The notes under the pieces: generated by a model
Told to the model about the DNA's origin: nothing
What the model saw: the letters and a program-made list of their open reading frames with translations, nothing else
Databases searched by the model: none
Source: Gammaproteobacteria bacterium
Lineage (GTDB): Bacteria > Pseudomonadota > Gammaproteobacteria > Pseudomonadales > Azotimanducaceae
Reading direction: 5' to 3'
Length of the DNA: 64,000 bases
Assembly (NCBI GenBank): GCA_005799745.1
Contig: SYFY01000120.1
Span: 24,126 to 88,125, forward strand
Shown here: positions 1-64,000 of the stretch, one piece after another
How positions within the stretch are numbered: the first letter of the stretch is position 1
Layout: every line of letters starts with the position of its first letter
Translations under genes and position numbers: made by a program

Positions 1-767
1 CACTCTTGAGAGGCACCAAACATTTCGGCACACAGACCAATACGTGCGACGTCGAGTGCGGGATCAAGCACCTCGGCACCCTTGTCAACGGAACCGATGG
101 CGGCATCGGCACCTACGCTCACGTTCTTCAGTCCAACTCGGGAAGCACTACGGCAATCGACGAGTTGCAGCGGGTTCACTGCGACACCGGCGGCCTTGCG
201 GTCCACCAGGAACAAGGTGATGCCATCGCGGCTGCCTGCGGCGCCGGAAGTCCGTGCTGCAACAATCAGCTTGTCAGCGACCTGGGCATCAAGTACGAAA
301 CTCTTCTGGCCATTTAACGTGTAACCACTTCCACTCTTTGTAGCGGTCGTCGCGATGTTATATGGCGCATGGCGATGGGATTCTTCGAGGGCGAGCGTCA
401 GCAGGAGCTCACCGGTTGCCACTTTCGGCAACAGGTCGGATTTTTGAGCTGCAGAGCCGCCGATATTGATGACCGTGCCGCCGACCCAGACCGTCGCATA
501 AAGCGGGCTCGCCACCAGGGTTCGACCGGTCTCCTCAGTAACCACACCAAGGCCCTTGTATCCGAAGGCCAAACCGCCATGTTCTTCCGCCCAGGGAATG
601 CTTGCCCAGCCGAGGTCCACCATGCTCTTCCACGTGGCACGGTCGAATCCGTCGGGATTCTTCTCATCACGCAGCTTGCGGAATTGACTGATCGGCGCCT
701 GATTCGTGCAGAAATCCTTGGCGCTGTCTTTGAGCATGGTTTGCTCTTCATTAAGGATCATCGGCAT
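1..767 (-). CDS. acyl-CoA dehydrogenase family protein, N-terminal part (3' end lies beyond the left edge of the window)
   Basis: Not in the ORF track because it runs off the window. My reverse-strand translation from the ATG at 767 reads MPMILNEEQTMLKDSAKDFCTNQAPISQFRKLRDEKNPDGFDRATWKSMVDLGWASIPWAEEHGGLAFGYKGLGVV...SGSGYTLNGQKSFVLDAQVADKLIVAART, the usual ACAD N-terminal/middle-domain layout. The + ORFs 6..317 and 369..911 are antisense shadows of it. Confidence 0.8.
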   Translation of the reverse strand, partial: MPMILNEEQTMLKDSAKDFCTNQAPISQFRKLRDEKNPDGFDRATWKSMVDLGWASIPWAEEHGGLAFGYKGLGVVTEETGRTLVASPLYATVWVGGTVINIGGSAAQKSDLLPKVATGELLLTLALEESHRHAPYNIATTATKSGSGYTLNGQKSFVLDAQVADKLIVAARTSGAAGSRDGITLFLVDRKAAGVAVNPLQLVDCRSASRVGLKNVSVGADAAIGSVDKGAEVLDPALDVARIGLCAEMFGASQE

Positions 768-1040
768 CGAAGGAATCCCCCATTCCACGTGAATGTACAG
801 GCCGACGATCAAACCAGAGTCACCCCCGGATGTCCACGCCAGGAGTCTGCGCGGCAGAAGGCAGCGGAGCGAGGCGAGGGTCAATTCGAGTACGATTTTT
901 CGTTCGCTTGAGGAGCATAGTGCGGGCTAGTCCCCCGATTACATGCGGGTTTACACCCTATACATCCCACCGGCGATAACAGCGTGGTCACGGCGCTACG
1001 ATCATTCCCGCACTACACCGACGGAATGGGGGGAAGCGCG

Positions 1041-1238
1041 ATGTACCGCACAACTGGAAGGCTCTTTACCTTTTTTACACTGCTCCTGGCAGCGGCTGGC
1101 GTGTACGCTGCCGAGGCACAAACGCTGGTGACACAAACAGCAGACTCAGGCGAGTGGTCAAACTTAATCGGCTTCGGCCTCGCAGCGCTCGGCATCACAG
1201 GGCTCATCCTGATTCGAACACAGTCGTCGCTGCTCTGA
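1041..1238 (+). CDS. small hypothetical exported/membrane protein
   Basis: Lies inside track ORF 984..1238. From the internal ATG it reads MYRTTGRLFTFFTLLLAAAGVYA/AEAQ (signal-peptide-like) and ends in the hydrophobic stretch GFGLAALGITGLILIR. A 7-bp hairpin follows at 1257..1274. No family recognised. Confidence 0.3.
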   Translation: MYRTTGRLFTFFTLLLAAAGVYAAEAQTLVTQTADSGEWSNLIGFGLAALGITGLILIRTQSSLL

Positions 1239-1335
1239 GCCGGGTTCCGTTGTAGGCGCGGTTTCCCAACCGCGACATTTACTCAATAAGTGCGAAGAAT
1301 CCCGACTTGGAAGTTGCTCCTACGGGAATCCTCGC

Positions 1336-1989
1336 ATGTCGCTCTCAAAACTCCGCCGACGTCTACGGCGCACTCTGCCAGACGCACAACTCGAACTCGT
1401 TGAACTACCCAAGTGCCGCGGCCTCAAACTGGCACTCATCAACGCCGACTACCCCCAAGGACCCCTGCAGCCCGAGGTGATGCGCGCAGTGATTTCCGAA
1501 CCTGCTTACTGGTCGTTCTGCTGGGGCAGTGGACTGGCCTTGGCGCAGCGTCTGATGACAGGAAGGCAAGATGTTCGTGGACTGACCGTGCTCGACTTGG
1601 GTTCAGGATCCGGTGTTGCAGGCATCGCTGCAGCACTCGCGGGCGCAGGTCGGGTCATCGCTTGCGACATCGACAAAGATGCCTGCCTCGCCACTGCCGT
1701 GAACGCAGAAATCAATGGCGTAGCAATCGACGTGATTGACGATCTCACGAATCTCGGACGTCGTGCGGATCTGGTTCTGCTCGCCGATATGCTCTATGAC
1801 CGGGCCAATTTCGGGCTAATCGATCTTGTGAAGAACGTCGGCCAAAAAGTGTTGATCGCCGATTCCCGCATCAAAGAACTCTCCCGCGATGACTTCGAGC
1901 TGATCGATGAAACCGAAGCTCGAACGATGCCGAACCTGGGGGAGTTTGATGAATTCCGGCAGGTACGGTTCTTCTCAAGCCGCGACTGA
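1336..1989 (+). CDS. class I SAM-dependent methyltransferase (PrmA/protein-lysine-methyltransferase-like)
   Basis: Motif I VLDLGSGSGVAGIAAALAGA followed by the acidic loop VIACDID; about 217 aa. Confidence 0.75.
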   Translation: MSLSKLRRRLRRTLPDAQLELVELPKCRGLKLALINADYPQGPLQPEVMRAVISEPAYWSFCWGSGLALAQRLMTGRQDVRGLTVLDLGSGSGVAGIAAALAGAGRVIACDIDKDACLATAVNAEINGVAIDVIDDLTNLGRRADLVLLADMLYDRANFGLIDLVKNVGQKVLIADSRIKELSRDDFELIDETEARTMPNLGEFDEFRQVRFFSSRD

Positions 1990-2031
1990 TCTGCAAAGAT
2001 CTGCCGTCCATCAGTTAAGCCCCGTTTCTTC

Positions 2032-4071
2032 ATGCGCATCCTGAGCAACTTCCTGCTGTCATCAATACTTGGTTTGTCCTTGGGCGCCGTTGCCCACGAA
2101 GACCACGCGCCAGTTCTCGAGGAGATCGTGATTTATGGTCGCGCTGTTCCGCTGATCGGTACCGTCGAGTCTGCCTCCGAAGGCCAGGTGGCATTCGATG
2201 ACTTGCGTCTACCGCCGCTGCTCCGTGCAGGCGAATTGGTCGAAGCAGTCCCGGGGATGGTGGCTACACAACATTCCGGTACTGGCAAAGCCAATCAATA
2301 TTTCTTGCGCGGGTTCAACCTCGATCACGGCACAGACTTCGCGGCCACGCTCGATGGGGTGCCGCTTAACCTGCGTACGCACGGGCATGGTCAGGGTTAT
2401 CTCGACATGAACTTCATCATTCCGGAATTGGTGGAGACGACGTGGTATCGCAAAGGCCCCTACGCCCTCGCCGTCGGTGACTTCTCGTCAGCCGGGAGCG
2501 TTGACTTTCGTTATGCGGATCGGCTCGATCAATCTGTCATCGAACTTGAAGGCGGTTCCCACACCTATCGACGGATCCTGGCGGCAGGCACGTTGAAGCG
2601 CGATGCGGGTGACCTGACTGGCGCGGTGGATGTAACGCACTATGACGGTCCCTGGAAGAAGAGTGAGAACTCAAACCAGCTCAAAGGTTATCTCGGCTAC
2701 ACCACCCACGTGCTCGGCGTTCCAGCCCGCGTCGAGCTGCATGCCTTCGACAGCACCTGGGACGCGACCGATCAGATTCCAGAGCGAGCAGTCGCTTCAG
2801 GGCTTATCAGTCGACTCGGTCACCTCGATCCCGACCTCGGCGGCGAATCAGACCGTTACCAACTCTCCACCACCTTCGACTTCGAGCGCTGGCAACTCAA
2901 CGCCTGGGTGATCCGTGCCAATCTGAAGCTGCACAGCAATTTCACGTATCAACTCGACAACTCGGCTGGAGGGGATGAGTTCACCCAGGAAGACGGCCGG
3001 CACGTCTTCGGCTTGATCGCAACAGGCACCACCTCGCTGATATCGGGCCAGCAACCGCTCGATCTCGAATGGGGTGTTGAAGCACGGCATGATGACATTC
3101 ACAAGTTGGCGCTCTATCCGTCCCGTGCACGAACAGCCATCGGGAGTGTGCGCGACGATGACGTCACCGAAACCTCTGTTGCGGCATTAGCCGGAGTGCA
3201 TTGGAAGCTCACGGAGAATCTATCGGCTCGATTCGGCGCACGCATCGATCACTACCGCTGGGACGTTTTAGCCCTCAACCCTCTCAATTCAGGCGAAGGC
3301 GCTGAAACCCAAGTCAGCCCCAAGGCAACGGTTGCATGGCGGCTAGGCAACAACTTCGAGGCCTATCTCAACTACGGACGTGGCATGCATTCGAACGACG
3401 TACGTGGCGCCGAACTGCGGCATCAACCGGGGAGCGCTGATCCGGTTGAACCCCTCGAAGTACTCGTTACTTCTGAAGGATCTGAAATCGGACTGCGATT
3501 CGAGCGCGACAAGCGCGTGAACGTAACGCTCGCCTTCTTCCGGCTGGAACTCGATTCCGAGCTGGTCTTCGTCGGTGACGCGGGAGGCACGGAAGCGAAA
3601 TCTGGCAGTGTGCGCCATGGCCTGGAGGTTGGTGGATTCTGGCAGGTGAATGACTGGCTTTCAGCTCACGCCAACTACACCTGGACGCACGCACACCACC
3701 CCGATGAACCGCCAGGTTTTCGTTATATACCAGGATCGATTCGAACTTCTGCGAGTGGTGGACTCAACGCGCAGTTCGATTCCGGTGTTGCTGCGAGTGT
3801 GCGCGTGCGTTATCTCGGCAAAGCACCGTTGGTTGAGGATGCGAGTGTCGAAGCCCGCTCATCTGTGCTGATCAACGCAGGAATGTCGCTGCGGCGAGGT
3901 AACATCGAATACCGGGTTGATGCGTTTAATCTCACCAACCGCCACGACTACGACATCGCCTACTACTACACCTCGCGTTTGGAAGGAGAACCGCTGGATG
4001 GTGTCGACGATGTGCACTTCCATCCGCTCGAACCACGGTCGATTCGCGCTGCCGTGCGCTTTCTCTTCTGA
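2032..4071 (+). CDS. TonB-dependent receptor
   Basis: Signal peptide MRILSNFLLSSILGLSLGAVA. Plug-domain motifs EEIVIYGR, ATQHSGTGKANQYFLRGFNLDHGTDF. C-terminal beta-barrel ends in ...RAAVRFLF (terminal Phe). Confidence 0.9.
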   Translation: MRILSNFLLSSILGLSLGAVAHEDHAPVLEEIVIYGRAVPLIGTVESASEGQVAFDDLRLPPLLRAGELVEAVPGMVATQHSGTGKANQYFLRGFNLDHGTDFAATLDGVPLNLRTHGHGQGYLDMNFIIPELVETTWYRKGPYALAVGDFSSAGSVDFRYADRLDQSVIELEGGSHTYRRILAAGTLKRDAGDLTGAVDVTHYDGPWKKSENSNQLKGYLGYTTHVLGVPARVELHAFDSTWDATDQIPERAVASGLISRLGHLDPDLGGESDRYQLSTTFDFERWQLNAWVIRANLKLHSNFTYQLDNSAGGDEFTQEDGRHVFGLIATGTTSLISGQQPLDLEWGVEARHDDIHKLALYPSRARTAIGSVRDDDVTETSVAALAGVHWKLTENLSARFGARIDHYRWDVLALNPLNSGEGAETQVSPKATVAWRLGNNFEAYLNYGRGMHSNDVRGAELRHQPGSADPVEPLEVLVTSEGSEIGLRFERDKRVNVTLAFFRLELDSELVFVGDAGGTEAKSGSVRHGLEVGGFWQVNDWLSAHANYTWTHAHHPDEPPGFRYIPGSIRTSASGGLNAQFDSGVAASVRVRYLGKAPLVEDASVEARSSVLINAGMSLRRGNIEYRVDAFNLTNRHDYDIAYYYTSRLEGEPLDGVDDVHFHPLEPRSIRAAVRFLF

Positions 4072-4085
4072 CCACCGGGTGACCA

Positions 4086-4859
4086 TCAGATCGGCACGTC
4101 CCGGTAAAGCAACCCCACGGTATGCGCGTGTCGACTCTTCATCAGCGCAAATTCAGTCTGTGTCTTCAAACTTCGAAACCAGGTCAGCGCCTGCCGTTCA
4201 TCACGAAACTCAAAGGCAATGAGTTGTTGCCAGGGGCGACTTCCCGTAAAGGACCTCACGGTCGCGCGAATGGGTGGCGTCGCACCATGCGCGACGGCGG
4301 TGGCGAGGAACGGTTCGATTCCATTTGAAGGTGGCGCGTCGCTTTCAGTGCGATTTGCCAACAACCAGATTACGCGAACGTTATTGCCATGAAAGTTGAG
4401 GTCGATGGTCGGATCTACCGCTGAGGTCAGCACTTGGCGACCTACAGGACCGCCCCCCAGCTGCAGATAGTCCACATGGGTTGCGAGTCGCAGGTAGTCA
4501 CTGCCGGAAGCCAGTGAATAGATGTCGATCTGTTGCCACTCATCGCCATTGATCTGTCCATCAAGCAACCGCACCAGTTCGCCGTGACAGTGAAATCGAC
4601 CGCCTTCCCCCAGCACGACGCGCATTAACGTACCGCGATTCTCCGTAGCCGGAGACTGGACCGCTGCACCTTGTAACGAAAAGTCGAAGATGAAGGCCGG
4701 TTCATCACGACGCTCGGCGTCCAGGAAAAGGGCGAACTGCGGCGAAAACCAGTACGCGAGTGCACCAGCGGCGATCACCAGCGCGCCGACGAAGATCAGA
4801 AAGGTGAGGAACGGACGATTCACGCTGCGATGATAGTCACTCAGCACTCTGCCGTGCAC
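4086..4859 (-). CDS. hypothetical membrane-anchored protein
   Basis: 257-aa ORF with one N-terminal TM helix (PFLTFLIFVGALVIAAGALAYWF). No family recognised. Convergent with the TonB-dependent receptor. Confidence 0.5.
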   Translation of the reverse strand: MHGRVLSDYHRSVNRPFLTFLIFVGALVIAAGALAYWFSPQFALFLDAERRDEPAFIFDFSLQGAAVQSPATENRGTLMRVVLGEGGRFHCHGELVRLLDGQINGDEWQQIDIYSLASGSDYLRLATHVDYLQLGGGPVGRQVLTSAVDPTIDLNFHGNNVRVIWLLANRTESDAPPSNGIEPFLATAVAHGATPPIRATVRSFTGSRPWQQLIAFEFRDERQALTWFRSLKTQTEFALMKSRHAHTVGLLYRDVPI

Positions 4860-4914
4860 GCGCTTACGCTTTTGTTTACAGTCCGGTGATCTTCAAACCG
4901 CTGTGGAAAGACGC

Positions 4915-5745
4915 ATGTACCAGGAGATCACCTACGAGGTTGGCGACCCTGTCGCCATCATCACCATGAACCGGCCCGAGGCCCTCAATGCTTTCACCAA
5001 CTGCATGCTTGCGGAAATCCGCCACGCGCTGGCTGCCGCGGAAAAGGACCCCGCAGTTGTCGGTATCGTCCTGACCGGTGCAGGGCGTGGTTTCTGCGCC
5101 GGCATGGATATGAACGCCCTCAACTCCATGACTTCGGGCGGTACCGCTCGCGAAGACCTCTCCGGTTTCAACGCGGAACCCGGTGACAAGGCCCTTGGTG
5201 AGAATTTTCAGGTGTCGTTTTCGTACCTGATGTCGATCCGGAAGCCTCTGATTGCTGCGGTCAACGGCGCCTGCGCGGGTCTCGGTTTTGTCTTCGCGCT
5301 GCTCGCTGACATGCGCTTTGTGGAAAAGCAGGCGAAATTCTCAACCGCCTTCTCCCAGCGTGGACTAATCGCCGAACATGGTGCCAGCTGGATTCTGCCG
5401 CGATTGATCGGGTCCGGCCGTGCCCTCGACATACTCTGGAGCGGACGTCGTTTCGACGGCGTTGAAGCAGAGAAGCTCGGGCTGGCAGAACGGCTGGTCG
5501 ACACGGGGGATTCCTTGAACGCCGCCATCGCCTACATCAGTGAAATCTCAAAGGTGGCGTCACCCACGTCACTGCGCGTAATGAAGGCTCAGGTCTACCG
5601 CCACCTCAACATGGAACTTGGCGCGTCGCTCACTGAATCGAATTCGTGGATGGCCGACTCACTTCGTCGCGAGGACTTTAAAGAGGGGGTGCGTTCCTTC
5701 CTCGAAAAGCGCCCACCTCAATTCAAGCGCATCAGCGGCGACTAA
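4915..5745 (+). CDS. enoyl-CoA hydratase/isomerase (crotonase) family protein
   Basis: ITMNRPEALNAF...GIVLTGAGRGFCAGMDM oxyanion-hole region. The track ORF starts at GTG 4903; the ATG at 4915 (MYQEITYEV) is the more likely start. Confidence 0.9.
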   Translation: MYQEITYEVGDPVAIITMNRPEALNAFTNCMLAEIRHALAAAEKDPAVVGIVLTGAGRGFCAGMDMNALNSMTSGGTAREDLSGFNAEPGDKALGENFQVSFSYLMSIRKPLIAAVNGACAGLGFVFALLADMRFVEKQAKFSTAFSQRGLIAEHGASWILPRLIGSGRALDILWSGRRFDGVEAEKLGLAERLVDTGDSLNAAIAYISEISKVASPTSLRVMKAQVYRHLNMELGASLTESNSWMADSLRREDFKEGVRSFLEKRPPQFKRISGD

Positions 5746-5750
5746 CTTTC

Positions 5751-6713
5751 ATGGAGCTCAAGGAACACTCCGTGCAGGTGCGCGGCGTGAAGCTGCGTGT
5801 CTTTGATACCGGCGACGTTGGGGAGAGCACCTCGAGACCTGTGCTCTTGTTCCTCCATGGCATGCGCGACGCCGCAGCGAGTCTCTTTTCCATCGCCGCC
5901 CCTTTCGCAGATCGTTACCGAATCGTTCTACCAGAACTGCGCGGCCACGGTAGCAGCGACTACCCCAGTGCCTATTAGATGAAGAACTTCATCTACGACC
6001 TGTGGCGCGTACAGAACGATCACGTGGGGCGGCCTGCGGTCATCGTCGGCCACAGCCTTGGAGGTCAGATCGCATCTCGCTACGCAGCGGTGTTTCCAGA
6101 GACCATTGTGGGGCTGGTTTTGGTCGAAGGGCTTGGACCACCTGCCTTCCCGGAACCCGCGGACGAACACGCCTGGCTCAAGGGTTATCGCGAACGTCTG
6201 CTGACCCGCTTTGCAGATTCAGCGCCTGGCAGAGGCCTTGGCAACGTCGAATTCGCCACTTCTCGCCTGCTTGCCAACAACCCACGTCTCGATGCGGCAC
6301 GAGCACCACAGATTGCAGCTGCGCTCACCCGTCGCGATGACCAGGACAAGCTCGTCTGGGCTTTTGATTCTCACGCCGGCGCTGCGTTTGTACGCGCGGA
6401 CCGCGATGAGGGGGAATGATTTTGGAGTGCGGTGCCCTGCCCTACGCTCGTCATTAGTGGAGACCTCGCCCATGAATACTGGCGTGGCCAGTTCGGCAAT
6501 CTGCCGGGCTTTGACGGGCGATACAGGGAAGGTGAAATGGAACAACGGGCCGCCGTCTTTCCGCGCGGCGAACATTGCGCCTTTCACCATTCCGGGCATA
6601 TGGTGCACTACAACGAGCCGGAACGACTGATCGAGGAGATCGGTGCGTTCCTTGATAGATATACTTTTGCCTGCACGCCAACGGGCACACTGAGGGGAGT
6701 GCATCATGAGTGA
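5751..6713 (+). pseudogene. alpha/beta hydrolase interrupted by in-frame TAG (5976..5978) and TGA (6417..6419)
   Basis: Track ORFs 5751..5978, 5979..6419 and 6432..6713 share one frame (all starts are 0 mod 3). Joined, they give a roughly 320-codon alpha/beta hydrolase: LLFLHGMRD, RGHGSSD, nucleophile elbow GHSLGG, CPTLVISGD, catalytic His region SGHMVHYNEP. Confidence 0.75.
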
Positions 6714-7503
6714 AGTTCTTGCAACCGATCTGACTGGCTTCGATGGTGCGGCCATCGTCGATGATTTGAATCGTTTGTTGCGTCTGCGCACAACACCGAT
6801 TGGCATGAAGCTCTTCAACACACGCGCGGAAATGGAGGCGATTCTAAAAATTCGTCGCCCCGGCTCCGTGCACACCACGGATCAGATCGTGGGTCAGGCC
6901 AGTCGTAATGGCTGGACGGTGGGCATCACTGCAGAAGACCTCGTCGGTGCGCAGTGCAGCACTGTCATCGGTCTGCATCCGCGCAGTGAGAACTGGCTCT
7001 CCGGTGATCGCATGACGGGGGTCTGGTACAAAACGCCCGATGATGCGAAGGCGCATCAGCACGCCATGGACTGTGTGCCCTTTGGGCAGTACGAAGCCAT
7101 GGCGGTGAGTCCCCTCGCGAGTGGTCGGCTCAACCCGCCTGATATTTGCCTGATCTACGCCACACCGGCACAGATGATTCTATTCATCAACGGCCTGCAG
7201 TGGACGGGTTACAAGAAACTCGATTGGGGTTGCGTGGGTGAATCAGCCTGTGCGGACAGTTGGGGGCGCGCATTGGCCACCGGCGAACCGAGTCTCTCCA
7301 TTCCGTGTTTTGCCGAGCGACGTTATGGCGGCGTGCAAGACGATGAGCTTTTGATGGCGATTCCACCGAAGTTCCTGCCAAAAATCTTGGTTGGTCTCGA
7401 GTCACTCAGCCGCAACGGCCTGCGTTATCCCATTCCGCCGTATGGTGTGAACAACGATGTGCGTGCAGGGATGGGTGTGAGTTACAGCGACAAATCGAAA
7501 TAG
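6706..7503 (+). CDS. DUF169 domain-containing protein
   Basis: TTPIGMKLF..., PDICLIYATPAQMILFINGLQW, SIPCFAERRYGGVQDDELLMAIPPKFL resemble the DUF169 (COG2043) pattern from memory. The start ATGA overlaps the end of the hydrolase frame. Confidence 0.65.
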   Translation: MSEVLATDLTGFDGAAIVDDLNRLLRLRTTPIGMKLFNTRAEMEAILKIRRPGSVHTTDQIVGQASRNGWTVGITAEDLVGAQCSTVIGLHPRSENWLSGDRMTGVWYKTPDDAKAHQHAMDCVPFGQYEAMAVSPLASGRLNPPDICLIYATPAQMILFINGLQWTGYKKLDWGCVGESACADSWGRALATGEPSLSIPCFAERRYGGVQDDELLMAIPPKFLPKILVGLESLSRNGLRYPIPPYGVNNDVRAGMGVSYSDKSK

Positions 7504-7516
7504 GCGGAGCGAGGCG

Positions 7517-8167
7517 ATGGAACTGTTTGAAGCGATGAGCTCGTTGCGGGCGGTTCGAAAGCTCAAACCTGATCCCATTCCCGAAGCGGTTTTGCGACGA
7601 GTTTTTCAGGCGGCGACTTGGGCGCCCACCGGCGGCAATCATCAAGGTTGGCGAATCATCGCGGTGCGTGATGCTGCCACAAAGGCAAAACTGCAGGCGC
7701 TCTACAAACCGCATTGGGATGCCTATGCACCCAAGTATGAGCAACACATGGCGTCAATGCCGCCCGCGGAACGCGAAAAATCCGCGCGCTCGCTGGTCGC
7801 CGCAACTCACCTTGCAAAGCACTTGCACGAGGCGCCGGTGATCGCGGTGTTCTGTTTTAACCCGGATCGCATGACGATCACGGATGCGGCGCTTGGCCGT
7901 CCCAGCGTTGTTGGCGGAGGCTCGGTTTATCCGGCCGTGCAAAACCTGTTGCTGGCCTGCCGAAGTGAAGGACTCGGCTGTGTCCTCACTACCTTGTTGT
8001 GCATTGAGGAACAACACGTGAGGCCGCTGCTCGGAATTCCTGACGGTTGGTACACGTGTGCCTTTGTGCCCATTGGTTATCCACTGGGTAAAGGTCACGG
8101 AAGCATCAGTCGAAGACCTGTTGAAGAGATGGTGTTTTCCGAGAAATTCGGTAACCGATTCGCTTAA
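7517..8167 (+). CDS. nitroreductase family protein
   Basis: RAVRKLKPDPIPEAVLRRVFQAATWAPTGGNHQGWRIIAV is the classic nitroreductase N-terminal signature; 216 aa. Confidence 0.85.
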   Translation: MELFEAMSSLRAVRKLKPDPIPEAVLRRVFQAATWAPTGGNHQGWRIIAVRDAATKAKLQALYKPHWDAYAPKYEQHMASMPPAEREKSARSLVAATHLAKHLHEAPVIAVFCFNPDRMTITDAALGRPSVVGGGSVYPAVQNLLLACRSEGLGCVLTTLLCIEEQHVRPLLGIPDGWYTCAFVPIGYPLGKGHGSISRRPVEEMVFSEKFGNRFA

Positions 8168-8173
8168 GGGGCG

Positions 8174-9208
8174 TCAATCACCCGGGATCGCTCCTGCATC
8201 TGCGAGTCGGTTGAATTCAGCCAGCAACGCTTCGCCATCCGCTCGCTCAAGAATCTGCTCGCGAATGGGTTCGTATGCAGCATATGCGGCGAGTACGGGT
8301 TGTTCATCCACTGCCCACTGTACAAGACCTGCCCAAAACGCATCGATGAGTGGCGCTGCCGGGGTCGTACCTCGATCCACAGTCTTCAGGTTCAAACGGC
8401 GCAACTCACCGAGATAGAGTCGAAGGCTCGATACATGAATCTCTTCATCGGTACGAATGCGGCCAATGATTTCAGCGGCTTCTTCCGCTACGGCCTGATC
8501 CGGAAACAGCCCTGGTGTTCGCAGAATTGCCTGGGTATTGGCAAAGCCTATTTCGGCACGAAACTCGATCATCAGAAGATTCATCAGGAAACTCAGCATG
8601 CCTTCGAAAGGCTGCGCGATCTGCGGCATCCAGCGTTTGCCGACTTCAGGTCTGGAAATGGTTGCCGGTGGTTCAACGTCAGAGTGAGTGCCCGGAGGAA
8701 TCACGAGGTCACGCGCCACGAACCACATCTCATCATGACCACCAATGCCACGATCCGGCTCACCACCCTCATCGATGCCATGGGCATAGAGCAGCCCGCC
8801 CCCCAGGTGACCAATGGCCATCTCATCAATGTTCTCAACAACAACATGGCGCAAGTCCGGAAACTGCATTTCCGCGAGGATGCGCCCGCGCGCCTCAATC
8901 TTGCCGGTGATGGTGAGCCCATTCCAGAAAGGGCGTGTCAGGCCGTTGCGGATGAGCAAGCGCTGTTGTTCAACGTTCGGCATGCGTGGCCCGGTCAGCA
9001 GGCTCGCGTCGGCTGCAAAAAGTGCTCCACCCGCTGCTCCAAGCTGACGTTGCCAGTTGGCCAGCGCTTGATTGCGGAGCGATGAGCGCGGCGGCACATA
9101 AACGCCTTTGGTGTCGAAGCCACCATGCATCCGACGGCCTGCAACAACATGCGGGGTCGCGAAAGGATGATTGCTGTTGAGTTCCTCTTTGGAGTACAAC
9201 AGTTTCAT
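8174..9208 (-). CDS. conserved hypothetical protein (possible ferritin-like/di-iron fold, speculative)
   Basis: Clean 344-aa ORF with natural composition. Carboxylate/His clusters (ENIDEMAIGH, GGHDEMWF, MIEFRAE, TDEEIH) suggest a helical metal site. No family firmly recognised. Confidence 0.55.
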   Translation of the reverse strand: MKLLYSKEELNSNHPFATPHVVAGRRMHGGFDTKGVYVPPRSSLRNQALANWQRQLGAAGGALFAADASLLTGPRMPNVEQQRLLIRNGLTRPFWNGLTITGKIEARGRILAEMQFPDLRHVVVENIDEMAIGHLGGGLLYAHGIDEGGEPDRGIGGHDEMWFVARDLVIPPGTHSDVEPPATISRPEVGKRWMPQIAQPFEGMLSFLMNLLMIEFRAEIGFANTQAILRTPGLFPDQAVAEEAAEIIGRIRTDEEIHVSSLRLYLGELRRLNLKTVDRGTTPAAPLIDAFWAGLVQWAVDEQPVLAAYAAYEPIREQILERADGEALLAEFNRLADAGAIPGD

Positions 9209-9249
9209 TGCTCAATCCTCGATAGTTCCATTTGTATTCTGCCCCGCAA

Positions 9250-10489
9250 TCACACCGATAGGGAAACTACCGCCGTGGCAACAGTACCAATGGCGAGCAG
9301 CAGCACGTAGATGAATGAGCTGATTACAAACTTCACCGTGGTTTTGAAGAATCCCTGCCGATAGACCCGCTTCATGGCGAGCCACGGATAGAGAAAAAAC
9401 CAGGTCCACCAGAGCGCAATTACCCATCAGGGTACCGACGCCCATGCGGATCGAACCCATGGCACCATCGAGCATCCTGCGATCAACCCCAGAGTTAGGA
9501 AGTTAAACGCGTGCACATGCATAGAGTGGATCAGGTGTTCAACGTAGTAGCGCCCCGAACGTAGGTGCAAGATCTTCAGGATGAAAGCAAATACGGGCAA
9601 CAACATAAACATCATCACCGGCAGGTAGCCGATGGCTTTCTGCAGAACGTCTCGCTGATACTCGCCATCTCTGCCGAGCCGATGCAGATTGTTCGATGCC
9701 CGATCTTCCATCACTTTTAACCAACCAACCACTGTCATCGCTGGTCAGCTCAATGCGGTCGTCATCATCAACCTCCATTTCAAGCAACGGGCCCAGGCGA
9801 GATGCTGCGTTGTTCGGGTTCGTAACTGTTTTTGCGCCGGCCACCAGAGCACCGTCCGCCTGCCAGGCCACCAGCGCGAAGAAAATAATCGAGAGGAACA
9901 ACGTCATTCTTACCGGCGGCAGGTAGGTGGCGCGCCGACCCGCGAGATACTCGACCTTCAAAAATCCGGGTTTACCAATCAATGGCCAGATCGAGCTGAA
10001 AAGCCTCGAATCGAAGTTCAAGAAATCCCGTAAAAAATCGCCGATCAATCGATGAAAAGCGACGACACTGACGTTGTTGTCCTGACCACACGAAGCACAG
10101 AACTTGCCAGCGACACGTGCACCACCGTTGGGGCACTCGGTGACACTTTGGTTGCCTGCAGCGTCTGATGGTGTAGCGAGTTCACTCGCCGCGAGCAGGC
10201 GTCGCGTGATGACCTTACTGCCGTCGCCATAGCACGTTGCCAGGTCGCCAAGAAAGGAGGATTCCGATGCCGCGATCCAATCATCAAGTTCTGCTTCAGA
10301 CCGCACTCGGAACTGCAGCGCGAGGTGATGCCCATCTACCTTATTGGCGGTGGCATTGCGGTAGGCTCTACCACTTTCGAACCCTTCGTTCTCCAGGACT
10401 TGCCGAAGCAGGTTATCCAACCACGTGCCGGTATCGAGGGGTTGATCCGACGATGGTGTGATTTCTACTTCGTACAAAACCCCACTCAT
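9250..10489 (-). pseudogene. DUF3667-type zinc-ribbon membrane protein gene with one frameshift and one in-frame TGA
   Basis: Frame A (track ORF 9539..10489) carries the zinc ribbon CPNGGARVAGKFCASCGQ and the first TM. The family continues in another frame (track ORF 9427..9738: LPVMMFMLLPVFAFILKIL...YYVEHLIHSMHVHAFNF). After TGA 9427..9429 the same frame continues as WVIALWWTWFFLYPWLAMKRVYRQGFFKTTVKFVISSFIYVLLLAIG, ending at the stop at 9250..9252. Confidence 0.7.
9719..9730. repeat. (AACC)3 = (GGTT)3 tetranucleotide repeat at the DUF3667 frameshift site
   Basis: Seen directly. The coding strand reads agt GGTTGGTTGGTT aaaag. Removing one GGTT unit joins ...DDSGWL to KVMEDRASNNLHRLGRD... in frame. 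Confidence 0.8.
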
Positions 10490-10508
10490 CAGGCAGCGTT
10501 CTCTGGGA

Positions 10509-11471
10509 TCAGTTTCCGCCGGCCAACGAGTAGGTGGTAAGCCAGAACATATAACCGAGATACGACGCCAGCATCACCGCACCTGAGGCACGACCGAGCT
10601 GGTGTCGCCCGGAGAGCAACAACACCAGCAGAAGCACAGCAATACCCAACATGACGAAGTGATCGGTCCAGGTGATTCCACCCATCGCCAGCGGCTTGAT
10701 GACCGCGGTAACACCAAGAATACCCAGAATGTTGAAGATGTTGCTGCCCACGATGTTGCCGACGGCGATATCACCCTGCTTACGAAGTGCGGCGATGATC
10801 GATGTCGTCAGCTCCGGAAGACTCGTCCCCACTGCGACGATGGTGAGGCCGATAAACGCCTCGCTGACGCCCGCAGCTTCTGCGAGGCTGACCGCCGCAT
10901 CAACCAACAACTTCGCACCCACGATCAGGAGCCCAAGGCCGGCCCCGACCAGCAGCAGGGCGTAACCCATCCCTTTTCCGGGTGCGACACTTTCCGCTGA
11001 TGCATCCGGTGTATAAGTACGCTTCGACTCCCACAACGCGAACAGTGTGTATGCCACCAGACCCGCGATCAGGATGATGCCATCCACCAGACTCAGCCAC
11101 CCGTCATACATCATGAGCATCAACAAGACGGACACTCCGATCATGAGCGGCGTATGCACGTTCGTCATGGTTGGCAAGGACCGTGTAGGTGCGAGCATCG
11201 CCGCGAGCCCGAGTATCAAAGCGATGTTGCAGATGTTGGAACCGACGACATTGCCGAGAGAGATGTCGTTCTCTCCCACCACCGCAGCGTGCAGCGAGAC
11301 GACGAGTTCCGGTGTGGACGTACCGGCGGCCACAATCGTGACGCCGATGACCAAGGGCGATACGCCTGCTTTCTCCGCCAGCAAACACGCCCCACGCACC
11401 AGCCATTCACCACCAAAGTAGAGAATGCCGAGACCCGCGAGGATCTGCAGAACATCGACAAGCAGGACCAT
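10509..11471 (-). CDS. calcium/sodium antiporter (CaCA family, YrbG-like)
   Basis: Two alpha-repeats: GTSTPELVVSL...GNVVGSNICNI and GTSLPELTTSI...GNIVGSNIFNI. About 10 TM helices. Confidence 0.9.
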   Translation of the reverse strand: MVLLVDVLQILAGLGILYFGGEWLVRGACLLAEKAGVSPLVIGVTIVAAGTSTPELVVSLHAAVVGENDISLGNVVGSNICNIALILGLAAMLAPTRSLPTMTNVHTPLMIGVSVLLMLMMYDGWLSLVDGIILIAGLVAYTLFALWESKRTYTPDASAESVAPGKGMGYALLLVGAGLGLLIVGAKLLVDAAVSLAEAAGVSEAFIGLTIVAVGTSLPELTTSIIAALRKQGDIAVGNIVGSNIFNILGILGVTAVIKPLAMGGITWTDHFVMLGIAVLLLVLLLSGRHQLGRASGAVMLASYLGYMFWLTTYSLAGGN

Positions 11472-11556
11472 TAACCAAGACTCCTCAGATCATCGAACTA
11501 AGCGTCGACCCATCAAATTAAACAACAAGCAGTTTTCACCGGGACGTGCGGGGACA

Positions 11557-12723
11557 TCAGCGCAGAGGCGAGTCGAGCAATTCGCGGGCGATGATGTGGC
11601 GCTGAACTTCACTCGGGCCTTCACCGATGCGACGAATGCGCATCTCCCGGTACCAGCGCTCAAAGGGGAAATCCTTGGTGACACCGTAGCCACCAAACAT
11701 CTGCATGCAGCGATCCACCACGCGACTCGCGGCTTCGGTGGCCACAAGCTTCGCCATGGCCGCTTCCGTGCGGAAAGGTTCACCCCGATCTGCCTTGGCT
11801 GCGGCCTCCAGCGTCAACCAGCGGGATTGCCGGATATCGATCTCATTGTCGACCAGCATCCACTGGATCGCCTGACGAGACGAGAGCGGCGCGCCGAACG
11901 TTTCTCGTTGTGGTACGTATTCCAGGGCCATTTGATGGGCCTTGATGGCCACACCAATACAACCAGCCGCGTATGGAATCCGTTGGCGCGTCAGCCGCTC
12001 ATTGGCGATGGCGAAACCACTATTCACCTTTCCAAGAATGTTCTCGTGAGGAACCCGCATGTTTTCGAAAGACAGCTCCGTCGCATAATGTGCACTGCGC
12101 AACGTGTGCACCACGCGCCGAACACGGAATCCGGGGGTGTCCGTATCGACAATGAAACAGGTGACACCGTTACGACCGTTTTCCGGTTCCGTGCGTGCGA
12201 AGACCAAGCCGAATTGCGCCTTGTCCGCGCCACTGATGAAGATCTTGCTGCCGTTGATCACCCAGAAATCACCATCGCGCACTGCCTTGGTACGAATAGC
12301 GCGTGCAGGGTCGCTACCGCCTGAGGGCTCAGTCAATCCGAAGAAACCGCGCTTTTCCCCACGCAAAACCGGATGAAGGTATTTTTGCTTCTGCGCGTCA
12401 TTGGCCTCAAACAACTGCGCAAGGCCAGCGCCTCCAAACACGCCATAACACGGCGCGTACAGACCGGCCCGATGTTGGCTCATTTCAATCGCAAGCAGGG
12501 TTCGGGTAACGAGATCGATATCCGGCCCACCAAATGCAGGTGGAATGTCCAGACCATACAAGCCCATGGCCTTGGTCTTTTCGATCAACCGAGCTTTGTC
12601 CGCTGCCTCCAGTTCATCACCGTCGGGATCGAGATTGAACTCAAGAGGCACAATTTCCTCGCGCACAAAACGGCGCACGAGGTCTACCAGCAGTGACTGT
12701 TCGGGACTGAGCGTCAAATCCAA
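11557..12723 (-). CDS. acyl-CoA dehydrogenase
   Basis: GFFGLTEPSGGSDPA, DGDFWVINGSKIFISGA, C-terminal QMFGGYGV...RIGEGPSEVQR. Confidence 0.9.
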   Translation of the reverse strand: MDLTLSPEQSLLVDLVRRFVREEIVPLEFNLDPDGDELEAADKARLIEKTKAMGLYGLDIPPAFGGPDIDLVTRTLLAIEMSQHRAGLYAPCYGVFGGAGLAQLFEANDAQKQKYLHPVLRGEKRGFFGLTEPSGGSDPARAIRTKAVRDGDFWVINGSKIFISGADKAQFGLVFARTEPENGRNGVTCFIVDTDTPGFRVRRVVHTLRSAHYATELSFENMRVPHENILGKVNSGFAIANERLTRQRIPYAAGCIGVAIKAHQMALEYVPQRETFGAPLSSRQAIQWMLVDNEIDIRQSRWLTLEAAAKADRGEPFRTEAAMAKLVATEAASRVVDRCMQMFGGYGVTKDFPFERWYREMRIRRIGEGPSEVQRHIIARELLDSPLR

Positions 12724-12756
12724 AGGGTTCAGGTATTACGAAAAGTGGCAGGCACT

Positions 12757-14925
12757 CTAGCGAGCCTGGTAGTTCAGATGCAAGACAGAACGTGACGCCT
12801 TCTCGACATCTTTACGATTGAACCAAGCGCGTTTGTATTCGCGCTGAGCAAAGAGCGTCGCTTGGTCAAAGTGATGGGGTGAGGCAGGATCGGCGTTTTC
12901 ACCGAAGACGAGCAGCGACCGTGCGTCGTCGACGTTCGAGAAGTCTACAAGCCCAACGTAGGAATGACCTGCCACCGCGTACATGCGCTTTTGGCCCGGC
13001 GCCGGCCGGGAGTAGACATTAAAGATCGTGCCGAAAGGGTCACCAGGACCGCCGGAAACGGCGACGCTCGGTTGCGCATCATCGAACCCTTCCTTCCCGC
13101 CGGTGTGGCGTCGCTGTAAGCGATTGAGCTCCCCCCACTTCACTTTCCACGATCCGTACATCGCGGTGAGCTCATCCATCGCCTGGAAGAGTGCTTTGAC
13201 GGGATCGATCACACCTTTCTGGGTCATCACGAAACGCCACTGGAAATACAGTGCCATGCCTTCGGAGTCTGCACGCGCCTGGCGGTTCCACTTGAGCAGG
13301 TGAAACATCGCTTTGTTCACTCGGTCGAAGTCATCCTTCTGCAAATCCCGTGCAGCGGCTTCAACGACCAGCATCGGCAACATCGTGTCGGCTTCGATTA
13401 CACGTGTATCAAAGGTCATGTCGCGCAGCTGGTCGAAGCCGAAAGGCTTTCGACCCGACAACATCAACCGAGAGTTGCGTGAACGGTTGTTGTCGGGCTC
13501 CGGCGCTATATAACGAGGATATTTCGTGGCGTCGAGATTGAAGCCGTCGCCCGTGGCCATGAAGGGTGTAGCGTTACAGTTCTGCATGTAACCGGGATCC
13601 GGGTTTTCAAGCACTGGTAACTCTTCCAGCGGGTGATAACCCTGCCATTCATTTTTGGGGTCACTGCCATCCACCGGTTGCGTCCAATCGATGTCATCAC
13701 GTCGTTTCGGCACTGCGCCGTAATAGGCATAGAAGATGTTGCCGTCCGCATCCGCATACATGGTGTTGAACATCGGTGAGGCAAGTTGGCCGAGTGCTGC
13801 ACGGAATTCTTTTAGGTTTTTGGCCTTGAGCATCGCGTGGCGCTGTTGCAACTGGCCACCTTCATCGAACTTGGCAAGCCGCACCGCCAACATCTCATCG
13901 CCGCGTTTGGCAAGCAGAGGGCCGTGATGCGAGCGATGGAAATTGAAGGAGCGGCGATCAGTACCGATTTCGGTTTTTACGACAATGCTGTCTTCCCGGG
14001 ACGTCAATTCACGCTGACCACCGGCATAGTCGTAGTGCGTGGGTTTGGCAGCGTCGTTCACCTTTATTCGGTAAACATCGATCACATCCGGCGTGTTGAC
14101 CGTATGGCTCCAGCCGAGGCGTTCATTGTGACCAATGGTCGGCAGTGGTGACGCAAAGAAACCGGCGCCTGAGAAGTGCAGTCCTTCTTCACTGTGGATG
14201 TGGCCTTCATACCACTGTCCCGGACCAAAATAGGGTTGATGGGGGTTGATGAAGAGCATAGCGCCACCAGAACGGGAGCGCGAAGGGGCGATGGCCCAGG
14301 TGTTTGAGCCTGCTTGTGCGTAGGCTGGATCGAGCCTGAAAGCACTGGCATCAAGTTGTGGAACCTTCGACTGAGGACTGCTCAACGCAGCTGACATCTG
14401 CATCACCGCGCCAATTTCTTCCGACTTCAGACCTGCGCGATTGAATATGAAGAGTTGATAGACCGAAAAGCGCGAGAAGGCGACAAAATGCCATGGCTCA
14501 AACCGTTCGATCAGCCGAGGTTTCACACCGGTCCGCTTGACGTGGTCGTTGAGGGCGCGGGCGGAAGCAATGGTGAGCGCCTGTATTTCAGAAGGCAGCG
14601 TCTCCCATTCCGCATGAGAGATTTCAGGAATTCGCAGCGCACGGTTGAGCCAGTCTGCAGCCAATGCGGCCTCACCGTTCACTTCGGCAGATCGCCCCAG
14701 GGCCTGAATCAACGAGTCTTCAACCTGCCAGAAGTTGTCCTGTGCCTGCGCCGTAACAAAGCCGTACACGACGCTCGCGTCGGTTGGACCGTAGATATGC
14801 GGCACACCCCACTCATCGCGGTGGATGGTGACATTGCCTTCCTGTGCGAAAGACGCTCCACAGAAAATTAATGCCGTGGAAATCACGAGAACACGATGAA
14901 CGAATCGATGCATGCCCTTCCCCAC
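12757..14925 (-). CDS. penicillin acylase family protein (Ntn-hydrolase; possible acyl-homoserine-lactone acylase)
   Basis: Signal peptide. RDEWGVPHIYG near the N-terminus. Internal processing/nucleophile site AGSNTWAIAP followed by LFINPHQPY. Confidence 0.85.
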   Translation of the reverse strand: MGKGMHRFVHRVLVISTALIFCGASFAQEGNVTIHRDEWGVPHIYGPTDASVVYGFVTAQAQDNFWQVEDSLIQALGRSAEVNGEAALAADWLNRALRIPEISHAEWETLPSEIQALTIASARALNDHVKRTGVKPRLIERFEPWHFVAFSRFSVYQLFIFNRAGLKSEEIGAVMQMSAALSSPQSKVPQLDASAFRLDPAYAQAGSNTWAIAPSRSRSGGAMLFINPHQPYFGPGQWYEGHIHSEEGLHFSGAGFFASPLPTIGHNERLGWSHTVNTPDVIDVYRIKVNDAAKPTHYDYAGGQRELTSREDSIVVKTEIGTDRRSFNFHRSHHGPLLAKRGDEMLAVRLAKFDEGGQLQQRHAMLKAKNLKEFRAALGQLASPMFNTMYADADGNIFYAYYGAVPKRRDDIDWTQPVDGSDPKNEWQGYHPLEELPVLENPDPGYMQNCNATPFMATGDGFNLDATKYPRYIAPEPDNNRSRNSRLMLSGRKPFGFDQLRDMTFDTRVIEADTMLPMLVVEAAARDLQKDDFDRVNKAMFHLLKWNRQARADSEGMALYFQWRFVMTQKGVIDPVKALFQAMDELTAMYGSWKVKWGELNRLQRRHTGGKEGFDDAQPSVAVSGGPGDPFGTIFNVYSRPAPGQKRMYAVAGHSYVGLVDFSNVDDARSLLVFGENADPASPHHFDQATLFAQREYKRAWFNRKDVEKASRSVLHLNYQAR

Positions 14926-14976
14926 AGGCTAAAGCCACCAGTGAACCTGAGGTTCAAGAGCACATCAAGATTAAAC

Positions 14977-16290
14977 TCAGTCGATGGCTTGAAGGAGGTC
15001 CGCGTTGCGAAGGAGTTCAACCGCACGAGTCAACGTCGGGAGCGGCATCTCTGACATGCCTTCAAGATCATCGAGGGTGTATTCGCCGCCCGCATAAGCG
15101 AGCACCCAAAGCAGCGCCAATTGCAGCGCCTTGCTTTCGTTGTTGCCACCGATCGCGTCGTAGAGGCCGCGTCGCCCGAGCTGTGGTTCACACTCAGGAT
15201 TCAGGCTTCGGTAGCGCGGAGACTGAAGCACACTCGCGAACGCTGCCTTGCACGCTTCAACCGTGTCAAACAGAGCTTCACCGTCGATCAGCCCAAGGTT
15301 GTCGGCGGAGGTGTGGTAGGCGTCGTACTCGCCGTAAGGCGTGCGCATCAAGCAGCCCATTGGAATGTCGATGCCCGGTGAACAGAATTGGCGCTCGTCA
15401 TAACCATAGGGCAAGTAGGGGCGAACGCGGTTACCGCGACCCCTGAGCACTCGTGCAAACGCGCGATCCAACAGCCCGTCGCCGTGACGGCTCTTCTTGA
15501 ACGTGAGCGGTCCGCGGTCACCGACACCGGAGAGCACCACGTCTGCCTTGATGCGTCGGGTGGTTTCCTGATTGACGCCAAGCCACGTGATCGCGCCAAT
15601 GGTGCCGGGAATGAAAATGAAGCGAACGCCAAATCTGGGTTTCGTTCCGGAGCTTAAGATTGATTGTGCGAGGGCAACCGCAACTGCCATTCCCGAAAGA
15701 TTGTCGTTGGCGAGAGACGGATGGCAGACGTGGGTTGATACCAGGAGTTCATCACCGCTCTGACCTGGAATGAAGAACTCACCATAGGTCAAAGAGCCTT
15801 CACCCAGTGTCGAATCGATCTTGATCCGATAGTCGCCCGGTTTCAGTTGTGAGCGTGCTTCGTGTGACAGGCAAAAGCCCCATCGTTCGTCGTAGTAACT
15901 CGTGCGATACGGAGCTCGCTCAGGGAAATCAGGGAGCGAATGCAGGTGCTTTTGGAGCGCATCCAGCGTCATGACTTGCTCCACAGGTGTGGAATAAGAC
16001 ATCACATGCAGATTGCTGCGCGCAAAGTCGACCACCCGTGATCCATCGGGTGCTTCAATGAACGCACCTTTGATGTTCCACTCTTTCGGCACCTTCCAGT
16101 CGAAAACTGGCGTGCCCGTCGGCACCTCGTGCAATTCGATAGGCAGGTATTCACCGAGAATTCGTAGCGTTTCTCGCACCCCGTCACCGGTGATGCTGCG
16201 GCAGATCGGGAAGAGCCGCGTATACAGATCGTGCAGGGCTTGACCGTTGTTGAGCGTCAGGTTGTCACCTGTCCGAATTGAGGGTGCCAC
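14977..16290 (-). CDS. DUF4910 / aminopeptidase-like domain protein (COG4310 type)
   Basis: LFPICRSITGDGVRETL..., HVCHPSLANDNLSG, C-terminal winged-helix-like tail. Starts 6 nt after the rfbF stop. Confidence 0.7.
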   Translation of the reverse strand: MAPSIRTGDNLTLNNGQALHDLYTRLFPICRSITGDGVRETLRILGEYLPIELHEVPTGTPVFDWKVPKEWNIKGAFIEAPDGSRVVDFARSNLHVMSYSTPVEQVMTLDALQKHLHSLPDFPERAPYRTSYYDERWGFCLSHEARSQLKPGDYRIKIDSTLGEGSLTYGEFFIPGQSGDELLVSTHVCHPSLANDNLSGMAVAVALAQSILSSGTKPRFGVRFIFIPGTIGAITWLGVNQETTRRIKADVVLSGVGDRGPLTFKKSRHGDGLLDRAFARVLRGRGNRVRPYLPYGYDERQFCSPGIDIPMGCLMRTPYGEYDAYHTSADNLGLIDGEALFDTVEACKAAFASVLQSPRYRSLNPECEPQLGRRGLYDAIGGNNESKALQLALLWVLAYAGGEYTLDDLEGMSEMPLPTLTRAVELLRNADLLQAID

Positions 16291-16296
16291 CAGTTC

Positions 16297-17067
16297 TTAC
16301 CAAACCTTCCAGGGCGCCTTGTTTTCGTTCCACATCTTCTCGAGGACGATCTTGTCGCGCAGGGTATCCATTGGCATCCACCAACCATCATGTTTGTTGG
16401 CGACGAGATGTCCTTCTTCAGCGAGTTTTTCCATTGGCCCAAGTTCCCACACAGTCTCGTCGCCCTCGATGTAGTCCACGGCCTTCGGATCAACGACAAA
16501 ATAACCGCCGTTGATATAGGCCGCTTCGCGGGGCTTCTCCTTGAAGCTATGCACGCGGTTATCGTCCTTCTCGAGCTGGATCACACCGAACCGTGCTTCG
16601 GGTTTAACCGCCGTCATGGTCAGGTATTTGCCGTGCGACTTGTGAAACTCAATGGACTTCTTGATATCAATGTTGCCAACACCATCGCCATAAGTCGGAC
16701 AGAAGGGCTCATCGTCCAGGTACTTCGCGGCACGCTTGATGCGGCCACCGGTCATTGTATTGATACCGGTTTCGACGAGGGTAACCCGCCACGGCTCGAT
16801 TCCATTGGTATGCACTTCTGTCGCACCTGCACGGAAGTCGAACGTCACATCCGCATGGCGGAGACGATAGTTGGTGAACCATTCCTTGATGTAGTCACTC
16901 TTGTAACCACAGCAGATGATCAAATCGTTGAGCCCAAGGTGGGCGTCGATCTTCATGATGTGCCAAAGAATCGGCATGGGGCCGATTTCGACCATGGGTT
17001 TCGGGCGGAGGGTGCTTTCTTCACTGATGCGTGAACCAAAACCACCGGCGAGGATCATGACTTTCAT
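16297..17067 (-). CDS. rfbF: glucose-1-phosphate cytidylyltransferase
   Basis: MKVMILAGGFGSRISEESTLRPKPMVEIG..., ...INGGYFVV..., C-terminal WMPMDTLRDK...W...APWKVW. Typical RfbF length (256 aa). Confidence 0.9.
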   Translation of the reverse strand: MKVMILAGGFGSRISEESTLRPKPMVEIGPMPILWHIMKIDAHLGLNDLIICCGYKSDYIKEWFTNYRLRHADVTFDFRAGATEVHTNGIEPWRVTLVETGINTMTGGRIKRAAKYLDDEPFCPTYGDGVGNIDIKKSIEFHKSHGKYLTMTAVKPEARFGVIQLEKDDNRVHSFKEKPREAAYINGGYFVVDPKAVDYIEGDETVWELGPMEKLAEEGHLVANKHDGWWMPMDTLRDKIVLEKMWNENKAPWKVW

Positions 17068-17261
17068 GCTGTCTTCCGTGCTGAAGCGGGGGATTCTTCC
17101 TTAAGGGGACCGTTTCAAACCTTTTCGGCTCCGGCGCAGTATACCGAGGCGAATGTCAGCGATTTTGCGCAGTCTTGACCAAAACGTAAGTTCGCGTGAA
17201 CGCAGCTTCGCTGAAATTACAATCGATGTCAGGTGTGTTGCTTTGTTAGAGCGTCGATCCC

Positions 17262-18149
17262 ATGCATTCAGCCAATACGGCCATCGTCACTTGTGCACTG
17301 CTCCTCGCACTTTCGCCGCTCGCTTTCGCATCTGAAAGTGTCGTCAGTTTTCGCGTTGACGGACAGCAGGTGGTAGGAACCCTCAACGTGCCCAAGGCTG
17401 CAACCAAACCTCCCGTGGTCCTGCTGCTGCATGGATTCACGGAAACACGCGATGCCTTCCCGATCCGATCAGTCAACGAAGGTGTTTACGCCCGGACTGC
17501 ACGTTTGTGGGCGGAACGAGGCATCGCCAGTTTGCGCATCGACTTCCGGGGCTCAGGAGACAGTGATGGCGACTTTGCCGACACCACTGTCAATGGACAG
17601 GTCAGGGACGGGTTGGCCGCCCTCGACTATCTGCAGGCCCTCAACAACCTCGACTTCCAACGGATGGCTTTAGTGGGCTGGAGCCTGGGTGGCGCGGTGG
17701 GCGCCGCTGTCGCCGCTCGTACACCCCACGAACTCGACGCCGTGGTGTTGTGGGCACCCGTGACGGACATGGTCGGGACCATGACGTTTATTCTGAGTGA
17801 AGACGCCATGGAAGAATGTTTCGATGGCGCCGCCGGATTGATCGAATCAAAACTCCCGTGGGGCGCGACTACACAGCTGAAGGCGCCGTTTTTCCGAGGT
17901 GTCCACGCCATAAACCCGGTGACCGAGATCAAGAGTGTTAACCATCCCCTGCTGGTCGCTGTTGGGACCAACGACGCCGTGGTGTTCCCACAACCGGCAG
18001 CCGGTCAGGTATTGCTGGACCATCACGAAGGCATAGAGAAACTCATCGTCTGGCCCATGGACCATGTTTTCAACGTCCTCGAGAACACGACGACCGTTGA
18101 CCGGCTGATCTCGACGACGGCGGACTTCATGATTCGACACCTCCACTAG
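17262..18149 (+). CDS. secreted alpha/beta hydrolase
   Basis: Signal peptide ...LLLALSPLAFA/SE, VVLLLHGFTE, nucleophile elbow GWSLGG. Confidence 0.8.
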   Translation: MHSANTAIVTCALLLALSPLAFASESVVSFRVDGQQVVGTLNVPKAATKPPVVLLLHGFTETRDAFPIRSVNEGVYARTARLWAERGIASLRIDFRGSGDSDGDFADTTVNGQVRDGLAALDYLQALNNLDFQRMALVGWSLGGAVGAAVAARTPHELDAVVLWAPVTDMVGTMTFILSEDAMEECFDGAAGLIESKLPWGATTQLKAPFFRGVHAINPVTEIKSVNHPLLVAVGTNDAVVFPQPAAGQVLLDHHEGIEKLIVWPMDHVFNVLENTTTVDRLISTTADFMIRHLH

Positions 18150-18263
18150 GGATCCTCTGATAGATGGATTTTTTTCGTCAGAGCGAGGCTGGAGGAACGC
18201 GACATGGTCACTGACATCCGTTTACCCCTGAAAAAATCAGGTGCAAACAACGGCGACCGGCAA

Positions 18264-18584
18264 TCAGGGATGAAGTGTGCCCAGTCGCAACGGTGGGTTG
18301 GCTACCGGCAGTCTGCCGTGATCTGCCCGATAGACCATCAGGAGTTCACGATAACGGGTGTGATACGCGGCGGTGGATTCAAACCGGAACTTCACCGCAG
18401 CGTCGACCTGCACAAACGCATCATCGATCGCACTGCGCAGCCCAAACAGACTGCGCGCGTCCGCAACGCCGATCAAAAGTACCTGACCTGATTCATCGGC
18501 CAGTTCAAAGACGCCGAGCTGGCCCGGCACACGCGCGACTTCACCGCGTGTACGCCAGGGCTTGTCAAGACGAAGTGACGTCAT
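18264..18584 (-). CDS. small hypothetical protein with GIY-YIG-like N-terminal motif
   Basis: PGQLGVFELADESGQVLLIGVADARSLFGLRSAI resembles the GIY...YIG...R core with Y replaced by F/L. 106 aa, downstream of the ThDP enzyme gene. Confidence 0.45.
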   Translation of the reverse strand: MTSLRLDKPWRTRGEVARVPGQLGVFELADESGQVLLIGVADARSLFGLRSAIDDAFVQVDAAVKFRFESTAAYHTRYRELLMVYRADHGRLPVANPPLRLGTLHP

Positions 18585-18599
18585 GAGTTGTGGACTACG

Positions 18600-18665
18600 C
18601 CTTCTTCTTCAGTGCTTTTTCGGTGCTTCTTCGGTTCTTCTTCGGTTCTTCTTCAGTTTTTCTTT
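18600..18665. repeat. six tandem 11-bp units (pyrimidine-rich on + strand, GAAGAAGAACC-like on - strand)
   Basis: Units read directly: ccttcttcttc / agtgctttttc / ggtgcttcttc / ggttcttcttc / ggttcttcttc / agtttttcttt. The array spans the stop codon of the ThDP enzyme gene and the spacer before ORF 18264..18584. Confidence 0.75.
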
Positions 18666-20290
18666 TTGGGCATGATGGAGATCTCCATGGGTTTGAAGTA
18701 CTCCATTTCCACATCGATGAGGTAAGGACCCTTCGCCGCCATGCCACGATCAACGGCGGCGGCGAACTCTTCCGGGCTCTTCACCCGCTCGCCGGGAACC
18801 CCAAGACTCTCGGCGAGCATCGCAAAGTTCATCTTGCCGATATCAGTTTCGTTGATACGGCCGAAACGTGTGTCTTGCAGCCAACGCAACACACCATATC
18901 CGTGATCGTTGAACACACACACGAGTAGCGGCAGTTGATATTGCGCAGCCGTGGCGAGTTCGGTGGCATGGAACATGAAGCCACCGTCTCCATGAACGAC
19001 GACGGTTTTCTTGCCGGTTGCAACCGCTGCACCTAAAGCAATCGGAAAGCCCGGTCCGATGGCACCTGAGGTCGGGTTCATCGACGTGCGCGGCTCGTAA
19101 ATCGGGAACAGCTGATTACCCCAGTTGTACGCCGAAATCGTCTGATCACGCACAAACAATCCATCACGTGGCAACGCGCTGCGCAGTTTGTCCATCACCT
19201 TCGGCCAATCGTCACCGAGGCGCTTACGCATCGCTTTGCGCAGCCCCTCACGCGAGGTCCACACCTTGTCATTGAACTGGGCATCGTTCCCCGATACGTC
19301 ACTGATGCGGCCAAGAATGGCTTCGATGGCGATCTTCGCATCCGCATGCACACCAAGATGGGCACGGTGTGTGCGGCCAATCATCGCCGGATCAATGTCG
19401 ATCTGAATGAGCTCGCCGGGTGGTGTCTGTTTTGCGAACTGGCCATCGACGCCGACGGCGAAACGTGTACCTATCGCAAGCGTGAGGTCCGCGTCACCAA
19501 TCGACTGATACATCCCGGCGCTGTTGTAGTAGTTGCCGACACAGAGCGCATGGTCTTCAGGCAGGCTGCCACGACCATCCACACTGGTGAGTACCGGGCA
19601 GTCGAGTTTTTCAGCGAGTGCTTTGAGCGCAGCACTCGCGCCTGCCGCGATCACACCACCACCCGCAACGATGACGCGACGCGACGATCGCTTGAGTTTT
19701 TCCGCGATCGCGTCGAACGCCGCGTCATTGCCAGGAAACTTAACCTGCCCCGGCTTTACAAAGACCGGGCGTGAGGTCTCGGCGTACTGCACATCAATCG
19801 GGATTTCCAGGGCGCCGGGCTGCGGTCGGCCGGTGAAAATGTCGTCCACAACCGCATTGAATGCATCGGCCAACTTATCAACGTGGCGTGGACTTTCAGC
19901 ACGGCGGCACACCGTACGCAACATCGGCAACTGATTCTCCGCTTCATGCACATAACCAAGCGCTTTGCCGTAAAACGCCGTCTCCGCTTGCCCGGTGATC
20001 ACTATCACACGCGAAGAACCGTATTGCGCTTCATAAAGACCCGTCACGGTATTGGTCGTACCCGGCCCGGTTGAGGCAATCATCACGCCGAGCTTTCCCG
20101 TCGCCCGCGAATAACCATCCGCCGCGTGAGTGCCCCCCTGTTCATGACGGACGTCGATGATCTTGGTCTTGCCGAGCCGGTTGATGGCATCAAATATAGG
20201 CATGTTGTGAATACTGACGATGCCGAACACATGTTCAACCCCGAGCGTTGCCAAGCCGTCGGCAATCAGATCTGCGCCGGTATAACTCAT
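18653..20290 (-). CDS. thiamine-diphosphate-dependent enzyme (acetolactate synthase large-subunit-like)
   Basis: N-terminal GADLIADGLATLGVEHVFG...HEQGGTHAADGYSR...STGPGTTN. ThDP-binding region GAIGPGFPIALGAA...HGDGGFMF. Confidence 0.9.
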   Translation of the reverse strand: MSYTGADLIADGLATLGVEHVFGIVSIHNMPIFDAINRLGKTKIIDVRHEQGGTHAADGYSRATGKLGVMIASTGPGTTNTVTGLYEAQYGSSRVIVITGQAETAFYGKALGYVHEAENQLPMLRTVCRRAESPRHVDKLADAFNAVVDDIFTGRPQPGALEIPIDVQYAETSRPVFVKPGQVKFPGNDAAFDAIAEKLKRSSRRVIVAGGGVIAAGASAALKALAEKLDCPVLTSVDGRGSLPEDHALCVGNYYNSAGMYQSIGDADLTLAIGTRFAVGVDGQFAKQTPPGELIQIDIDPAMIGRTHRAHLGVHADAKIAIEAILGRISDVSGNDAQFNDKVWTSREGLRKAMRKRLGDDWPKVMDKLRSALPRDGLFVRDQTISAYNWGNQLFPIYEPRTSMNPTSGAIGPGFPIALGAAVATGKKTVVVHGDGGFMFHATELATAAQYQLPLLVCVFNDHGYGVLRWLQDTRFGRINETDIGKMNFAMLAESLGVPGERVKSPEEFAAAVDRGMAAKGPYLIDVEMEYFKPMEISIMPKKKN

Positions 20291-20328
20291 CCTCTAATCT
20301 CCAGAGAAAAAACTAGATAACGACTGAA

Positions 20329-21453
20329 CTATGCGGCTTGCGGTAGCGCCGACAGGTTGATGTGGTAAAGGTCGGCGACGTTGCCGCAAAGAATTGCCTG
20401 AGTCTGCTCAGATGTCAGGTGTTTCGTTTGTTCACCCAGCATCTCCTGCGACCACGGCCAGGTGGAATCGCTGTGCGGGAAATCATTGGCCCACATAAGG
20501 CGTTTCCAGTTCATGTCGTTGGCTTGTTTAAACGCCACCCAGTCATCCTGGAACGTGGTGTAGATATGTTCGCTGAAATACTCCGACGGAAGCTTCGCGA
20601 GCTTCACGCCTTTGCCGAGCCAGTTGATGTGGCGCTTGAACGCGTGGTCCATACGATAGAGGTAATGCGGCACCCAGCCTGCATCTGCCTCAACACAACA
20701 CACCTTAAGCGCGGGATAACGCTCGAATACACCACCAAAGATGAGCGTACCCATGATGTCCTGGTTGCCACGAATGATGCTCAGGAAGCTGTTGAGGCGT
20801 GGGCCTCGCACCTGACCACCCCCACGTGAGGTGAGGATGTGGAACGACACCGGCAGGTCGAGGTTGATCGCTTCCTCCCACACCGGATTCCAAATTTCCG
20901 AATCAAAATCTTCAGTGCCCGGGTTACCGGACATCATCACGCCAGGCAAGCCGAGGCGTTTGATATCTCTAAGGTCAGCAATGGTCGACGCAGGATCCGT
21001 TGCCGCGGTCTGCCCGCATCCGAGCAATCGCTTGGGCTCGTGTGAACAGTATTCGGCTATCCAACGGTTGTATGCCGCGAAACAGGCATCCTTGTAGGCA
21101 AAGTCTTTATGGTTGCAGAGCAACATGCCGACGGACGGATAGATCACTTCCGCAGCCACGCCATCTCGATCCTGCTCACCAAGCCGAGCGGTGGGGTCCC
21201 AACCGCCGCGATGTAACGACTCAAATGACTCACCGCTCTCATTGATTTCTTCAGGTTTTTTTCCTGCAGCAGCGATCAGGCTCATGGAAATGGGACGGTC
21301 CATACCATCGATCACAAACAAGGCGCCTTTCTCCGCGGAATGCACCATGCGAGGTGCCTTGTCCTTCCACTTGGCGTCGATGTAGTTAATGTAGGTGTCA
21401 GGATGTTCTGTGATGTGTGAATCGGCGGAAATGACCGGAAATCCGAAGCCCAT
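20329..21453 (-). CDS. amidohydrolase-2 (ACMSD-like) family protein
   Basis: ISADSHITEHPD..., ...WANDFPHSDSTWPWS. The ATG at 21453 is preceded by GGGAGGAGAG. The track start at 21471 (TTG) reads through this Shine-Dalgarno. Confidence 0.85.
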   Translation of the reverse strand: MGFGFPVISADSHITEHPDTYINYIDAKWKDKAPRMVHSAEKGALFVIDGMDRPISMSLIAAAGKKPEEINESGESFESLHRGGWDPTARLGEQDRDGVAAEVIYPSVGMLLCNHKDFAYKDACFAAYNRWIAEYCSHEPKRLLGCGQTAATDPASTIADLRDIKRLGLPGVMMSGNPGTEDFDSEIWNPVWEEAINLDLPVSFHILTSRGGGQVRGPRLNSFLSIIRGNQDIMGTLIFGGVFERYPALKVCCVEADAGWVPHYLYRMDHAFKRHINWLGKGVKLAKLPSEYFSEHIYTTFQDDWVAFKQANDMNWKRLMWANDFPHSDSTWPWSQEMLGEQTKHLTSEQTQAILCGNVADLYHINLSALPQAA

Positions 21454-21575
21454 GATTGTCTCTCCTCCCAACTATTGCCAAAACAGTTTCAACCCCACTA
21501 TCCGAGGACCATTGAAACCCGTCAAGGCGCAGATGGACGATACGCACCCGCATCTATTGTCTACAGGAGAAATCC

Positions 21576-22046
21576 ATGGCGCTCACTGAAGGGAAAGCCG
21601 CCCCGGCATTCACCTTGCCTGATCAGGACGGTAACAAGGTCAGCCTCAAGGACTTCAAAGGTCAAAAAGTCATCCTCTACTTCTACCCCAAAGACGACAC
21701 GCCCGGTTGTACCAAAGAAGCCTGCGGCTTTCGGGACAATTGGTCGGTGCTGGAAAAAACCGGGTGCACCGTCATCGGCGTTTCACCTGATAAACCCGAA
21801 CGCCACGTGAAGTTTCGGGAGAAGTACAACTTACCCTTCACGCTACTTTCCGACCCCGAGCACACCTTGCTCGAAAAGTACGGTGCCTGGGGCGAGAAGC
21901 TGATGTACGGCAAGCCGGTGACGGGGGTCATTCGCTCCACCGTGTTGATCGGCGAAGACGGCAAGGTGCTTAAACACTGGGCCAAGGTCGCGAAGGCAGA
22001 AACGCATCCGGTGCAGGTGCTGGAGTATGTAAAAAGTCTCGATTGA
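21576..22046 (+). CDS. bcp: thioredoxin-dependent thiol peroxidase (peroxiredoxin Bcp)
   Basis: [42 protein letters not shown]. Confidence 0.9.
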
Positions 22047-22119
22047 CGGCGGTTGTAGCCGCCTCCCAAGACGCTGTGCCAAACTCCGGCTCCAACTTCA
22101 GGGCAACAAGGGAGCATAT

Positions 22120-23355
22120 ATGAAGTTCGGCATTTTTTACGAACATCAGCTGCCACGCGACTGGGACCAGTTCAGCGAACACAAACTGATCAAGAACTCT
22201 CTCGACCAGATCGAGCTCGCCGATAAACTCGGTTTCGACTACGCCTGGGAAGTGGAACACCACTTCCTTGAAGAATATTCCCACTCGGCTGCACCGGAAG
22301 TTTTCCTCGCCGCAGCAAGCCAGCGCACGAAGAACATCCGTTTGGGTCACGGCATTATTCAGCTGACCACAAACCACCCAGCGCGTGTTGCCGAAAAAGT
22401 AGCCACCCTCGATCTGGTATCCGATGGTCGCGTCGAACTTGGGTTAGGCGAAGGTTCTTCAGTGACTGAGCTGCATCCTTTCAACCTGCGTTTTCGCGAC
22501 AAGCGCGACATCTGGGAAGATGCGGTGCGTTGCACGCTGCCGATGTTCTACAACCACGGTTGGGAATACGAAGGCAAGTACTTCCACTTCCCGAAACGGG
22601 CAGTGATTCCAAAGCCGTTGCAGAAGCCGCACCCGCCGCTGTGGGTTGCGTGCTCTCAGCTCGACACCATCAAATACACCGCACATCGCGGCATGGGTGC
22701 GCTGTGTTTCAAGTTCGTCGACCTCAACTCGGCACGCGCCTGGGTGAACGCCTACTACAACACCTATCTGAATCACCTAGAGAAACTCACGGATTACCAA
22801 ACCAATCCGAACATCGCCGTGGTCGGTGGGTTCATGTGTGCGAAGACCGACGAAGAAGCCTGGCAGAAGGCGGATGGTTGGACGTTCTTCCAATTCGCGC
22901 TCTCGCTCTACAACAAGGAAGGTCCGTTTGAGCCAGGAGAGATGAACATCTGGAAGCGCTATGAAGAGTGGCGGCAGACGCCTGCGGGCCAACGTCGTTC
23001 GGGTTCAGAGCTTATCGGCTCCCCAGAGACGATTCGGCAGCGGCTGCGCGAACTGCGTGACGCCAACGTCGATCAGGTGATCCTGCTCAATCAGGCTGGC
23101 ACGAACACCCACCAGGACATCTGTGAGAGCCTTGAACTCTTCGCTAAAGAAGTGATGCCGGAATTCCACGATGATGAAGCCAATCATCAAGCGTGGAAGA
23201 AGAAAGTGCTAAATCGCGAGATCGTGCTTGAGGACATCGATACGGAACCCTTTAACTTCGCGCGGGGCCGAGAGCCCACCAAGAAAGCTACGGGCGAAGC
23301 GCACGACATGATTGCAGGCGTGACCGGGCGACACACATCACAGAAAGTTTCCTGA
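22120..23355 (+). CDS. LLM-class flavin-dependent (luciferase-like) oxidoreductase
   Basis: MKFGIFYEHQLPR..., LGFDYAWEVEHHFLEEYSHS, ATLDLVSDGRVELGLGEG. RBS AGGGAG. Confidence 0.85.
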   Translation: MKFGIFYEHQLPRDWDQFSEHKLIKNSLDQIELADKLGFDYAWEVEHHFLEEYSHSAAPEVFLAAASQRTKNIRLGHGIIQLTTNHPARVAEKVATLDLVSDGRVELGLGEGSSVTELHPFNLRFRDKRDIWEDAVRCTLPMFYNHGWEYEGKYFHFPKRAVIPKPLQKPHPPLWVACSQLDTIKYTAHRGMGALCFKFVDLNSARAWVNAYYNTYLNHLEKLTDYQTNPNIAVVGGFMCAKTDEEAWQKADGWTFFQFALSLYNKEGPFEPGEMNIWKRYEEWRQTPAGQRRSGSELIGSPETIRQRLRELRDANVDQVILLNQAGTNTHQDICESLELFAKEVMPEFHDDEANHQAWKKKVLNREIVLEDIDTEPFNFARGREPTKKATGEAHDMIAGVTGRHTSQKVS

Positions 23356-23401
23356 TCGGAACCAAACGAACACGTAACAAGAGAACGAACCGGAGTCATT
23401 G

Positions 23402-24772
23402 ATGATGACTTTACGTTTACCGATAATGCTCGCAGCACTCCTGCTGACGATGCTGACCACGGGACTGCAGGCGAAGGATCTGCCGGAAGTTAAGCCCGCA
23501 GCGGAAGGATTTTCTGCAGAGCGCCTGGCGCGAATTGACGTATACATGAAGCAGGCGGTGAAAGACGGCGTGATGGTAGGTGGACATGGCCTCATCGCTC
23601 GCAACGGCAACGTCGTCTACAGCGAGACTTGGGGCGACCGCGACCGCGAACGTGGTCTGGATATGGAGGAAGACACCCTTCACCGCATCTACTCGATGTC
23701 GAAGCCGGTCACTGGCGTCGCACTCATGATCCTCTACGAGGAAGGCAAATTCCTGCTGAACGAACCCGTTGCCAAGTACTTGCCTGAGCTTGCCAATCTG
23801 CAGGTGGCTTTGTCCACAGCCGGCGGTGGCGTCACCGCAGTGAGTGATGGCACGCAGAGCACTTCAACGGGCGCGGGTGATACGTCACAAGCTGGCAAGA
23901 CCCGTGCGCCGACTCGTCAGCCCACCATTCGTGATCTGATGATGCACACCGCCGGTATGACCTACGGCGTTTTTGGCGACACCGAAGTGGATGGTCTCTA
24001 TCGTGAAGCGGGCATCCTCCGGCATCCTGATCTCAACGACTTCATCACCAAGCTTGGCAAGCTGCCGCTGCAATACGATCCGGGTACCCGCTGGCACTAT
24101 TCTGTATCGGTGGACGTGCAAGGTGCACTGGTCGAACGTCTGGCTGGCATGAGCTTTGGCAAATTCCTTGAATCACGCCTGTTCAAGCCACTCGGGATGG
24201 AAGACACCTCGTTCACCGTACCAAAGCGCAAGCTGAAGCGCCTCGCACAGTTGTATACGCAAGAAGGTACTCCCGGTGAAATGCAGACAGCCTTTCGCAC
24301 ACAGGTCAACTCCACCAAGCTCGTACCTGCGCCTGACGCGGTTAGCGCCGGCTACATGGAAGGCGCCACGTTCGAAGGTGGTGGTGGTGGTCTGGTATCA
24401 ACCACATCTGACTACCTGAAATTCAGCCAAATGATGTTGAACGGTGGTGAGCTGAACGGCGTGCGCATTCTGTCGCCAAACACCGTCGCGCTCATGAGCC
24501 GTGATCACCTCGGTGAGCTGCAGATGGGTTTCGCGCGCGGCGGAGTTGGCTTCGGTCTTGATTTCGCGGTCGTTGAAGACGCCGGGCTCGCGGGCGAAGC
24601 CGGGTCTGATGGCGAGTACAACTGGGGCGGCGCGGCAGGCACTCGCTTCTGGATCGACCCGAAAGAAGATGTGATCGGAATCTTCATGGTGCAGAGCATT
24701 CCGCACAGAACCACGCTCGCACAGCACTTCAAGGCGCTAGTCTATCAGGCGATGGAAACGTCCAAGGACTGA
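23402..24772 (+). CDS. serine hydrolase (beta-lactamase/esterase family, exported)
   Basis: Signal peptide. SxxK motif in IYSMSKPVTGVALMIL. About 456 aa. Confidence 0.85.
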   Translation: MMTLRLPIMLAALLLTMLTTGLQAKDLPEVKPAAEGFSAERLARIDVYMKQAVKDGVMVGGHGLIARNGNVVYSETWGDRDRERGLDMEEDTLHRIYSMSKPVTGVALMILYEEGKFLLNEPVAKYLPELANLQVALSTAGGGVTAVSDGTQSTSTGAGDTSQAGKTRAPTRQPTIRDLMMHTAGMTYGVFGDTEVDGLYREAGILRHPDLNDFITKLGKLPLQYDPGTRWHYSVSVDVQGALVERLAGMSFGKFLESRLFKPLGMEDTSFTVPKRKLKRLAQLYTQEGTPGEMQTAFRTQVNSTKLVPAPDAVSAGYMEGATFEGGGGGLVSTTSDYLKFSQMMLNGGELNGVRILSPNTVALMSRDHLGELQMGFARGGVGFGLDFAVVEDAGLAGEAGSDGEYNWGGAAGTRFWIDPKEDVIGIFMVQSIPHRTTLAQHFKALVYQAMETSKD

Positions 24773-24781
24773 TACCAGCGC

Positions 24782-24806
24782 AAAAAAAGCCCGCATCGAT
24801 GCGGGC
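24782..24806 (-). terminator. Rho-independent terminator (U-tract on the minus strand, A-tract on the plus strand)
   Basis: aaaaaaa GCCCGC atcgat GCGGGC. On the minus strand the hairpin is followed by TTTTTTT. Confidence 0.7.
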
Positions 24807-25362
24807 CTGGCGCTCACCAGGTAACCCTCCTCAACCCGGTGGTCCACTGCTGACAATCCTTGTACGGGGCGCGCAAGCACTGTGTGGCAGCAACCCTTCG
24901 CAGGACTATTGAGAATTACTTAACCGTTTTTTTGCAGTAGCTGTGTGAACTTCGCTTCCCGGCGAGTGCTGCACGTACGTGACGAAGCGGGCTGCTTCCT
25001 TGCAACGATCTGCTGACCTGTAGTCGGGCGAACGTCATTCAACGTTTCGCAATTCGGCGGCACCACTTTGCTCACGTCAAATTCCAACAACGCACCACCT
25101 TCAGCATTCTTCACTTCCGCAAAGTCGGTACCAGTGGGATTACACCTTGGTGCACGCGCAACCGGTCGATTGTTTGTTCATACCGCGCCTTCTCATCTCG
25201 TCGTAACGACTCCGCGAAAGCAGAAACGCAATCGTCAGTAGTGCCAGTACAAATGAAATCGAGCTATGGGCCACGTAGTTGCGACGGCGACGGTCATGGG
25301 TTTGCATGCACAAAGGCTATGCAACACCCGTGAAGTTCTCGTGAAGCGAGAACTCGCGAAGG

Positions 25363-26196
25363 CTAAACCAGGTTCAGCGCTTTGAACGCGGCAGTGACTT
25401 CTTCGTGACGTGAGTTTACATCGTTCAGGATGTAGCCCTGAGTTGGAATAAAGAAGAGCCCTTTGTTCAATCCTTCAAGCGCAATCCGCCCGCATTCATC
25501 ACAGGAAATGAACCGTTGTCGCAGCATCGATTCCGCATGTGGTGGAATGACGTTATGTAGCGGGTCATCCGGGCCAACCTTTTCGAGCGCATCAAACGTC
25601 GACTTCAAACTCTCCGTCAACACCGGACCCGGCATCAACAAACTCACAGACACACCGGTGCCCCGAAGCTCGTAACGTAACCATTCAGCCGTGACTAGAA
25701 GTGCATGTTTGGTGGCGCCATAGATGCCCATCTTGAGCTCAGCGTTATCAGGCGGCATGACCAACGAGTTTTCAGAACCCGTAAACATGATGTGGCCTTC
25801 GCCGCCGCGCGACTGCACACGCTTCACATAGGCCTGGGTGAGCCAGAGGTTGCCGAAGTAGTTGAGGTTGAATTGCCCCAGACAATCGTCAGGCGTGCAA
25901 TCGAGCAGCCGTTTCATCAGACCAGAGCCTGCGTTGGCAAAAATCACATCGAGCCGACCTTCACGCGCAAAGATGTCATCAAGCAGTACAGCGCTGGCTG
26001 CCGCATCAGTCACATCCGCTTTGACGCGGCGTATCAAGCCGATGGTGGACAGTTCTTTTTCCGTCGCATTACCCACCGCATCGTCGAGATTCGTGAGGAC
26101 CACACGGGCACCGGCCTTGAGGGCCTGTCGCGCGATACCTTTGCCGATGCCTTGAGCGCCACCCGTCACGAGGACGACCTTCCCCTTTATATCCAT
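25363..26196 (-). CDS. SDR family oxidoreductase
   Basis: VVLVTGGAQGIGKG, NAG, catalytic YGATK. Confidence 0.9.
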   Translation of the reverse strand: MDIKGKVVLVTGGAQGIGKGIARQALKAGARVVLTNLDDAVGNATEKELSTIGLIRRVKADVTDAAASAVLLDDIFAREGRLDVIFANAGSGLMKRLLDCTPDDCLGQFNLNYFGNLWLTQAYVKRVQSRGGEGHIMFTGSENSLVMPPDNAELKMGIYGATKHALLVTAEWLRYELRGTGVSVSLLMPGPVLTESLKSTFDALEKVGPDDPLHNVIPPHAESMLRQRFISCDECGRIALEGLNKGLFFIPTQGYILNDVNSRHEEVTAAFKALNLV

Positions 26197-26197
26197 G

Positions 26198-26503
26198 TCA
26201 GGACCTCACTGGCTCGAAGGCGTATTGCACTGCAGCGCGTCCTGAGATCGCCGGAATCAGATGTCCCTGAATCAGATCAACATGTTGTGGATAGGAGGCG
26301 TAGGTCAGGTAGTCGTCCTTGTTGTCGAAGTCGGCAACGACGACGTGATCCCAGTTGCCTTCGCGCAAACCGGCATCGGGTCCGTGGGCGAAGGCTTTGA
26401 CGAAGGACAACTTGGCGAGTCCATCAAAGCCATGGAAGAGTTCCTGACGCTGCGCGTCGGTGGTTTCTGGCTTCCATTTGAACATGACACAGTGACGAAA
26501 CAT
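26198..26503 (-). CDS. Dabb (stress-responsive dimeric alpha/beta barrel) family protein
   Basis: MFRHCVMFKWKPETT...AFAHG...WDHVVVADFDNKDDYLTYASYPQH. Its stop lies 1 nt before the SDR start. The track start at 26518 is an upstream alternative. Confidence 0.8.
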   Translation of the reverse strand: MFRHCVMFKWKPETTDAQRQELFHGFDGLAKLSFVKAFAHGPDAGLREGNWDHVVVADFDNKDDYLTYASYPQHVDLIQGHLIPAISGRAAVQYAFEPVRS

Positions 26504-26587
26504 CTCCGAACCCCGCAATGAACTGGGTTCGGAAGGTAGCGGGTTGAACGGGATTTGTCGAAGCTGGAGGAGTGTCGGAGAGCGGTT

Positions 26588-27433
26588 TTAGTCCCGCACC
26601 ACCCGATTCGACAATACCCCAATGGGCTTGACCTCAATCTCGATCAGGTCACCTTCATCCATAAACACCGGTGGTTTACGTGCAGAGCCGACACCACCCG
26701 GCGTGCCGGTGACGATCACATCACCAGGTACCAGTTCGACGAAGGTCGAACAATAAACAATCAGTTCCGCAAACCCGAACACCAGCTGTGAGGTCTTCGC
26801 GTTCTGCATGACGTTGCCGTTGAGGCGCGTCGTCAATTCGAGGGCGTCGAGATCACCGACTTCATCGGTTGTCATCATCCACGGTCCGAATCCACCCGTT
26901 GAAGCGAAGTTCTTGCCGGGCGTGAACTGCGAGGTGTTGCGCTGGTACTCGCGGACGCTGCCGTCGTTGTAAATGCTGAAACCAGCGACGTGTTCGAGGG
27001 CTCTCTCTTTCGCGATGCGACGTCCTGCCTTGCCGATGATCATCGCGACCTCACCTTCGTAATCCAGGGTGTTGGATTCACGTGGCCTGATCATCGGTGC
27101 CTTGTGGCCCATTTGTGCCCCAGCGAATCGCACGAAGATGGTTGGATACGCTTCGCCACCACGACCCGTCTCTTCCTGGTGCGCCTTGTAGTTCAGGCCA
27201 ACGCAGAGAATCTTGTCGGGATTGGTGATGGTCGGCAGCCAGGTAATCGCATCCAGCGGAATCCCAGTTTCACCACGCGATGCCAAGGCGAGGCCATTCA
27301 GCGCGTTGGCAGCAATCGCAGATTTCAGGTCGGCGTACTGACCACGTGTACCAACATCAATAACCGCGTCACCGCTGGCCGACACCATGCCAAAACTGGC
27401 ACGTCCTTGATATGCGAATGTCAGCCAGCGCAC
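26588..27433 (-). CDS. fumarylacetoacetate hydrolase (FAH) family protein
   Basis: KILCVGLNYKAH, LDYEGEVAMIIGK, PGDVIVTGTPGGVG. Confidence 0.9.
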   Translation of the reverse strand: MRWLTFAYQGRASFGMVSASGDAVIDVGTRGQYADLKSAIAANALNGLALASRGETGIPLDAITWLPTITNPDKILCVGLNYKAHQEETGRGGEAYPTIFVRFAGAQMGHKAPMIRPRESNTLDYEGEVAMIIGKAGRRIAKERALEHVAGFSIYNDGSVREYQRNTSQFTPGKNFASTGGFGPWMMTTDEVGDLDALELTTRLNGNVMQNAKTSQLVFGFAELIVYCSTFVELVPGDVIVTGTPGGVGSARKPPVFMDEGDLIEIEVKPIGVLSNRVVRD

Positions 27434-27457
27434 TGGACTCTCCCCTTTTCGAGATCG

Positions 27458-28540
27458 TTAGTTGAACATAATCACGCTGCGTGCCACTTCGCCCGTTCCG
27501 AGGGCAGCGAACGCATCGTTGATGTCTTCCAGCTTGATGCGACGAGATACCAGGTCATCGAGATGCAGACGACCTTGCAGGTAGTAGTCCACAAAGCGTG
27601 GCATATCCACGCGGAACCGGTTGGAACCCATCATGCTGCCCTGAATCTTCTTCTCGAAAAGGAATTCCATGCCGTGCACAGAGACCATCTGCCCCGGCGG
27701 AATCATGCCGATGACGGTCGCGGTGCCGCCATTTCGCAGCATCTGGAAGGCTTGTTCTGCCGTGGCCTTGAGGCCAATCGCTTCGAACGAATAATGCACG
27801 CCACCACCGGTGAGTTCTTTCACTTCACCCACAGCGTCTTTCTCTTTGGCGTTAACCACATCGGTCGCACCGAACTTACGTGCGAGCTCAAGCTTCGAAG
27901 GCACCATATCAACGGCGATGATGCGGGATGCACCAGCGATGGCCGCACCGTTGATGGCGGAAAGGCCGATGCCACCACAGCCGATGACGGCAACCGTTGC
28001 ACCGGGTTCAACTTTGGCGGTGTGGAACACGGCGCCCATTCCCGTCATCACGCCACAACCGATCAACGCTGCGCGGTCCATCGGCATGTCGGGGCGAATC
28101 TTCACCACGGCATGTTCGTGCACGAGCAGTTGTTCAGCATACGAACCAAGGTTCGCGAACTGCTGGAGTGGCTGCGCATTTTGCGAAAGTCGTGGCGGCT
28201 GTTCTTTCTGCCGCCTGGTTTCTGGTTCCTGACACAGGGACATGTGGCCCGTGAGGCAATATTCACAGTGGCCGCAGAAGACTGAGAGACAGGTGATGAC
28301 GTGATCACCTGGCTTCACGTAGTGCACGTCGCTACCAACGGCTTCAACCACACCAGCACTTTCGTGACCGAGCACCATCGGTACAGCACCCGGATACGTG
28401 CCATTCCAGAAGTGCAAGTCGCTGTGACACACACCGGCAGCGGAGGTTCGGATTAACACTTCGCGTGGGCCCGGCTTGTCGATACGAATGTCTTCGATCG
28501 CCATGGGCTTGTTCACTTCACGGAATACTGCAGCTTTCAT
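27458..28540 (-). CDS. zinc-dependent alcohol dehydrogenase
   Basis: AAGVCHSDLH, GHESAGVVEAVG, structural-zinc lobe CGHCEYCLTGHMSLC, GxGxxG region VAVIGCGGIGLS. Confidence 0.9.
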   Translation of the reverse strand: MKAAVFREVNKPMAIEDIRIDKPGPREVLIRTSAAGVCHSDLHFWNGTYPGAVPMVLGHESAGVVEAVGSDVHYVKPGDHVITCLSVFCGHCEYCLTGHMSLCQEPETRRQKEQPPRLSQNAQPLQQFANLGSYAEQLLVHEHAVVKIRPDMPMDRAALIGCGVMTGMGAVFHTAKVEPGATVAVIGCGGIGLSAINGAAIAGASRIIAVDMVPSKLELARKFGATDVVNAKEKDAVGEVKELTGGGVHYSFEAIGLKATAEQAFQMLRNGGTATVIGMIPPGQMVSVHGMEFLFEKKIQGSMMGSNRFRVDMPRFVDYYLQGRLHLDDLVSRRIKLEDINDAFAALGTGEVARSVIMFN

Positions 28541-28680
28541 TTTGTCCCTCTCATCCCCGGGGTAAATACACGACTGAAGTTTGCCAACCTCGCCCGTGAA
28601 AGACTACGGCTGATTCGATCTCATTGAGCGTCTTCAATCAGTGCTGGCGCTCTATCGGCAGGACTGTATATAACTACAGC

Positions 28681-28929
28681 ATGCAAATTCTGGCCGAACT
28701 CATCCCCGCGTTTCGCTTATATGGCGTGTGTATTCCGTGCGAACGAATGGAACTGCTCGATCTCGGAGCGTTGGTGCAATCCCTCGGACGCGGCGCAACG
28801 GTGAGTGAGGTGCGTATGCGACTGCGTTGTACGCAGTGTGGGGTGCGCCGACCAGACCTGCGGGTGGTCTATGTCGGCGCGGATGCGGAGGCGAGCTCGT
28901 TTAGCTATCGGCGCGACGGCGTTTTATAG
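28681..28929 (+). CDS. small hypothetical protein with paired Cys motifs
   Basis: From the internal ATG of track ORF 28624..28929: CIPCERM...LRCTQCGVRRPDL (two CxxC). No family recognised. Confidence 0.35.
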   Translation: MQILAELIPAFRLYGVCIPCERMELLDLGALVQSLGRGATVSEVRMRLRCTQCGVRRPDLRVVYVGADAEASSFSYRRDGVL

Positions 28930-28936
28930 CTGTCGA

Positions 28937-30028
28937 TCAAATGAGTTCAGTCGCTTCGAGCGTCAACCCAAAACCTTGAATGCCGACGAAGTCGACTTCG
29001 CGACCCGCGATCAACCGGAGTTTCTGTACCCCAAGGTCCCGCAGGATCTGCGCGCCTACTCCGATCTCAAGCCACTCAGCCTTACGCGCGTTTTCTTTGC
29101 TGCTGTTTTCCAGATGCTCCATGGGAACACCGACAAAACCGGAGCGCAGATAAATCACCACTCCACCGCCGAGTTTTCCGATACGGTCGAGAGATGCATC
29201 GAGCAGATTGTTTTGGTGTTCTGACTGTGGACCAAACACATCCTCGATCAGCTTTTCCCGGTGAATTCGCACCGGAATCGCCTTGGTCGGACTGATGTTG
29301 CCAAACACCAGCGCGAGGTGTTCCGCATCTTCGAACTTGGTGCGATAGGCGATGGCGCGCGCCGCACCGATACGTGTTTTCACCTTGAACTCGCCTGCCT
29401 TCTCCACCAACTGCTCACGGCGTTGGCGATAGGCAATCAGATCAGCGATGGAAATGATCTTGAGTTTGTGGTGTTTCGCGAATTCGAGCAGCTGTGGCAG
29501 ACGCTGCACCGTGCCATCGTCATTCACGAGTTCAGCGAGCAGCGACACCGGTGGCAGACCAGCGAGGATCGACAGATCCACACCCGCTTCGGTATGGCCT
29601 GAACGCACCAGCACACCACCTTGTCGTGCAACGAGGGGGAAGATGTGACCCGGGCGAACAAAGTCTTCGGCACCGGTGTTGCTGTTCGCAAGCGCTTGGC
29701 AAGTTGCCGCCCGCTCATCCGCAGAGATACCCGTCGTCAGGCCATGTTTGAAGTCGATGGAGACGGTGAATGCGGTACTCATCGGGGCGTTGTTGCGAGC
29801 AACCATCGGGTCGAGGTGCAGCCTTTTCGCCTGATCTTCAAGAATGGGCGTGCACAAGATGCCGCTGGTATGGCGAATCATGAACGCCACGCGCTCGGCG
29901 GTGGCCTTGCTCGCCGCCATGATCAGGTCGCCTTCATTCTCGCGGTCGTCATCATCCACCACCACGACCATTTCACCGGCCTGGATGGCTTCAATGGCTG
30001 ATTCAACCGTATCGAACTGCGCGCTCAT
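28937..30028 (-). CDS. ribB: 3,4-dihydroxy-2-butanone-4-phosphate synthase fused to a degenerate GTP-cyclohydrolase-II-like domain (RibBX type)
   Basis: VVVVDDDDRENEGDLIMAA..., RPGHIFPL..., GHTEAGVDL. The C-terminal domain aligns to RibA but lacks the zinc-binding cysteines (VRIHREKLIEDVFGPQSEHQNNLLDASL). Confidence 0.9.
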   Translation of the reverse strand: MSAQFDTVESAIEAIQAGEMVVVVDDDDRENEGDLIMAASKATAERVAFMIRHTSGILCTPILEDQAKRLHLDPMVARNNAPMSTAFTVSIDFKHGLTTGISADERAATCQALANSNTGAEDFVRPGHIFPLVARQGGVLVRSGHTEAGVDLSILAGLPPVSLLAELVNDDGTVQRLPQLLEFAKHHKLKIISIADLIAYRQRREQLVEKAGEFKVKTRIGAARAIAYRTKFEDAEHLALVFGNISPTKAIPVRIHREKLIEDVFGPQSEHQNNLLDASLDRIGKLGGGVVIYLRSGFVGVPMEHLENSSKENARKAEWLEIGVGAQILRDLGVQKLRLIAGREVDFVGIQGFGLTLEATELI

Positions 30029-30122
30029 CTTGCGTCTCTATGTCAAAAATGCGGAGGAGCAGCTTAACCAGAGGAGCTTCTGACTCATAGGATATTTTCG
30101 TCAGGGCGAGGCGGGCACCGCG

Positions 30123-30160
30123 AAGAAAAAACCGCAGATACGCTGTAAATCTGCGGTTTT
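30123..30160 (-). terminator. Rho-independent terminator after the CoA-transferase gene
   Basis: AACCGCAGAT acgctgtaa ATCTGCGGTT (30130..30158). On the minus strand the hairpin is followed by TTTTTTCTT. Confidence 0.7.
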
Positions 30161-30215
30161 CTGCAGCGTTAACCAATGAAGCCCTGGCGGAAATAGATAT
30201 GCGTCCGAAGCTCCT

Positions 30216-31415
30216 TCAGATGGCTTCGGCGGCACGCAGACGTGCGATTTCCGAATCATCCACGCCAGCAAGCTCTTTGAGAATTCGATCCGTGTCGGTC
30301 CCCAGTTCAGGCACGTCGGTAAGTTCTGGAGGGTTCAACCCTCGAAAGCGTAGCGGAGTCTGCATCTGCGGGATCTCGCCGAATCCTGCATGAGGCCGCC
30401 ACTTGAGCGTGCCGCGGGCGAGCATTTGAGGATCACGTATGACGTCGGCCAGGTCATTCACCGGCGCGCAGATGACCCCATGATCCTGCGCCCGCGCGAA
30501 GACTTCGAGCTTCGGCAAGGTTTGCGACCAAACCCCAATCACCGCATCGAGGGCCATCATGTTCTTACAGCGTGCGGCGTTGGTTGAGAAACGTTCATCG
30601 TCCGCCAACTGCGGTTGACCCATCGCCTCGCACAGGTTGCGAAAGTGACCTTCACGAATGCATATGACGGCGACATAACCGTCTTTCGCGGGATAGACGT
30701 TATACGGCGCAAGCGCCAAACCCGAATGACGGTTGCCCCGTCGTGGACCCTGTTTACCGCCAGCCACAAAAAACGAACCGAGCGCCGTGGCGAGGGTCGG
30801 GAATACACAATCCTGCATCGAGATATCGACCACTGAACCTTTGCCCGTGCGTGATCGCTGATGCAGTGCCGTGAGCACGCCCGCGTAGAGATGGGTGCCA
30901 CCCAGAAAATCAGCAAATGCGGCAGCGGTCTTGAGGGGTGGACCATCCCCTTCGCCCGTGGTGCTCATGACGCCTGACATCGCTTGCAAGGTGATGTCCA
31001 TGCCAAGGTAATCACGATAAGGACCACTTGCGCCGTAACCGGTGGATGCGGCATAGATGAGGCGCGAGTTGATGGCACAGAGCACCGCCGAGCCAATGCC
31101 ATATTTGTCCATCGTGCCGGGAGCAAAATTCTCGGTCACCACATCCACATGCTGAACAAGTTTCTTCAGCAGCGCTTGGCCATCAGGCGATTGAATATTG
31201 AGCGTGATGCACTGCTTGTTGGTGTTGAGCAGCGCAAAGGGATAACTCGAGGGTGCAGCTTTTCCACGTGTACGCAAGGTTTCGCCGATACGTGACTCCA
31301 CCTTGATCACCCGCGCTCCAGCTTGCGCGAGCAGGAAACCACAATATGGACCGTTATAAACCTGACCGAAGTCCAGGACGGTTATATCGGCCAAGGGCTG
31401 ATCATTCTGCGTCAC
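30216..31415 (-). CDS. family III CoA-transferase (CaiB/BaiF)
   Basis: ITVLDFGQVYNGPYCGFLLAQAGARVIKVE, VVTENFAPGTMDKYG, GYGASGPY. Confidence 0.9.
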   Translation of the reverse strand: MTQNDQPLADITVLDFGQVYNGPYCGFLLAQAGARVIKVESRIGETLRTRGKAAPSSYPFALLNTNKQCITLNIQSPDGQALLKKLVQHVDVVTENFAPGTMDKYGIGSAVLCAINSRLIYAASTGYGASGPYRDYLGMDITLQAMSGVMSTTGEGDGPPLKTAAAFADFLGGTHLYAGVLTALHQRSRTGKGSVVDISMQDCVFPTLATALGSFFVAGGKQGPRRGNRHSGLALAPYNVYPAKDGYVAVICIREGHFRNLCEAMGQPQLADDERFSTNAARCKNMMALDAVIGVWSQTLPKLEVFARAQDHGVICAPVNDLADVIRDPQMLARGTLKWRPHAGFGEIPQMQTPLRFRGLNPPELTDVPELGTDTDRILKELAGVDDSEIARLRAAEAI

Positions 31416-31441
31416 GAAACTACTCCTCTTTCAATACGCGT

Positions 31442-32368
31442 CTAACAAGCAAGTCGACGGATCTCTGCTTCGAGACTCGCATAATCAGCAAAACCAGTCT
31501 CCGCGGCGACATCACTCGCCCAGATCACATCCAGACCCTGGCTCACGGCCTCTGGCAACTCTTGCACGTGACCACCTGCCCCGCCTTTACGTACTTTGGC
31601 GGAATCGCTGCCACGCGGCAGACCACCGGCCGTTTCCGACAGTTCCCGTAACATCGCGTCATCAAAACGATCTTTGTAGCGCAGCATGTAAGGCAACGAC
31701 GTCCGCTCGAGGGCCAGCTGCAGCACGTTGTCGTCGAGTTCGATGCCACTAAACGCCGCCAATCGCGCGATGGCTAACGCCGGATCGTCGACCATGTGTT
31801 CGTAGGACAACAACAGCACATCGGGATTGTTGCGTTGGTTCCACCAGCTTAAAAGGTGTGACCAGTAATCGCGACCTTTGCCCCGTCGACCACTGCGCGC
31901 ATCAAACCACTCCTCATAGCTGATGCTGCCAGGCTCAAAGTACCAACCTTCCATAAATCGATAGCCGGACACGAAGGCGTCCTTCGGATCACGCAGAGAG
32001 ACCACATACTTCGCGCCCTTGGGTACCTCATTCCACGACGCATGGCTTTTGAAGCCGCGGGGCTCACCACGCTGGGCTGCATTGATATCGATGCCCACCA
32101 TAGCCGCAGTTTCGATCCACGGCACGACACGGGAGATGTCATCAAAGTCCATATCGCCTCGTGTGCGCAACGTGTGAAACGTCTGCTGCAACCAGGTGGT
32201 TCCACACTTACCGAAGGGCGTGATGATGATGTCGGTCGGCCGGGGTCGATACGCCTTGATGGACTCCATGATTTTTTCCATGGAAAACGTGCGCGCATCG
32301 AGTTCGGCCATTTCAGCCATGGTGCGGGCGCGGCGACCACTGAACGTCTGCGTCATGACGCGAGTCAA
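31442..32368 (-). CDS. sulfotransferase domain protein (PAPS-dependent type)
   Basis: 5'-PSB loop TPFGKCGTTW and 3'-PB motif VVSLRDPKDAFVS. Ends 26 nt upstream of the CoA-transferase start. Confidence 0.8.
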   Translation of the reverse strand: MTRVMTQTFSGRRARTMAEMAELDARTFSMEKIMESIKAYRPRPTDIIITPFGKCGTTWLQQTFHTLRTRGDMDFDDISRVVPWIETAAMVGIDINAAQRGEPRGFKSHASWNEVPKGAKYVVSLRDPKDAFVSGYRFMEGWYFEPGSISYEEWFDARSGRRGKGRDYWSHLLSWWNQRNNPDVLLLSYEHMVDDPALAIARLAAFSGIELDDNVLQLALERTSLPYMLRYKDRFDDAMLRELSETAGGLPRGSDSAKVRKGGAGGHVQELPEAVSQGLDVIWASDVAAETGFADYASLEAEIRRLAC

Positions 32369-32494
32369 TCCACTGCTACTGATGGCGGACAGTGTAGCTC
32401 AGCGATCCCACTCGCCACAGGGCGCGGCTGGACGTGCACACCACCCTCCCTCATGCTTACACGCATCGATGACCTGAAACTGGGCACTTAATCC

Positions 32495-33544
32495 ATGATC
32501 GCCCAAGTCGCAGCAGTCCTTGCCGCACTGATCTACCTGCTGCCGGTGCAGTTTCTTCTGCGTAAAAGTAGAAGCAAACACTCAAGTCTCGGCGGCTTTA
32601 TCGCTGAGATGGTCACACTGATCCCCATGTGGCTACTCATGGCAACCAGCATGCTTCTGGTCATCAGCGATGGCGCGTTTGACGACTTGTTGGCACCGCG
32701 ATCATTGGCAATGGGCGTGACTGCAGCGGGGATGGTGGTGATGATGGTCCTGTCGTTCTACCGGTTTGAACCGGTGCTCGGCTATCACAGCGGCATCTTG
32801 CTGATGCTCGCGCTGCATATCCTTACCTTGTTGACGCTGGTGGTTTTGCTCCTGATTTTCGCATCTGACCGCGTAACGTCAGGGTTGGTATTCACCGCCA
32901 AACTGATCTGGCTCGGGTGTGCGCTCGCCTGTCTGGCAGTCAGTATTCCGGGAATCCTGTTTTTTCTGATCCGTTGGATGTGGTTTCGGACCAGCCGCTT
33001 TACACGACTGCTGATTGGCGGACGAGACAAGTCGTCCGCACATCTCGATGAAATCGCAACACTCGATCCTTCGGCAGATTTTTCAGACCTGCTCCGCATG
33101 ACCAATCCTTTTTATGCGGTTCGCGTTCGTTCCGCCGCAGCGGCTCGGCTGCGATCTGCGCCGGACGTCGTGGATCAAACGCTTGCAGCGTTACAGGGAG
33201 ACCGAGTTGAGAACGCGCTCTGTGGGCTTGCGTACATGTCCTTTACACCGGAAGAACAAGCTCGACTGTCCGGCCCCGCATGCGCTGCGTTTCGGCAACT
33301 CGCGGATGAAGCACAGGAGAATTTTGCACAAATTCCGGCCTTCGCCCGCTTTGAGCACTACTCACGCGGATTACCAGCGAGCGTATGGCACAGCGCTTTG
33401 ACATTTCCCCCCCCTGTTCACTTCCTGCACGGGGTTGGCAGCGCCAGCAGTGCACTCTATTTTGATTTAGCAGGAAGTGAGCCCGCGAATTTCAAGCTGG
33501 TTTGCATCCAACGCCGAAGCGCCTGCGTCGATGTGCAGGCTTGA
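32495..33544 (+). CDS. hypothetical integral membrane protein (about 5 TM helices plus a soluble C-terminal domain)
   Basis: Hydrophobic N-terminal half, then a soluble half. No family recognised. The last 88 nt overlap the convergent TfoX-domain gene. Confidence 0.55.
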   Translation: MIAQVAAVLAALIYLLPVQFLLRKSRSKHSSLGGFIAEMVTLIPMWLLMATSMLLVISDGAFDDLLAPRSLAMGVTAAGMVVMMVLSFYRFEPVLGYHSGILLMLALHILTLLTLVVLLLIFASDRVTSGLVFTAKLIWLGCALACLAVSIPGILFFLIRWMWFRTSRFTRLLIGGRDKSSAHLDEIATLDPSADFSDLLRMTNPFYAVRVRSAAAARLRSAPDVVDQTLAALQGDRVENALCGLAYMSFTPEEQARLSGPACAAFRQLADEAQENFAQIPAFARFEHYSRGLPASVWHSALTFPPPVHFLHGVGSASSALYFDLAGSEPANFKLVCIQRRSACVDVQA

Positions 33545-33807
33545 GCGCGAACGAGAAGCCAACCTTTAAGTGGCCATGCGCCAAGATCAAAGACCCTGAC
33601 GTGCGCTTGTTTGAGCGCTTCGCTGGCGACCTCTGGTGTTGTTCTCACGATGACCTCGTCACCATGAATACCCAGCGCAAGGTGACCGTTCACTATGAAC
33701 ACCACACCACCAAACATCTTTTTTTCGGCGACGTTTGGATACGTCTCAAGTTCGGCCCTCAATCGGGCTAACAACGAAGGATCAGGTGGCATCACTCGTT
33801 TCTCCAT
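33457..33807 (-). CDS. TfoX N-terminal domain protein
   Basis: EKKMFGGVVFIVNGHLALGIHGDEVIVR matches the TfoX_N core from memory. Confidence 0.7.
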   Translation of the reverse strand: MEKRVMPPDPSLLARLRAELETYPNVAEKKMFGGVVFIVNGHLALGIHGDEVIVRTTPEVASEALKQAHVRVFDLGAWPLKGWLLVRAQACTSTQALRRWMQTSLKFAGSLPAKSK

Positions 33808-33822
33808 ATTGCGTTGCAGCTC

Positions 33823-34725
33823 TCAACGAGCGCCACCAAAGGACTGAGCCGCCAACGCATCTAAGGACCGAGTGTCGATTTGACCCGCCAAGCCGATCGC
33901 GACGAGGCGTGTACCGAGGCCGACGTTGTTCATCGACGTGATTTGTACGCGTCTGCCTACCACCTGCAACTGCAATCCCGAACCACTCGGGCCACCGCTA
34001 GTACCTTTGGCACGGATCACCGTCGCATCCAGTCCTTCTGCAAAAAATTCCAGTTGTTCCCGCGTAACAGGATCGTTCAGCACGTGATTCCAGCTTGTGT
34101 AGTGCGCATGCTCCGGGAACAGGAACTCAGATCTTCTTTCATGCATCGGTTGCCCGGCCAGCACCGGAAGTGGCAGCTCACACCGCACTGAAGAAACTAC
34201 CCGAACTTTCGGGTGGGCCTGCTTCAGCCACTCGAAACAAGCCTTCAGCACTGAAGGATCGATCAAGTCTACTTTGTTCAAGATCACGAGGTCTGCTGAA
34301 TTGATTTGTCGCCGAACGGTTTGGCCGACATAACGGTCATTCACTTTTTCAAGCAGCGTCTCCACATCAACAACTACCAGCACGCCATCAAGGAAAAGCC
34401 CAGGAAGATGACCGTACTGCGCGAGCTGGTTCACCTCGGCCACGCCACTCGCCTCAACGACGATGTGTTCGGGTGGAGTTTCCAGCGCGAGCAGCTGATC
34501 GACTGCATTCAAAAAGCCATCTGCGAGAGAACAACAGATACAACCATTGGTAAGCGTGATCGTCGTTTCGCCACGGGATGCAATCAGTTCCGCGTCGATG
34601 TTGATGGCACCGAAGTCATTGATCAGAACACCGAAACGCCGACCACTCGATTGAGTGAGGAAGTGGTTTAACAGCGTGGTCTTTCCCGCACCGAGATAAC
34701 CACCAATGACCGTAAACGCGATCAT
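33823..34725 (-). CDS. COG0523 (CobW/HypB/UreG-type) metallochaperone GTPase
   Basis: P-loop GGYLGAGKTTLLN, metal motif GCICCS, NKVDL. The start ATG at 34725 overlaps the upstream stop as TGATG. The track start at 34767 is an upstream alternative. Confidence 0.9.
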   Translation of the reverse strand: MIAFTVIGGYLGAGKTTLLNHFLTQSSGRRFGVLINDFGAINIDAELIASRGETTITLTNGCICCSLADGFLNAVDQLLALETPPEHIVVEASGVAEVNQLAQYGHLPGLFLDGVLVVVDVETLLEKVNDRYVGQTVRRQINSADLVILNKVDLIDPSVLKACFEWLKQAHPKVRVVSSVRCELPLPVLAGQPMHERRSEFLFPEHAHYTSWNHVLNDPVTREQLEFFAEGLDATVIRAKGTSGGPSGSGLQLQVVGRRVQITSMNNVGLGTRLVAIGLAGQIDTRSLDALAAQSFGGAR

Positions 34726-36389
34726 CACGCGGCCTTGAAAACCCGACCACCCAGCACCGTACCCCATACCTTGATGTCGCGAATCACCATAGGCTCGACC
34801 GCAAGCGGATCGTCATGAAGCACAGCAAAATCCGCTTGTTTTCCGGCTTCCAGAGAGCCGACCTCGTGATCAAGGTGCAATTGATACGCCGCATCGATGG
34901 TGGCAGCTTTCAGTGCTTGCGCTGGGGTGATGCGTTCCAAGGGTCCGAGCACTCTTCCCTTGGGTGTCACCCGATTTACCGCGCACCACATCGTATGCAA
35001 CGGTCCGAGAGGTGTAACACCCGCGTCCGAATGGAACGAAAAGGACACACCTTCCCTCAATGCGGATGCACAGGGTTCCAGCGCATTCGCCCGTTCGGGG
35101 CCCACGGTGATCTCGTAGTGTTGATCGCCCCAATACCAAAGGTGATTAGTGAAGAAATTCGCGCAGAGCCCGAGCTTCGCCATCTTGCGCAGCTGCGCTT
35201 GGGTGGTGAGCTGCGCATGGGTGATCGTGTGGCGGTGATCGGGATGTGGCGCAATCTTCAGGAGCGCCTCGATGGTTTCAATGGCAAGGTCTTGCGTGCG
35301 GTTACCGTTGCAGTGCATGTGAATACTCAAACCCGCTCGGTGGAACGGCAACATCCAGTCAACGAGTTGATCCGGCACCGCCAACAGTTGGCCGTGGTCT
35401 TCGCCACTGAAGTATCCCGGCTGATTCAGCAGTGCAGTAAAACCCTGAATTGATCCATCCAACACGAACTTCACACCGAGAAAACGCAGCCGCTCACTCC
35501 CAGATTTCTTGAGTTTCACAAATTCCTTCGCGATGGATTCAAAATCCGCCGTCGCACCAGGCATCGCCGGCAGATTGTATTGCGCGACGCGCAGCGGAAA
35601 GCTCTCGTCAATCGTGAGTGCGCGCCACCGCTCGAGTGCGTTGGGTGCGAGGATCGAAATGCCTCCGAGGTCCGTGCACGTGGTGATGCCCGCATTACGC
35701 GCCAGCGCTGCGAAGTTCTGAATCGCGAGTTCCGTCATGTTGGAACGCTGAATTTCGCGAAACGCACTGCGGCACAAGGACATCGCTGGCGGTTCACGCA
35801 GTTCACCATCAATTTCACCTGCGGCATCACGCGCGAGGCCTTCGATCTGGAGATCCTTGGTGATGTTGTTGAGCTTCAACATCGCCGTATTGGCGGTGGC
35901 GAGATGACCGTTGGCGTGGTGGATGAAGATCGGGCGCGTTGTCGACACCTGATCAAGGTGATGACGATTGAGGCGTGGTTGGTCCGGAAAATAAATCGGG
36001 TCAAAGCCCTCGGCGATCAGCTGTTCATCCGAGTCTGTCAGCGCTGCGTCTATCTCCCGTAATCGCGTGATTAACGCGGCATAAGATTTGATGCCGCGCG
36101 CCATCTGACCATCTGGCAAAGGTCGATCAAAAAAACCCACGTAGGGGCGCTGTAACATGCCACCTGCCATGACATGCGCATGACCTTCAACAAACCCAGG
36201 TACGATAACGTAGTCCGAAAACGTTTCGTCAATCACATGTTCGCCCCACCCTTTAACCTCATCGTACGTGCCCACACCCAGAATCATCCCGTCGCGCACG
36301 GCCACGTGCGTGCCGCAGGGGTTCGAAGGATTCATGGTGATGATCGTTCTGGCGCGGAAAATGGTGATCAACCGGTGCCTCCCAGACAC
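34725..36389 (-). CDS. amidohydrolase-3 (YtcJ-like metal-dependent hydrolase)
   Basis: ARTIITMNP..., PGFVEGHAHV, ...HCNGNR..., ...HAQL.... Alternative start TTG at 36371, preceded by GGGAGG. Confidence 0.85.
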   Translation of the reverse strand: MSGRHRLITIFRARTIITMNPSNPCGTHVAVRDGMILGVGTYDEVKGWGEHVIDETFSDYVIVPGFVEGHAHVMAGGMLQRPYVGFFDRPLPDGQMARGIKSYAALITRLREIDAALTDSDEQLIAEGFDPIYFPDQPRLNRHHLDQVSTTRPIFIHHANGHLATANTAMLKLNNITKDLQIEGLARDAAGEIDGELREPPAMSLCRSAFREIQRSNMTELAIQNFAALARNAGITTCTDLGGISILAPNALERWRALTIDESFPLRVAQYNLPAMPGATADFESIAKEFVKLKKSGSERLRFLGVKFVLDGSIQGFTALLNQPGYFSGEDHGQLLAVPDQLVDWMLPFHRAGLSIHMHCNGNRTQDLAIETIEALLKIAPHPDHRHTITHAQLTTQAQLRKMAKLGLCANFFTNHLWYWGDQHYEITVGPERANALEPCASALREGVSFSFHSDAGVTPLGPLHTMWCAVNRVTPKGRVLGPLERITPAQALKAATIDAAYQLHLDHEVGSLEAGKQADFAVLHDDPLAVEPMVIRDIKVWGTVLGGRVFKAA

Positions 36390-36446
36390 AACGAAACACG
36401 AGTGTAATCAATCATGCGCATTGGCAGGCATTGGAGGCTCGTGTAA

Positions 36447-37769
36447 AAGGGCGCGTCCTCGTTCTTGAAGAGCCAACCGATGCCTTTTTCCGGCCGCAAG
36501 CAGTCCAGCGCTGAGTTTCTGGCCCTCACGCAACAAGAGGTAGAAGCCGATTTCTGAGAAATTTTGAAGTCCGTTCCCGGTGCCCGCTTCACGATCGGCT
36601 TTGGTTATACCGGTGAAAAGCTCCAGCTCAATCTCACGGGAGATGATTCACATGCGCTGTCCCTTGCCGCTGAAAAGGTGATGGAAGAACTGCGTCAGAT
36701 CGAAGGCGTCGGTAACGTCATCTCGTCGGCGAGCTTGTTACGTCCAGAGATCATCATTCGTCCCGACTTTGCTGCAGCTGCAGAACTCGGTGTAAACGCC
36801 GCTGCCATCGGTGAAACCGTACAGGTCGCGACCGCTGGTGATTACACCGCTGCACTCGCGAAGCTCAATCTGCCGGAGCGTCAGGTCGATATCCGCGTGC
36901 AACTCCCGCTCGATTCACGCAAAGACCTCGAGACCATTCGCCAACTTCGAGTCCCTGGCAACAACGGACTTGTACCACTGTCTGCGGTCGCCGATGTCAG
37001 CGTTGGCTCCGGCCCTGCTCAAATCAAGCGATATGAACGCGCTCGTAACATTCAGATCGACGCAGAACTCGGCAAGATCCAGCTGGGCGACCTCTCCAAG
37101 ATGGTGGATACCCTGCCCGCTCTGCAGCATCTGCCCGCAGGCGTGCGCAAAGTGGAGGTGGGTGATGCGGAAAGGATGAAGGAAATGATGGGTGCGTTCG
37201 GCATGGCCATGGTCACCGGCATCCTTTGTGTGTTCATGGTGCTGGTGCTGCTGTTCAAGGACTTCATACAGCCAGTCACCATCCTTGCGGCGCTGCCGCT
37301 CTCAGTGGGTGGCGCGGTGATTGCGCTGCTCATTGCCAATGAACCTTTCAGCATGCCGGCGGTCATTGGCCTCGTAATGCTGATGGGCATCACTACCAAA
37401 AACTCCATCTTGCTGGTGGAGTACGCCGTAGTGGCGATGCGTGAACACGGCATGAACCTGCACGACGCCATGATTGATGCCTGCGGCAAACGCGCGCTCC
37501 CCATCATCATGACAACGCTCGCCATGGTGGCGGGCATGATGCCTGTAGCACTCGGACTAGATGCAGACACGAGCTTCCGCTCGCCCCTCGGGATTGTCGT
37601 TATCGGCGGCCTCATCACCTCAACGGTGCTGAGTCTGGTGGTGGTACCGGTGGTGTTCGAATACGTGGTGGCGCTGGAGAAGGTGCTCCGGCGATGGCTC
37701 CGGATTCCGGATCGCAAACACTACCCTGAGCTGGATGAGCCGATGCCCCCGGAGCCTGTGCGGGCCTGA
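36447..37769 (+). pseudogene. 5'-truncated RND efflux permease remnant (C-terminal ~40 percent only) with in-frame TGA 36555..36557
   Basis: Track ORF 36564..37769 begins in the periplasmic porter region (IPGARF-type: KSVPGARFTIGFG...LNLTGDD) and runs through the last five TM helices (GLVMLMGITTKNSILLVEYA...). The same frame is open upstream to the TAA at 36444 (..SAEFLALTQQEVEADF*EIL). About 650 N-terminal codons are absent. Confidence 0.8.
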
Positions 37770-37840
37770 CCTTGGCACCGCTGCAACTGGGGGCTCCAGG
37801 AATCCCCGGATGAAGATCGGAAGCAGGTTTGACCTCCGAT

Positions 37841-38806
37841 CTATTTTCGTTTTTTGGGATGTGTTTCGAAGAACTCAGTCACCCGCAGTGTTCCGTTGAA
37901 GTCCGCCTTCTCAACATCAACCCATTTGTGTCCAAAGCCCTTCAGCGCAATTCCCAGCACATCCGCCTTACAGCCTGTGAAACTCGTAATCTGCAGGTCA
38001 CGACCGAGATCACTGCGTGACTGCCGCACATCTGAAGCTGCGCACCCATTCGCATCAGACCAGTGTTCGAGCGCTTGGGCATAAAACAACGACTTTGCAC
38101 TGTCGTTATCAGCCACGGTCATCGTGCCACCGCTGAAGGGAATCGTTTTGTCCTCAGTACCATGCAGGAGGAGTACAGGGATCGCGGCCTTTACGGGATA
38201 GGCACGCTTCACACCACCCGCTGTTTCGAAGTAACCGGGTACCGCGCCCATGGACGCGACCGATGCAAATACGTCAGCCCGTGCAGCTGCAATCCGTTGG
38301 GTGAGCATGCCACCGTTGGAGAAGCCCACGATGTGAATTCGATCAGGATCGATCTTCATCACACCGGTCAAGCGGATGGCCACATCCGTAATGAAGGCGA
38401 CATCATCAATCTCGGGGTTCATCTCGCCGCAGCAAAAACCGGCGTTCCAGAATGACTGACCGATCTTGTGGTCAGGATGGTGTTGGCCGTTGGGAAAGAC
38501 CACCACAAATCCGCGTTCATCGGCCAACTTCCGCAGATCTGCCCGGGTCTTGTACATGTTGCGCATTCCGCCGTGGGCACCATGCAAGGCGAAAACCAGC
38601 GCCGGTGCAACCGCGCGCCTGGCTGGTGTGTAAACCGTAAACCAACGCCTCACTTTGTCGCGTGTTGTATAAATCGATTGCAGATGTGGGCCGGGCTTCG
38701 CGAGTTCGGACTGTGCTGCCGCAAGATCGTCGGGTGGATCGATGGACTTGGGGCGCGCAGCTGTAATGGTGGGACTCGACATCACCAGCAAGAGTGGACC
38801 CCGCAT
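37841..38806 (-). CDS. PHB-depolymerase-family esterase (LpqC-like)
   Basis: LVFALHGAHGG, nucleophile elbow VGFSNGGML, LLLHGTED. Confidence 0.7.
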   Translation of the reverse strand: MRGPLLLVMSSPTITAARPKSIDPPDDLAAAQSELAKPGPHLQSIYTTRDKVRRWFTVYTPARRAVAPALVFALHGAHGGMRNMYKTRADLRKLADERGFVVVFPNGQHHPDHKIGQSFWNAGFCCGEMNPEIDDVAFITDVAIRLTGVMKIDPDRIHIVGFSNGGMLTQRIAAARADVFASVASMGAVPGYFETAGGVKRAYPVKAAIPVLLLHGTEDKTIPFSGGTMTVADNDSAKSLFYAQALEHWSDANGCAASDVRQSRSDLGRDLQITSFTGCKADVLGIALKGFGHKWVDVEKADFNGTLRVTEFFETHPKKRK

Positions 38807-38842
38807 GCTGTCTCTCCCCTTTCGCTACCCTTCCTATGAGAG

Positions 38843-38919
38843 TGGCGCGCCCAAAGGGACTCGAACCCCTAACCCCCAGGTTCGAAGCCTGGTGCTCTAT
38901 CCAATTGAGCTATGGACGC
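38843..38919 (-). tRNA. tRNA-Arg (anticodon TCG), CCA encoded
   Basis: The reverse strand reads GCGTCCA TA GCTC AATTGGATA GAGC A CCAGG CTTCGAA CCTGG GGGTT AGGGG TTCGAGT CCCTT TGGGCGC G CCA. Cloverleaf folded by hand, 77 nt. Confidence 0.9.
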
Positions 38920-38974
38920 GTGGGGCGGCAGTCTGACGAAGTCATGGATTATCGGCAACCGCCTTTGGAAATCT

Positions 38975-39376
38975 TCAACGCGTGACGACATCCCGATACA
39001 TCGGCGCCAACATGCTGAGCAGCTCATTGCGCGCTGCAACCGGGGTATGGGTAGCTTCCATGGCTTGCATCAAATCACCGACGACGACGTTGAACATCGC
39101 CGCGTCGATGTCGAGGCCTTTGTGGGATTCCGCCATGCTGCGTCCTTCGTAGGTACACGGGCCACCGGAAAGCGCACACAACTGATCGATCATGTGACCA
39201 CGAAAGGCATCTATGTCGGTGTCTTCAAACGACTTCGCCACACGCGGGTCATCACCGAGGTTGCCAATAAACGCATCTACGATCTTCTCAAGGCCCGCTT
39301 CACCATCGAGTTCGGCATAGAGCGTCGGCGCAGATTCGCGGGACGCACAACTTGTTGTCAGGAGAAGAAGCGCCAT
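38975..39376 (-). CDS. group 1 truncated hemoglobin, probable lipoprotein
   Basis: From the internal Met of track ORF 38975..39625: MALLLLTTSC (lipobox-like), then LYAELDGEAGLEKIVDAFIGNLGDDPRVAKSF...LSGGPCTYEGRSMAESHKGLDI. Confidence 0.8.
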   Translation of the reverse strand: MALLLLTTSCASRESAPTLYAELDGEAGLEKIVDAFIGNLGDDPRVAKSFEDTDIDAFRGHMIDQLCALSGGPCTYEGRSMAESHKGLDIDAAMFNVVVGDLMQAMEATHTPVAARNELLSMLAPMYRDVVTR

Positions 39377-39397
39377 CAAGCGTGGGAACCGAGGATT

Positions 39398-39787
39398 CTG
39401 CAGATGTTGCGAGTCGTAGAAATAACTGCCATGTGGTCCACAGGAAAAATCGGCGCCATCCGGGGTCCTATCGAAAACACCACCGAGCATGTGCGTCGTT
39501 GTGTGCAAAAGATCTACAGTCACGAACTCGTGAATCTGATTTTCGAACAACCCTACTGTCGAATCGCGAATGTCACAGAAGCGGGGCTCGCGAAACGTCA
39601 GACCGCCTCTCTCTATCTGAAACAACTCGTCGATGTTGGTGTGCTTGCTGAGGCGGCAACGTCAAAGGAAAAGTTGTTTGTACATCAGAAGTTCATGCGG
39701 TTGCTGACTCGCGAAAGCAACGAGCTTCAACGTTTTTGGCAGACGCTATTGACGATCGTCACGATCACCACATCAGCACACCTGTGA
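39398..39787 (+). pseudogene. Fic-family protein C-terminal remnant (Fic motif region absent)
   Basis: The last ~129 codons of track ORF 38912..39787 read LQMLRVVEITAMWSTGKIGAIRG...KIYSHELVNLIFEQPYCRIANVTEAGLAKRQTASLYLKQLVDVGVLAE...KEKLFVHQKFMRLLT. This is the C-terminal helical/winged-helix part of long Fic proteins. Upstream of 39398 the ORF is only the antisense of the globin gene and the tRNA. Confidence 0.7.
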
Positions 39788-39921
39788 CCAGGAACTTATG
39801 TACCTAAGGCACACCGCTCGTGTGGGTATTTGATGCGACAGCTGTGAGTTATCACCCATCCAGGTCGTCACTTCAAAACCTGCCACACGAGGTGTGTCCT
39901 TGTGAGAATGAGAAGGGAATG

Positions 39922-41154
39922 TCATGCGCGCGTCACGATCGAGAATCCGGGTGGGATTTCGTGACCGATCAGCGTCTTGCCGACATCCTGATAGTGCCGC
40001 CATGAAACCGCGCCATGGCTGGCAGCCTGGTGCGCATCGCGGAGCTGTCGCTCGAGTGGGCTGTCCAGGCGGCTGCCTGTCGTGCCCGACATATTGTTGA
40101 GTTCGCTTACGATTTCCCGGCACTTCTGCGCTGCATGCGTGCTGGCAAGCTGGGCGGGCCAGAAAAACTCCCACTCCGGGGTCAAGCGTCCGCCCTTCGA
40201 AGGCAGTGGGCCTAGATGATCCTCCAACCTTTCCTGGGTCTCGATCACGGCGCTGCGTACCGCAATGTACTCAGCCATCGCCCGGCCAATCCGGTCCTGG
40301 ATGGGACCGAGATCCTTCAGCGTCGTGCTGGTACCCCACGGGACCTTTCCCTGAGCGAGTTGCATGAAGGATTCAAGGGCACCCTTGCAGACGCCGAGTG
40401 ACACCGCCGCCTTGTTGTAGATCACCTGCAGCGGATTGCGGTGAGTCGGGTTGCCCCAGATTTCGCAAGCGCCGAGCGAGTCACGGGGAAGAAGATGCTC
40501 CCGCCGGACATAACACTCGGCCATGCGCACATCGTGGCTGCCTGAGCCCCGCATGCCGGCCGTATCCCAGGTGTCGACGATCTCGAACTCGCCTTTCGGC
40601 ACCATGAAGGAAGCGTCTGCGGGCTTGCCGGTATCGGGGTCGATGGTCTGCATGCCCATAACGAAATTCCAGGTCGCGTTGTAGCAGTTGCTGGCAAACG
40701 AGCCCTGATAGTTCAGTCGCCAGCCATCACCTTCGCGTTTAGCCCAGCGCCCGGGGTTTGGCCCATTCGGCGTACCAAGGCCGGAGCAAATGACTGCCTC
40801 CCAGGTGTCGTAGATCTGATGCGCGAACGCAGGATCCATCCGACGGATGACTAGAGCGTTGATCTCCGACGAGATCTGTACGCACCAGCCGACGGAACCG
40901 TCGATGGCGGCACAGGCCTCGATGACTTCGATCTGCTGGCGGGCGTTCATGTCCTCGCCGCCTAACTCGCGTGGCAACCCATGGCGGTAGAGCCCTGCAT
41001 CTGCCAGCGCCTTGGAGCCGAAGGCAGGAAGTCGTCGCGCCCGCTGTCCTTCGTCGCCCGCCTGCTTGAGCGTGTCTTTGATCGCAGTGATCCGCTCCAG
41101 GATAGGTGTCTTTTCGATTGCATCGCGGTGATCGAGGATGGCTTTCTGGACCAT
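39922..41154 (-). CDS. acyl-CoA-dehydrogenase-fold flavin-dependent monooxygenase/dehydrogenase
   Basis: ACAD-like layout: GGEDMNARQQIEVIEACAAIDGSVGW, WDTAGMRGSGSHDV, C-terminal LRDAHQAASH. Confidence 0.75.
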   Translation of the reverse strand: MVQKAILDHRDAIEKTPILERITAIKDTLKQAGDEGQRARRLPAFGSKALADAGLYRHGLPRELGGEDMNARQQIEVIEACAAIDGSVGWCVQISSEINALVIRRMDPAFAHQIYDTWEAVICSGLGTPNGPNPGRWAKREGDGWRLNYQGSFASNCYNATWNFVMGMQTIDPDTGKPADASFMVPKGEFEIVDTWDTAGMRGSGSHDVRMAECYVRREHLLPRDSLGACEIWGNPTHRNPLQVIYNKAAVSLGVCKGALESFMQLAQGKVPWGTSTTLKDLGPIQDRIGRAMAEYIAVRSAVIETQERLEDHLGPLPSKGGRLTPEWEFFWPAQLASTHAAQKCREIVSELNNMSGTTGSRLDSPLERQLRDAHQAASHGAVSWRHYQDVGKTLIGHEIPPGFSIVTRA

Positions 41155-41533
41155 GATGTTGTGCTCCCTCCCGGGGTGTAAGAACCGATGCGCCTGATCC
41201 CTTCGAATGGTTGTTGGTCACCGTTGAAGGTCGAAACAGCAATCCTCCGCTTTCTGGCTCGAGTGCGGCCATTGGAGCGCGGCGTGCTTCAGGTGGCGAA
41301 ACCGCCCCTAAGGCAATCAGACGGCGTTTATAAACAGGAATGTAGTGTGAGTCAGGAACGGTGTCGATCAGTGTTGGTGTATTGGTGGGGCGCTGGACCG
41401 GCAGGCAAGATGGGCCCGGCACTGAACGTCATCGACATCCATACCGACACCCACTACAGTCGGGAGAAGCTACTTTTTTAGTGCGCCGCCGTGTTGTGAC
41501 CGACGCGCCCAATGATTGGGAAAAGGAACAACC

Positions 41534-42076
41534 ATGAACACCAACGATCTTTCCGCACGTGTCACTTTCCTCGAAGGCGAGGTCGCCCGGCTGCGGGCAC
41601 GCGAGGCCATCGTCGCCACGTTCAACCAATACCTGTACTCGCTCGACACCGGCTTCGGTGATGCGATCCTTGACGTCTATGCGGAGGACTGCGTGCTGGA
41701 CGTGCTCAACTTTCCACCCAACAGCATTGACATGCACTTCGAGGGGCGCGCCGCTATTGCGCCACTCTACGAACCCTATGGCGCGCGCGAGAAGCTGATC
41801 GCCGGGGGTCACACCTCTTCGAACGTCGCTATCGCCGTGAGCGACGATGCCAGCTCCGCCGCGCTTACGGCGTACTTCACCACTACCAGCAACCGTGGTG
41901 CTCAGGGTGGCCGCTATGAGGGTACGCTTCGCCGCGATATCGACGGCAAGTGGCGGTTTACGACGCTCGCGATCATCAGCGCCTGGGGGTTCCACCCCGC
42001 CGATGTGAAGGCGGTCAGCGATGCCGTACCTATCAAACGATCGGCGTTCGGTGGCAAGCCCGCGACCGGCATTTGA
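41534..42076 (+). CDS. SnoaL-like / NTF2-fold protein
   Basis: REAIVATFNQYLYSLDTG...YAEDCVLDV...GRYEGTLRRDIDGKWRFTTLAI. The ATG at 41534 follows AAAGGAA. The track start at 41516 is an upstream TTG. Confidence 0.65.
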   Translation: MNTNDLSARVTFLEGEVARLRAREAIVATFNQYLYSLDTGFGDAILDVYAEDCVLDVLNFPPNSIDMHFEGRAAIAPLYEPYGAREKLIAGGHTSSNVAIAVSDDASSAALTAYFTTTSNRGAQGGRYEGTLRRDIDGKWRFTTLAIISAWGFHPADVKAVSDAVPIKRSAFGGKPATGI

Positions 42077-42178
42077 TCGACGGCCTACTCAGCTCGGATC
42101 TCCGCCCAAACGCTCGCCCGCTGCATGGCTTTGGGATCATTGAGGTAACACTCGGCATTCCGCCCGTTCTCAGCAAGC

Positions 42179-42206
42179 AAAAAAAAGCGGATGCCGAAGC
42201 ATCCGC
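42179..42206 (-). terminator. Rho-independent terminator after the second TonB-dependent receptor
   Basis: aaaaaaaa GCGGATGC cgaa GCATCCGC. On the minus strand the hairpin is followed by eight T. Confidence 0.75.
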
Positions 42207-42231
42207 TCTTGCTCGCCCCTGGGGCCTCTTG

Positions 42232-44880
42232 TTAGTCGAGGTTCAGTCCCAGTTCTACTCCCCACTGCAGCGGGGCTCCGTAAATGCTGAAATTCCACAG
42301 GGCGCCAACAGAGTTAGCTGCCACGCGGTACTCTTCATTCAGGAGGTTTTTACCCCACAACGTCACGTAGTACTTTTCGCTTTCGCTGGTGTAGGTGATG
42401 TTGGCGTCTAACAGAGTACGCTCCTCCATCTGAGTGTAGGTTGGATGCCGCGCGGTCCTGCCAGGGAACTTGGGGTTGAGACCCGTTGCCGCGTTTGGAT
42501 CAAACGGACTCGTTTCAGCCTCGGACATGTAGTGCAAGCCGGCCGTATAGGTAAGCACCGCACCGTTGCCAAGGGGTTGGTCGAAAATCGCCTGCAGGCC
42601 GATCTGCAACTCGGCAGCGAAGGGGATATCCAGTTTTTTCAGATTCAGCCCTTCGAACGAGAACTTGTCGTACTGCGCATCCAGATACCCTAATGTCCCT
42701 CGCAACTGGAAATTGCCGGTGACAAGCCAGGTGGTTTCAATTTCGACGCCTTTGGCGTTGGACTTGCCGGCGTTCAGCGTAATGGTCTCCTGTCCCGGAG
42801 TTCCAGAAATCGGATCAGTGAACCGGAACACCTGGTTGCGCTGCAGATCGTCGAAACTGGTGTAGAACACCGCCAAGTTCAGGCGCAGCTTGTTATCCAG
42901 CAAATCGCCCTTGAAGCCAACCTCATAGTTGATGTTGGTTTCCGGGTTGTAAGGCTTGCACGTGATCACCTGTAGACACGTTTCGCTGAAGCCGCCAGCG
43001 AGGAAGCCCGTGGAGATGTTGCCATACACCATGTAATTTTCGCTGGGCCGATAGTCAACGACCACGCGCCAGGTAGCCTCAGTCCACTGCTCGTTGGCAT
43101 CAATTTTGATGGCATAGGCGGAATCAGGGAGTAGCTGGCCGTGGTTGGGCGCTTCGCTGCTGCTAATGCCTGCCCGGCTAACACGGGTCGAGTTGAGATC
43201 CCGACAATTGCCTGCGGCGGTGACTGGAAGCGCTGGATTGATGGCGCGCTGGTGAATGGCCGGGGTGAACTGATTGCACGGCCCACCGGCACCCGTCAGC
43301 TTCCAGAAATCCTTGTCGTCATCGGTATAACGAATGCCTGCGGTCACACGCCACTGGTCGTTGAAATCGTAGGTCCCGTCCGCGTAAACCGCCCATGACG
43401 AGCGATCCTGCTGCATGCAACACCCGTGACCGTGGTCGGTAATTATGCTGATGTCCTGGGTAAGCAGGGCATTGCGAACAATTGGATTGGTTGCCGGTAG
43501 CCCGATGATGCCAGGCAGCAGTCCCGCAACGAATACAGGCACGTATCCGGTGCTGCCTCGGCCACCCGACTGGTCAACATCGTCCGTCACATAGACGCCG
43601 CCAACAACAAAGTTCAGCGGCCCCTCAAACTCTGTGACCAGACGCAATTCCTGTTGGAATTGTTCCCGTTCCAGATTTCGGCTGGCATCGAACAGGGACA
43701 GGAAAGCTTCCCCCGAATAGCTGCTAGGCAGAATCTCACTCTGCTCACGGTAGCCCGTGGTGGACTTCAGGTAGAACTGTTCGAAATTCAACTGCTGATG
43801 GAAGTAATAGCCATTGATATCGACCTGATGGCCGTCGCGCATGTCGATGCCGTCGCCCTGGTTGCTGATCCCGGAACTGAATGGGTTTTTGTGGCCGGCT
43901 TCATGGATGCCCGGAAAGCCAACGTCGGGAAATGTGAAGCCCTCCCCTGAAGGGGTTTCGTTGATGTTGACGGGCGAATCTGAGTCGTCACGTACGATTT
44001 CCCAGATGAAATACGCCTCGTAGCGATCATTAGGCTGCCATAGCAACTTGGATTTTGCCGCGACGACGTGTTTGCCGCCGACTCGTCCTCCATCACCCAC
44101 AGTGGGCGTGCTGGCCAACACCGGGTGCAGCATGTCCGGGGTAATGCCGGCGCGTCGCAGAGCAGGCGAGTTGGGAAACGTGGCGGTGTCCTTGTCGTTG
44201 GTGTAGTAACCCTGTTCATCGGCAAGAGAGCCCGCGAAGCGAAAGCCGAGCTGGCCCTCGATAATCGGGATATCTACGCCAACTTGCGCCTTGTAGGTGT
44301 TTGAGCCGCCGTCATAGCCGCCGGTGCTCACCTTGAGGTTGCCTCCAAACTCATCGAGATTCGGTCGTTTTGAGGTAAACGCGATGGTTCCGCCCGTGCT
44401 GTTCTTGCCGAACAGTGTGCCCTGTGGACCTCTGAAGACTTCGACCTGCTCCAGGTCATACAGCTCGACGAACGCCGTTTGCACGTGATTGAGCGCGAAT
44501 TCGTCGATCATGATCCCCGTGCTGGGATCCTGGGTGGTGAGAATGGAGATACTTCCGGTCCCGCGGATTCCACCAGCCACAGCATTGAATCCAGGCTGGA
44601 TGCTCAAGTTTACGTTCGGTGACAGATTGCTGATGGAACGGATATCGCTGCCAAAGGTTTTGTCGATCTGCTCGGCAGTAAGCGTTGAAATTGCAATGGG
44701 CGTATCTTGCTGAGCCGCTTCCCGTTTAGTACCGGTGACGATGATCTCTTCGAGACCCTCGAATCTGTTTCCTTTGGCCTCCTCCGCCTGCGCGACGCCG
44801 GACATGAGGGCAACAACTAGGGTGCCGGACGCACCCACGAGCAGAGCACCCACGGTGCTCCTGACGTTTCGTTTATGCAC
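42232..44880 (-). CDS. TonB-dependent receptor
   Basis: Signal peptide ...VVALMSGVAQA. Plug motifs EEIIVTGTKR, DTPIAIST, LEQVEVFRGPQGTLFGKNSTGG. Probable start GTG at 44880 after AGGGGAGA (the track ORF extends to 44970). Confidence 0.9.
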   Translation of the reverse strand: MHKRNVRSTVGALLVGASGTLVVALMSGVAQAEEAKGNRFEGLEEIIVTGTKREAAQQDTPIAISTLTAEQIDKTFGSDIRSISNLSPNVNLSIQPGFNAVAGGIRGTGSISILTTQDPSTGIMIDEFALNHVQTAFVELYDLEQVEVFRGPQGTLFGKNSTGGTIAFTSKRPNLDEFGGNLKVSTGGYDGGSNTYKAQVGVDIPIIEGQLGFRFAGSLADEQGYYTNDKDTATFPNSPALRRAGITPDMLHPVLASTPTVGDGGRVGGKHVVAAKSKLLWQPNDRYEAYFIWEIVRDDSDSPVNINETPSGEGFTFPDVGFPGIHEAGHKNPFSSGISNQGDGIDMRDGHQVDINGYYFHQQLNFEQFYLKSTTGYREQSEILPSSYSGEAFLSLFDASRNLEREQFQQELRLVTEFEGPLNFVVGGVYVTDDVDQSGGRGSTGYVPVFVAGLLPGIIGLPATNPIVRNALLTQDISIITDHGHGCCMQQDRSSWAVYADGTYDFNDQWRVTAGIRYTDDDKDFWKLTGAGGPCNQFTPAIHQRAINPALPVTAAGNCRDLNSTRVSRAGISSSEAPNHGQLLPDSAYAIKIDANEQWTEATWRVVVDYRPSENYMVYGNISTGFLAGGFSETCLQVITCKPYNPETNINYEVGFKGDLLDNKLRLNLAVFYTSFDDLQRNQVFRFTDPISGTPGQETITLNAGKSNAKGVEIETTWLVTGNFQLRGTLGYLDAQYDKFSFEGLNLKKLDIPFAAELQIGLQAIFDQPLGNGAVLTYTAGLHYMSEAETSPFDPNAATGLNPKFPGRTARHPTYTQMEERTLLDANITYTSESEKYYVTLWGKNLLNEEYRVAANSVGALWNFSIYGAPLQWGVELGLNLD

Positions 44881-45447
44881 TGTATCTCCCCTGATTAACA
44901 AATAATCTTGCTGTATGAAGTTGAACCTCGACGATTTCTCCAGACTCTCCGCGTAGCGATGCTCCAACAAACTCGTTTCTAGATCAATGGAGATCGACTC
45001 CCTGACGAATTCAATTCGTCGGATGATCCAACGATTGGCCGATCTTGTTACACCAACCGGTGTTGTCGGGTTCTAGACTCGGCTCCAGGACCTCAGAGCG
45101 CACGAAGGGTGGCAGATGACTTGCCGATGCCCGGGAGAATCTAGTGCAGGCGAGCATATGGGATGAAGACGTTCGCACGAAGACATACCCCATGAACCAG
45201 GCGTTGAGCCCACGACTCGGATGGTTGATAGCTCACAGCTGTTGCACCAAAGGATGCGCTGGTGTCTTAGCCCGGGAAGCCTTGAGAACACGGAGGTCCA
45301 CTTTGTGAGCTTGACGCTCAGACCGCGGGGGGTGTCCTCGTTGAGGAACCTCGTTCCGCCGAATTTCTCCCTCACGCTCACATTCATCCGTACGCATCCA
45401 TCTAGAACAGAAGCCTGGGTTTGAACCGGTACAGCAGCCGGCGTAAG

Positions 45448-46713
45448 TTATTTGATGATAGTGAGAGTGGGGGAAGTCGCTGCAGGCTGCTCCGAAAGCA
45501 CACGAAGCCACGTCAGGTTGTTGCCAAGGTCGTATCGTTTCCAGGCATCCTCGCCTAGAATTTGTTGAGCTGATCGTTCCGCTTCGAGGCCAATGGATTG
45601 GACTGCAGCGGGGCACTCTTTTGCCGTTAAGTCTTGGTTCTGATGTATCTCCGCGATTTGAGCATCTGTGGCCTTTTTCAGTTCATAGACTTCGTCGGCG
45701 ACGGTGGTAGGTAATCCCGCTTGTTGTGTGATGGCCCAGAGCTGTTGGAAGGATTGATCCTGGGCGCGCACATACTCAGCGTAGCGTTCATCTCCACGCG
45801 TTGCTCGGATCTCTTCATTCCCCTGTTTCTGAGCTTCTGAATAGTCAGATGCTGCTGCCTCGTTCGGGTTCTCCAGAACAGCAAGTTGATACTCGCGATC
45901 AAATTCAGAGCGCAATTTATAGATAGCAAGAAACTCGTCTTCACTCGGATCGAATCCCGAGAGGTTCATCCTTAAATTGAGGGCGGTTTGCGAAAAGCGC
46001 AGTTGATAGTCGAGATACTCTTCTGTCGTTAGCACCGCTTGGATTGTTTCCTCAGTTTCACGCTGAATCTTCGCCATCGCCGCTGCGGGATTAACCGTTA
46101 GCTCGTCTGCATACTTCTGGTAACTCGATTGGGCGTTCGTCATCGCCTTTTTGAGCGACGCGCGTTTGGATTCCGGCAGAAAGTCGAACATGGTCGCCAT
46201 CGGATCAAGACCACTACTTAATGCAGGTTGAGTCAGATCGATGCCGAGCTCTTGCAGCATCACCTGTTTTTCCGACTCCAGCGCAGCCATTCGTTGCATT
46301 CTTTCTTTGTCGAGAAATGGATTCTGGAATGGGTTAGTCGGTTTCCAATACTCGAACTTCTGTGTTGTTTGTACCTCTTGCATCATCTTCTTGTTATAGA
46401 GCCGGTTGATATCCCCGATGATGATGTCGCGAATAGTTTCCTCGGGACAACCAAGCGCACGCAGATTGGCGATATAGACCTGATGATCCTCGGAGGCTAC
46501 GTTTGCCCAGGACGGTGAGGAGCTGTCAGTGGCGCGGCGAATGTTTCCAGCGCTCGAATCCGATTTTTCCGTTGGCGCAAGACCAAACGCCGCTTCTGCA
46601 TGCGGCGTAACAGTTTTGGCGGTGTGTGGTGGTTGGTTGTTTGCTCTAAGAAGGAACAACGCAAACGCGACGCTCAAGACGAAGGACAAAATCAAGAACA
46701 GCTTAGTGTTCAT
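45448..46713 (-). CDS. orphan membrane-anchored protein, lower G+C than its surroundings
   Basis: The ATG at 46713 is preceded by GGAAGGAG. N-terminal TM MNTKLFLILSFVLSVAFALFLL, a Ser-rich linker, then a helical, acidic, internally repetitive body. No family recognised. Confidence 0.6.
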   Translation of the reverse strand: MNTKLFLILSFVLSVAFALFLLRANNQPPHTAKTVTPHAEAAFGLAPTEKSDSSAGNIRRATDSSSPSWANVASEDHQVYIANLRALGCPEETIRDIIIGDINRLYNKKMMQEVQTTQKFEYWKPTNPFQNPFLDKERMQRMAALESEKQVMLQELGIDLTQPALSSGLDPMATMFDFLPESKRASLKKAMTNAQSSYQKYADELTVNPAAAMAKIQRETEETIQAVLTTEEYLDYQLRFSQTALNLRMNLSGFDPSEDEFLAIYKLRSEFDREYQLAVLENPNEAAASDYSEAQKQGNEEIRATRGDERYAEYVRAQDQSFQQLWAITQQAGLPTTVADEVYELKKATDAQIAEIHQNQDLTAKECPAAVQSIGLEAERSAQQILGEDAWKRYDLGNNLTWLRVLSEQPAATSPTLTIIK

Positions 46714-46887
46714 ACAACTAGCTCCTTCCCGCATTATCCGGAGCGATCCATGATCGACGCGTGTCGCCGCTCTCAGATAGTTGTCGTTAGCTAAAGCACT
46801 GGGATCCTCGCAGTACCTTTGTATTCTGCGCGGGCTGGTGGGTCAATTCGAGTGCATCGTAGGAAGTCAGTGGGTGGGCGAACTGAA

Positions 46888-47079
46888 TCAAAACAGCGCC
46901 CGATACCCTGCCGGAACAACCCGAACAACCCGAACAAAGAGTTCAGTAATGCTGATGTCATCGCGCTCGAGTTCGCGAGCGGTGTGCTCGCCGCCAACTT
47001 CGAATTCAAATCGGAAACGCTTATCAATCCGGCGGTCGATACCCATGGACGGCACACAACTCACCGGCCTCTCCATCAC
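46888..47079 (-). pseudogene. possible C-terminal remnant of an outer-membrane beta-barrel protein
   Basis: GIDRRIDKRFRFEFEVGGEH...AGYRALF* shows alternating beta-strand-like periodicity and a terminal aromatic Phe. Only ~60 codons, abutting the FAH stop. Weak call. Confidence 0.25.
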
Positions 47080-47099
47080 TCTTCGTGATCGAAGTAATC

Positions 47100-47939
47100 T
47101 CAGCTCTCCGCCACCATCGTTCCTTCGATGTGACCGAGCTTGTCGATCTCTACCCGCATCACATCGCCGGCTTTAAGGAACTGTCGCGGATCCATCGCTG
47201 CGCCGATCCCACCGGGTGTACCCGTATACAGCACATCACCGGGTTCGAGTGTCATCCCCACGGAAAGGTGTTCAACCTGCAGCCAGGCGTTGAAGACAAG
47301 GTGTTTCGTATGTGAATCCTGGCGCTTCTCGCCGTTGACGAAACAGCGAATGCCTAATTGATGCGGGTCGCCCAGTTCATCCGCTGTGACAATCCACGGC
47401 CCGAACGGGGCGTGAGTATCGAAACTTTTGCCGAGGGACCATTGCGGCGATGCGTGTTGCCACATGCGCGCAGTCATGTCATTGCCGACGCAGTAACCAA
47501 AAACTGCGGCAGGCGCATCGGCCGCGCTGACCTGTTTGCCGCCCTTGCCGATGATCGCGACCAACTCGGCCTCGTAATCCGCGGAGAAGGTGGACTTCGC
47601 AATCTGGATGGGGGCATAGGGACCGTTCACGCTGGTCTGAGCCTTGGTGAACCACACCCGTCGCTCTGGCGTGCCCATTTCCGACTCTTCTATGTGATCA
47701 GCGTAGTTGAGGCCAATGGCGAAAATCTTGCCGGGGCGTTGCACCGGCGCTTCAAGCTGCACCGATGACAATGGAACATCGCTCGCTGTTTTCGCCTTCG
47801 CTTCGAAAGCGGGTTTGAGCGCGTCCCAATTGCGGATCAGATCGATCATCGACCCGTCTACGCCGGTGTCGATGATCGTGTTGTCGACGACGATGCCAGT
47901 GCGCGTCTGGCCATTGGCGGTATACGTTGCAAGCTTCAT
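47100..47939 (-). CDS. fumarylacetoacetate hydrolase (FAH) family protein
   Basis: KIFAIGLNYADH, ADYEAELVAIIGK, PGDVLYTGTPGGIG. Confidence 0.9.
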   Translation of the reverse strand: MKLATYTANGQTRTGIVVDNTIIDTGVDGSMIDLIRNWDALKPAFEAKAKTASDVPLSSVQLEAPVQRPGKIFAIGLNYADHIEESEMGTPERRVWFTKAQTSVNGPYAPIQIAKSTFSADYEAELVAIIGKGGKQVSAADAPAAVFGYCVGNDMTARMWQHASPQWSLGKSFDTHAPFGPWIVTADELGDPHQLGIRCFVNGEKRQDSHTKHLVFNAWLQVEHLSVGMTLEPGDVLYTGTPGGIGAAMDPRQFLKAGDVMRVEIDKLGHIEGTMVAES

Positions 47940-49006
47940 GTCTTTGTTCCCCTAGAATCGGATGAGAGTGAAGCAGCTGAGAGTGAAGCAGATGAGAAAA
48001 ACCGTTTGATTCGCAGCACCAACGCCACGAGATAAGAAATCACGCCAACGGGCGGCTTCACTCGTCCGCTCATCGCGGGATGTGGACTTCCCCACTGCAC
48101 CGCAAGCAAGGAACTCAGCGGCATTTTTTGTGGCGCATCGGCGCTCGTGAGGAGATCGCCGTCGGTCCAATGTTCGAGCTCATTGCCAAACGGGTCTTTC
48201 CAGTAGTCAAAATCTGACTGCCCATAATTTGCCGACCAACACCCCAGACGGCTTTACGCTGGCGCGTCTGCAGGTATGGATGACCCAGCATGAGATCGTC
48301 GAGATTGGCCACTTCAAACGCTGCATGTGCGAGTCCTGGCGCCCCCGGCAACTCAGCCAGAAACAGCGTGTGGTGATCCGCCGGTTTGTCACCACGATCA
48401 CAGCGCATGAATGCACCGATGGGCGCATCCTTCGCCGCTTCAACCTCATCAGAGGTGATGAAACCGAACCGTTCCTTGTACCACTTCTCGCTTAAGCGGA
48501 AATCACTCACCTTAAGCACCGCGTGGCCGATGCGGTGCACATGGGAAGGTGAAGGTTCGAGCCGAACACTGGAGCGCAATCTTGATCGTGATGCTACGGT
48601 GTTACGAAGTGGATCAGGTCGCAGCACAGCCGCTTCGGTCTTTGTCTGCGCCGCGACAATCTCGAGGCGATAACCGTCAGGATCAGCCAATCGGACAACC
48701 TTGCCACCACCAGGTTCTTGCAAGTCTTCGACGGCCACACCTTCGTGGCGAGCCAGGCGCTCGAGGTCATCAACGGTCTGCGCACGGAGGCCAAACCCGA
48801 GGAACTTTGCCGTCCCCATCTCGGTGGCACCGATGTCGAGTTCGCTCCTCTCCCCCACCATTTGCCAGGAGTTCAACCCCTATATGTTCTGCGTTCATCC
48901 GGTGCCGATGGCCATGAACATACCGATCCGTGAGCTTTTTCGTCGTGAGCTTTTTCGCATCGGTCTTGAAGCCATGGAGCACGCGCCTCACGTATGCTGC
49001 TCGCAC
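47936..49006 (-). pseudogene. VOC-superfamily (extradiol-dioxygenase-like) gene with frameshifts and N-terminal stops
   Basis: Track ORF 48115..48876 (...HRIGHAVLKVSDF...DHHTLFL...HAAFEV...WGVGRQIMGSQI) continues after a 1-nt loss in the T-run 48209..48212 as FDYWKDPFGNELEHWTDGDL...LLAVQWGSPHP (track ORF 47936..48124). Upstream of 48876 the same frame has TAG 48880..48882 and TGA 48895..48897. Confidence 0.7.
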
Positions 49007-49177
49007 AAGTTCTCCAGAACTTATTGAACGACCATAGAGTGGACTACCGATCGTCGAAACTGACTTAGTACAAAAGCCACTGAATGGCGAAGCATTGCGC
49101 GCCGCGTACCTGAATTCGAATCTCTCCTTGCGTCAATTCCGCGAGTTACCGCGGGGACGCACCTCGCGTGAGACAGC

Positions 49178-49219
49178 CCAAGCCACAAGGCCTAAGCCAC
49201 AAGGCCCAAGCAACCAGGC
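49178..49219. repeat. three tandem 14-bp units in a divergent intergenic region
   Basis: ccaagccacaaggc / ctaagccacaaggc / ccaagcaaccaggc, read directly. Located between the VOC pseudogene (-) and the SDR gene (+). Confidence 0.65.
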
Positions 49220-49365
49220 CTGCCCTCGATGTTCACTTCGATGTTCTGCTTGCCCGTGGTGTGTCCTCGTTCTTATCCTCCACTTCAGGACGAGGGGGAC
49301 CTACACTCCCACCGGCACACAAATTCCAATCATGCGGTAACACGATAGGCAGGAGCGACCAGGCG

Positions 49366-50265
49366 ATGAGCGAATTCAAAGACAGGGTGGTGGTGATCAC
49401 GGGCGCAGGCAATGGCCTCGGCAAAGCACATGCGCTCGAGTTCGCACGCCGAGGCGCGAAGGTCGTGGTGAACGACCTGGGTGGCAAAGGCGATGGCACC
49501 GGTTCGGGTGATGCGGCAGATGCCGTGGTCGCCGAGATTCGTGCGGCGGGTGGCGTAGCCATTGCTAACAAGGCATCGGTCGCATCGCGAGACGGTGCGA
49601 AGTCCATCATCGACGATGCCGTGAATGCCTTCGGCACCGTGCACATCCTTGTCAACAACGCCGGCATCCTGCGGGACAAAAGCTTCAAGAACATGTCGCT
49701 CGACGATTGGGACATCGTGATGAATGTGCACTTGAATGGCACCGCCTACGTGACTCACGCGGCGTGGCCGATCATGTATGCACAAAACTATGGCCGCATC
49801 GTGCTGACGAGTTCTGTTTCCGGCATTTTTGGCAACTTTGGCCAGGCGAATTACGGCGCTGCGAAGATGGGTATGCTCGGTCTGATGAACGTGCTGGAGA
49901 AAGAAGGCGCGCCCAAGAACATCCGTGTGAACACCCTCGCACCCGGTGCGGCAACGCGTCTCATCAACACGATTCCGGGTCGCAACGAAGATCTCGACAA
50001 TCCGGATCCGGCGCGCCATCCAAAGCTCGTCACACCAGCAGTGCTCTTGATGTGTGCGGAGGACGCTCCAACGGGCAAGGTCATTCAGGCAGGCAATGGT
50101 CGATTCTCCACCGCCGCCGTGTTTAACAACGTCGATCTGGAACTCGGCATCGATGTCACCTACGAAGATCTGCTCGCCAAGAAAGATCAGTTGCTCGACA
50201 TGAGCAACGCGACAGAAGGCTGGGGGTGGATGCGCAAGATGCTGGCACAGATGGCGAAGAAATAA
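49366..50265 (+). CDS. SDR family oxidoreductase (multifunctional-enzyme-2 / 3-hydroxyacyl-CoA dehydrogenase-like)
   Basis: VVVITGAGNGLGKAHALEFARRGAKVVVNDLGG, NNAGILRD, YGAAK. The ATG at 49366 follows AGGAG. The track start at 49168 is far upstream. Confidence 0.85.
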   Translation: MSEFKDRVVVITGAGNGLGKAHALEFARRGAKVVVNDLGGKGDGTGSGDAADAVVAEIRAAGGVAIANKASVASRDGAKSIIDDAVNAFGTVHILVNNAGILRDKSFKNMSLDDWDIVMNVHLNGTAYVTHAAWPIMYAQNYGRIVLTSSVSGIFGNFGQANYGAAKMGMLGLMNVLEKEGAPKNIRVNTLAPGAATRLINTIPGRNEDLDNPDPARHPKLVTPAVLLMCAEDAPTGKVIQAGNGRFSTAAVFNNVDLELGIDVTYEDLLAKKDQLLDMSNATEGWGWMRKMLAQMAKK

Positions 50266-50357
50266 CTACGCACCGTTCGACTCGAAGGCGTTCGCTGAGC
50301 GGTGTACTCGGTGTCCACCCGACGTCCCAACACCCCACTGACCCACAGGAATCCTTC

Positions 50358-51092
50358 ATGTCTGAAGCCGCTCGAGCGGAGTTGGCCCCCACCGGGGTAC
50401 TGCGTGCCGCAATCAATCTGTCCAACTTTCTTCTGGTCACCGGCAAGGCCTCCAATGGTGATCCCGAAGGCGTGTCGCCGAGCATGGCAGCGGAAGCCGC
50501 GAGGCGTCTTGGCGTCGAAGTGGTCTATGTGACCTTCAAGACACCGGGCGAGCTGGCCGACGCCGCAACAGAAGATCGTTGGGACATCGGTCTAATTGGT
50601 GCAGAACCCGCGCGGGCCGTGCATATCGACTTCACTGCTGCTTACTCGGAGATAGAAGCAACCTATCTGGTGCCTCCGGGCTCAGGCATCACCACGGTGG
50701 ATGAAGTGGATCAGCCCGGACGGCACATCGCGGTGCCGGCGCGTGCCGCGTTTGAGCTGTGGCTGACCGACAACATCCGTCATGCGCAACTCCACCGTAC
50801 CACCGGTGCCGATGGTGCATTCAAGGCGTTTACTGAACAGCGCATGGACGCCCTTGCCGGTTTGCGCGCAGGGCTCGGCAAGGACGCACAGCGTCTGCCG
50901 GGTTCGCGCATTCTCGACGGTCAATTCACTGCGGTACAACAGGCCATCGGCATCCGCAAAGGCCGAGCGGCCGGCGTTGCATATCTCCGCGAATTCGTCG
51001 AGGACGCAAAAGCCTCGGGGTTGGTCGGCGAGTTGATCGAACGTTTTGGCGTTGCCGGAAAACTCGGCGTCGCGCCGCTGGCTCGTGATTGA
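50358..51092 (+). CDS. type-2 periplasmic-binding-protein-fold (SBP_bac_3-like) protein without a signal peptide
   Basis: LRAAINLSNFLLV..., DIGLIGAEPARA, FTAAYSEIEATYLV. No hydrophobic N-terminus from the ATG at 50358. Confidence 0.6.
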   Translation: MSEAARAELAPTGVLRAAINLSNFLLVTGKASNGDPEGVSPSMAAEAARRLGVEVVYVTFKTPGELADAATEDRWDIGLIGAEPARAVHIDFTAAYSEIEATYLVPPGSGITTVDEVDQPGRHIAVPARAAFELWLTDNIRHAQLHRTTGADGAFKAFTEQRMDALAGLRAGLGKDAQRLPGSRILDGQFTAVQQAIGIRKGRAAGVAYLREFVEDAKASGLVGELIERFGVAGKLGVAPLARD

Positions 51093-51254
51093 CGCGGGCC
51101 TGTTACCTCCGTTTGTTGTCGGCGACGGGACGCACAGGAAGGTCTGACGAATCAGACCCTCCCGAACGGAATTCTGAGTTAATGTCTGACTTCGGATTCA
51201 AACTGATGTGTCCCAGAACTGTTTGCAAGCGACACCTCTCCCAAGGAGCCACCC

Positions 51255-52403
51255 ATGCGCTACTACTCCTGTGATTCGCACCTGGTAGAACCTGCGGAAG
51301 TCTTCGCGGGTCTCGACACCCGCTTCGGTGATCGTGCGCCGCGCATCATCATGGGCCACAAAGGCAAACCGGGAGAGTTCCTCGTGTTGCCCAACGGCGT
51401 GTCGATCAGCGTCGGTCGATTCGGCATCGCCGGTAACCGGCTCGACGATCCGAAAACGCATGAAAAAATCGCGCTCGGGTATGCAGGCGTTAATCCTGGC
51501 GTCCTTGATCCGGTGAAACGCCTCGACGATCAGAAGCGCGATGGCATCTGCGGCGAGGTGATGTATCCAAGTCTCAATATGCTGACGTACAGCGTGACCG
51601 ACATGGATGTGCTGGACGCGGTTTTCCGCCAACACAATGACTGGGTCTCGAACTACTGTGCTGTCGCTCCGGAGCGGTTGATCGGTATCGGTTGTCTGCC
51701 CATTCCTGACATCGATGCCGCGATCACTGAGATGACCCGAGCGGCAAAACTGGGTGTACGTGGGTTCATGATCCCGGGACACGTCTCACCGGACAGACCA
51801 TACAACCATCCGGACTACGACCCGTTTTGGGCCGCTGCACAGGACATGGACCGGCCGCTGACTATGCACATCTTTGCCAACACCACCTTCGAGGCAGGCA
51901 TGCCGCCACACTGGGGTACTCCAGGTGGCACGATCAAGGGTTACACCCTGTCCTTTACGACCGTGGTCAACTCGATGATCGACATCATCTGTGGTGGCGT
52001 CACCGAGCGATTCCCGCGATTGAAACTGATTCTTTCCGAATTCGAGATCGGTTGGCTCGCGCACATTCTGCACCGCTTGGACCACGCGGCTTATCGAACA
52101 CCGCATCTCGCTGTCGACTACCTCACCATGAAGCCGAGCGACTACTTCCGCCGCAATTTCTGGGCGACGTTCGAAGACGATGCGATCGGTGTGCGCACTC
52201 GCCACGAGATCGGCGTAGACCGGTTGTTGTGGGGTAACGACTATCCGCACCACGACTCGATCTGGCCCAACTCCATGCCAACTTTGGACACGGCGCTCGC
52301 AGGTGTACCAGACGAAGATCGTGAGAAGATGTGCTGGGACAACACCCTTAATCTCTACAACATCGATGAGCGCCAGCTGCCCAAAGAGGAAGTCACCGCA
52401 TGA
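51255..52403 (+). CDS. amidohydrolase-2 (ACMSD-like) family protein
   Basis: YYSCDSHLVEP..., ...LLWGNDYPHHDSIWP. Paralogue of 20329..21453. Confidence 0.85.
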   Translation: MRYYSCDSHLVEPAEVFAGLDTRFGDRAPRIIMGHKGKPGEFLVLPNGVSISVGRFGIAGNRLDDPKTHEKIALGYAGVNPGVLDPVKRLDDQKRDGICGEVMYPSLNMLTYSVTDMDVLDAVFRQHNDWVSNYCAVAPERLIGIGCLPIPDIDAAITEMTRAAKLGVRGFMIPGHVSPDRPYNHPDYDPFWAAAQDMDRPLTMHIFANTTFEAGMPPHWGTPGGTIKGYTLSFTTVVNSMIDIICGGVTERFPRLKLILSEFEIGWLAHILHRLDHAAYRTPHLAVDYLTMKPSDYFRRNFWATFEDDAIGVRTRHEIGVDRLLWGNDYPHHDSIWPNSMPTLDTALAGVPDEDREKMCWDNTLNLYNIDERQLPKEEVTA

Positions 52404-53395
52404 GCACTCTTGACCTAGGTGGACCGATCAACATCCAGGTGGTGCTGGCCCTGACGCTGCCCAGTATCAGTGAGGATGAGATCACCCGGATTCAGACCGC
52501 TGCGCCCCCCGGTTCGACTGTTAGCGTGGTCAACAGCGTGCGTGAGGCTATGGCGCAGGCCGCGAACGTCGATGTTATTCTCGGCATCATTCCTGAGGTC
52601 CTGTTCAACGCTGCGCCAAAACTCAAGTGGGTGCACGCCATCGCCTCGGGTATGGATTCCATGCTGTACCCGAAGATGCGTGATTCCAGCGTTCTGCTCA
52701 GCGGCGAAAAGGGTCTCGTGGGCGGACATCTGGCTGACACCGGTTTTGGTCTGCTGCTGGCTCTGACGCGACAAATCAAAACCGCCCTTGCGCTCGGACC
52801 GGATGGATGGAACCACCGACCGGCGATGCGGATGAAAGAAGTCGAGCTCGAAGGTATGACGATGGGCGTCATCGGCTTTGGCGGTACAGGTCGCGCAATG
52901 GCACGACGCGCGGTCGCCTTCGGCATGAACGTCATCGCGGTCGACGCCATGGCGGTCAATCCATCGGACGGGGTGGAAGACGTGTGGACCATGGACCGTT
53001 TGCCCGAATTGCTGGCGGCCGCGGATGTCGTGGCTATCGGTGCCCCGTTGACCCCGGAAACCCGAAACCTGATCGACGACGCTGCATTTTCCCGGATGAA
53101 GCGCGGTGCGCTGATCGTGAATGTCACGCGCGGCGAGATCATCGATGGCGATGCATTGGTGGCGGCGCTGCGCGACGGACGCTGCGGTGGCGCGGCCCTC
53201 GACGTCGCACCGATCGAGCCACTGCCGGCGGATCATCCGCTATGGTCCTTCGAGAATGTTGTCATGACGCCGCATACCGCGGGCGCCAGTCAGCTGCGCG
53301 GGCCACGCAATATCGCGCGCTTCTGCGAGAACCTGCGCCGTGCACAGGCTGGTGAGCACCTGGTGGGACTGGTGGATAAACAATCCGGGTTCTAG
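52400..53395 (+). CDS. D-isomer-specific 2-hydroxyacid dehydrogenase
   Basis: GVIGFGGTGRAMARRA, VNVTRGEIID, LDVAPIEPLP...MTPHTAG. ATGA overlap with the upstream gene. Confidence 0.9.
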   Translation: MSTLDLGGPINIQVVLALTLPSISEDEITRIQTAAPPGSTVSVVNSVREAMAQAANVDVILGIIPEVLFNAAPKLKWVHAIASGMDSMLYPKMRDSSVLLSGEKGLVGGHLADTGFGLLLALTRQIKTALALGPDGWNHRPAMRMKEVELEGMTMGVIGFGGTGRAMARRAVAFGMNVIAVDAMAVNPSDGVEDVWTMDRLPELLAAADVVAIGAPLTPETRNLIDDAAFSRMKRGALIVNVTRGEIIDGDALVAALRDGRCGGAALDVAPIEPLPADHPLWSFENVVMTPHTAGASQLRGPRNIARFCENLRRAQAGEHLVGLVDKQSGF

Positions 53396-53883
53396 GCGGA
53401 GCTGTGCAAAATCGCCTGCGGCCGGGTTCGTATCAGCCCAACCGTCTTGGCGTTCGGATCAAGCCCAGACCACACATCGCCAATCACCACGAAGCCAAAA
53501 GCGCGACCAGCGCAGTCAACAACACCGAAACCCAGGGCGTTCGATAACACGCGCTGATGAAAGCCAGCTGTGCGGGTAACTCTTTGTCGCCCGCCACGGC
53601 ATAGAGGCCGCGCTTTACCTCCTGCTGGTAACCGGTGTCAGTCATGAGTTCCGCCCTGCTACTTGTGTGTTCCGACCCTTCAACTTGCACCACCATCGGC
53701 CAGACCCACCTGATTTCGCGACCCCGAAAAATAAATCTCTCATCCATGCATCCAGATTGAACTCTCGCACGTAATAGCTACATGCACAGGAACGATTCTG
53801 TGCAACAGCGGACAGATCGGCGCTTGTGGCGTTGATTAAAAAGTGCCCCGCACGAACCTATATGTCTGTTACGAGGAATAACC

Positions 53884-55527
53884 ATGATTGCAAGATTGCC
53901 TGCTCCACCACTGTCCCTGTCCTGCCTGCTTCTCGCCGGCACCGCCATGGCTTCAAGCCACCGGGAAGCGCCATTCATTACCAAGTTTCCGCAAGTGGAC
54001 GCTACTGACTTCTATCTGTTCAGCAGTTATGAACCCGGTCGCGATGGGTATGTTTCACTGATCGCCAACTATCAGCCGATACAGGCCGCCTATGGCGGGC
54101 CGAACTACTTTCCGCTGGACAGTGAAGCGCTCTACGCGATCCGGATCGACAACGATGGAGACAGTGTTGAAGACCTAACGTTCCAGTTCCGCTTCCGGGA
54201 CGTGCAGCCCTCGGGCAGTGCAGTCAAGCTGAACGTCAACGGCACTGAGATCTCCTCGGTACTCCGCAACATCGGTCCAGTCACCGCTGAGCGCGCGCCG
54301 GGTCTCAGCTTTCTTGAGACGTTTACGGTGAAGGTAGTCCGTGAGGGTCAGTCCACGAGCGGCGAGGATGTCATCAATACAGCTACTGGCTCCGTGACCT
54401 TCAATAAGCCCTTCGACTACGCCGGCACCAAGACCTTTGGTGGTGCAGGAAATTATGAAACCTATGCGAACACCTTCATTCAGGAGGCAAACATCCCTGG
54501 CTGTTCGATGCCGGCTAAAATCTTTGTTGGTCAGCGGAACGAAGCCTTCAAGATCAGCGTCGGTGAGGTGTTTGATCTGGTCAATCTCGTGCCAATAGAA
54601 GGGGACAGTGCTCCCGGTGCTCGCGATGGCCGGGGTTTTCCAGGTGGTATCACGCAGGACCCTCTGAGGAACAATCTTGCGCGGGCGAACGTCACGTCAA
54701 TCGCGATGGAAGCACACAAGAGCTGCCTCACGTCACGCTCGGAGCCTGTTATCGGCGCGTGGACCACCGCCAGCCTGCGTCAGGTTTCGGTGCTCAATCC
54801 CCGCGCAACGTTTCAGCGACCGGAGGTGACCGGCGGAGCCTTTGTTCAGGTATCACGTCTGTCGACCCCGCTGGTGAATGAACTGGTGATCGGTTTCGAT
54901 CAGAAAGACCGTTTCAACGGCAGCAGGCCGGCAGATGATGGGCAATTTCTGCCGTTTGTGACCAACCCCGGATCGCCGCTCATTCTCAACCTGCTCTTTC
55001 GGGATGCAGTAAACACAACGCTCAACGCCAATATCCCGAACCTTGCACCGAAGAACTTTCCTCGTAACGATCTCGTCACCACATTCCTCACCGGTTTTCC
55101 AGGCCTTAACAAGCCTGCCAACGTAGTACCCGGCGAAATGTTGCGTCTGAACACGGCAGTCGCCCCAAGGCTTCGTGCAGCACAGAGTCCGTTTGGTGTT
55201 GCCGCTGGTGACATCGCCGGATTTCCCAACGGACGACGACCCGGGGACGATGTGGTGGACATCGCGCTGCGGGTGGTCATGGTGTTATCCGCTACCGATT
55301 GGTGCTGGCGGAAGTCCTGTAGCACTTGGACTGTGTCATGTGGTCGGGTCGCACGCGTGAAGGCGCCGCAATCTTCGACGAAGTCGCAGCGCTCGATACG
55401 CAAGGCAACGCCTGGGACACCGAAGTACTCGGCTGGTATCCGTACGTCGAGTCATTGTCGATTCGATCCGTTGCGCATGGGTGGATGGGGCGGATCGCAG
55501 AAGCGCAGGACTTTGTCGAACGGCTGA
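53884..55527 (+). CDS. DUF4331 domain protein, apparently 3'-truncated (family similarity ends near 55280)
   Basis: Signal peptide, then SSHREAPFITKFPQVDATDFYLFSSYEP...IRIDNDGDSVEDL...GFPNGRRPGDDVVDIALRVV. The remaining ~80 codons are Cys/Arg/Trp-rich and overlap another gene's frame. Confidence 0.7.
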   Translation: MIARLPAPPLSLSCLLLAGTAMASSHREAPFITKFPQVDATDFYLFSSYEPGRDGYVSLIANYQPIQAAYGGPNYFPLDSEALYAIRIDNDGDSVEDLTFQFRFRDVQPSGSAVKLNVNGTEISSVLRNIGPVTAERAPGLSFLETFTVKVVREGQSTSGEDVINTATGSVTFNKPFDYAGTKTFGGAGNYETYANTFIQEANIPGCSMPAKIFVGQRNEAFKISVGEVFDLVNLVPIEGDSAPGARDGRGFPGGITQDPLRNNLARANVTSIAMEAHKSCLTSRSEPVIGAWTTASLRQVSVLNPRATFQRPEVTGGAFVQVSRLSTPLVNELVIGFDQKDRFNGSRPADDGQFLPFVTNPGSPLILNLLFRDAVNTTLNANIPNLAPKNFPRNDLVTTFLTGFPGLNKPANVVPGEMLRLNTAVAPRLRAAQSPFGVAAGDIAGFPNGRRPGDDVVDIALRVVMVLSATDWCWRKSCSTWTVSCGRVARVKAPQSSTKSQRSIRKATPGTPKYSAGIRTSSHCRFDPLRMGGWGGSQKRRTLSNG

Positions 55528-56185
55528 CGGCGCGCATTCGTCGTCCACGCCAGGATACGGATCTGAGTTCTGCCGCATGCGACCGCTGGTTCCTGTGTTT
55601 TACGCTCGGCGACGCGGAACGCGCGATGGACTACGCCCATGAATCGCTGCGACTGGCCGAACGATTCGGCTCGGAGAGCAAGATCGTCTACGCACTCATG
55701 ACGTGTGGCCTGACCAGCAGTCTCGGGCTGCGCTGGCAGGAGGGTGTGGGCTATCTGCAACGAGCCCGACAACTGATCGCCGGCAGCGGCGCCGGCGCCG
55801 AGTGGCGCATCTTCATCGACCCCGTCCTCGCGCTCTGCCTCGCCGGATCGGGTGATCACGAACAGAGCGTTGCGCTTGCCCGGGAGAGCTTTGCACGTAC
55901 CCCCGAGAATCTGCACATGCAAGTCTGTATCCCTCTCACTCGCGCGTGGCGGGTGGACTCTCCTGTGAAGCAGAGATCGACGCCGTCATCGACGCCATGC
56001 TCCATGCCATGCAGAAGGCTGATACCTTCGGCTGGTTACCCCTCATCCTGCTCGAACGAGCGGGACTTTCGCGGCTGCGTGGCGACATGGAAGGCATGCG
56101 ACGGGATCTTGCGGAGGACAGGCAGCGGCTCGTGGAGATGAACGTGACGGGATGGGAGGACTACGCGAGGTCGATCGAAGGCTGA
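55272..56185 (+). pseudogene. TPR-type C-terminal remnant of a large regulatory (STAND/cyclase-like) protein
   Basis: Frame of track ORF 55326..56141 (AIFDEVAALDT...AEAQDFVERL...AMDYAHESLRLAERFG...GYLQRARQLIA), with in-frame TAG 55320..55322. Shifts near 55.9 kb into track ORF 55946..56185 (LLERAGLSRLRGDMEGMRRDLAEDRQRLVEMNVTGWEDYARSI). Confidence 0.5.
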
Positions 56186-56253
56186 CTCAAAACTTCAGAG
56201 GACAGGCAATCAACCAACAGGTATCCGAGACCCTGCTTCCTGAAGGCTTCCGT

Positions 56254-56640
56254 CTAGCATTGGCAGGCCAGCGTTTCGCGATCACCCATCGCGGCAAAGT
56301 GATCGCTGATTTCCTTTCCAGCGATACCAGTCAGAGTCTGGACGCCAAGGCGGTAATCGAAAGCTCCCAGAAATTCCTTCTTGCCAATCCGGTCACGGTA
56401 CAGCGGAACGGAATCGTCAGGAGGGAGCGCTCGATCATACTGATCGCCTTCACAGGAAAATGTCCGTGGAAGGCTCTTCCCCGTGAAAGGTATCGAATCG
56501 ACCTGTGCTTTTTCGAACGTGAGAATCAGCTCCAGGATGCCGAGCATGATGCCGGGTTGTTGCTGGAAAGAACTTTTCGGGGGCATAGGCAAAGGACTTG
56601 GATCGATCCAGCCGTAGTTCCCGCGGACACTGCCATCCAT
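56254..56640 (-). CDS. unassigned ORF, possibly part of a longer decayed gene
   Basis: Natural-looking composition, unlike its R-rich + strand shadow (56152..56691). The same frame stays recognisably coding upstream across TAG 56680..56682 and TAA 56896..56898. Confidence 0.3.
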   Translation of the reverse strand: MDGSVRGNYGWIDPSPLPMPPKSSFQQQPGIMLGILELILTFEKAQVDSIPFTGKSLPRTFSCEGDQYDRALPPDDSVPLYRDRIGKKEFLGAFDYRLGVQTLTGIAGKEISDHFAAMGDRETLACQC

Positions 56641-57122
56641 TCGGGTCGAGATTCGCGGAGACCCAGCGCAGAGGCAGCACTAAGCCCCTGATACGAACTC
56701 GACGCTGCCGCCGACAGGAAAACGCCCTTCGGCACACTCCATCATGGCGATATCTTCGTGTTTGCTCAGGATGAAGGCATCGGCGCCTGGTTCATAACCT
56801 TCGCCTGGAATGCGATGCACCGGTGCCTCGGCATGGAGGTTGTTGCAGGCTTCGCACCAATGTCCCTGTACGCCCGGCGAGAAGAGATCGACGCGTTAGC
56901 GGGCATGCGGACTTCGCATGGCGCCGGCGTTGATGCATCGGTAACGCCAGTGGGGTCCGGTGCTACTCTGCAGACAATTCTCGGATCGCCGTGGACGATC
57001 GACGTACGTGGTCCCTACACTACGGGCAGGAGTCCAATTGCGTGGTAGCGACGGGATCAGGGTGTGTAGCACTCACCGTCATCGACTGCGACAGAATCAC
57101 GATGTTGATCGGGAGGAGAATC

Positions 57123-57347
57123 ATGCGTCTAAGGCACGCCTACAGCGGCTACATCTACGAATCTACCGACGACGCTCACGTCAAGGTGAGTGATCCAAAG
57201 ACCGGACGATCCGGGCTCTTTACGCCCGACGCCAAGTGGGTATCGGGTGACCTCACCTATGCCGACCACCACATGATCGGCCACATTGGTGGCAAAACGG
57301 CCGAAGGCGCGACGTCCCTCGGTGCGTTCTCTCGTCGTCGCGGGTGA
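57123..57347 (+). CDS. small hypothetical protein (74 aa)
   Basis: The ATG at 57123 follows a strong Shine-Dalgarno GGGAGGAG (57111..57118). Its stop overlaps the ferredoxin GTG start (GTGA). Confidence 0.6.
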   Translation: MRLRHAYSGYIYESTDDAHVKVSDPKTGRSGLFTPDAKWVSGDLTYADHHMIGHIGGKTAEGATSLGAFSRRRG

Positions 57348-57664
57348 ACATCGAAGTCGAACCCGCGCGGATAACATTCGATATCCATGCGGATGAAACC
57401 ATCATTCAGGCGGCGTGGCGTAACGGCTACACTTGGCCCACCATCTGTGGCGGTCAGGGCACCTGCAAAACCTGTGTATTCCAGATCCTTGAAGGCTTCG
57501 AGCACCTCTCCCCTGTTGAAGCCTGGGAAGATACCGGATTGCGCAGCTTAGCTGATTCGTTACCCAACAAAGGACAGGGCTACCGACTTGCCTGTCAGGC
57601 CAAGGTTCATGCTGATATTCGTCTCAGAAAAATCGGAGTGAGGAAACAACATGGCAACAGTTGA
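57344..57664 (+). CDS. plant-type [2Fe-2S] ferredoxin
   Basis: ICGGQGTCKTCVFQI...YRLACQAKV cysteine pattern. Confidence 0.85.
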   Translation: MNIEVEPARITFDIHADETIIQAAWRNGYTWPTICGGQGTCKTCVFQILEGFEHLSPVEAWEDTGLRSLADSLPNKGQGYRLACQAKVHADIRLRKIGVRKQHGNS

Positions 57665-59108
57665 TACCAAGAAAACCAAGGGTCCCGCCAAGACAGGGCC
57701 TGTCAAAACGGCACAGGCTAGGGCGAACAGAGCACTGCCTCCCGGTTACGCACGATCCAGAGGCAAACAAGTCCAGGAACTGCTCGATGAAGAAACCGTC
57801 GAAGTACCCTGGCAACTGCGCCACTCTGAGTTCACGTATCTCGGCTCCGCACCCCTTTCGCGTGAGCACTACATCTCCAAAGAATGGGCGGAACGTGAAA
57901 TTGAGAAGTTGTGGTCCAAGGTCTGGCAACTCGCCTGCTTCGAGCAGGACATTCCCGAGATCGGTGACCACATCGTTTATGACATCGTGGACTGGTCGTT
58001 CATCATCGTTCGTACCACCAACAACGAAGTTAAGGCGTTTTACAATTCCTGCTTGCATCGTGGCAGACAGTTGTGTGAGAACCAGTCGGAATCGGCCAAC
58101 TCACCAGAGTTTCGTTGCCCCTTCCACGGCTTGTCCTGGAACCTTGACGGTTCTCTGAAACAAATCCCGCCATCCATCGAATTCGACTTCCCGCATGTGG
58201 ACAAGAAGAAGTTCGGCTTGCCAGAAGTTCGATGTGAAATCTGGGATGGTCTCGTCTTCATCAACATCGACGACAACGCCGAACCGCTGCTCGACTTCCT
58301 CGGAGACATCACCAAACACTTCGAACGCTGGCCTTTTGCCACGCGCTGGAAAGCGACACACACCGCCAAGGTGATCGACTGCAACTGGAAGATTGCGCAG
58401 GAAGCCTTCATGGAAGCCTTCCATGTCCTGGCGACGCATCCGCAGATGAGCATCGGTCTCCTGGGTGGTGATGGTTCCAACACCGAATACAACATCTATG
58501 ACGACGGTAATGCGAACTGGAGCCGAATGACCATGGCGCCGCCGATGCCCAACCCCAATCTCCCCTATGAACTCACCGAGCGGGAACTGATTGAAGAGAT
58601 GTTCTATCGCGGCGAGTCGGTCAGTGAAATGGGTGTGCAGAAGATGTCGGGCAGCATCAACGATCTGCCGGATAACATCACCACAAGAAAACTGTTAGCG
58701 GATGCGGCGCGTGCACGTGGCACACCCGGTTTTGTCGGGCTGCCACCCACCGATATGGAGCTGACCTCCGCCATTCAGTACCACATCTTCCCCAATATCT
58801 CGCCGTGGCCCGGTCCGATCTTCTATCGCTACCGTCCCTACGGCCATGATCCTGACAAGTGCATCTTCGAGATCATGATGATGGTGAGTCTGCCGAAGGA
58901 CCAGCCGCGGCCTCCCGCAGCGAAGATCAAGTGGTTAGGCCCTGACGAACAGTTCGGCAGCATCTTCAATCAGGACGTTGAAAACGTAGCGCGAGTACAG
59001 CGCGGCATGAAAGCCGCCAAGCCACCGGGTCATCTCACCCTCACCAATTACCAGGACATCAAGGTGCGTTGGCATCACCGCTTGTTGGAGAAATGGTTGA
59101 ACGCCTGA
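57651..59108 (+). CDS. Rieske [2Fe-2S] non-heme-iron oxygenase, alpha-subunit type
   Basis: Rieske motif CLHRGRQLC...FRCPFHGLSW. Mononuclear-iron region EAFMEAFHVLATHP. Overlaps the ferredoxin gene by 14 nt. Confidence 0.9.
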   Translation: MATVDTKKTKGPAKTGPVKTAQARANRALPPGYARSRGKQVQELLDEETVEVPWQLRHSEFTYLGSAPLSREHYISKEWAEREIEKLWSKVWQLACFEQDIPEIGDHIVYDIVDWSFIIVRTTNNEVKAFYNSCLHRGRQLCENQSESANSPEFRCPFHGLSWNLDGSLKQIPPSIEFDFPHVDKKKFGLPEVRCEIWDGLVFINIDDNAEPLLDFLGDITKHFERWPFATRWKATHTAKVIDCNWKIAQEAFMEAFHVLATHPQMSIGLLGGDGSNTEYNIYDDGNANWSRMTMAPPMPNPNLPYELTERELIEEMFYRGESVSEMGVQKMSGSINDLPDNITTRKLLADAARARGTPGFVGLPPTDMELTSAIQYHIFPNISPWPGPIFYRYRPYGHDPDKCIFEIMMMVSLPKDQPRPPAAKIKWLGPDEQFGSIFNQDVENVARVQRGMKAAKPPGHLTLTNYQDIKVRWHHRLLEKWLNA

Positions 59109-59119
59109 GGCTTTTCGTA

Positions 59120-59149
59120 AAGGAAGGTCTGATTAACCAGACCTTCCTT
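59120..59149 (+). terminator. 12-bp stem hairpin after the Rieske oxygenase gene
   Basis: AAGGAAGGTCTG attaac CAGACCTTCCTT. Only a weak T-tract follows. Confidence 0.5.
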
Positions 59150-59378
59150 CCTCATCCGGGGATGCACCGACGTTCTCACTGTGTATATCGCAGAGAAGTT
59201 GCGAGGAGCGCTTGATTCCACGAGGGCACACCACGCCAAACCCCCTACTGCGATGCCTTCTCCAGCAACCGATGACACCCGCCAAGATATGCAAATATGT
59301 CAATAAAAACAAAATCATGGGTTGCCCATATCGGCGAGTATGGGTATGGCCTTTACCACTGATGTGAATGATTGAGGC

Positions 59379-59633
59379 GTGACTGTAAAGACAACCCTCG
59401 ATATCAAAGATGAGTTGTTGGTGAGTGCGAAAAAACTGGCGGAGAGCACCGGGCATACTCGACGGTCGGTGGTCGAAGAGGGATTGCGACGGGTTCTATC
59501 GAATCGGCTCAACCTCCCCTGTTTTGTTCTAGACGACTGCAGCGTCGGCACGACAGGTGGTGTTGACCCCCGCGAATCGTTGAGCTGGCAACATCTTCGT
59601 AAGGAAATCTATGGAGAGCCCGTTCGTCGATGA
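59379..59633 (+). CDS. vapB: type II antitoxin, VapB-like
   Basis: MTVKTTLDIKDELLVSAKKLAESTGHTRRSVVEEGLRRVL. ATGA overlap with the PIN-domain frame. Confidence 0.7.
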   Translation: MTVKTTLDIKDELLVSAKKLAESTGHTRRSVVEEGLRRVLSNRLNLPCFVLDDCSVGTTGGVDPRESLSWQHLRKEIYGEPVRR

Positions 59634-60145
59634 TCACTGTCGACTCCAACGTACTAGTCTACGCGCATCGCCGGGGATCCCGTTTCCACGAGCGCTGGCA
59701 CGACGTCGTCCACGCGCTCGCTGAAGGACGTGAACGCTAGGCAATACCCTCGCCGTGCCTTCACGAATTTTTCAGAGTGGTGACCCACCCACGCATTTGG
59801 AAACGTGAAGCCAGTTAGTCGGTTGCTGCCGGCAAACAGATCCACGCATGGATGAGCTCGCCAACACTAATGATGGTGAACGAGAACGACATGTTCGCAG
59901 AGGTCCTGCTGCCCATGATCCAGCAGCCGCGAGTGCGTGGACCCATTGTCCATGACGCTCGAATCGCCGCGTTGTGCCTGGAACATGGTGTCGGCACCGT
60001 CGATGGCGTGCACGAACTCCTCTTCAACACCGCCGAGGATCAATCGGAACACCAGGACCATTCAATGACCAACATTCCGATGCTGGTGGAGTTTCGAAAA
60101 CTCCTGAACGACTGGGAGGCGAGTATCGCAGCCGCACCTTCATAA
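59630..60145 (+). pseudogene. vapC: VapC (PIN-domain) toxin gene with two in-frame TAG codons (59738..59740, 59816..59818)
   Basis: One frame reads MITVDSNVLVYAHRRGSRFHERWHDVVHALAEGRER*AIPSPCLHEFFRVVTHPRIWKREAS*SVAAGKQIHAWMSSP...IVHDARIAALCLEHGV. The 3' part is also divergent, so the end is uncertain. Confidence 0.7.
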
Positions 60146-60155
60146 ACGGACAGCA

Positions 60156-60834
60156 CTACGCCATCCGCGACCTCGCCACGGCCTTGATCTCTTCGATAAA
60201 GGCTGTGGCCCCCATCGCGCCCGTGACTTGTCCCGCAAGCTCGGGACCTGCAAGTTCCGGCCGACCAGAACCGTACGGTGGCTCCGGCGCGTACTCGAGG
60301 AAGAGCTCAACCATACGTCCGTAGTCATCGCCTGCGAGTGTGCCGATCAGCGATAGCCCGACATCAATGCCCGCTGTCACCCCACCACCCGACATACGAT
60401 TGCGATCGATCACCACACGCTGATTGCAAGGCGTCGCACCAAACTCTGCGAGCTGATCCCGCACCGCCCAATACGACGAGGCGCGATAACCCTTGAGCAG
60501 TCCTGCCGCACCGAGGATCAACGATCCCATTCAGACACTGACTAACCATTTTGTTCTGGCGCCGCGATCAGCAAAAAAAGGCCATGGCGGCATCGTCTTT
60601 CATCACATCGAGCGTCGCTTGGGCGGCACCACCAATAATCAGAATGTCAGGGTCTGCAAACGCGTTCGCGAACGAATGGGACGCCACCAGTTGCAAGCCA
60701 TTGTCAGAACGCACGGGACCTGCGTCTTTCCACACAGTCTGAATCTCAGCGCCCGGCAAAAAGCCGAGTGCCTGCATCGGACCAACCAGGTCGAGGGCTG
60801 TCATGCCGGGAAAAAGTACTGCAATGATTTTCAT
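60156..60834 (-). pseudogene. DJ-1/PfpI family gene with a homopolymer frameshift and TGA at the nucleophile-Cys position
   Basis: Track ORF 60568..60834 (MKIIAVLFPGMTALDLVGP...ILIIGG) and 60156..60530 (GSLILGAAGLLKGYRASSYW...SGGGVTAGIDV...EYAPEPPY) join via the A7/T7 run 60573..60579. The intervening frame reads ADRGARTKWLVSV*MGS, with TGA 60531..60533 where the family has Cys. Confidence 0.75.
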
Positions 60835-60866
60835 TTGAGTTGACTCCGTTGATTAGAAAAAGAGGT

Positions 60867-62264
60867 TCAGCGCCCCGGTGGGATATTCGCGTTCATTCTG
60901 AAGAGGTTATCCGGATCGTATTTCGCCTTGATGTTTCGCAGCCGCGCATATTTCGCCCCGAATGAAGCACGCACCGCTTCGGGTTTGTCATCCAGCGCCG
61001 CATGGTTGAGATAAGTCGATCCATTGAGGTGACCTTCCATCGCACTCCACAGCTCTTTCAACCAACTGATGTGGTGTGCACTCTCGGACGGCTCTGCCCA
61101 TTGGCCGATGACGTCGATGTCCCATTGAGGCTTACGTACACCGAAGGCCATCGCCGCTGGATCCACCCGGCTGATCGCCCCGTGCAGATAGAACATCAAT
61201 AGTGCGCTCATCGGTGAACTGAATCGGCCGGCGCCGTCGACCATCACATCAATCAGCGCATCCGACAACTGTTCGGTAAACGCGGACCGCCAATAACGTT
61301 GCAGTCCATGCACCGCGTTGGGCTCATCCAGCTGCACCTGACGTTGGCCGTACGACATCGCGGTCACCGTGTCGGCAACGGGTCGTCCAAACGCTCTCAC
61401 TGGCGCCATCACCTTCTGACCTTCGGCTATCGGACCGTTGTAACCGACCATCAAACCCAGGAGCGGCATGCCGTCGGGCGACGTCAATAAGCCGCAGTTG
61501 ATTTCCGCGGCGTCTGGCAACGTTGGACAGACATCACGATAGAAACGCAGTACCTCTTTCGCTGCCGCAAGGGGGTGCAACACGAGACCACCCAACACTT
61601 CGCCTACCGCGTGCAATTGATACTCGAACTCAGTCACGACCCCAAAGTTCCCGCCACCGCCACGAATGGCCAAGAAGAGATCCACGTATTCGGTAGAGCT
61701 CGCCGTTCGGATTTCACCGTCAGCGGTGACGACGCGGGCGCCAATGAGGTTATCGACCGTTGCACCATACAAACCGCTCAACCAACCGATGCCACCACCG
61801 AGGGTCAATCCTCCAATGCCTGTATTGGAGACAGTGCCTCCCGTCGTCGCGAGCCCGTGGACTTGTGTGGCGTTGTCAAACTCGTTCCACAACGCGCCCC
61901 CTTCGGCGCGAGCGGTGCGGCGGATTGGATCAACGCTTACGGCTCGCATCCGGGTGAGGTCAATCACCAGACCACCATCATTGACGCCGTAACCCGCCGC
62001 GCTATGACCGCCACCGCGTACCGAGGTAACCAATGAATGTTCGCGAGCGAAGGTGACGGCCTACCGAACATCCGCGGCACAGGTGCAACGAACAATCAAA
62101 CCTGGGCGACGATCCACGTTGCCGTTCCAGACTCTACGTGCGGAAGCGTAGTCGGCATGTGTCGGAGTAATCAGCTGGCCTTTGAGCTGTCGGCGCAATG
62201 TCGGTACGGCGGAGTCGCCGACGAGACGATGTCCACCGTCGCGAGATGTCAGATTCATCATCAA
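60867..62264 (-). pseudogene. FAD-linked (BBE/PCMH-type) oxidase gene with one in-frame TAG (62061..62063)
   Basis: Track ORFs 62061..62264 (...YASARRVWNGNVDRRPGLIVRCTCAADVR*) and 60867..62033 (..VTSVRGGGHSAAGYGV...) share one frame, 10 codons apart. C-terminal ...YDPDNLFRMNANI is typical of the family. Confidence 0.75.
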
Positions 62265-62405
62265 CCTGTACAGGCGGCTTCAAGCCGCGAGGCATTCAAA
62301 GCTAACACAACCCCCACAAAGGGCTCAGCGGTAAGGACGAGACCGCTGTAAGCTGCACAACATTACTCCTCGAACTCTCCAAGCGCCTGAGGCGCCAAAT
62401 CTTCC

Positions 62406-63773
62406 ATGTTGTTTTCCGAACTGAGCCTGAGCGCCGAGCTCGCCCAAGGTATTGCCGACGCCGAGTTTATCGAAATGACGGCGGTGCAAACTGCCTGCGT
62501 CCCGACCATCTTGTCCGGAGGCGACGTCATCGCCCAGGCACATACCGGCAGCGGTAAAACCGTGGCCTTGGCCTTGGGGCTTCTGGCAGCGCTGGATCGC
62601 ACCAAAGACACTGTGCAGGGCCTTGTTTTATGTCCGACCCGTGAACTCGCGGATCAGGTCAGCCGGGAAATCCGTCGCCTCGCCCATGCCATCCCCAACG
62701 TGAAAGTGTTGACCTTGTGTGGCGGCGTACCTTTGCGCCCCCAACTGGTGTCGTTATCGCAGCTACCCCACATCGTGGTCGGTACACCGGGACGTATTCA
62801 GGACCTCATCGAGCGTCAGGCCCTGCCCCTCAAAACCGTGAAGGTTTTGGTGCTCGACGAAGTGGATCGCATGCTCGACATGGGTTTCGCCGAGATCATC
62901 GAAACGGTGGTCAACGTGATACCGAAGCAGCGCCAGACCCTGCTCTTCTCCGCCACCATTCCTCCGGATATCCGCACCATCAGTCGCCGCTTGCAGCGGG
63001 ACCCACTCGATGTGTGCATCGAAGGTGAAGACACGCGGCCGCTCATCGATCAACGTTTTTTTAGCGTCGAAGTTGAACAGAAATTTCCCGCGTTGCGGGC
63101 GCTGTTACTCGAATTCAAGCCGGAGTCGGCGGTGGTGTTTTGCAACACCCGCGAAGCTGTTCGGGGTGTCGCCGCAGAACTTCATCGGCAGGGGTTCGCC
63201 GTGCTGTCATTGCACGGCGAGCTCGATCAACGGGAGCGCGAGGAGATGCTGGTGCGATTCGCGAATCGAAGTTGCAATGTGTTGGTCGCCTCCGATGTGG
63301 CTGCGCGGGGATTGGACATCGCCGATCTCGCCATGGTGATCAACTACGACCTTGCGAATGACGCCGATACCCACCTACACCGCATCGGCCGAACGGGGCG
63401 TGCGGGACGAAGTGGTCATGCGTTGAGCCTCTGTTCGAGTGCTGAGTCTGGTCGGCTACGCGCGATTGCCGACGTCATCAAGTCGCCGTTTCAATGGGGA
63501 CAACTCACAACGCCTTCCGGTCTTCCAACGCCTGCACCGTTCGTCACCCTGGTGATTGATGCGGGTCGTCAGGACAAACTCCGCCCTGGTGATGTGCTCG
63601 GCGCACTCACGGGCACCACCGGTCTTAAAGCCGCGGCCATCGGCAAGATCGACGTTTTTGCATCTCGCACCTATGTGGCGATCGAACGTAAAGCGGTGGA
63701 GAAGGCACTGAAGGGTTTACGCGCTGGCAAAATCAAAGGTAGAACCTTCCGTGTACGTGAGCTTGAAATCTGA
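62406..63773 (+). CDS. dbpA: ATP-dependent RNA helicase DbpA
   Basis: Q-motif/motif [32 protein letters not shown], plus the C-terminal DbpA RNA-binding domain ([15 protein letters not shown]...IGKIDVF). Confidence 0.85.
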
Positions 63774-64000
63774 TGTCTGATTTTGCAGCGACCGGGCTCA
63801 ACCCTGCGGGACAGTGGGCGGCATCAGCGCGCGGATATGCCACACCCACCGCCGTACAACTCGCGGCGATCCCGGCGATTCTCGAAGGGCGCGATGTGTG
63901 GGCCTGCGCGCAAACCGGCTCTGGTAAAACCGCGGCATTTGCGCTGCCGATCATCGAACGTTGTGCTGCGCATGAAGCCGGCCACCCGCTTCTGGCGCTG
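63773..64000 (+). CDS. second DEAD-box helicase, N-terminal part (continues beyond the window)
   Basis: My translation: [61 protein letters not shown]. The start overlaps the dbpA stop as TGATG. Confidence 0.8.

Follow-up and report, generated by a model that had tools for sequence, protein, structure and literature searches.

About one-sixth of the genes in the window (the whole 64-kb stretch of DNA analysed here) are real, reproducibly assembled pseudogenes or gene remnants. Of about 61 protein-coding loci, 11 (18%) are decayed, and they occupy 15.6% of the window bases. This agrees with the original prediction, in which roughly 10–12 of about 60 loci were lesioned while neighbouring enzymes were intact. 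The 50 intact protein genes have normal family lengths and codon usage, are interspersed with the decayed loci; intact genes cover only 74% of the window. The tally refers to the 64-kb window, and genes were called and Pfam matches collected over about 77 kb, including 13 kb of flanks.

Free-living bacteria typically carry 1–5% pseudogenes at a coding density of about 90% (PMC3899985), and weak selection lets pseudogenes build up (PMC5447742). The probability of finding at least 11 decayed loci among 61 is 2e-4 under a 5% baseline and 0.04 under a 10% baseline. The load is ordinary gene decay, a phenomenon already known, at an unusually high local density.

The host is an uncultured aquatic, freshwater-type gammaproteobacterium of the order Pseudomonadales. 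Its relatives carry the labels Azotimanducaceae or K189A clade and stem from lakes, streams and seawater; in the single conserved gene used for comparison, amino-acid identity is at most about 92% even for the nearest of them.

Distribution of the decayed loci

The load across the window is patchy and non-uniform. Decayed loci are found at 5.7–10.5 kb, at 36.4–39.8 kb around a tRNA-Arg gene and mostly at 47.9–62.3 kb, above all in its part from 53.9 to 62.3 kb, while none lies within 10.5–36.4 kb (26 kb) or in the 8 kb to the left of the window. The decayed loci and the neighbouring features that matter for their interpretation are as follows.

Locus A: 5751..6713, + strand, alpha/beta-hydrolase pseudogene with in-frame TAG 5976 and TGA 6417
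Locus B: 9253..10489, - strand, DUF4286-DUF3667 membrane-protein pseudogene with an extra GGTT, TGA 9427 and Gly in place of a zinc-ribbon Cys
Locus C: 36558..37769, + strand, RND efflux pump reduced to a 3′ remnant (roughly its final 36%)
tRNA-Arg(TCG): 38843..38919, - strand, found by ARAGORN and Rfam
Globin gene: 38975–39376, - strand, intact
Locus K: 39404..39787, + strand, Fic-family remnant keeping the SoFic-like C-terminal domain alone
Locus D: 47975..48829, - strand, VOC/catechol-dioxygenase-like pseudogene with a 5′ truncation and a -1 frameshift
DUF4331 pseudogene: 53884..55335, + strand, 8 bp deleted at 55281/55282 and about 48 codons lost beyond a 3′ breakpoint at 55335
Locus E: 55338..56185, + strand, large AAA_16-TPR regulator of which the C-terminal ~290 residues are left, frameshifted at ~55.94 kb
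Locus F: 56503..56946, - strand, cytochrome P450 relic with TAA 56896 in its N-terminal piece
VapB-type antitoxin ORF: 59379..59633, + strand, apparently intact and preceding the dead toxin gene (VapB_antitoxin E = 2.4e-4)
Locus G: 59630..60145, + strand, VapC (PIN) toxin pseudogene with TAG 59738 and TAG 59816
Locus H: 60156..60834, - strand, DJ-1/PfpI (isocyanide-hydratase-like) pseudogene with a T7-run frameshift at 60573–60579 and TGA 60531
Locus I: 60867..62279, - strand, pseudogene of an FAD-linked oxidase (FAD_binding_4 + BBE), interrupted by TAG 62061 after ~72 N-terminal codons

A further relic, of a luciferase-like monooxygenase, is present 2–3 kb past the right edge of the window.

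The tRNA-Arg gene is flanked by the RND remnant within ~1.1 kb on one side and by the Fic remnant 0.5 kb away on the other, and two other assemblies (L026 and L027) break inside it, at window position 38883. Synteny with relatives was limited to the Rieske operon. The decay patches fall in stretches that are non-syntenic with relatives, which suggests that they may be flexible or accessory regions; the basis for this idea is the missing synteny together with the two contigs that break off at the tRNA. No transposase, integrase or IS was detected among the called genes and Pfam matches over ~77 kb, and an att repeat was likewise not found.

Homology across the disruptions

For nine of the loci (A, B, D, DUF4331, E, F, G, H and I), homology to one family or orthologue is found on both sides of the disruption, and homologues show that the split reading frames belong to single genes, not to genes that are normally separate. 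Intact single-ORF counterparts of B, D, DUF4331, F, H and I exist elsewhere, and at least two lesions each were found in A, B, D, DUF4331, F, G and H.

The read-through translation of Locus A matches Abhydrolase_1 in one stretch (residues 30–290, profile 1–245/245) across both stops. Intact DUF4286-DUF3667 homologues of 412–466 aa cover 99–100% of the reconstructed Locus B and are continuous over its junction (SGWLK..EDR), where (GGTT)3 at 9719–9730 has one GGTT unit too many. Fifteen of 23 homologues have Gly in the column of TGA 9427, and the Cys of the CPNCG motif that is replaced by Gly in the window is conserved in all 23.

Locus D lacks its first ~51 codons, with a breakpoint at 48829/48830, and its T-run at 48209–48212 is T4, one short of the T5 required by the orthologue. 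Residues 54–258 of the 339-aa orthologue (P0134) correspond to 48825–48211 and residues 255–332 to 48223–47990 in another frame; the alignment with PDB 3b59 crosses the same junction. Nearly all of the best 120 of 3860 matches to this locus are 339 aa long. Nucleotide homology to the orthologous locus (L112) is confined to 48829–47107. TAG 48880 and TGA 48895 were rejected as lesions, lying upstream of the point where this homology ends.

The DUF4331 pseudogene has an intact 514-aa orthologue (P0010) with 93% identity, and its Pfam match extends over 1–388/421 of the profile. In the nucleotide alignment with an orthologous locus (L108), there is an 8-bp gap, homology ends at 55335 and the TAG is common to both. 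TAG 55320 was rejected as a lesion, being an out-of-frame reading of CCT-GTA-GCA (Pro-Val-Ala) that also occurs in the intact 86%-identical orthologous locus. In Locus E, the frameshift falls in a CGCGCG/TGGCGGGTGG tract near 55935–55950, over which homologues (P0253–P0260) are continuous; another (P0263) has AAA_16 upstream. The codon-usage score in frame 0 falls from +0.24 to -0.47 there, against +0.27 in frame 2.

Locus F keeps N-terminal, late and C-terminal pieces in two frames, carries two or more deletions and has lost ~260 codons and the heme-loop region. It matches P450 N-termini in a representative search (p450 domain in P0077 and P0128), and its intact counterparts have 446 and 451 aa. 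P450 residues 23–82 map to 56892–56713, 344–373 to 56686–56597 and 415–441 to 56583–56503. TAG 56680 lies between pieces of different frames, where a deletion or a frameshift joins them.

In Locus G, the PIN profile (1–104/120) extends over both stops and VapC43 (7vwo) aligns at 1–121 through both, while the family match is lost at the C-terminus. The DJ-1_PfpI profile covers Locus H in a single stretch (1–163/165). The alignment with 3ewn is continuous (ITSVCSGSL vs LVSV*MGSL) and places TGA 60531 at the nucleophile Cys, so the ancestral cysteine proposed for this site is borne out. In Locus I, the FAD_binding_4 profile (2–138/139) runs across TAG 62061, and 77 metagenomic homologues have no break there.

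The two remnants near the tRNA are truncated. Locus C matches only residues 654–1018 of the 1021-residue ACR_tran profile; alignments with RND chains from the PDB begin at about residue 660–680, with no match upstream of TGA 36555, which lies 7–12 residues upstream of the start of RND homology. Locus K covers 2–76/76 of the SoFic-like_C profile without a Fic domain. A 291-aa ORF was rejected as a longer version of the Locus K gene, its extension being antisense to the intact globin gene (codon-usage score of 0.37 for the globin frame vs 0.17 for the extension).

Based on these gaps, loss of function would be expected for H (catalytic Cys gone), F (heme loop gone), and C and E (two thirds of the protein gone). 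The 388-aa FAD oxidase ORF, the 401-aa RND piece and the 127-aa Fic C-domain are possibly still translated.

All of the stop triplets and repeats listed in the original prediction are present where it placed them, on one strand or the other. Of its 13 in-frame stops, 8 were verified (5976, 6417, 9427, 56896, 59738, 59816, 60531 and 62061) and 3 were rejected as lesions (55320, 48880 and 48895); the other 2 (36555 and 56680) are candidates. All four frameshifts (9719–9730, 48209–48212, 60573–60579 and ~55.94 kb) were confirmed by comparison with homologues, orthologues or profiles, as were all four proposed remnants (RND, Fic, DUF4331 and TPR). The DUF4331 8-bp deletion and 3′ breakpoint, the VOC 5′ truncation and the absence of ~260 P450 codons had been missed. 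At several loci such deletions do most of the damage, and the earlier detail is only partly right.

Tests for sequencing error, recoding and mutational bias

The window comes from a metagenome assembly and three frameshifts lie at short repeats, so that the stops and indels might be taken for consensus errors of assembly or sequencing, especially at homopolymers. However, a separately assembled contig of 1.285 Mb (ERZ27257033) spans window positions 1–64000 with 8 SNPs, none of them at a lesion, and with 0 indels in all 64 kb, so that every lesion is repeated there. ERZ27257035 and GCA_005801925.1 agree with the window in their overlapping parts, and the fragment proteins all recur letter for letter in assemblies from NCBI, ENA and Logan. 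The compared assemblies may share some read sets; their consensus sequences nevertheless differ by SNPs, at a rate of ~1e-4, which indicates a highly clonal population. The repeats are also short (T4, T7 and three GGTT units), the affected genes carry substitutions too, and several loci lack hundreds of codons, which is impossible from consensus errors. The artefact reading is very improbable and close to refuted; judging by the comparison between assemblies, the disruptions are real in the organism's DNA.

A further rival is recoding or regulated switching, by stop codons that are reassigned or read through, by TGA encoding selenocysteine, through programmed frameshifting, or as phase variation of the simple repeats. 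In its favour, TGA 60531 stands in for a catalytic Cys, a classic position of Cys/Sec exchange, and frameshifts coincide with repeats. But the lesions employ all three stop codons, and each of these also ends intact genes in the window (TGA 31, TAG 10, TAA 8), which leads us to exclude recoding and leaves readthrough unsupported. The DJ-1 gene is also frameshifted ~40 nt upstream, so selenocysteine insertion would not rescue it, and an Rfam search gave no SECIS or other such RNA family. Phase-variable contingency loci likewise have frameshifts at tetranucleotide repeats or homopolymer runs, as seen here in three cases. In contrast to such loci, the tracts here are very short (3 units, T4, T7), far below contingency-locus length, show no length polymorphism between assemblies, and lie in genes that are also stopped or truncated by irreversible second lesions, which makes them unworkable as a switch. 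We regard recoding or switching as having hardly any chance of being correct.

The original prediction also fitted two of three sites to C/G to T/A transitions. Three stops could be polarised, to Cys at 60531, Gly at 9427 (15/23 homologues) and Glu at 56896 (11/25), and they point to transversions instead. At TAG 59738, where Trp had been proposed, VapC43 carries Leu, and TGA 36555, proposed as a former Arg codon, is outside the alignable RND homology. With three polarisable sites, a transition bias is unsupported, and neither the spectrum of mutations nor a defect in repair can be deduced from so few.

Origin and significance of the decay

In our judgement, these real pseudogenes and relics are quite probably fixed in the population, as dispensable accessory genes that decayed by ordinary mutation and were not purged by selection. 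Point nonsense changes would strike such genes, slippage would act at short repeats (one extra GGTT, -1 in the T-run, a length change in the T7 run), and deletions would range from small (8 bp) to hundreds or thousands of bases. The damaged genes encode a toxin, a Fic protein, an RND pump, a P450, a dioxygenase-like VOC protein, an FAD oxidase, an isocyanide-hydratase-like protein, a hydrolase, a regulator and two DUF proteins. Once hit, each of them may have drifted neutrally and collected more lesions, with deletion yet to clear it. The presence of at least two hits in several genes argues that these dispensable accessory genes have long been decaying neutrally, and would imply relaxed selection. 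The known decay of dispensable genes, or of failed horizontal acquisitions, in free-living bacteria shares the accessory targets and the small and large deletions (PMC3899985, PMC6054270), and the non-syntenic regions beside a tRNA here fit it as well. Unlike the 1–5% free-living background, which is cleared by deletional bias, the density here is several-fold higher (P = 2e-4 at 5%), and old multi-hit relics persist instead of being promptly deleted.

A wider process, genome-wide reductive evolution, would make the window a fair sample of a genome with ~15–20% pseudogenes, driven by a small effective population, a recent lifestyle change, host restriction or a mutator/repair defect. An intact coding density of 74% with 18% decayed loci, against ~90% and 1–5% typically (PMC3899985), speaks for it, as do the monooxygenase relic beyond the right edge and the clonality of the population, with SNPs at ~1e-4 and an assembled 1.285-Mb contig. 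The three polarisable stops are compatible with G:C-to-T:A changes, but they have no statistical weight. Early reductive evolution in Mycobacterium leprae, Sodalis glossinidius and Serratia symbiotica SAp is similar in its many disrupted genes with multiple lesions each, lowered intact coding density, mixed nonsense, frameshift and deletion lesions, and interspersed intact metabolic genes (PMC3899985, PMC5447742). However, our data come from one 64-kb window in which the lesions are patchy, with 26 kb (10.5–36.4 kb) and the 8-kb left flank free of them. In addition, 77 kb contain no IS elements or transposases, while IS expansion is usual in early erosion (PMC5447742), and the lake, stream and seawater relatives suggest a free-living lifestyle. 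Genome-wide erosion therefore seems rather unlikely to us, and we prefer the decay of accessory genes. More doubtful still is the specific case of a representative window, in which a free-living aquatic gammaproteobacterium would be in early drift-driven erosion with ~15–20% pseudogenes, ~75% intact coding and no IS; an oxidative-damage-type (G:C-to-T:A) bias might help such erosion.

For annotation, eleven loci of this MAG should be marked as pseudogenes. Public calls that seed protein clusters are in fact fragments or artefacts: the 124-aa and 88-aa pieces annotated in the public assembly for DJ-1 (Locus H), the 68-aa and 146-aa pieces annotated there for the hydrolase (Locus A), a 401-aa "RND", a 547-aa DUF4331 and a 128-aa ORF inside the P450 relic. 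Should the decay extend over the whole genome of a free-living planktonic lineage, it would be a natural example of pseudogene-rich, IS-free erosion outside a host, and would offer neutral sites for reading the lineage's mutational spectrum. If the window were representative, this genome would provide a rare natural snapshot for the debate on drift versus streamlining in the genome reduction of free-living bacterioplankton (compare PMC10837832).

Lesions and decayed loci

Any ORF is bounded by stops, and a stop codon by itself is no evidence of a lesion. A stop was accepted as a lesion when both of its flanks matched one protein family or, better, one intact orthologue. The reconstructions (read-through or frame-joined translations of each broken locus) were compared with Pfam, solved structures, large protein collections and orthologous DNA. 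Every triplet and repeat of the original prediction is present in the window at its place. Eight of the 13 in-frame stops (5976, 6417, 9427, 56896, 59738, 59816, 60531 and 62061) were confirmed as lesions, three (55320, 48880 and 48895) were rejected, and the other two (36555 and 56680) fall in neither group. All four frameshifts and all four gene remnants (RND, Fic, DUF4331 and TPR) were borne out. Several further lesions were found, as described below, while a check of the long unassigned gaps of the window for more relics revealed nothing protein-like. The decayed loci are as follows:

5751–6713 (+), alpha/beta hydrolase; one Abhydrolase_1 alignment (profile positions 1–245 of 245) runs through TAG 5976 and TGA 6417
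10489–9253 (−), DUF4286-DUF3667 protein; intact homologues are 412–466 aa long, with 99–100% of the reconstruction covered
36.4–39.8 kb, RND remnant; ACR_tran profile positions 654–1018 of 1021
36.4–39.8 kb, Fic remnant; SoFic-like C-terminal domain only
48829–47975 (−), VOC family gene; frameshift and 5′ loss
up to 55335, DUF4331 pseudogene; deletion and breakpoint
beyond 55335, final ~290 residues of an AAA_16-TPR regulator; frameshift near 55.94 kb, where homologues are unbroken and codon usage changes frame
56946–56503, cytochrome P450 relic; residues 23–82, 344–373 and 415–441 are kept, in two frames
TAG 59738 and TAG 59816, VapC PIN toxin; the PIN domain and VapC43 both bridge the two stops
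60834–60156 (−), DJ-1/PfpI, isocyanide-hydratase-like protein; structure 3ewn aligns unbroken across the T7 junction
62279–60867 (−), FAD_binding_4/BBE oxidase; 77 homologues run unbroken through TAG 62061

In the DUF4286-DUF3667 gene, one surplus GGTT unit lies exactly where homologues read 'SGWLK..EDR', and 15 of 23 homologues have Gly in the column of TGA 9427. The zinc-ribbon Cys at 10120–10135 (CPNGG), present in all 23 DUF3667 homologues, is Gly in the window; such a missense at an invariant residue would fit relaxed selection after inactivation. TGA 60531 occupies the position of the nucleophile Cys of the DJ-1/PfpI protein. The VapB ORF upstream of the toxin gene is apparently intact. 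The metagenome scan with the FAD oxidase, which showed the continuity through TAG 62061, had a best identity of 49% and gave no syntenic intact copies of the toxin, DJ-1/PfpI or oxidase genes.

Nearly all of the best 120 of 3860 matches to the VOC family are exactly 339 aa long. Residues 54–258 and 255–332 of an 83%-identical orthologue fall in two frames, joined at the T-run 48209–48212, which has four T in the window where five are required. The first ~51 codons are missing: homology to the orthologous VOC-FAA hydrolase operon stops at 48829/48830, and TAG 48880 and TGA 48895, both upstream of this point, are not lesions of the gene. The FAA-hydrolase gene itself (47100–47939, −) is intact and shares 88% identity with its orthologue. 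The two genes overlap by 4 bp in the orthologous operon; with a dead, 5′-truncated upstream partner, the FAA-hydrolase gene may no longer have its promoter or be translationally coupled.

The DUF4331 protein has an intact 93%-identical orthologue. TAG 55320 had been taken for a lesion, but 86%-identical orthologous DNA carries the same TAG within CCT-GTA-GCx of the DUF4331 frame. The gene is truly broken by an 8-bp deletion (55281/55282) and by a breakpoint at 55335, past which the last ~48 codons and the two downstream genes are gone and the TPR remnant starts. The P450 relic, unnamed in the original prediction, was identified only by an exhaustive representative search; it had no match in Pfam or PDB and no similarity to the P450 that lies beyond the window. 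It lacks about 260 codons as well as the heme loop. TAA 56896 lies in its N-terminal piece, in a column where Glu is only the plurality (11 of 25 homologues), and TAG 56680 lies between pieces of differing frames.

TGA 36555 lies ahead of the point from which RND residues can be aligned. A tRNA-Arg (TCG) gene at 38843–38919 has the RND remnant within ~1.1 kb on one side and the Fic remnant within ~0.5 kb on the other. The contigs of ERZ27257035 and GCA_005801925.1 both end at 38883, inside this tRNA. This and the flanking remnants hint at an island boundary or a junction that varies among strains. The window has no att-like repeat of the tRNA of 13 nt or longer. In some public assemblies, the remnant of the Fic C-domain is called as part of a 291-aa ORF (38912–39787, +), whose extension runs antisense through an intact truncated-globin gene (38975–39376, −); this ORF is called differently in assemblies of identical sequence.

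Four other ORFs are called as genes in the public assembly, at 9212–9460 (−), 55452–55922 (−), 56254–56640 (−) and 62037–62351 (+), with lengths of 82, 156, 128 and 104 aa. Each shares its place with a pseudogene relic, in another frame or on the opposite strand, and belongs to no family. The calls are probably spurious, and they now act as seeds of protein clusters.

Local density and reproducibility

Of the protein-coding loci in the window, 50 are intact and 11 decayed; there is also one tRNA. Intact genes occupy 73.6% of the bases and decayed loci 15.6%, while the other 10.8% could not be assigned to anything. Typical bacteria have 1–5% pseudogenes and a coding density of ~90% (PMC3899985). 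The predicted unusually high load is thus upheld locally, the probability of 11 or more decayed loci out of 61 being 2e-4 for a baseline of 5% and 0.04 for one of 10%. The decay is patchy: two loci lie at 5.7–10.5 kb, none at 10.5–36.4 kb, two beside the tRNA-Arg (36.4–39.8 kb), one at 48 kb and six at 53.9–62.3 kb. No decayed locus lies in the 8 kb that adjoin the window on the left. The right flank contains one further relic, of a luciferase-like monooxygenase (~18500–19090 of L001, ~2.1–2.7 kb past the right window end). Its N-terminus (MKFGAFLAPFH...WFGEHHS) and C-terminus (SYELIARHVFP...) are in different frames, with nothing left of the middle; in the public assembly it is called as a 95-aa gene.

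The G+C content of the window is 55–61%, and its genes include TonB-dependent receptors and many catabolic enzymes. The nearest genomes belong to uncultured Pseudomonadales of aquatic habitats (MAGs from lakes, seawater and glacier-fed streams), and some of them bear the label Azotimanducaceae or K189A clade; in the single conserved gene compared, a Rieske oxygenase, amino-acid identity reached 92% at most. Mycobacterium leprae, considered at first because of a GC content of 57% and the abundance of pseudogenes, was ruled out by the TonB-dependent receptors and by these aquatic relatives. The loci of these relatives (L002–L023) were usable as intact references for 57.1–59.1 kb only, with no synteny elsewhere. 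Immediately upstream of the ferredoxin-Rieske oxygenase pair there is a 74-aa ORF without a Pfam family (57123–57347, +). Since all 15 related loci (L002–L016) have it, at 70–94% identity, this ORF is probably a genuine, uncharacterised part of the Rieske operon.

The 1.285-Mb MEGAHIT contig k141_300118 of ENA ERZ27257033 matches all 64,000 bases of the window at 99.99% identity, with ~8 SNPs and no indels. The shorter contigs of ERZ27257035 and NCBI GCA_005801925.1 are concordant with it and have SNPs of their own, which makes at least three consensus sequences. The window differs from the other assemblies only at 16937, 16947, 23102, 41239, 45399, 46140, 50497 and 55824 (four transitions and four transversions, three of the latter being G/T); the share of transversions is high, but the number is too small for interpretation.

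Origin of the lesions

Assembly error is excluded as the source of the lesions. The independent ERZ27257033 assembly repeats them, contigs that were assembled separately and have SNP differences show no indels, and every fragment protein is also found in the NCBI, ENA and Logan assemblies; moreover, consensus mistakes cannot remove hundreds of codons. Recoding of stop codons has one suggestive case, the TGA at the catalytic Cys (60531), but a frameshift lies ~40 nt upstream of it. Since intact genes end in TGA (31), TAG (10) and TAA (8), all three stops occur among the lesions, and no SECIS or other RNA element was found, recoding is likewise excluded. Phase variation at the repeats does not fit, as the tracts are very short and of the same length in the assemblies compared, and the same genes have second, irreversible lesions.

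The best explanation, which we consider quite likely, is that dispensable accessory genes are decaying neutrally. Inactivation would be old, since most decayed loci have at least two independent lesions; further hits would then have gathered, with removal by deletion only partial. The functions hit (a toxin, a Fic protein, an efflux pump, a P450, oxidases, a regulator and DUF proteins) are of a commonly dispensable kind. The decayed regions may be flexible parts of the genome, being non-syntenic with relatives, and two assemblies break in the tRNA-Arg, although neither an integrase or transposase nor an att repeat turned up. Neutral decay agrees with the known dynamics of bacterial pseudogenes (PMC3899985, PMC5447742, PMC6054270).

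The C/G-to-T/A transition signature proposed earlier finds no support: the three polarisable sites would all be transversions, compatible with G:C-to-T:A. The Cys at 60531 is the only firmly polarised stop site, and the likeliest ancestors at 9427 and 56896 are Gly and Glu. These sites and the eight SNPs are too few for any mutator claim.

The decay is real, reproducible and locally dense, and is of a kind already known. Its significance is modest unless a whole-genome survey finds that a free-living lineage carries such a load throughout.

Follow-up and report, generated by a model that had tools for sequence, protein, structure and literature searches.

A 64,000-nt stretch of DNA (the window) contains a block, positions 53396 to 62264, that is real but is an ordinary pseudogene-rich plastic region: it reflects ordinary local decay and not a special element. 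Disabling lesions, defined by comparison with homologues, are found in six of its ten gene units, and three adjoining genes, a 74-aa protein/ferredoxin/Rieske trio, look functional and under purifying selection. The host is a freshwater gammaproteobacterium that has not been cultured; its distant relatives include Steroidobacter/Nevskia-like MAGs. The block probably represents a plastic, non-essential stretch of the chromosome, in which dispensable and often redundant accessory genes have been successively knocked out by spontaneous mutation and are not yet deleted. Its features, in order, are as follows.

53396–53883, no strand: stretch of 488 nt in which no gene is recognised, from the stop of a 2-hydroxyacid dehydrogenase gene to the DUF4331 start
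53884–55527, plus strand: DUF4331 gene, 3'-truncated (PF14224, E = 2.6e-121)
55291–56185, plus strand: remnant of a Guanylate_cyc + AAA_16 + TPR regulator (homologues P0121–P0142)
56186–56502, no strand: DNA without an identified gene, where an open minus-strand frame runs past the end of the P450 homology
56503–56952, minus strand: what remains of a cytochrome P450 gene, 450 nt out of ~1317 nt originally (P450 matches P0144–P0192)
57123–57347, plus strand: conserved 74-aa protein of no known family, intact, first gene of the trio
57344–57664, plus strand: plant-type [2Fe-2S] ferredoxin (Fer2), intact (PF00111, E = 2.7e-11)
57651–59108, plus strand: Rieske non-haem-iron oxygenase alpha subunit, 485 aa, intact (Pfam Rieske + Ring_hydroxyl_A)
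59120–59149, no strand: perfect palindrome with a 12-bp stem and 6-nt loop, 12 nt past the Rieske stop
59379–59633, plus strand: vapB-like antitoxin, 84 aa, intact (weak Pfam VapB_antitoxin match; position and overlap)
59630–60145, plus strand: vapC (PIN) pseudogene (PDB VapC43, 7vwo; Pfam PIN)
60156–60834, minus strand: DJ-1/PfpI, isonitrile-hydratase-like pseudogene (PDB 3ewn; InhA, 3non)
60867–62264, minus strand: EncM-like FAD oxidase (FAD_binding_4 + BBE) pseudogene (PDB EncM, 6fyg; Pfam)

An earlier, sequence-only reading had listed most of these items and judged most of the genes dead. All that it listed are present where it placed them, and its gene-by-gene account is correct, with its minus-strand frame and its TPR remnant now identified further.

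The first two broken genes are joined. DUF4331 residues 24–469, which follow a signal-peptide-like N-terminus, align to positions 1–388 of the 421-position PF14224 profile (Pfam), and the match stops there, in agreement with the 3' truncation first proposed. A deletion cuts the gene at ~55290, after which the ORF continues for ~80 meaningless codons, out of frame, across the remnant next to it; the retained 1.4 kb is free of internal stops and frameshifts. That neighbour keeps only its C-terminal ~290 codons. A TAG (55320–55322) lies close to where the deletion joined the two genes, and with a frameshift at ~55945–55955 the remnant is a net 7 nt shorter than L172. It had been described as a 5'-truncated, amber-interrupted and frameshifted TPR remnant, a description that holds and is now refined. 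Its homologues are 45–68% identical. One of them (P0142) has an AAA_16 domain contiguous with the part that matches the remnant, and L171 carries Guanylate_cyc and AAA_16 on the adjacent upstream ORF. By homology, the TPR remnant is the tail of a guanylate-cyclase/AAA_16/TPR regulator, fused by deletion to DUF4331.

The minus-strand frame, reported earlier only as carrying a TAA and a TAG (at 56898 and 56682), is what is left of a P450 gene, shortened by about two thirds. Its pieces were placed by tblastn alignment to P0144 and P0153. The first (56700–56952) corresponds to residues 8–88 and contains the TAA, at 56898. A ~760-nt deletion follows, then a piece in a different frame (56603–56686, residues 343–370), and finally 56503–56612, preceded by a +1 frameshift. 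Between two LDR motifs, a 96-nt deletion takes out the haem-ligand loop; the haem-binding Cys loop (FxxGxxxCxG), which lies inside this deletion at paralogue residues 370–402, is missing from the remnant. An intact paralogue lies ~290 kb away on the same contig (L173), and by blastn the remnant matches it at 77% and 84% identity. For the adjoining 56186–56502, Pfam and PDB searches gave no match, and an exhaustive search of 56257–56679 against 1.84 billion representatives returned the query itself only. At the other end, the read-through frame of 53396–53883 has no Pfam match and brought in no homologue when included in a composite protein search. This agrees with its first description as non-coding or remnant DNA; the stretch could be either a long spacer between genes or a remnant beyond recognition.

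The vapBC pair has the expected layout, with a PIN-domain toxin gene that directly follows a small antitoxin gene and overlaps it (ATGA at 59630–59633). As read earlier, vapB is intact and vapC carries two amber codons, at 59738–59740 and 59816–59818. The vapC read-through matches Pfam PIN (E = 6.9e-5) and VapC43 (7vwo; E = 8.6e-11, residues 1–121). Its C-terminus is also disrupted, because homology ends after ~residue 121, and there is no uninterrupted toxin frame; being nearly full-length, it would be a young pseudogene. The antitoxin scores 21.4 bits against VapB_antitoxin, under the cut-off of 23.4. That vapB is intact is not evidence of selection, both because a 255-nt target escapes lesions with a probability of ~0.65 at the local density and because toxin-antitoxin logic needs the toxin to die first. 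Orphan antitoxins next to degraded toxins are common (PMC7192599).

The last two genes lie in tandem on the same strand. DJ-1/PfpI matches PDB 3ewn (E = 4.2e-54) and InhA (3non; E = 2.6e-46), with both lesions attributed to it confirmed: one T too many in the T7 run at 60573–60579 causes a frameshift, and downstream a TGA (60531–60533) occupies exactly the nucleophile Cys position (SV*MGS aligned with SVCSGS), so that the Cys of the SVC(S/T)GS elbow is missing. The FAD oxidase has the single amber codon reported (TAG at 62061–62063, codon 67, in a variable alignment column) and is otherwise full length; FAD_binding_4 and BBE are both present but are not in one uninterrupted ORF. It aligns with EncM (6fyg) over residues 24–463 (E = 1.7e-111). 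Its nearest metagenomic relatives are 48–49% identical and are not paired with a DJ-1 gene. The near-full length of both genes points to young pseudogenes.

Taken over the block, six unrelated genes are hit, by two or more large deletions, several small indels (one inside a homopolymer) and at least five single-base nonsense changes. Such clustering is more than chance would give: outside the block, only 2 of the window's ~47 units are broken (Fisher p = 1.4e-4). Given five pseudogenes in the other ~96 kb surveyed, the Poisson probability is 9e-6, and decay is locally enriched ~13-fold. Long-ORF coverage is 0.59, the lowest among 9-kb stretches of the window (median 0.83). The block had been called an accessory island in late decay, and neither half of that phrase is supported as it stands. 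Little is left of the P450 and the regulator, but the FAD oxidase, DJ-1, vapC and DUF4331 are almost full-length, so the stages of decay are mixed and not uniformly late.

A horizontally acquired genomic island decaying as a unit would bring together functionally unrelated accessory genes, as are found here. The GC3 of several broken genes (0.55–0.66) is also slightly below that of the flanking genes (0.66–0.71), and all of the block's genes are non-syntenic in the nearest available genomes. In those genomes, however, DbpA is only 61–72% identical and only the dbpA-helicase pair is syntenic, a distance at which absent synteny carries no information. The structural marks of an island are missing as well. 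No integrase, recombinase, transposase or IS was found among the called genes and Pfam matches of 47.6–73.8 kb or in the scanned ORFs, no tRNA borders the block (the only one is at 38843–38919), no meaningful direct repeats were found in 52–64 kb, and there is no composition shift (block GC 0.55–0.61, within a window range of 0.52–0.62, and GC3 much like that elsewhere in the window). The lesions appear to differ greatly in age, and decay runs past the intact dbpA/helicase pair next to the block and occurs elsewhere, in the five pseudogenes or remnants outside it.

5751–6713: alpha/beta hydrolase pseudogene with two in-frame stops
36564–37769: RND transporter, 5'-truncated
window-equivalent 65.0–66.8 kb, immediately past dbpA and the second helicase: alpha/beta hydrolase, split, and remnant of a luciferase-like monooxygenase (LLM)
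L173, 290 kb away: TonB-receptor fragment fused to an SDR

We therefore consider an island unlikely. Because the same genome has other remnants elsewhere, the block would be a local concentration of a tendency shared by the whole genome and not a discrete element.

One module was said to remain under selection, and here the evidence agrees. The trio is compact: as described earlier, start and stop codons overlap, with 4 nt shared between the 74-aa gene stop and the ferredoxin GTG start (GTGA) and 14 nt between ferredoxin and Rieske. The ferredoxin retains its Cys ligand motif, and the Rieske translation shows CLHRG...CPFHG and EAFHVLATHP (PF00355, E = 2e-13; PF00848, E = 2.2e-14). The 74-aa protein, without a match in Pfam or NCBIfam, is 93%, 73% and 52% identical to its counterparts in L088, L090 and L175, and the Rieske protein is 91% and 81% identical to P0001 and P0002. 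In L088, L090 and L175 the trio is kept as a unit, in unrelated contexts. The dN/dS estimate proposed for the three intact genes was made against L088 and gives 0.05 for the 74-aa protein, 0.09 for the ferredoxin and 0.04 for the Rieske protein. Unique amino-acid changes number 22 in the window lineage and 11 in L088 (p = 0.08), which may hint at some relaxation. A search for RNA runs yielded none. Intactness by itself is weak evidence, because the retained 1.4 kb of DUF4331 is lesion-free internally and the FAD oxidase has one lesion in 1.4 kb; the chance of the trio's 2.0 kb escaping at the local lesion density is 0.03–0.05. The Rieske protein belongs to an uncharacterised clade. Its PDB and NCBIfam matches cover the N-terminal half only, with scores far under family cut-offs, and it falls in no characterised substrate family (best ~105 bits against NCBIfam equivalog cut-offs of 670–830). 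Genes for a beta subunit or a reductase are missing next to it. The trio probably acts by hydroxylating a substrate of hydrophobic, acyl- or steroid-like character.

The trio might instead be intact through recent transfer into an already dead region. Its contexts are wholly different in L088, L089, L090 and L175, and its similarity to L088 runs from 13 nt before the first start codon to 2 nt past the last stop. At a dS of ~1.5, however, non-coding flanks are unalignable anyway, and so this sharp boundary is uninformative. The trio's GC3 values (0.69, 0.56 and 0.69) are like those of native genes, no mobility gene or repeat flanks it, and the hairpin that follows it closely is one of this genome's own repeats: the palindrome at 59120–59149 is REP-like, recurs where other contigs from the same run end, and has a raised depth bin. 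Such a transfer is doubtful, and we prefer preservation of the trio amid decay.

Sequencing or assembly artefacts might also be suspected, since the window was taken from a k141 contig, assembled from a metagenome in MEGAHIT style, and one lesion sits in a homopolymer. The check for such artefacts was run at contig level, so that intact alleles may exist as a minority. The block sequence is the same in three independent assemblies, which draw on at least two datasets: over the right half (58770/58857–64000), identity is 100% to the Logan assembly L086 and to L087, an ENA assembly with another accession (ERZ27257035). The main run's Logan contigs (~20x) match 53000–62700, the whole block included, with one difference unrelated to the lesions, and short contigs of three more runs match with zero differences. 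Because the independent assemblies are identical there, the lesions are not assembly artefacts; we regard sequencing or assembly error as very improbable.

Least credible of all is read-through of the in-frame stops, by amber suppression or pyrrolysine at TAG, or by selenocysteine at the catalytic Cys of DJ-1. The nucleophile Cys is a classic selenocysteine position, and TAG makes up five or six of the block's seven or eight premature stops. Yet TAG is an ordinary terminator in 8 of 42 intact genes and the expected commonest one-step nonsense product at this codon usage (~47%; P(≥5 of 6) ~0.08), the RNA downstream of the DJ-1 TGA folds no better than shuffles (z = 0.14), an Rfam search including SECIS families (E ≤ 1) gave no match, and the interrupted genes additionally have frameshifts and deletions, the DJ-1 frameshift lying upstream of its TGA. 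Both forms of recoding were rejected on these grounds.

As to why decay concentrates at this block, we infer a series of independent knock-outs in a plastic, non-essential region, differing in age, with the P450 and regulator old and the FAD oxidase, DJ-1, vapC and DUF4331 young. One large deletion fused DUF4331 to the regulator tail and another gutted the P450, which an intact paralogue elsewhere in the genome may have made expendable. Loss of the first member of the FAD oxidase/DJ-1 tandem probably relaxed selection on the second. The antitoxin gene could be dispensed with only after vapC had been knocked out, so a stage with vapB alone is to be expected on the way. The trio would remain intact because it is a self-sufficient functional unit under purifying selection.

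Several parts of the block have known counterparts. The tandem pseudogenes align full-length with EncM (6fyg/3w8w; E = 1.7e-111) and InhA (3non; E = 2.6e-46), but both block copies are inactivated. With degraded type II VapBC loci (PMC7192599) the block shares an intact antitoxin, the ATGA overlap and a PIN toxin inactivated by nonsense mutation; unlike in those loci, the antitoxin falls below the Pfam VapB threshold, and any role, such as anti-addiction, is putative. Rieske systems with a dedicated [2Fe-2S] ferredoxin (such as the phthalate, biphenyl or carnitine oxygenases of the PDB) have in common with the trio a CxH...CxxH domain, a catalytic domain with a His motif and an adjacent ferredoxin, translationally coupled in the block. 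The block's protein differs in matching them over its N-terminal half only, far under family cut-offs, in having no beta subunit or reductase gene nearby, and in that a conserved 74–83-aa protein of no known family always accompanies this type of Rieske protein.

In bacteria, pseudogenes do not as a rule last long before deletion removes them (PMC2916853). The block as a whole resembles the pseudogene clusters of Salmonella and reductively evolving genomes, where neutral decay is followed by deletion (PMC2916853, PMC6054270). As in those clusters, nonsense changes, frameshifts in homopolymers, and deletions both small and large by which adjacent ORFs become fused are found together, old remnants lie beside nearly intact young pseudogenes, and the affected genes are dispensable or redundant. 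In contrast to those clusters, the host here appears free-living, in freshwater, with a large catabolic repertoire and not host-restricted, and six casualties in 9 kb are unusually dense.

The block at positions 53396 to 62264 of the window is genuine, a plastic region rich in pseudogenes, yet an ordinary one. All the items that the sequence-only reading had listed in it were recovered on comparison with Pfam, PDB and homologues. Six units are broken: a DUF4331 gene, a TPR regulator, a cytochrome P450, vapC, a DJ-1/PfpI gene and an EncM-like FAD oxidase. Their lesions are independent, of differing ages, and lie in dispensable or redundant accessory genes around an intact trio. Broken units account for 6 of 10 in the block versus 2 of ~47 in the remaining window (Fisher p = 1.4e-4; Poisson 9e-6 for the block excess). 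The block is a significant pseudogene hot spot, and decay is not limited to it.

Features of the left part of the block and of the intact trio
53884-55527: DUF4331 gene; profile match ends at position 388/421 (residue 469, ~55290)
~55291-56185: TPR remnant of a large regulator, with the C-terminal ~290 codons left
56186-56502: stretch with no gene assigned
56503-56612, minus strand: P450 piece 3, last ~37 residues
56603-56686, minus strand: P450 piece 2, residues 343-370, in a different frame
56700-56952, minus strand: P450 piece 1, residues 8-88, with an in-frame TAA at 56898
57123-57347: intact 74-aa protein, without known family
57344-57664: intact Fer2 ferredoxin
57651-59108: intact Rieske oxygenase alpha subunit

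Two of the broken units meet at one junction. Past ~55290 the DUF4331 ORF goes on out of frame into the neighbouring gene, the TPR remnant, for ~80 codons of junk. Regulator homologues align with this remnant end to end at 45-68% identity. One of them (P0142) has an AAA_16 domain contiguous with the matching part, and another (L171) has Guanylate_cyc and AAA_16 domains on the adjacent upstream ORF. Because the homologues carry these domains upstream of the TPR part, ~750 regulator codons are missing. A single deletion thus took the DUF4331 3' end, any DNA that separated the two genes and two thirds of the regulator. The remnant also has a TAG at 55320, near the deletion junction, and a frameshift at ~55945-55955 (net 7 nt fewer than the homologue L172).

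The minus-strand frame previously left unassigned is a P450 remnant. Searched exhaustively, its central segment returned the query itself alone, and a composite word-indexed search that included the flanking segments returned ~50 cytochromes P450 with identities reaching 78%. The P450 identity was thus revealed solely through the flanks. Local alignment resolves one P450 in three surviving minus-strand pieces. It has lost DNA to a ~760-nt deletion and a 96-nt deletion and has undergone a +1 frameshift; the 96-nt deletion falls between two LDR motifs and takes out the haem-ligand loop. The same contig has an intact paralogue (P0153, 438 aa, 70-75% identity) within a catabolic cluster ~290 kb distant, so the case is an example of paralogue loss with the sister copy surviving. 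A P450 gene also adjoins the Rieske homologue of Mycolicibacillus. Being only 25% identical to the paralogue family, it is no evidence for an ancestral P450-Rieske pair, and that idea was rejected.

On the other side of the trio, vapB and vapC form a classic pair with an ATGA overlap. Residues 1-121 of vapC align to VapC43, with TAG codons at 59738 and 59816, and the C-terminal homology is lost. The toxin has to go before the antitoxin can. vapB is an orphan antitoxin, the expected by-product of toxin loss; its intactness carries no weight because a gene like it would escape lesions with a probability of ~0.65. The pair is a clear example of a toxin dying ahead of its antitoxin, and orphan antitoxins adjoining degraded toxins are common (PMC7192599). 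A PIN gene adjoining the trio at another locus, L088, is not related to the window vapC.

The DJ-1/PfpI gene matches isonitrile-hydratase-like enzymes from end to end (3ewn, 4e-54). Its frame is shifted by one surplus T in a T7 run (60573-60579), and the codon of the nucleophile Cys is now TGA (SV*MGS versus SVCSGS). In the FAD oxidase, 440 residues align to EncM (1.7e-111), and the one TAG, at codon 67, falls in a variable alignment column. The oxidase (60867-62264, minus strand) and the isonitrile-hydratase-like gene (60156-60834, minus strand) stand in tandem, 32 nt apart, in an operon-like arrangement. This pairing is not conserved, as a DJ-1-like gene lies close to a related oxidase in 1 of ~80 metagenomic oxidase loci (L134).

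The trio genes are translationally coupled, and their cluster-ligand motifs are present. The trio recurs at other loci with amino-acid identities (74-aa protein, ferredoxin, Rieske) of 93%, 83% and 91% in L088/L089, 73%, 65% and 81% in L090, and 52%, 55% and 58% in L175, where the ferredoxin is inverted. Its neighbours are completely unlike in the window and in these loci. Against L088, dN/dS is 0.05, 0.09 and 0.04 in the same order (dS 0.7-1.5). That the window copy is still under selection was a further part of the sequence-only reading, and the evidence for such constraint in the window lineage is moderate. At the local small-lesion density of 1.5-1.7 per kb pseudogene, 2.0 kb would stay lesion-free with a probability of 0.03-0.05. 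Against this, the window branch carries 22 unique amino-acid changes versus 11 for L088 (p = 0.08), and 1.4 kb of DUF4331 is likewise free of internal lesions. The conserved oxygenase operon is most likely still functional. Among RNA-seq data, no run containing the trio was found. A recent insertion of the trio into a region already dead is conceivable, but it has no compositional or structural support.

The trio neighbours in L175 are CoA-ligase, acyl-CoA dehydrogenase, enoyl-CoA hydratase and E1 dehydrogenase genes, and a 43%-identical homologue in Mycolicibacillus adjoins Mce/MlaE transporter genes, a cluster of the lipid-uptake type. These neighbours suggest a hydrophobic substrate, acyl- or steroid-like. 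Characterised families match only the N-terminal half of the Rieske protein, with scores far under cut-offs. The small protein (74-83 aa) is found at 57123-57347 in the window, 9016-9240 in L088, 9444-9668 in L090 and 4700-4951 in L175, always directly upstream of a member of the Rieske clade. It has no Pfam or NCBIfam family. It starts with MR(L/I)RHA(Y/F)(S/T)G(Y/F)(I/V)Y, carries TYAD(H/F)HM further on, and may be an undescribed oxygenase accessory subunit. Conserved and uncharacterised, the trio would be worth screening for its substrate. At 59120-59149 lies a perfect palindrome, AAGGAAGGTCTG-ATTAAC-CAGACCTTCCTT, whose stem measures 12 bp. It is the break point of the Logan assembly, is also found at the ends of other same-run Logan contigs of similar depth, and looks like a REP-type repeat.

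The block had been read as an accessory island in late decay. The dead genes stand, and the island framing holds only in part: hallmarks are absent, decay is also found outside, and the lesions are of mixed ages. Gene calls from 47.6 to 73.8 kb include no integrase or transposase, the block borders have no tRNA and no flanking direct repeats, and block GC and GC3 are inside the range of the remaining window. The closest genomes, with DbpA identities of 61-72%, are MAGs that carry the labels Gammaproteobacteria, Steroidobacter or Nevskiaceae. A DbpA scan of genome contigs gave 80 loci (best 72%), in which only the dbpA-second helicase pair is syntenic. A metagenome scan with the FAD oxidase found relatives at <=49% identity and no co-occurring block gene. 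At such distances neither scan bears on island status. The nearest homologues of the pseudogenes are at 48-78% amino-acid identity. Elsewhere in the window, tRNA-Arg(TCG) at 38843-38919 abuts a 291-aa ORF (to 39787) with a SoFic-like C-terminal domain only. No Fic domain was found in this ORF, and the region may represent a decayed Fic gene or a minor insertion site.

Far from the block, an alpha/beta hydrolase at 5751-6713 (plus strand) is split by two in-frame stops into three same-frame ORFs and is a multi-lesion pseudogene. A 401-aa ORF at 36564-37769 (plus strand) matches AcrB/RND transporter profile positions 669-1018 of 1021 only; a gene of ~1000 codons has lost its 5' part here. Past the window end, L001 17376-19145 (window-equivalent 65026-66795) holds a split alpha/beta hydrolase (140 + 132 aa) and what is left of a luciferase-like monooxygenase (profile positions 1-78 of 314 and a scrap of the C-terminus), so pseudogenes extend past the intact dbpA and second helicase. 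On the same contig ~290 kb off, a 549-aa ORF (L173 16203-17852, minus strand) is a deletion remnant in which an internal part of a TonB-receptor barrel (profile 131-280 of 436) runs in frame into a complete SDR. We consider it rather doubtful that the block is the densest visible patch of genome-wide erosion and, separately, that the trio is an undescribed three-component oxygenase with a small subunit of unknown family. If true, such erosion could reflect early-stage reductive evolution or a recent population bottleneck.

Amber recoding is rejected on two counts: TAG is a natural stop here, ending 8 of 42 intact genes, and it is the commonest expected one-step nonsense product at local codon usage (~47%). 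Selenocysteine at the DJ-1 TGA is likewise rejected, given the upstream frameshift, no SECIS-like fold in the RNA by this codon (z = 0.14) and no Rfam match to the region.

Assembly error is rejected as the lesion source on the strength of matching assemblies and runs. The window belongs to the 1.285-Mb contig k141_300118, assembled from a freshwater metagenome (ENA metagenome assembly ERZ27257033). Over 58770/58857-64000 it is matched at 100% identity both by the Logan assembly of SRR8894381 (L086) and by another ENA assembly with its own accession (ERZ27257035, L087). Main-run Logan contigs (~20x word depth) reproduce 53000-62700, and three further runs of the same study yield short contigs with zero differences from the block. 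Because the block is reproduced across all of these, the lesions are, judged from contigs, real features of a clonal population. The sole mismatch between the ENA contig and the same-run Logan contigs, 55824 G>T, falls within the TPR remnant and could be a variant in the population.

Beyond annotation, the block matters little. Its annotation should read six pseudogenes, one intact oxygenase operon and one orphan antitoxin in place of a string of short hypothetical ORFs. As a time series of dying bacterial genes within one locus, it runs from a lone nonsense mutation to a gutted remnant. The overall load, at least 11 pseudogenes or remnants per ~105 kb surveyed, or ~1 gene in 10, is the sole aspect that possibly merits a whole-genome look. 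In a gammaproteobacterium that lives free in fresh water and has a large set of catabolic genes, such a share would be unusual. Pseudogenes of bacteria are as a rule rare and do not last long (PMC2916853, PMC11229322).
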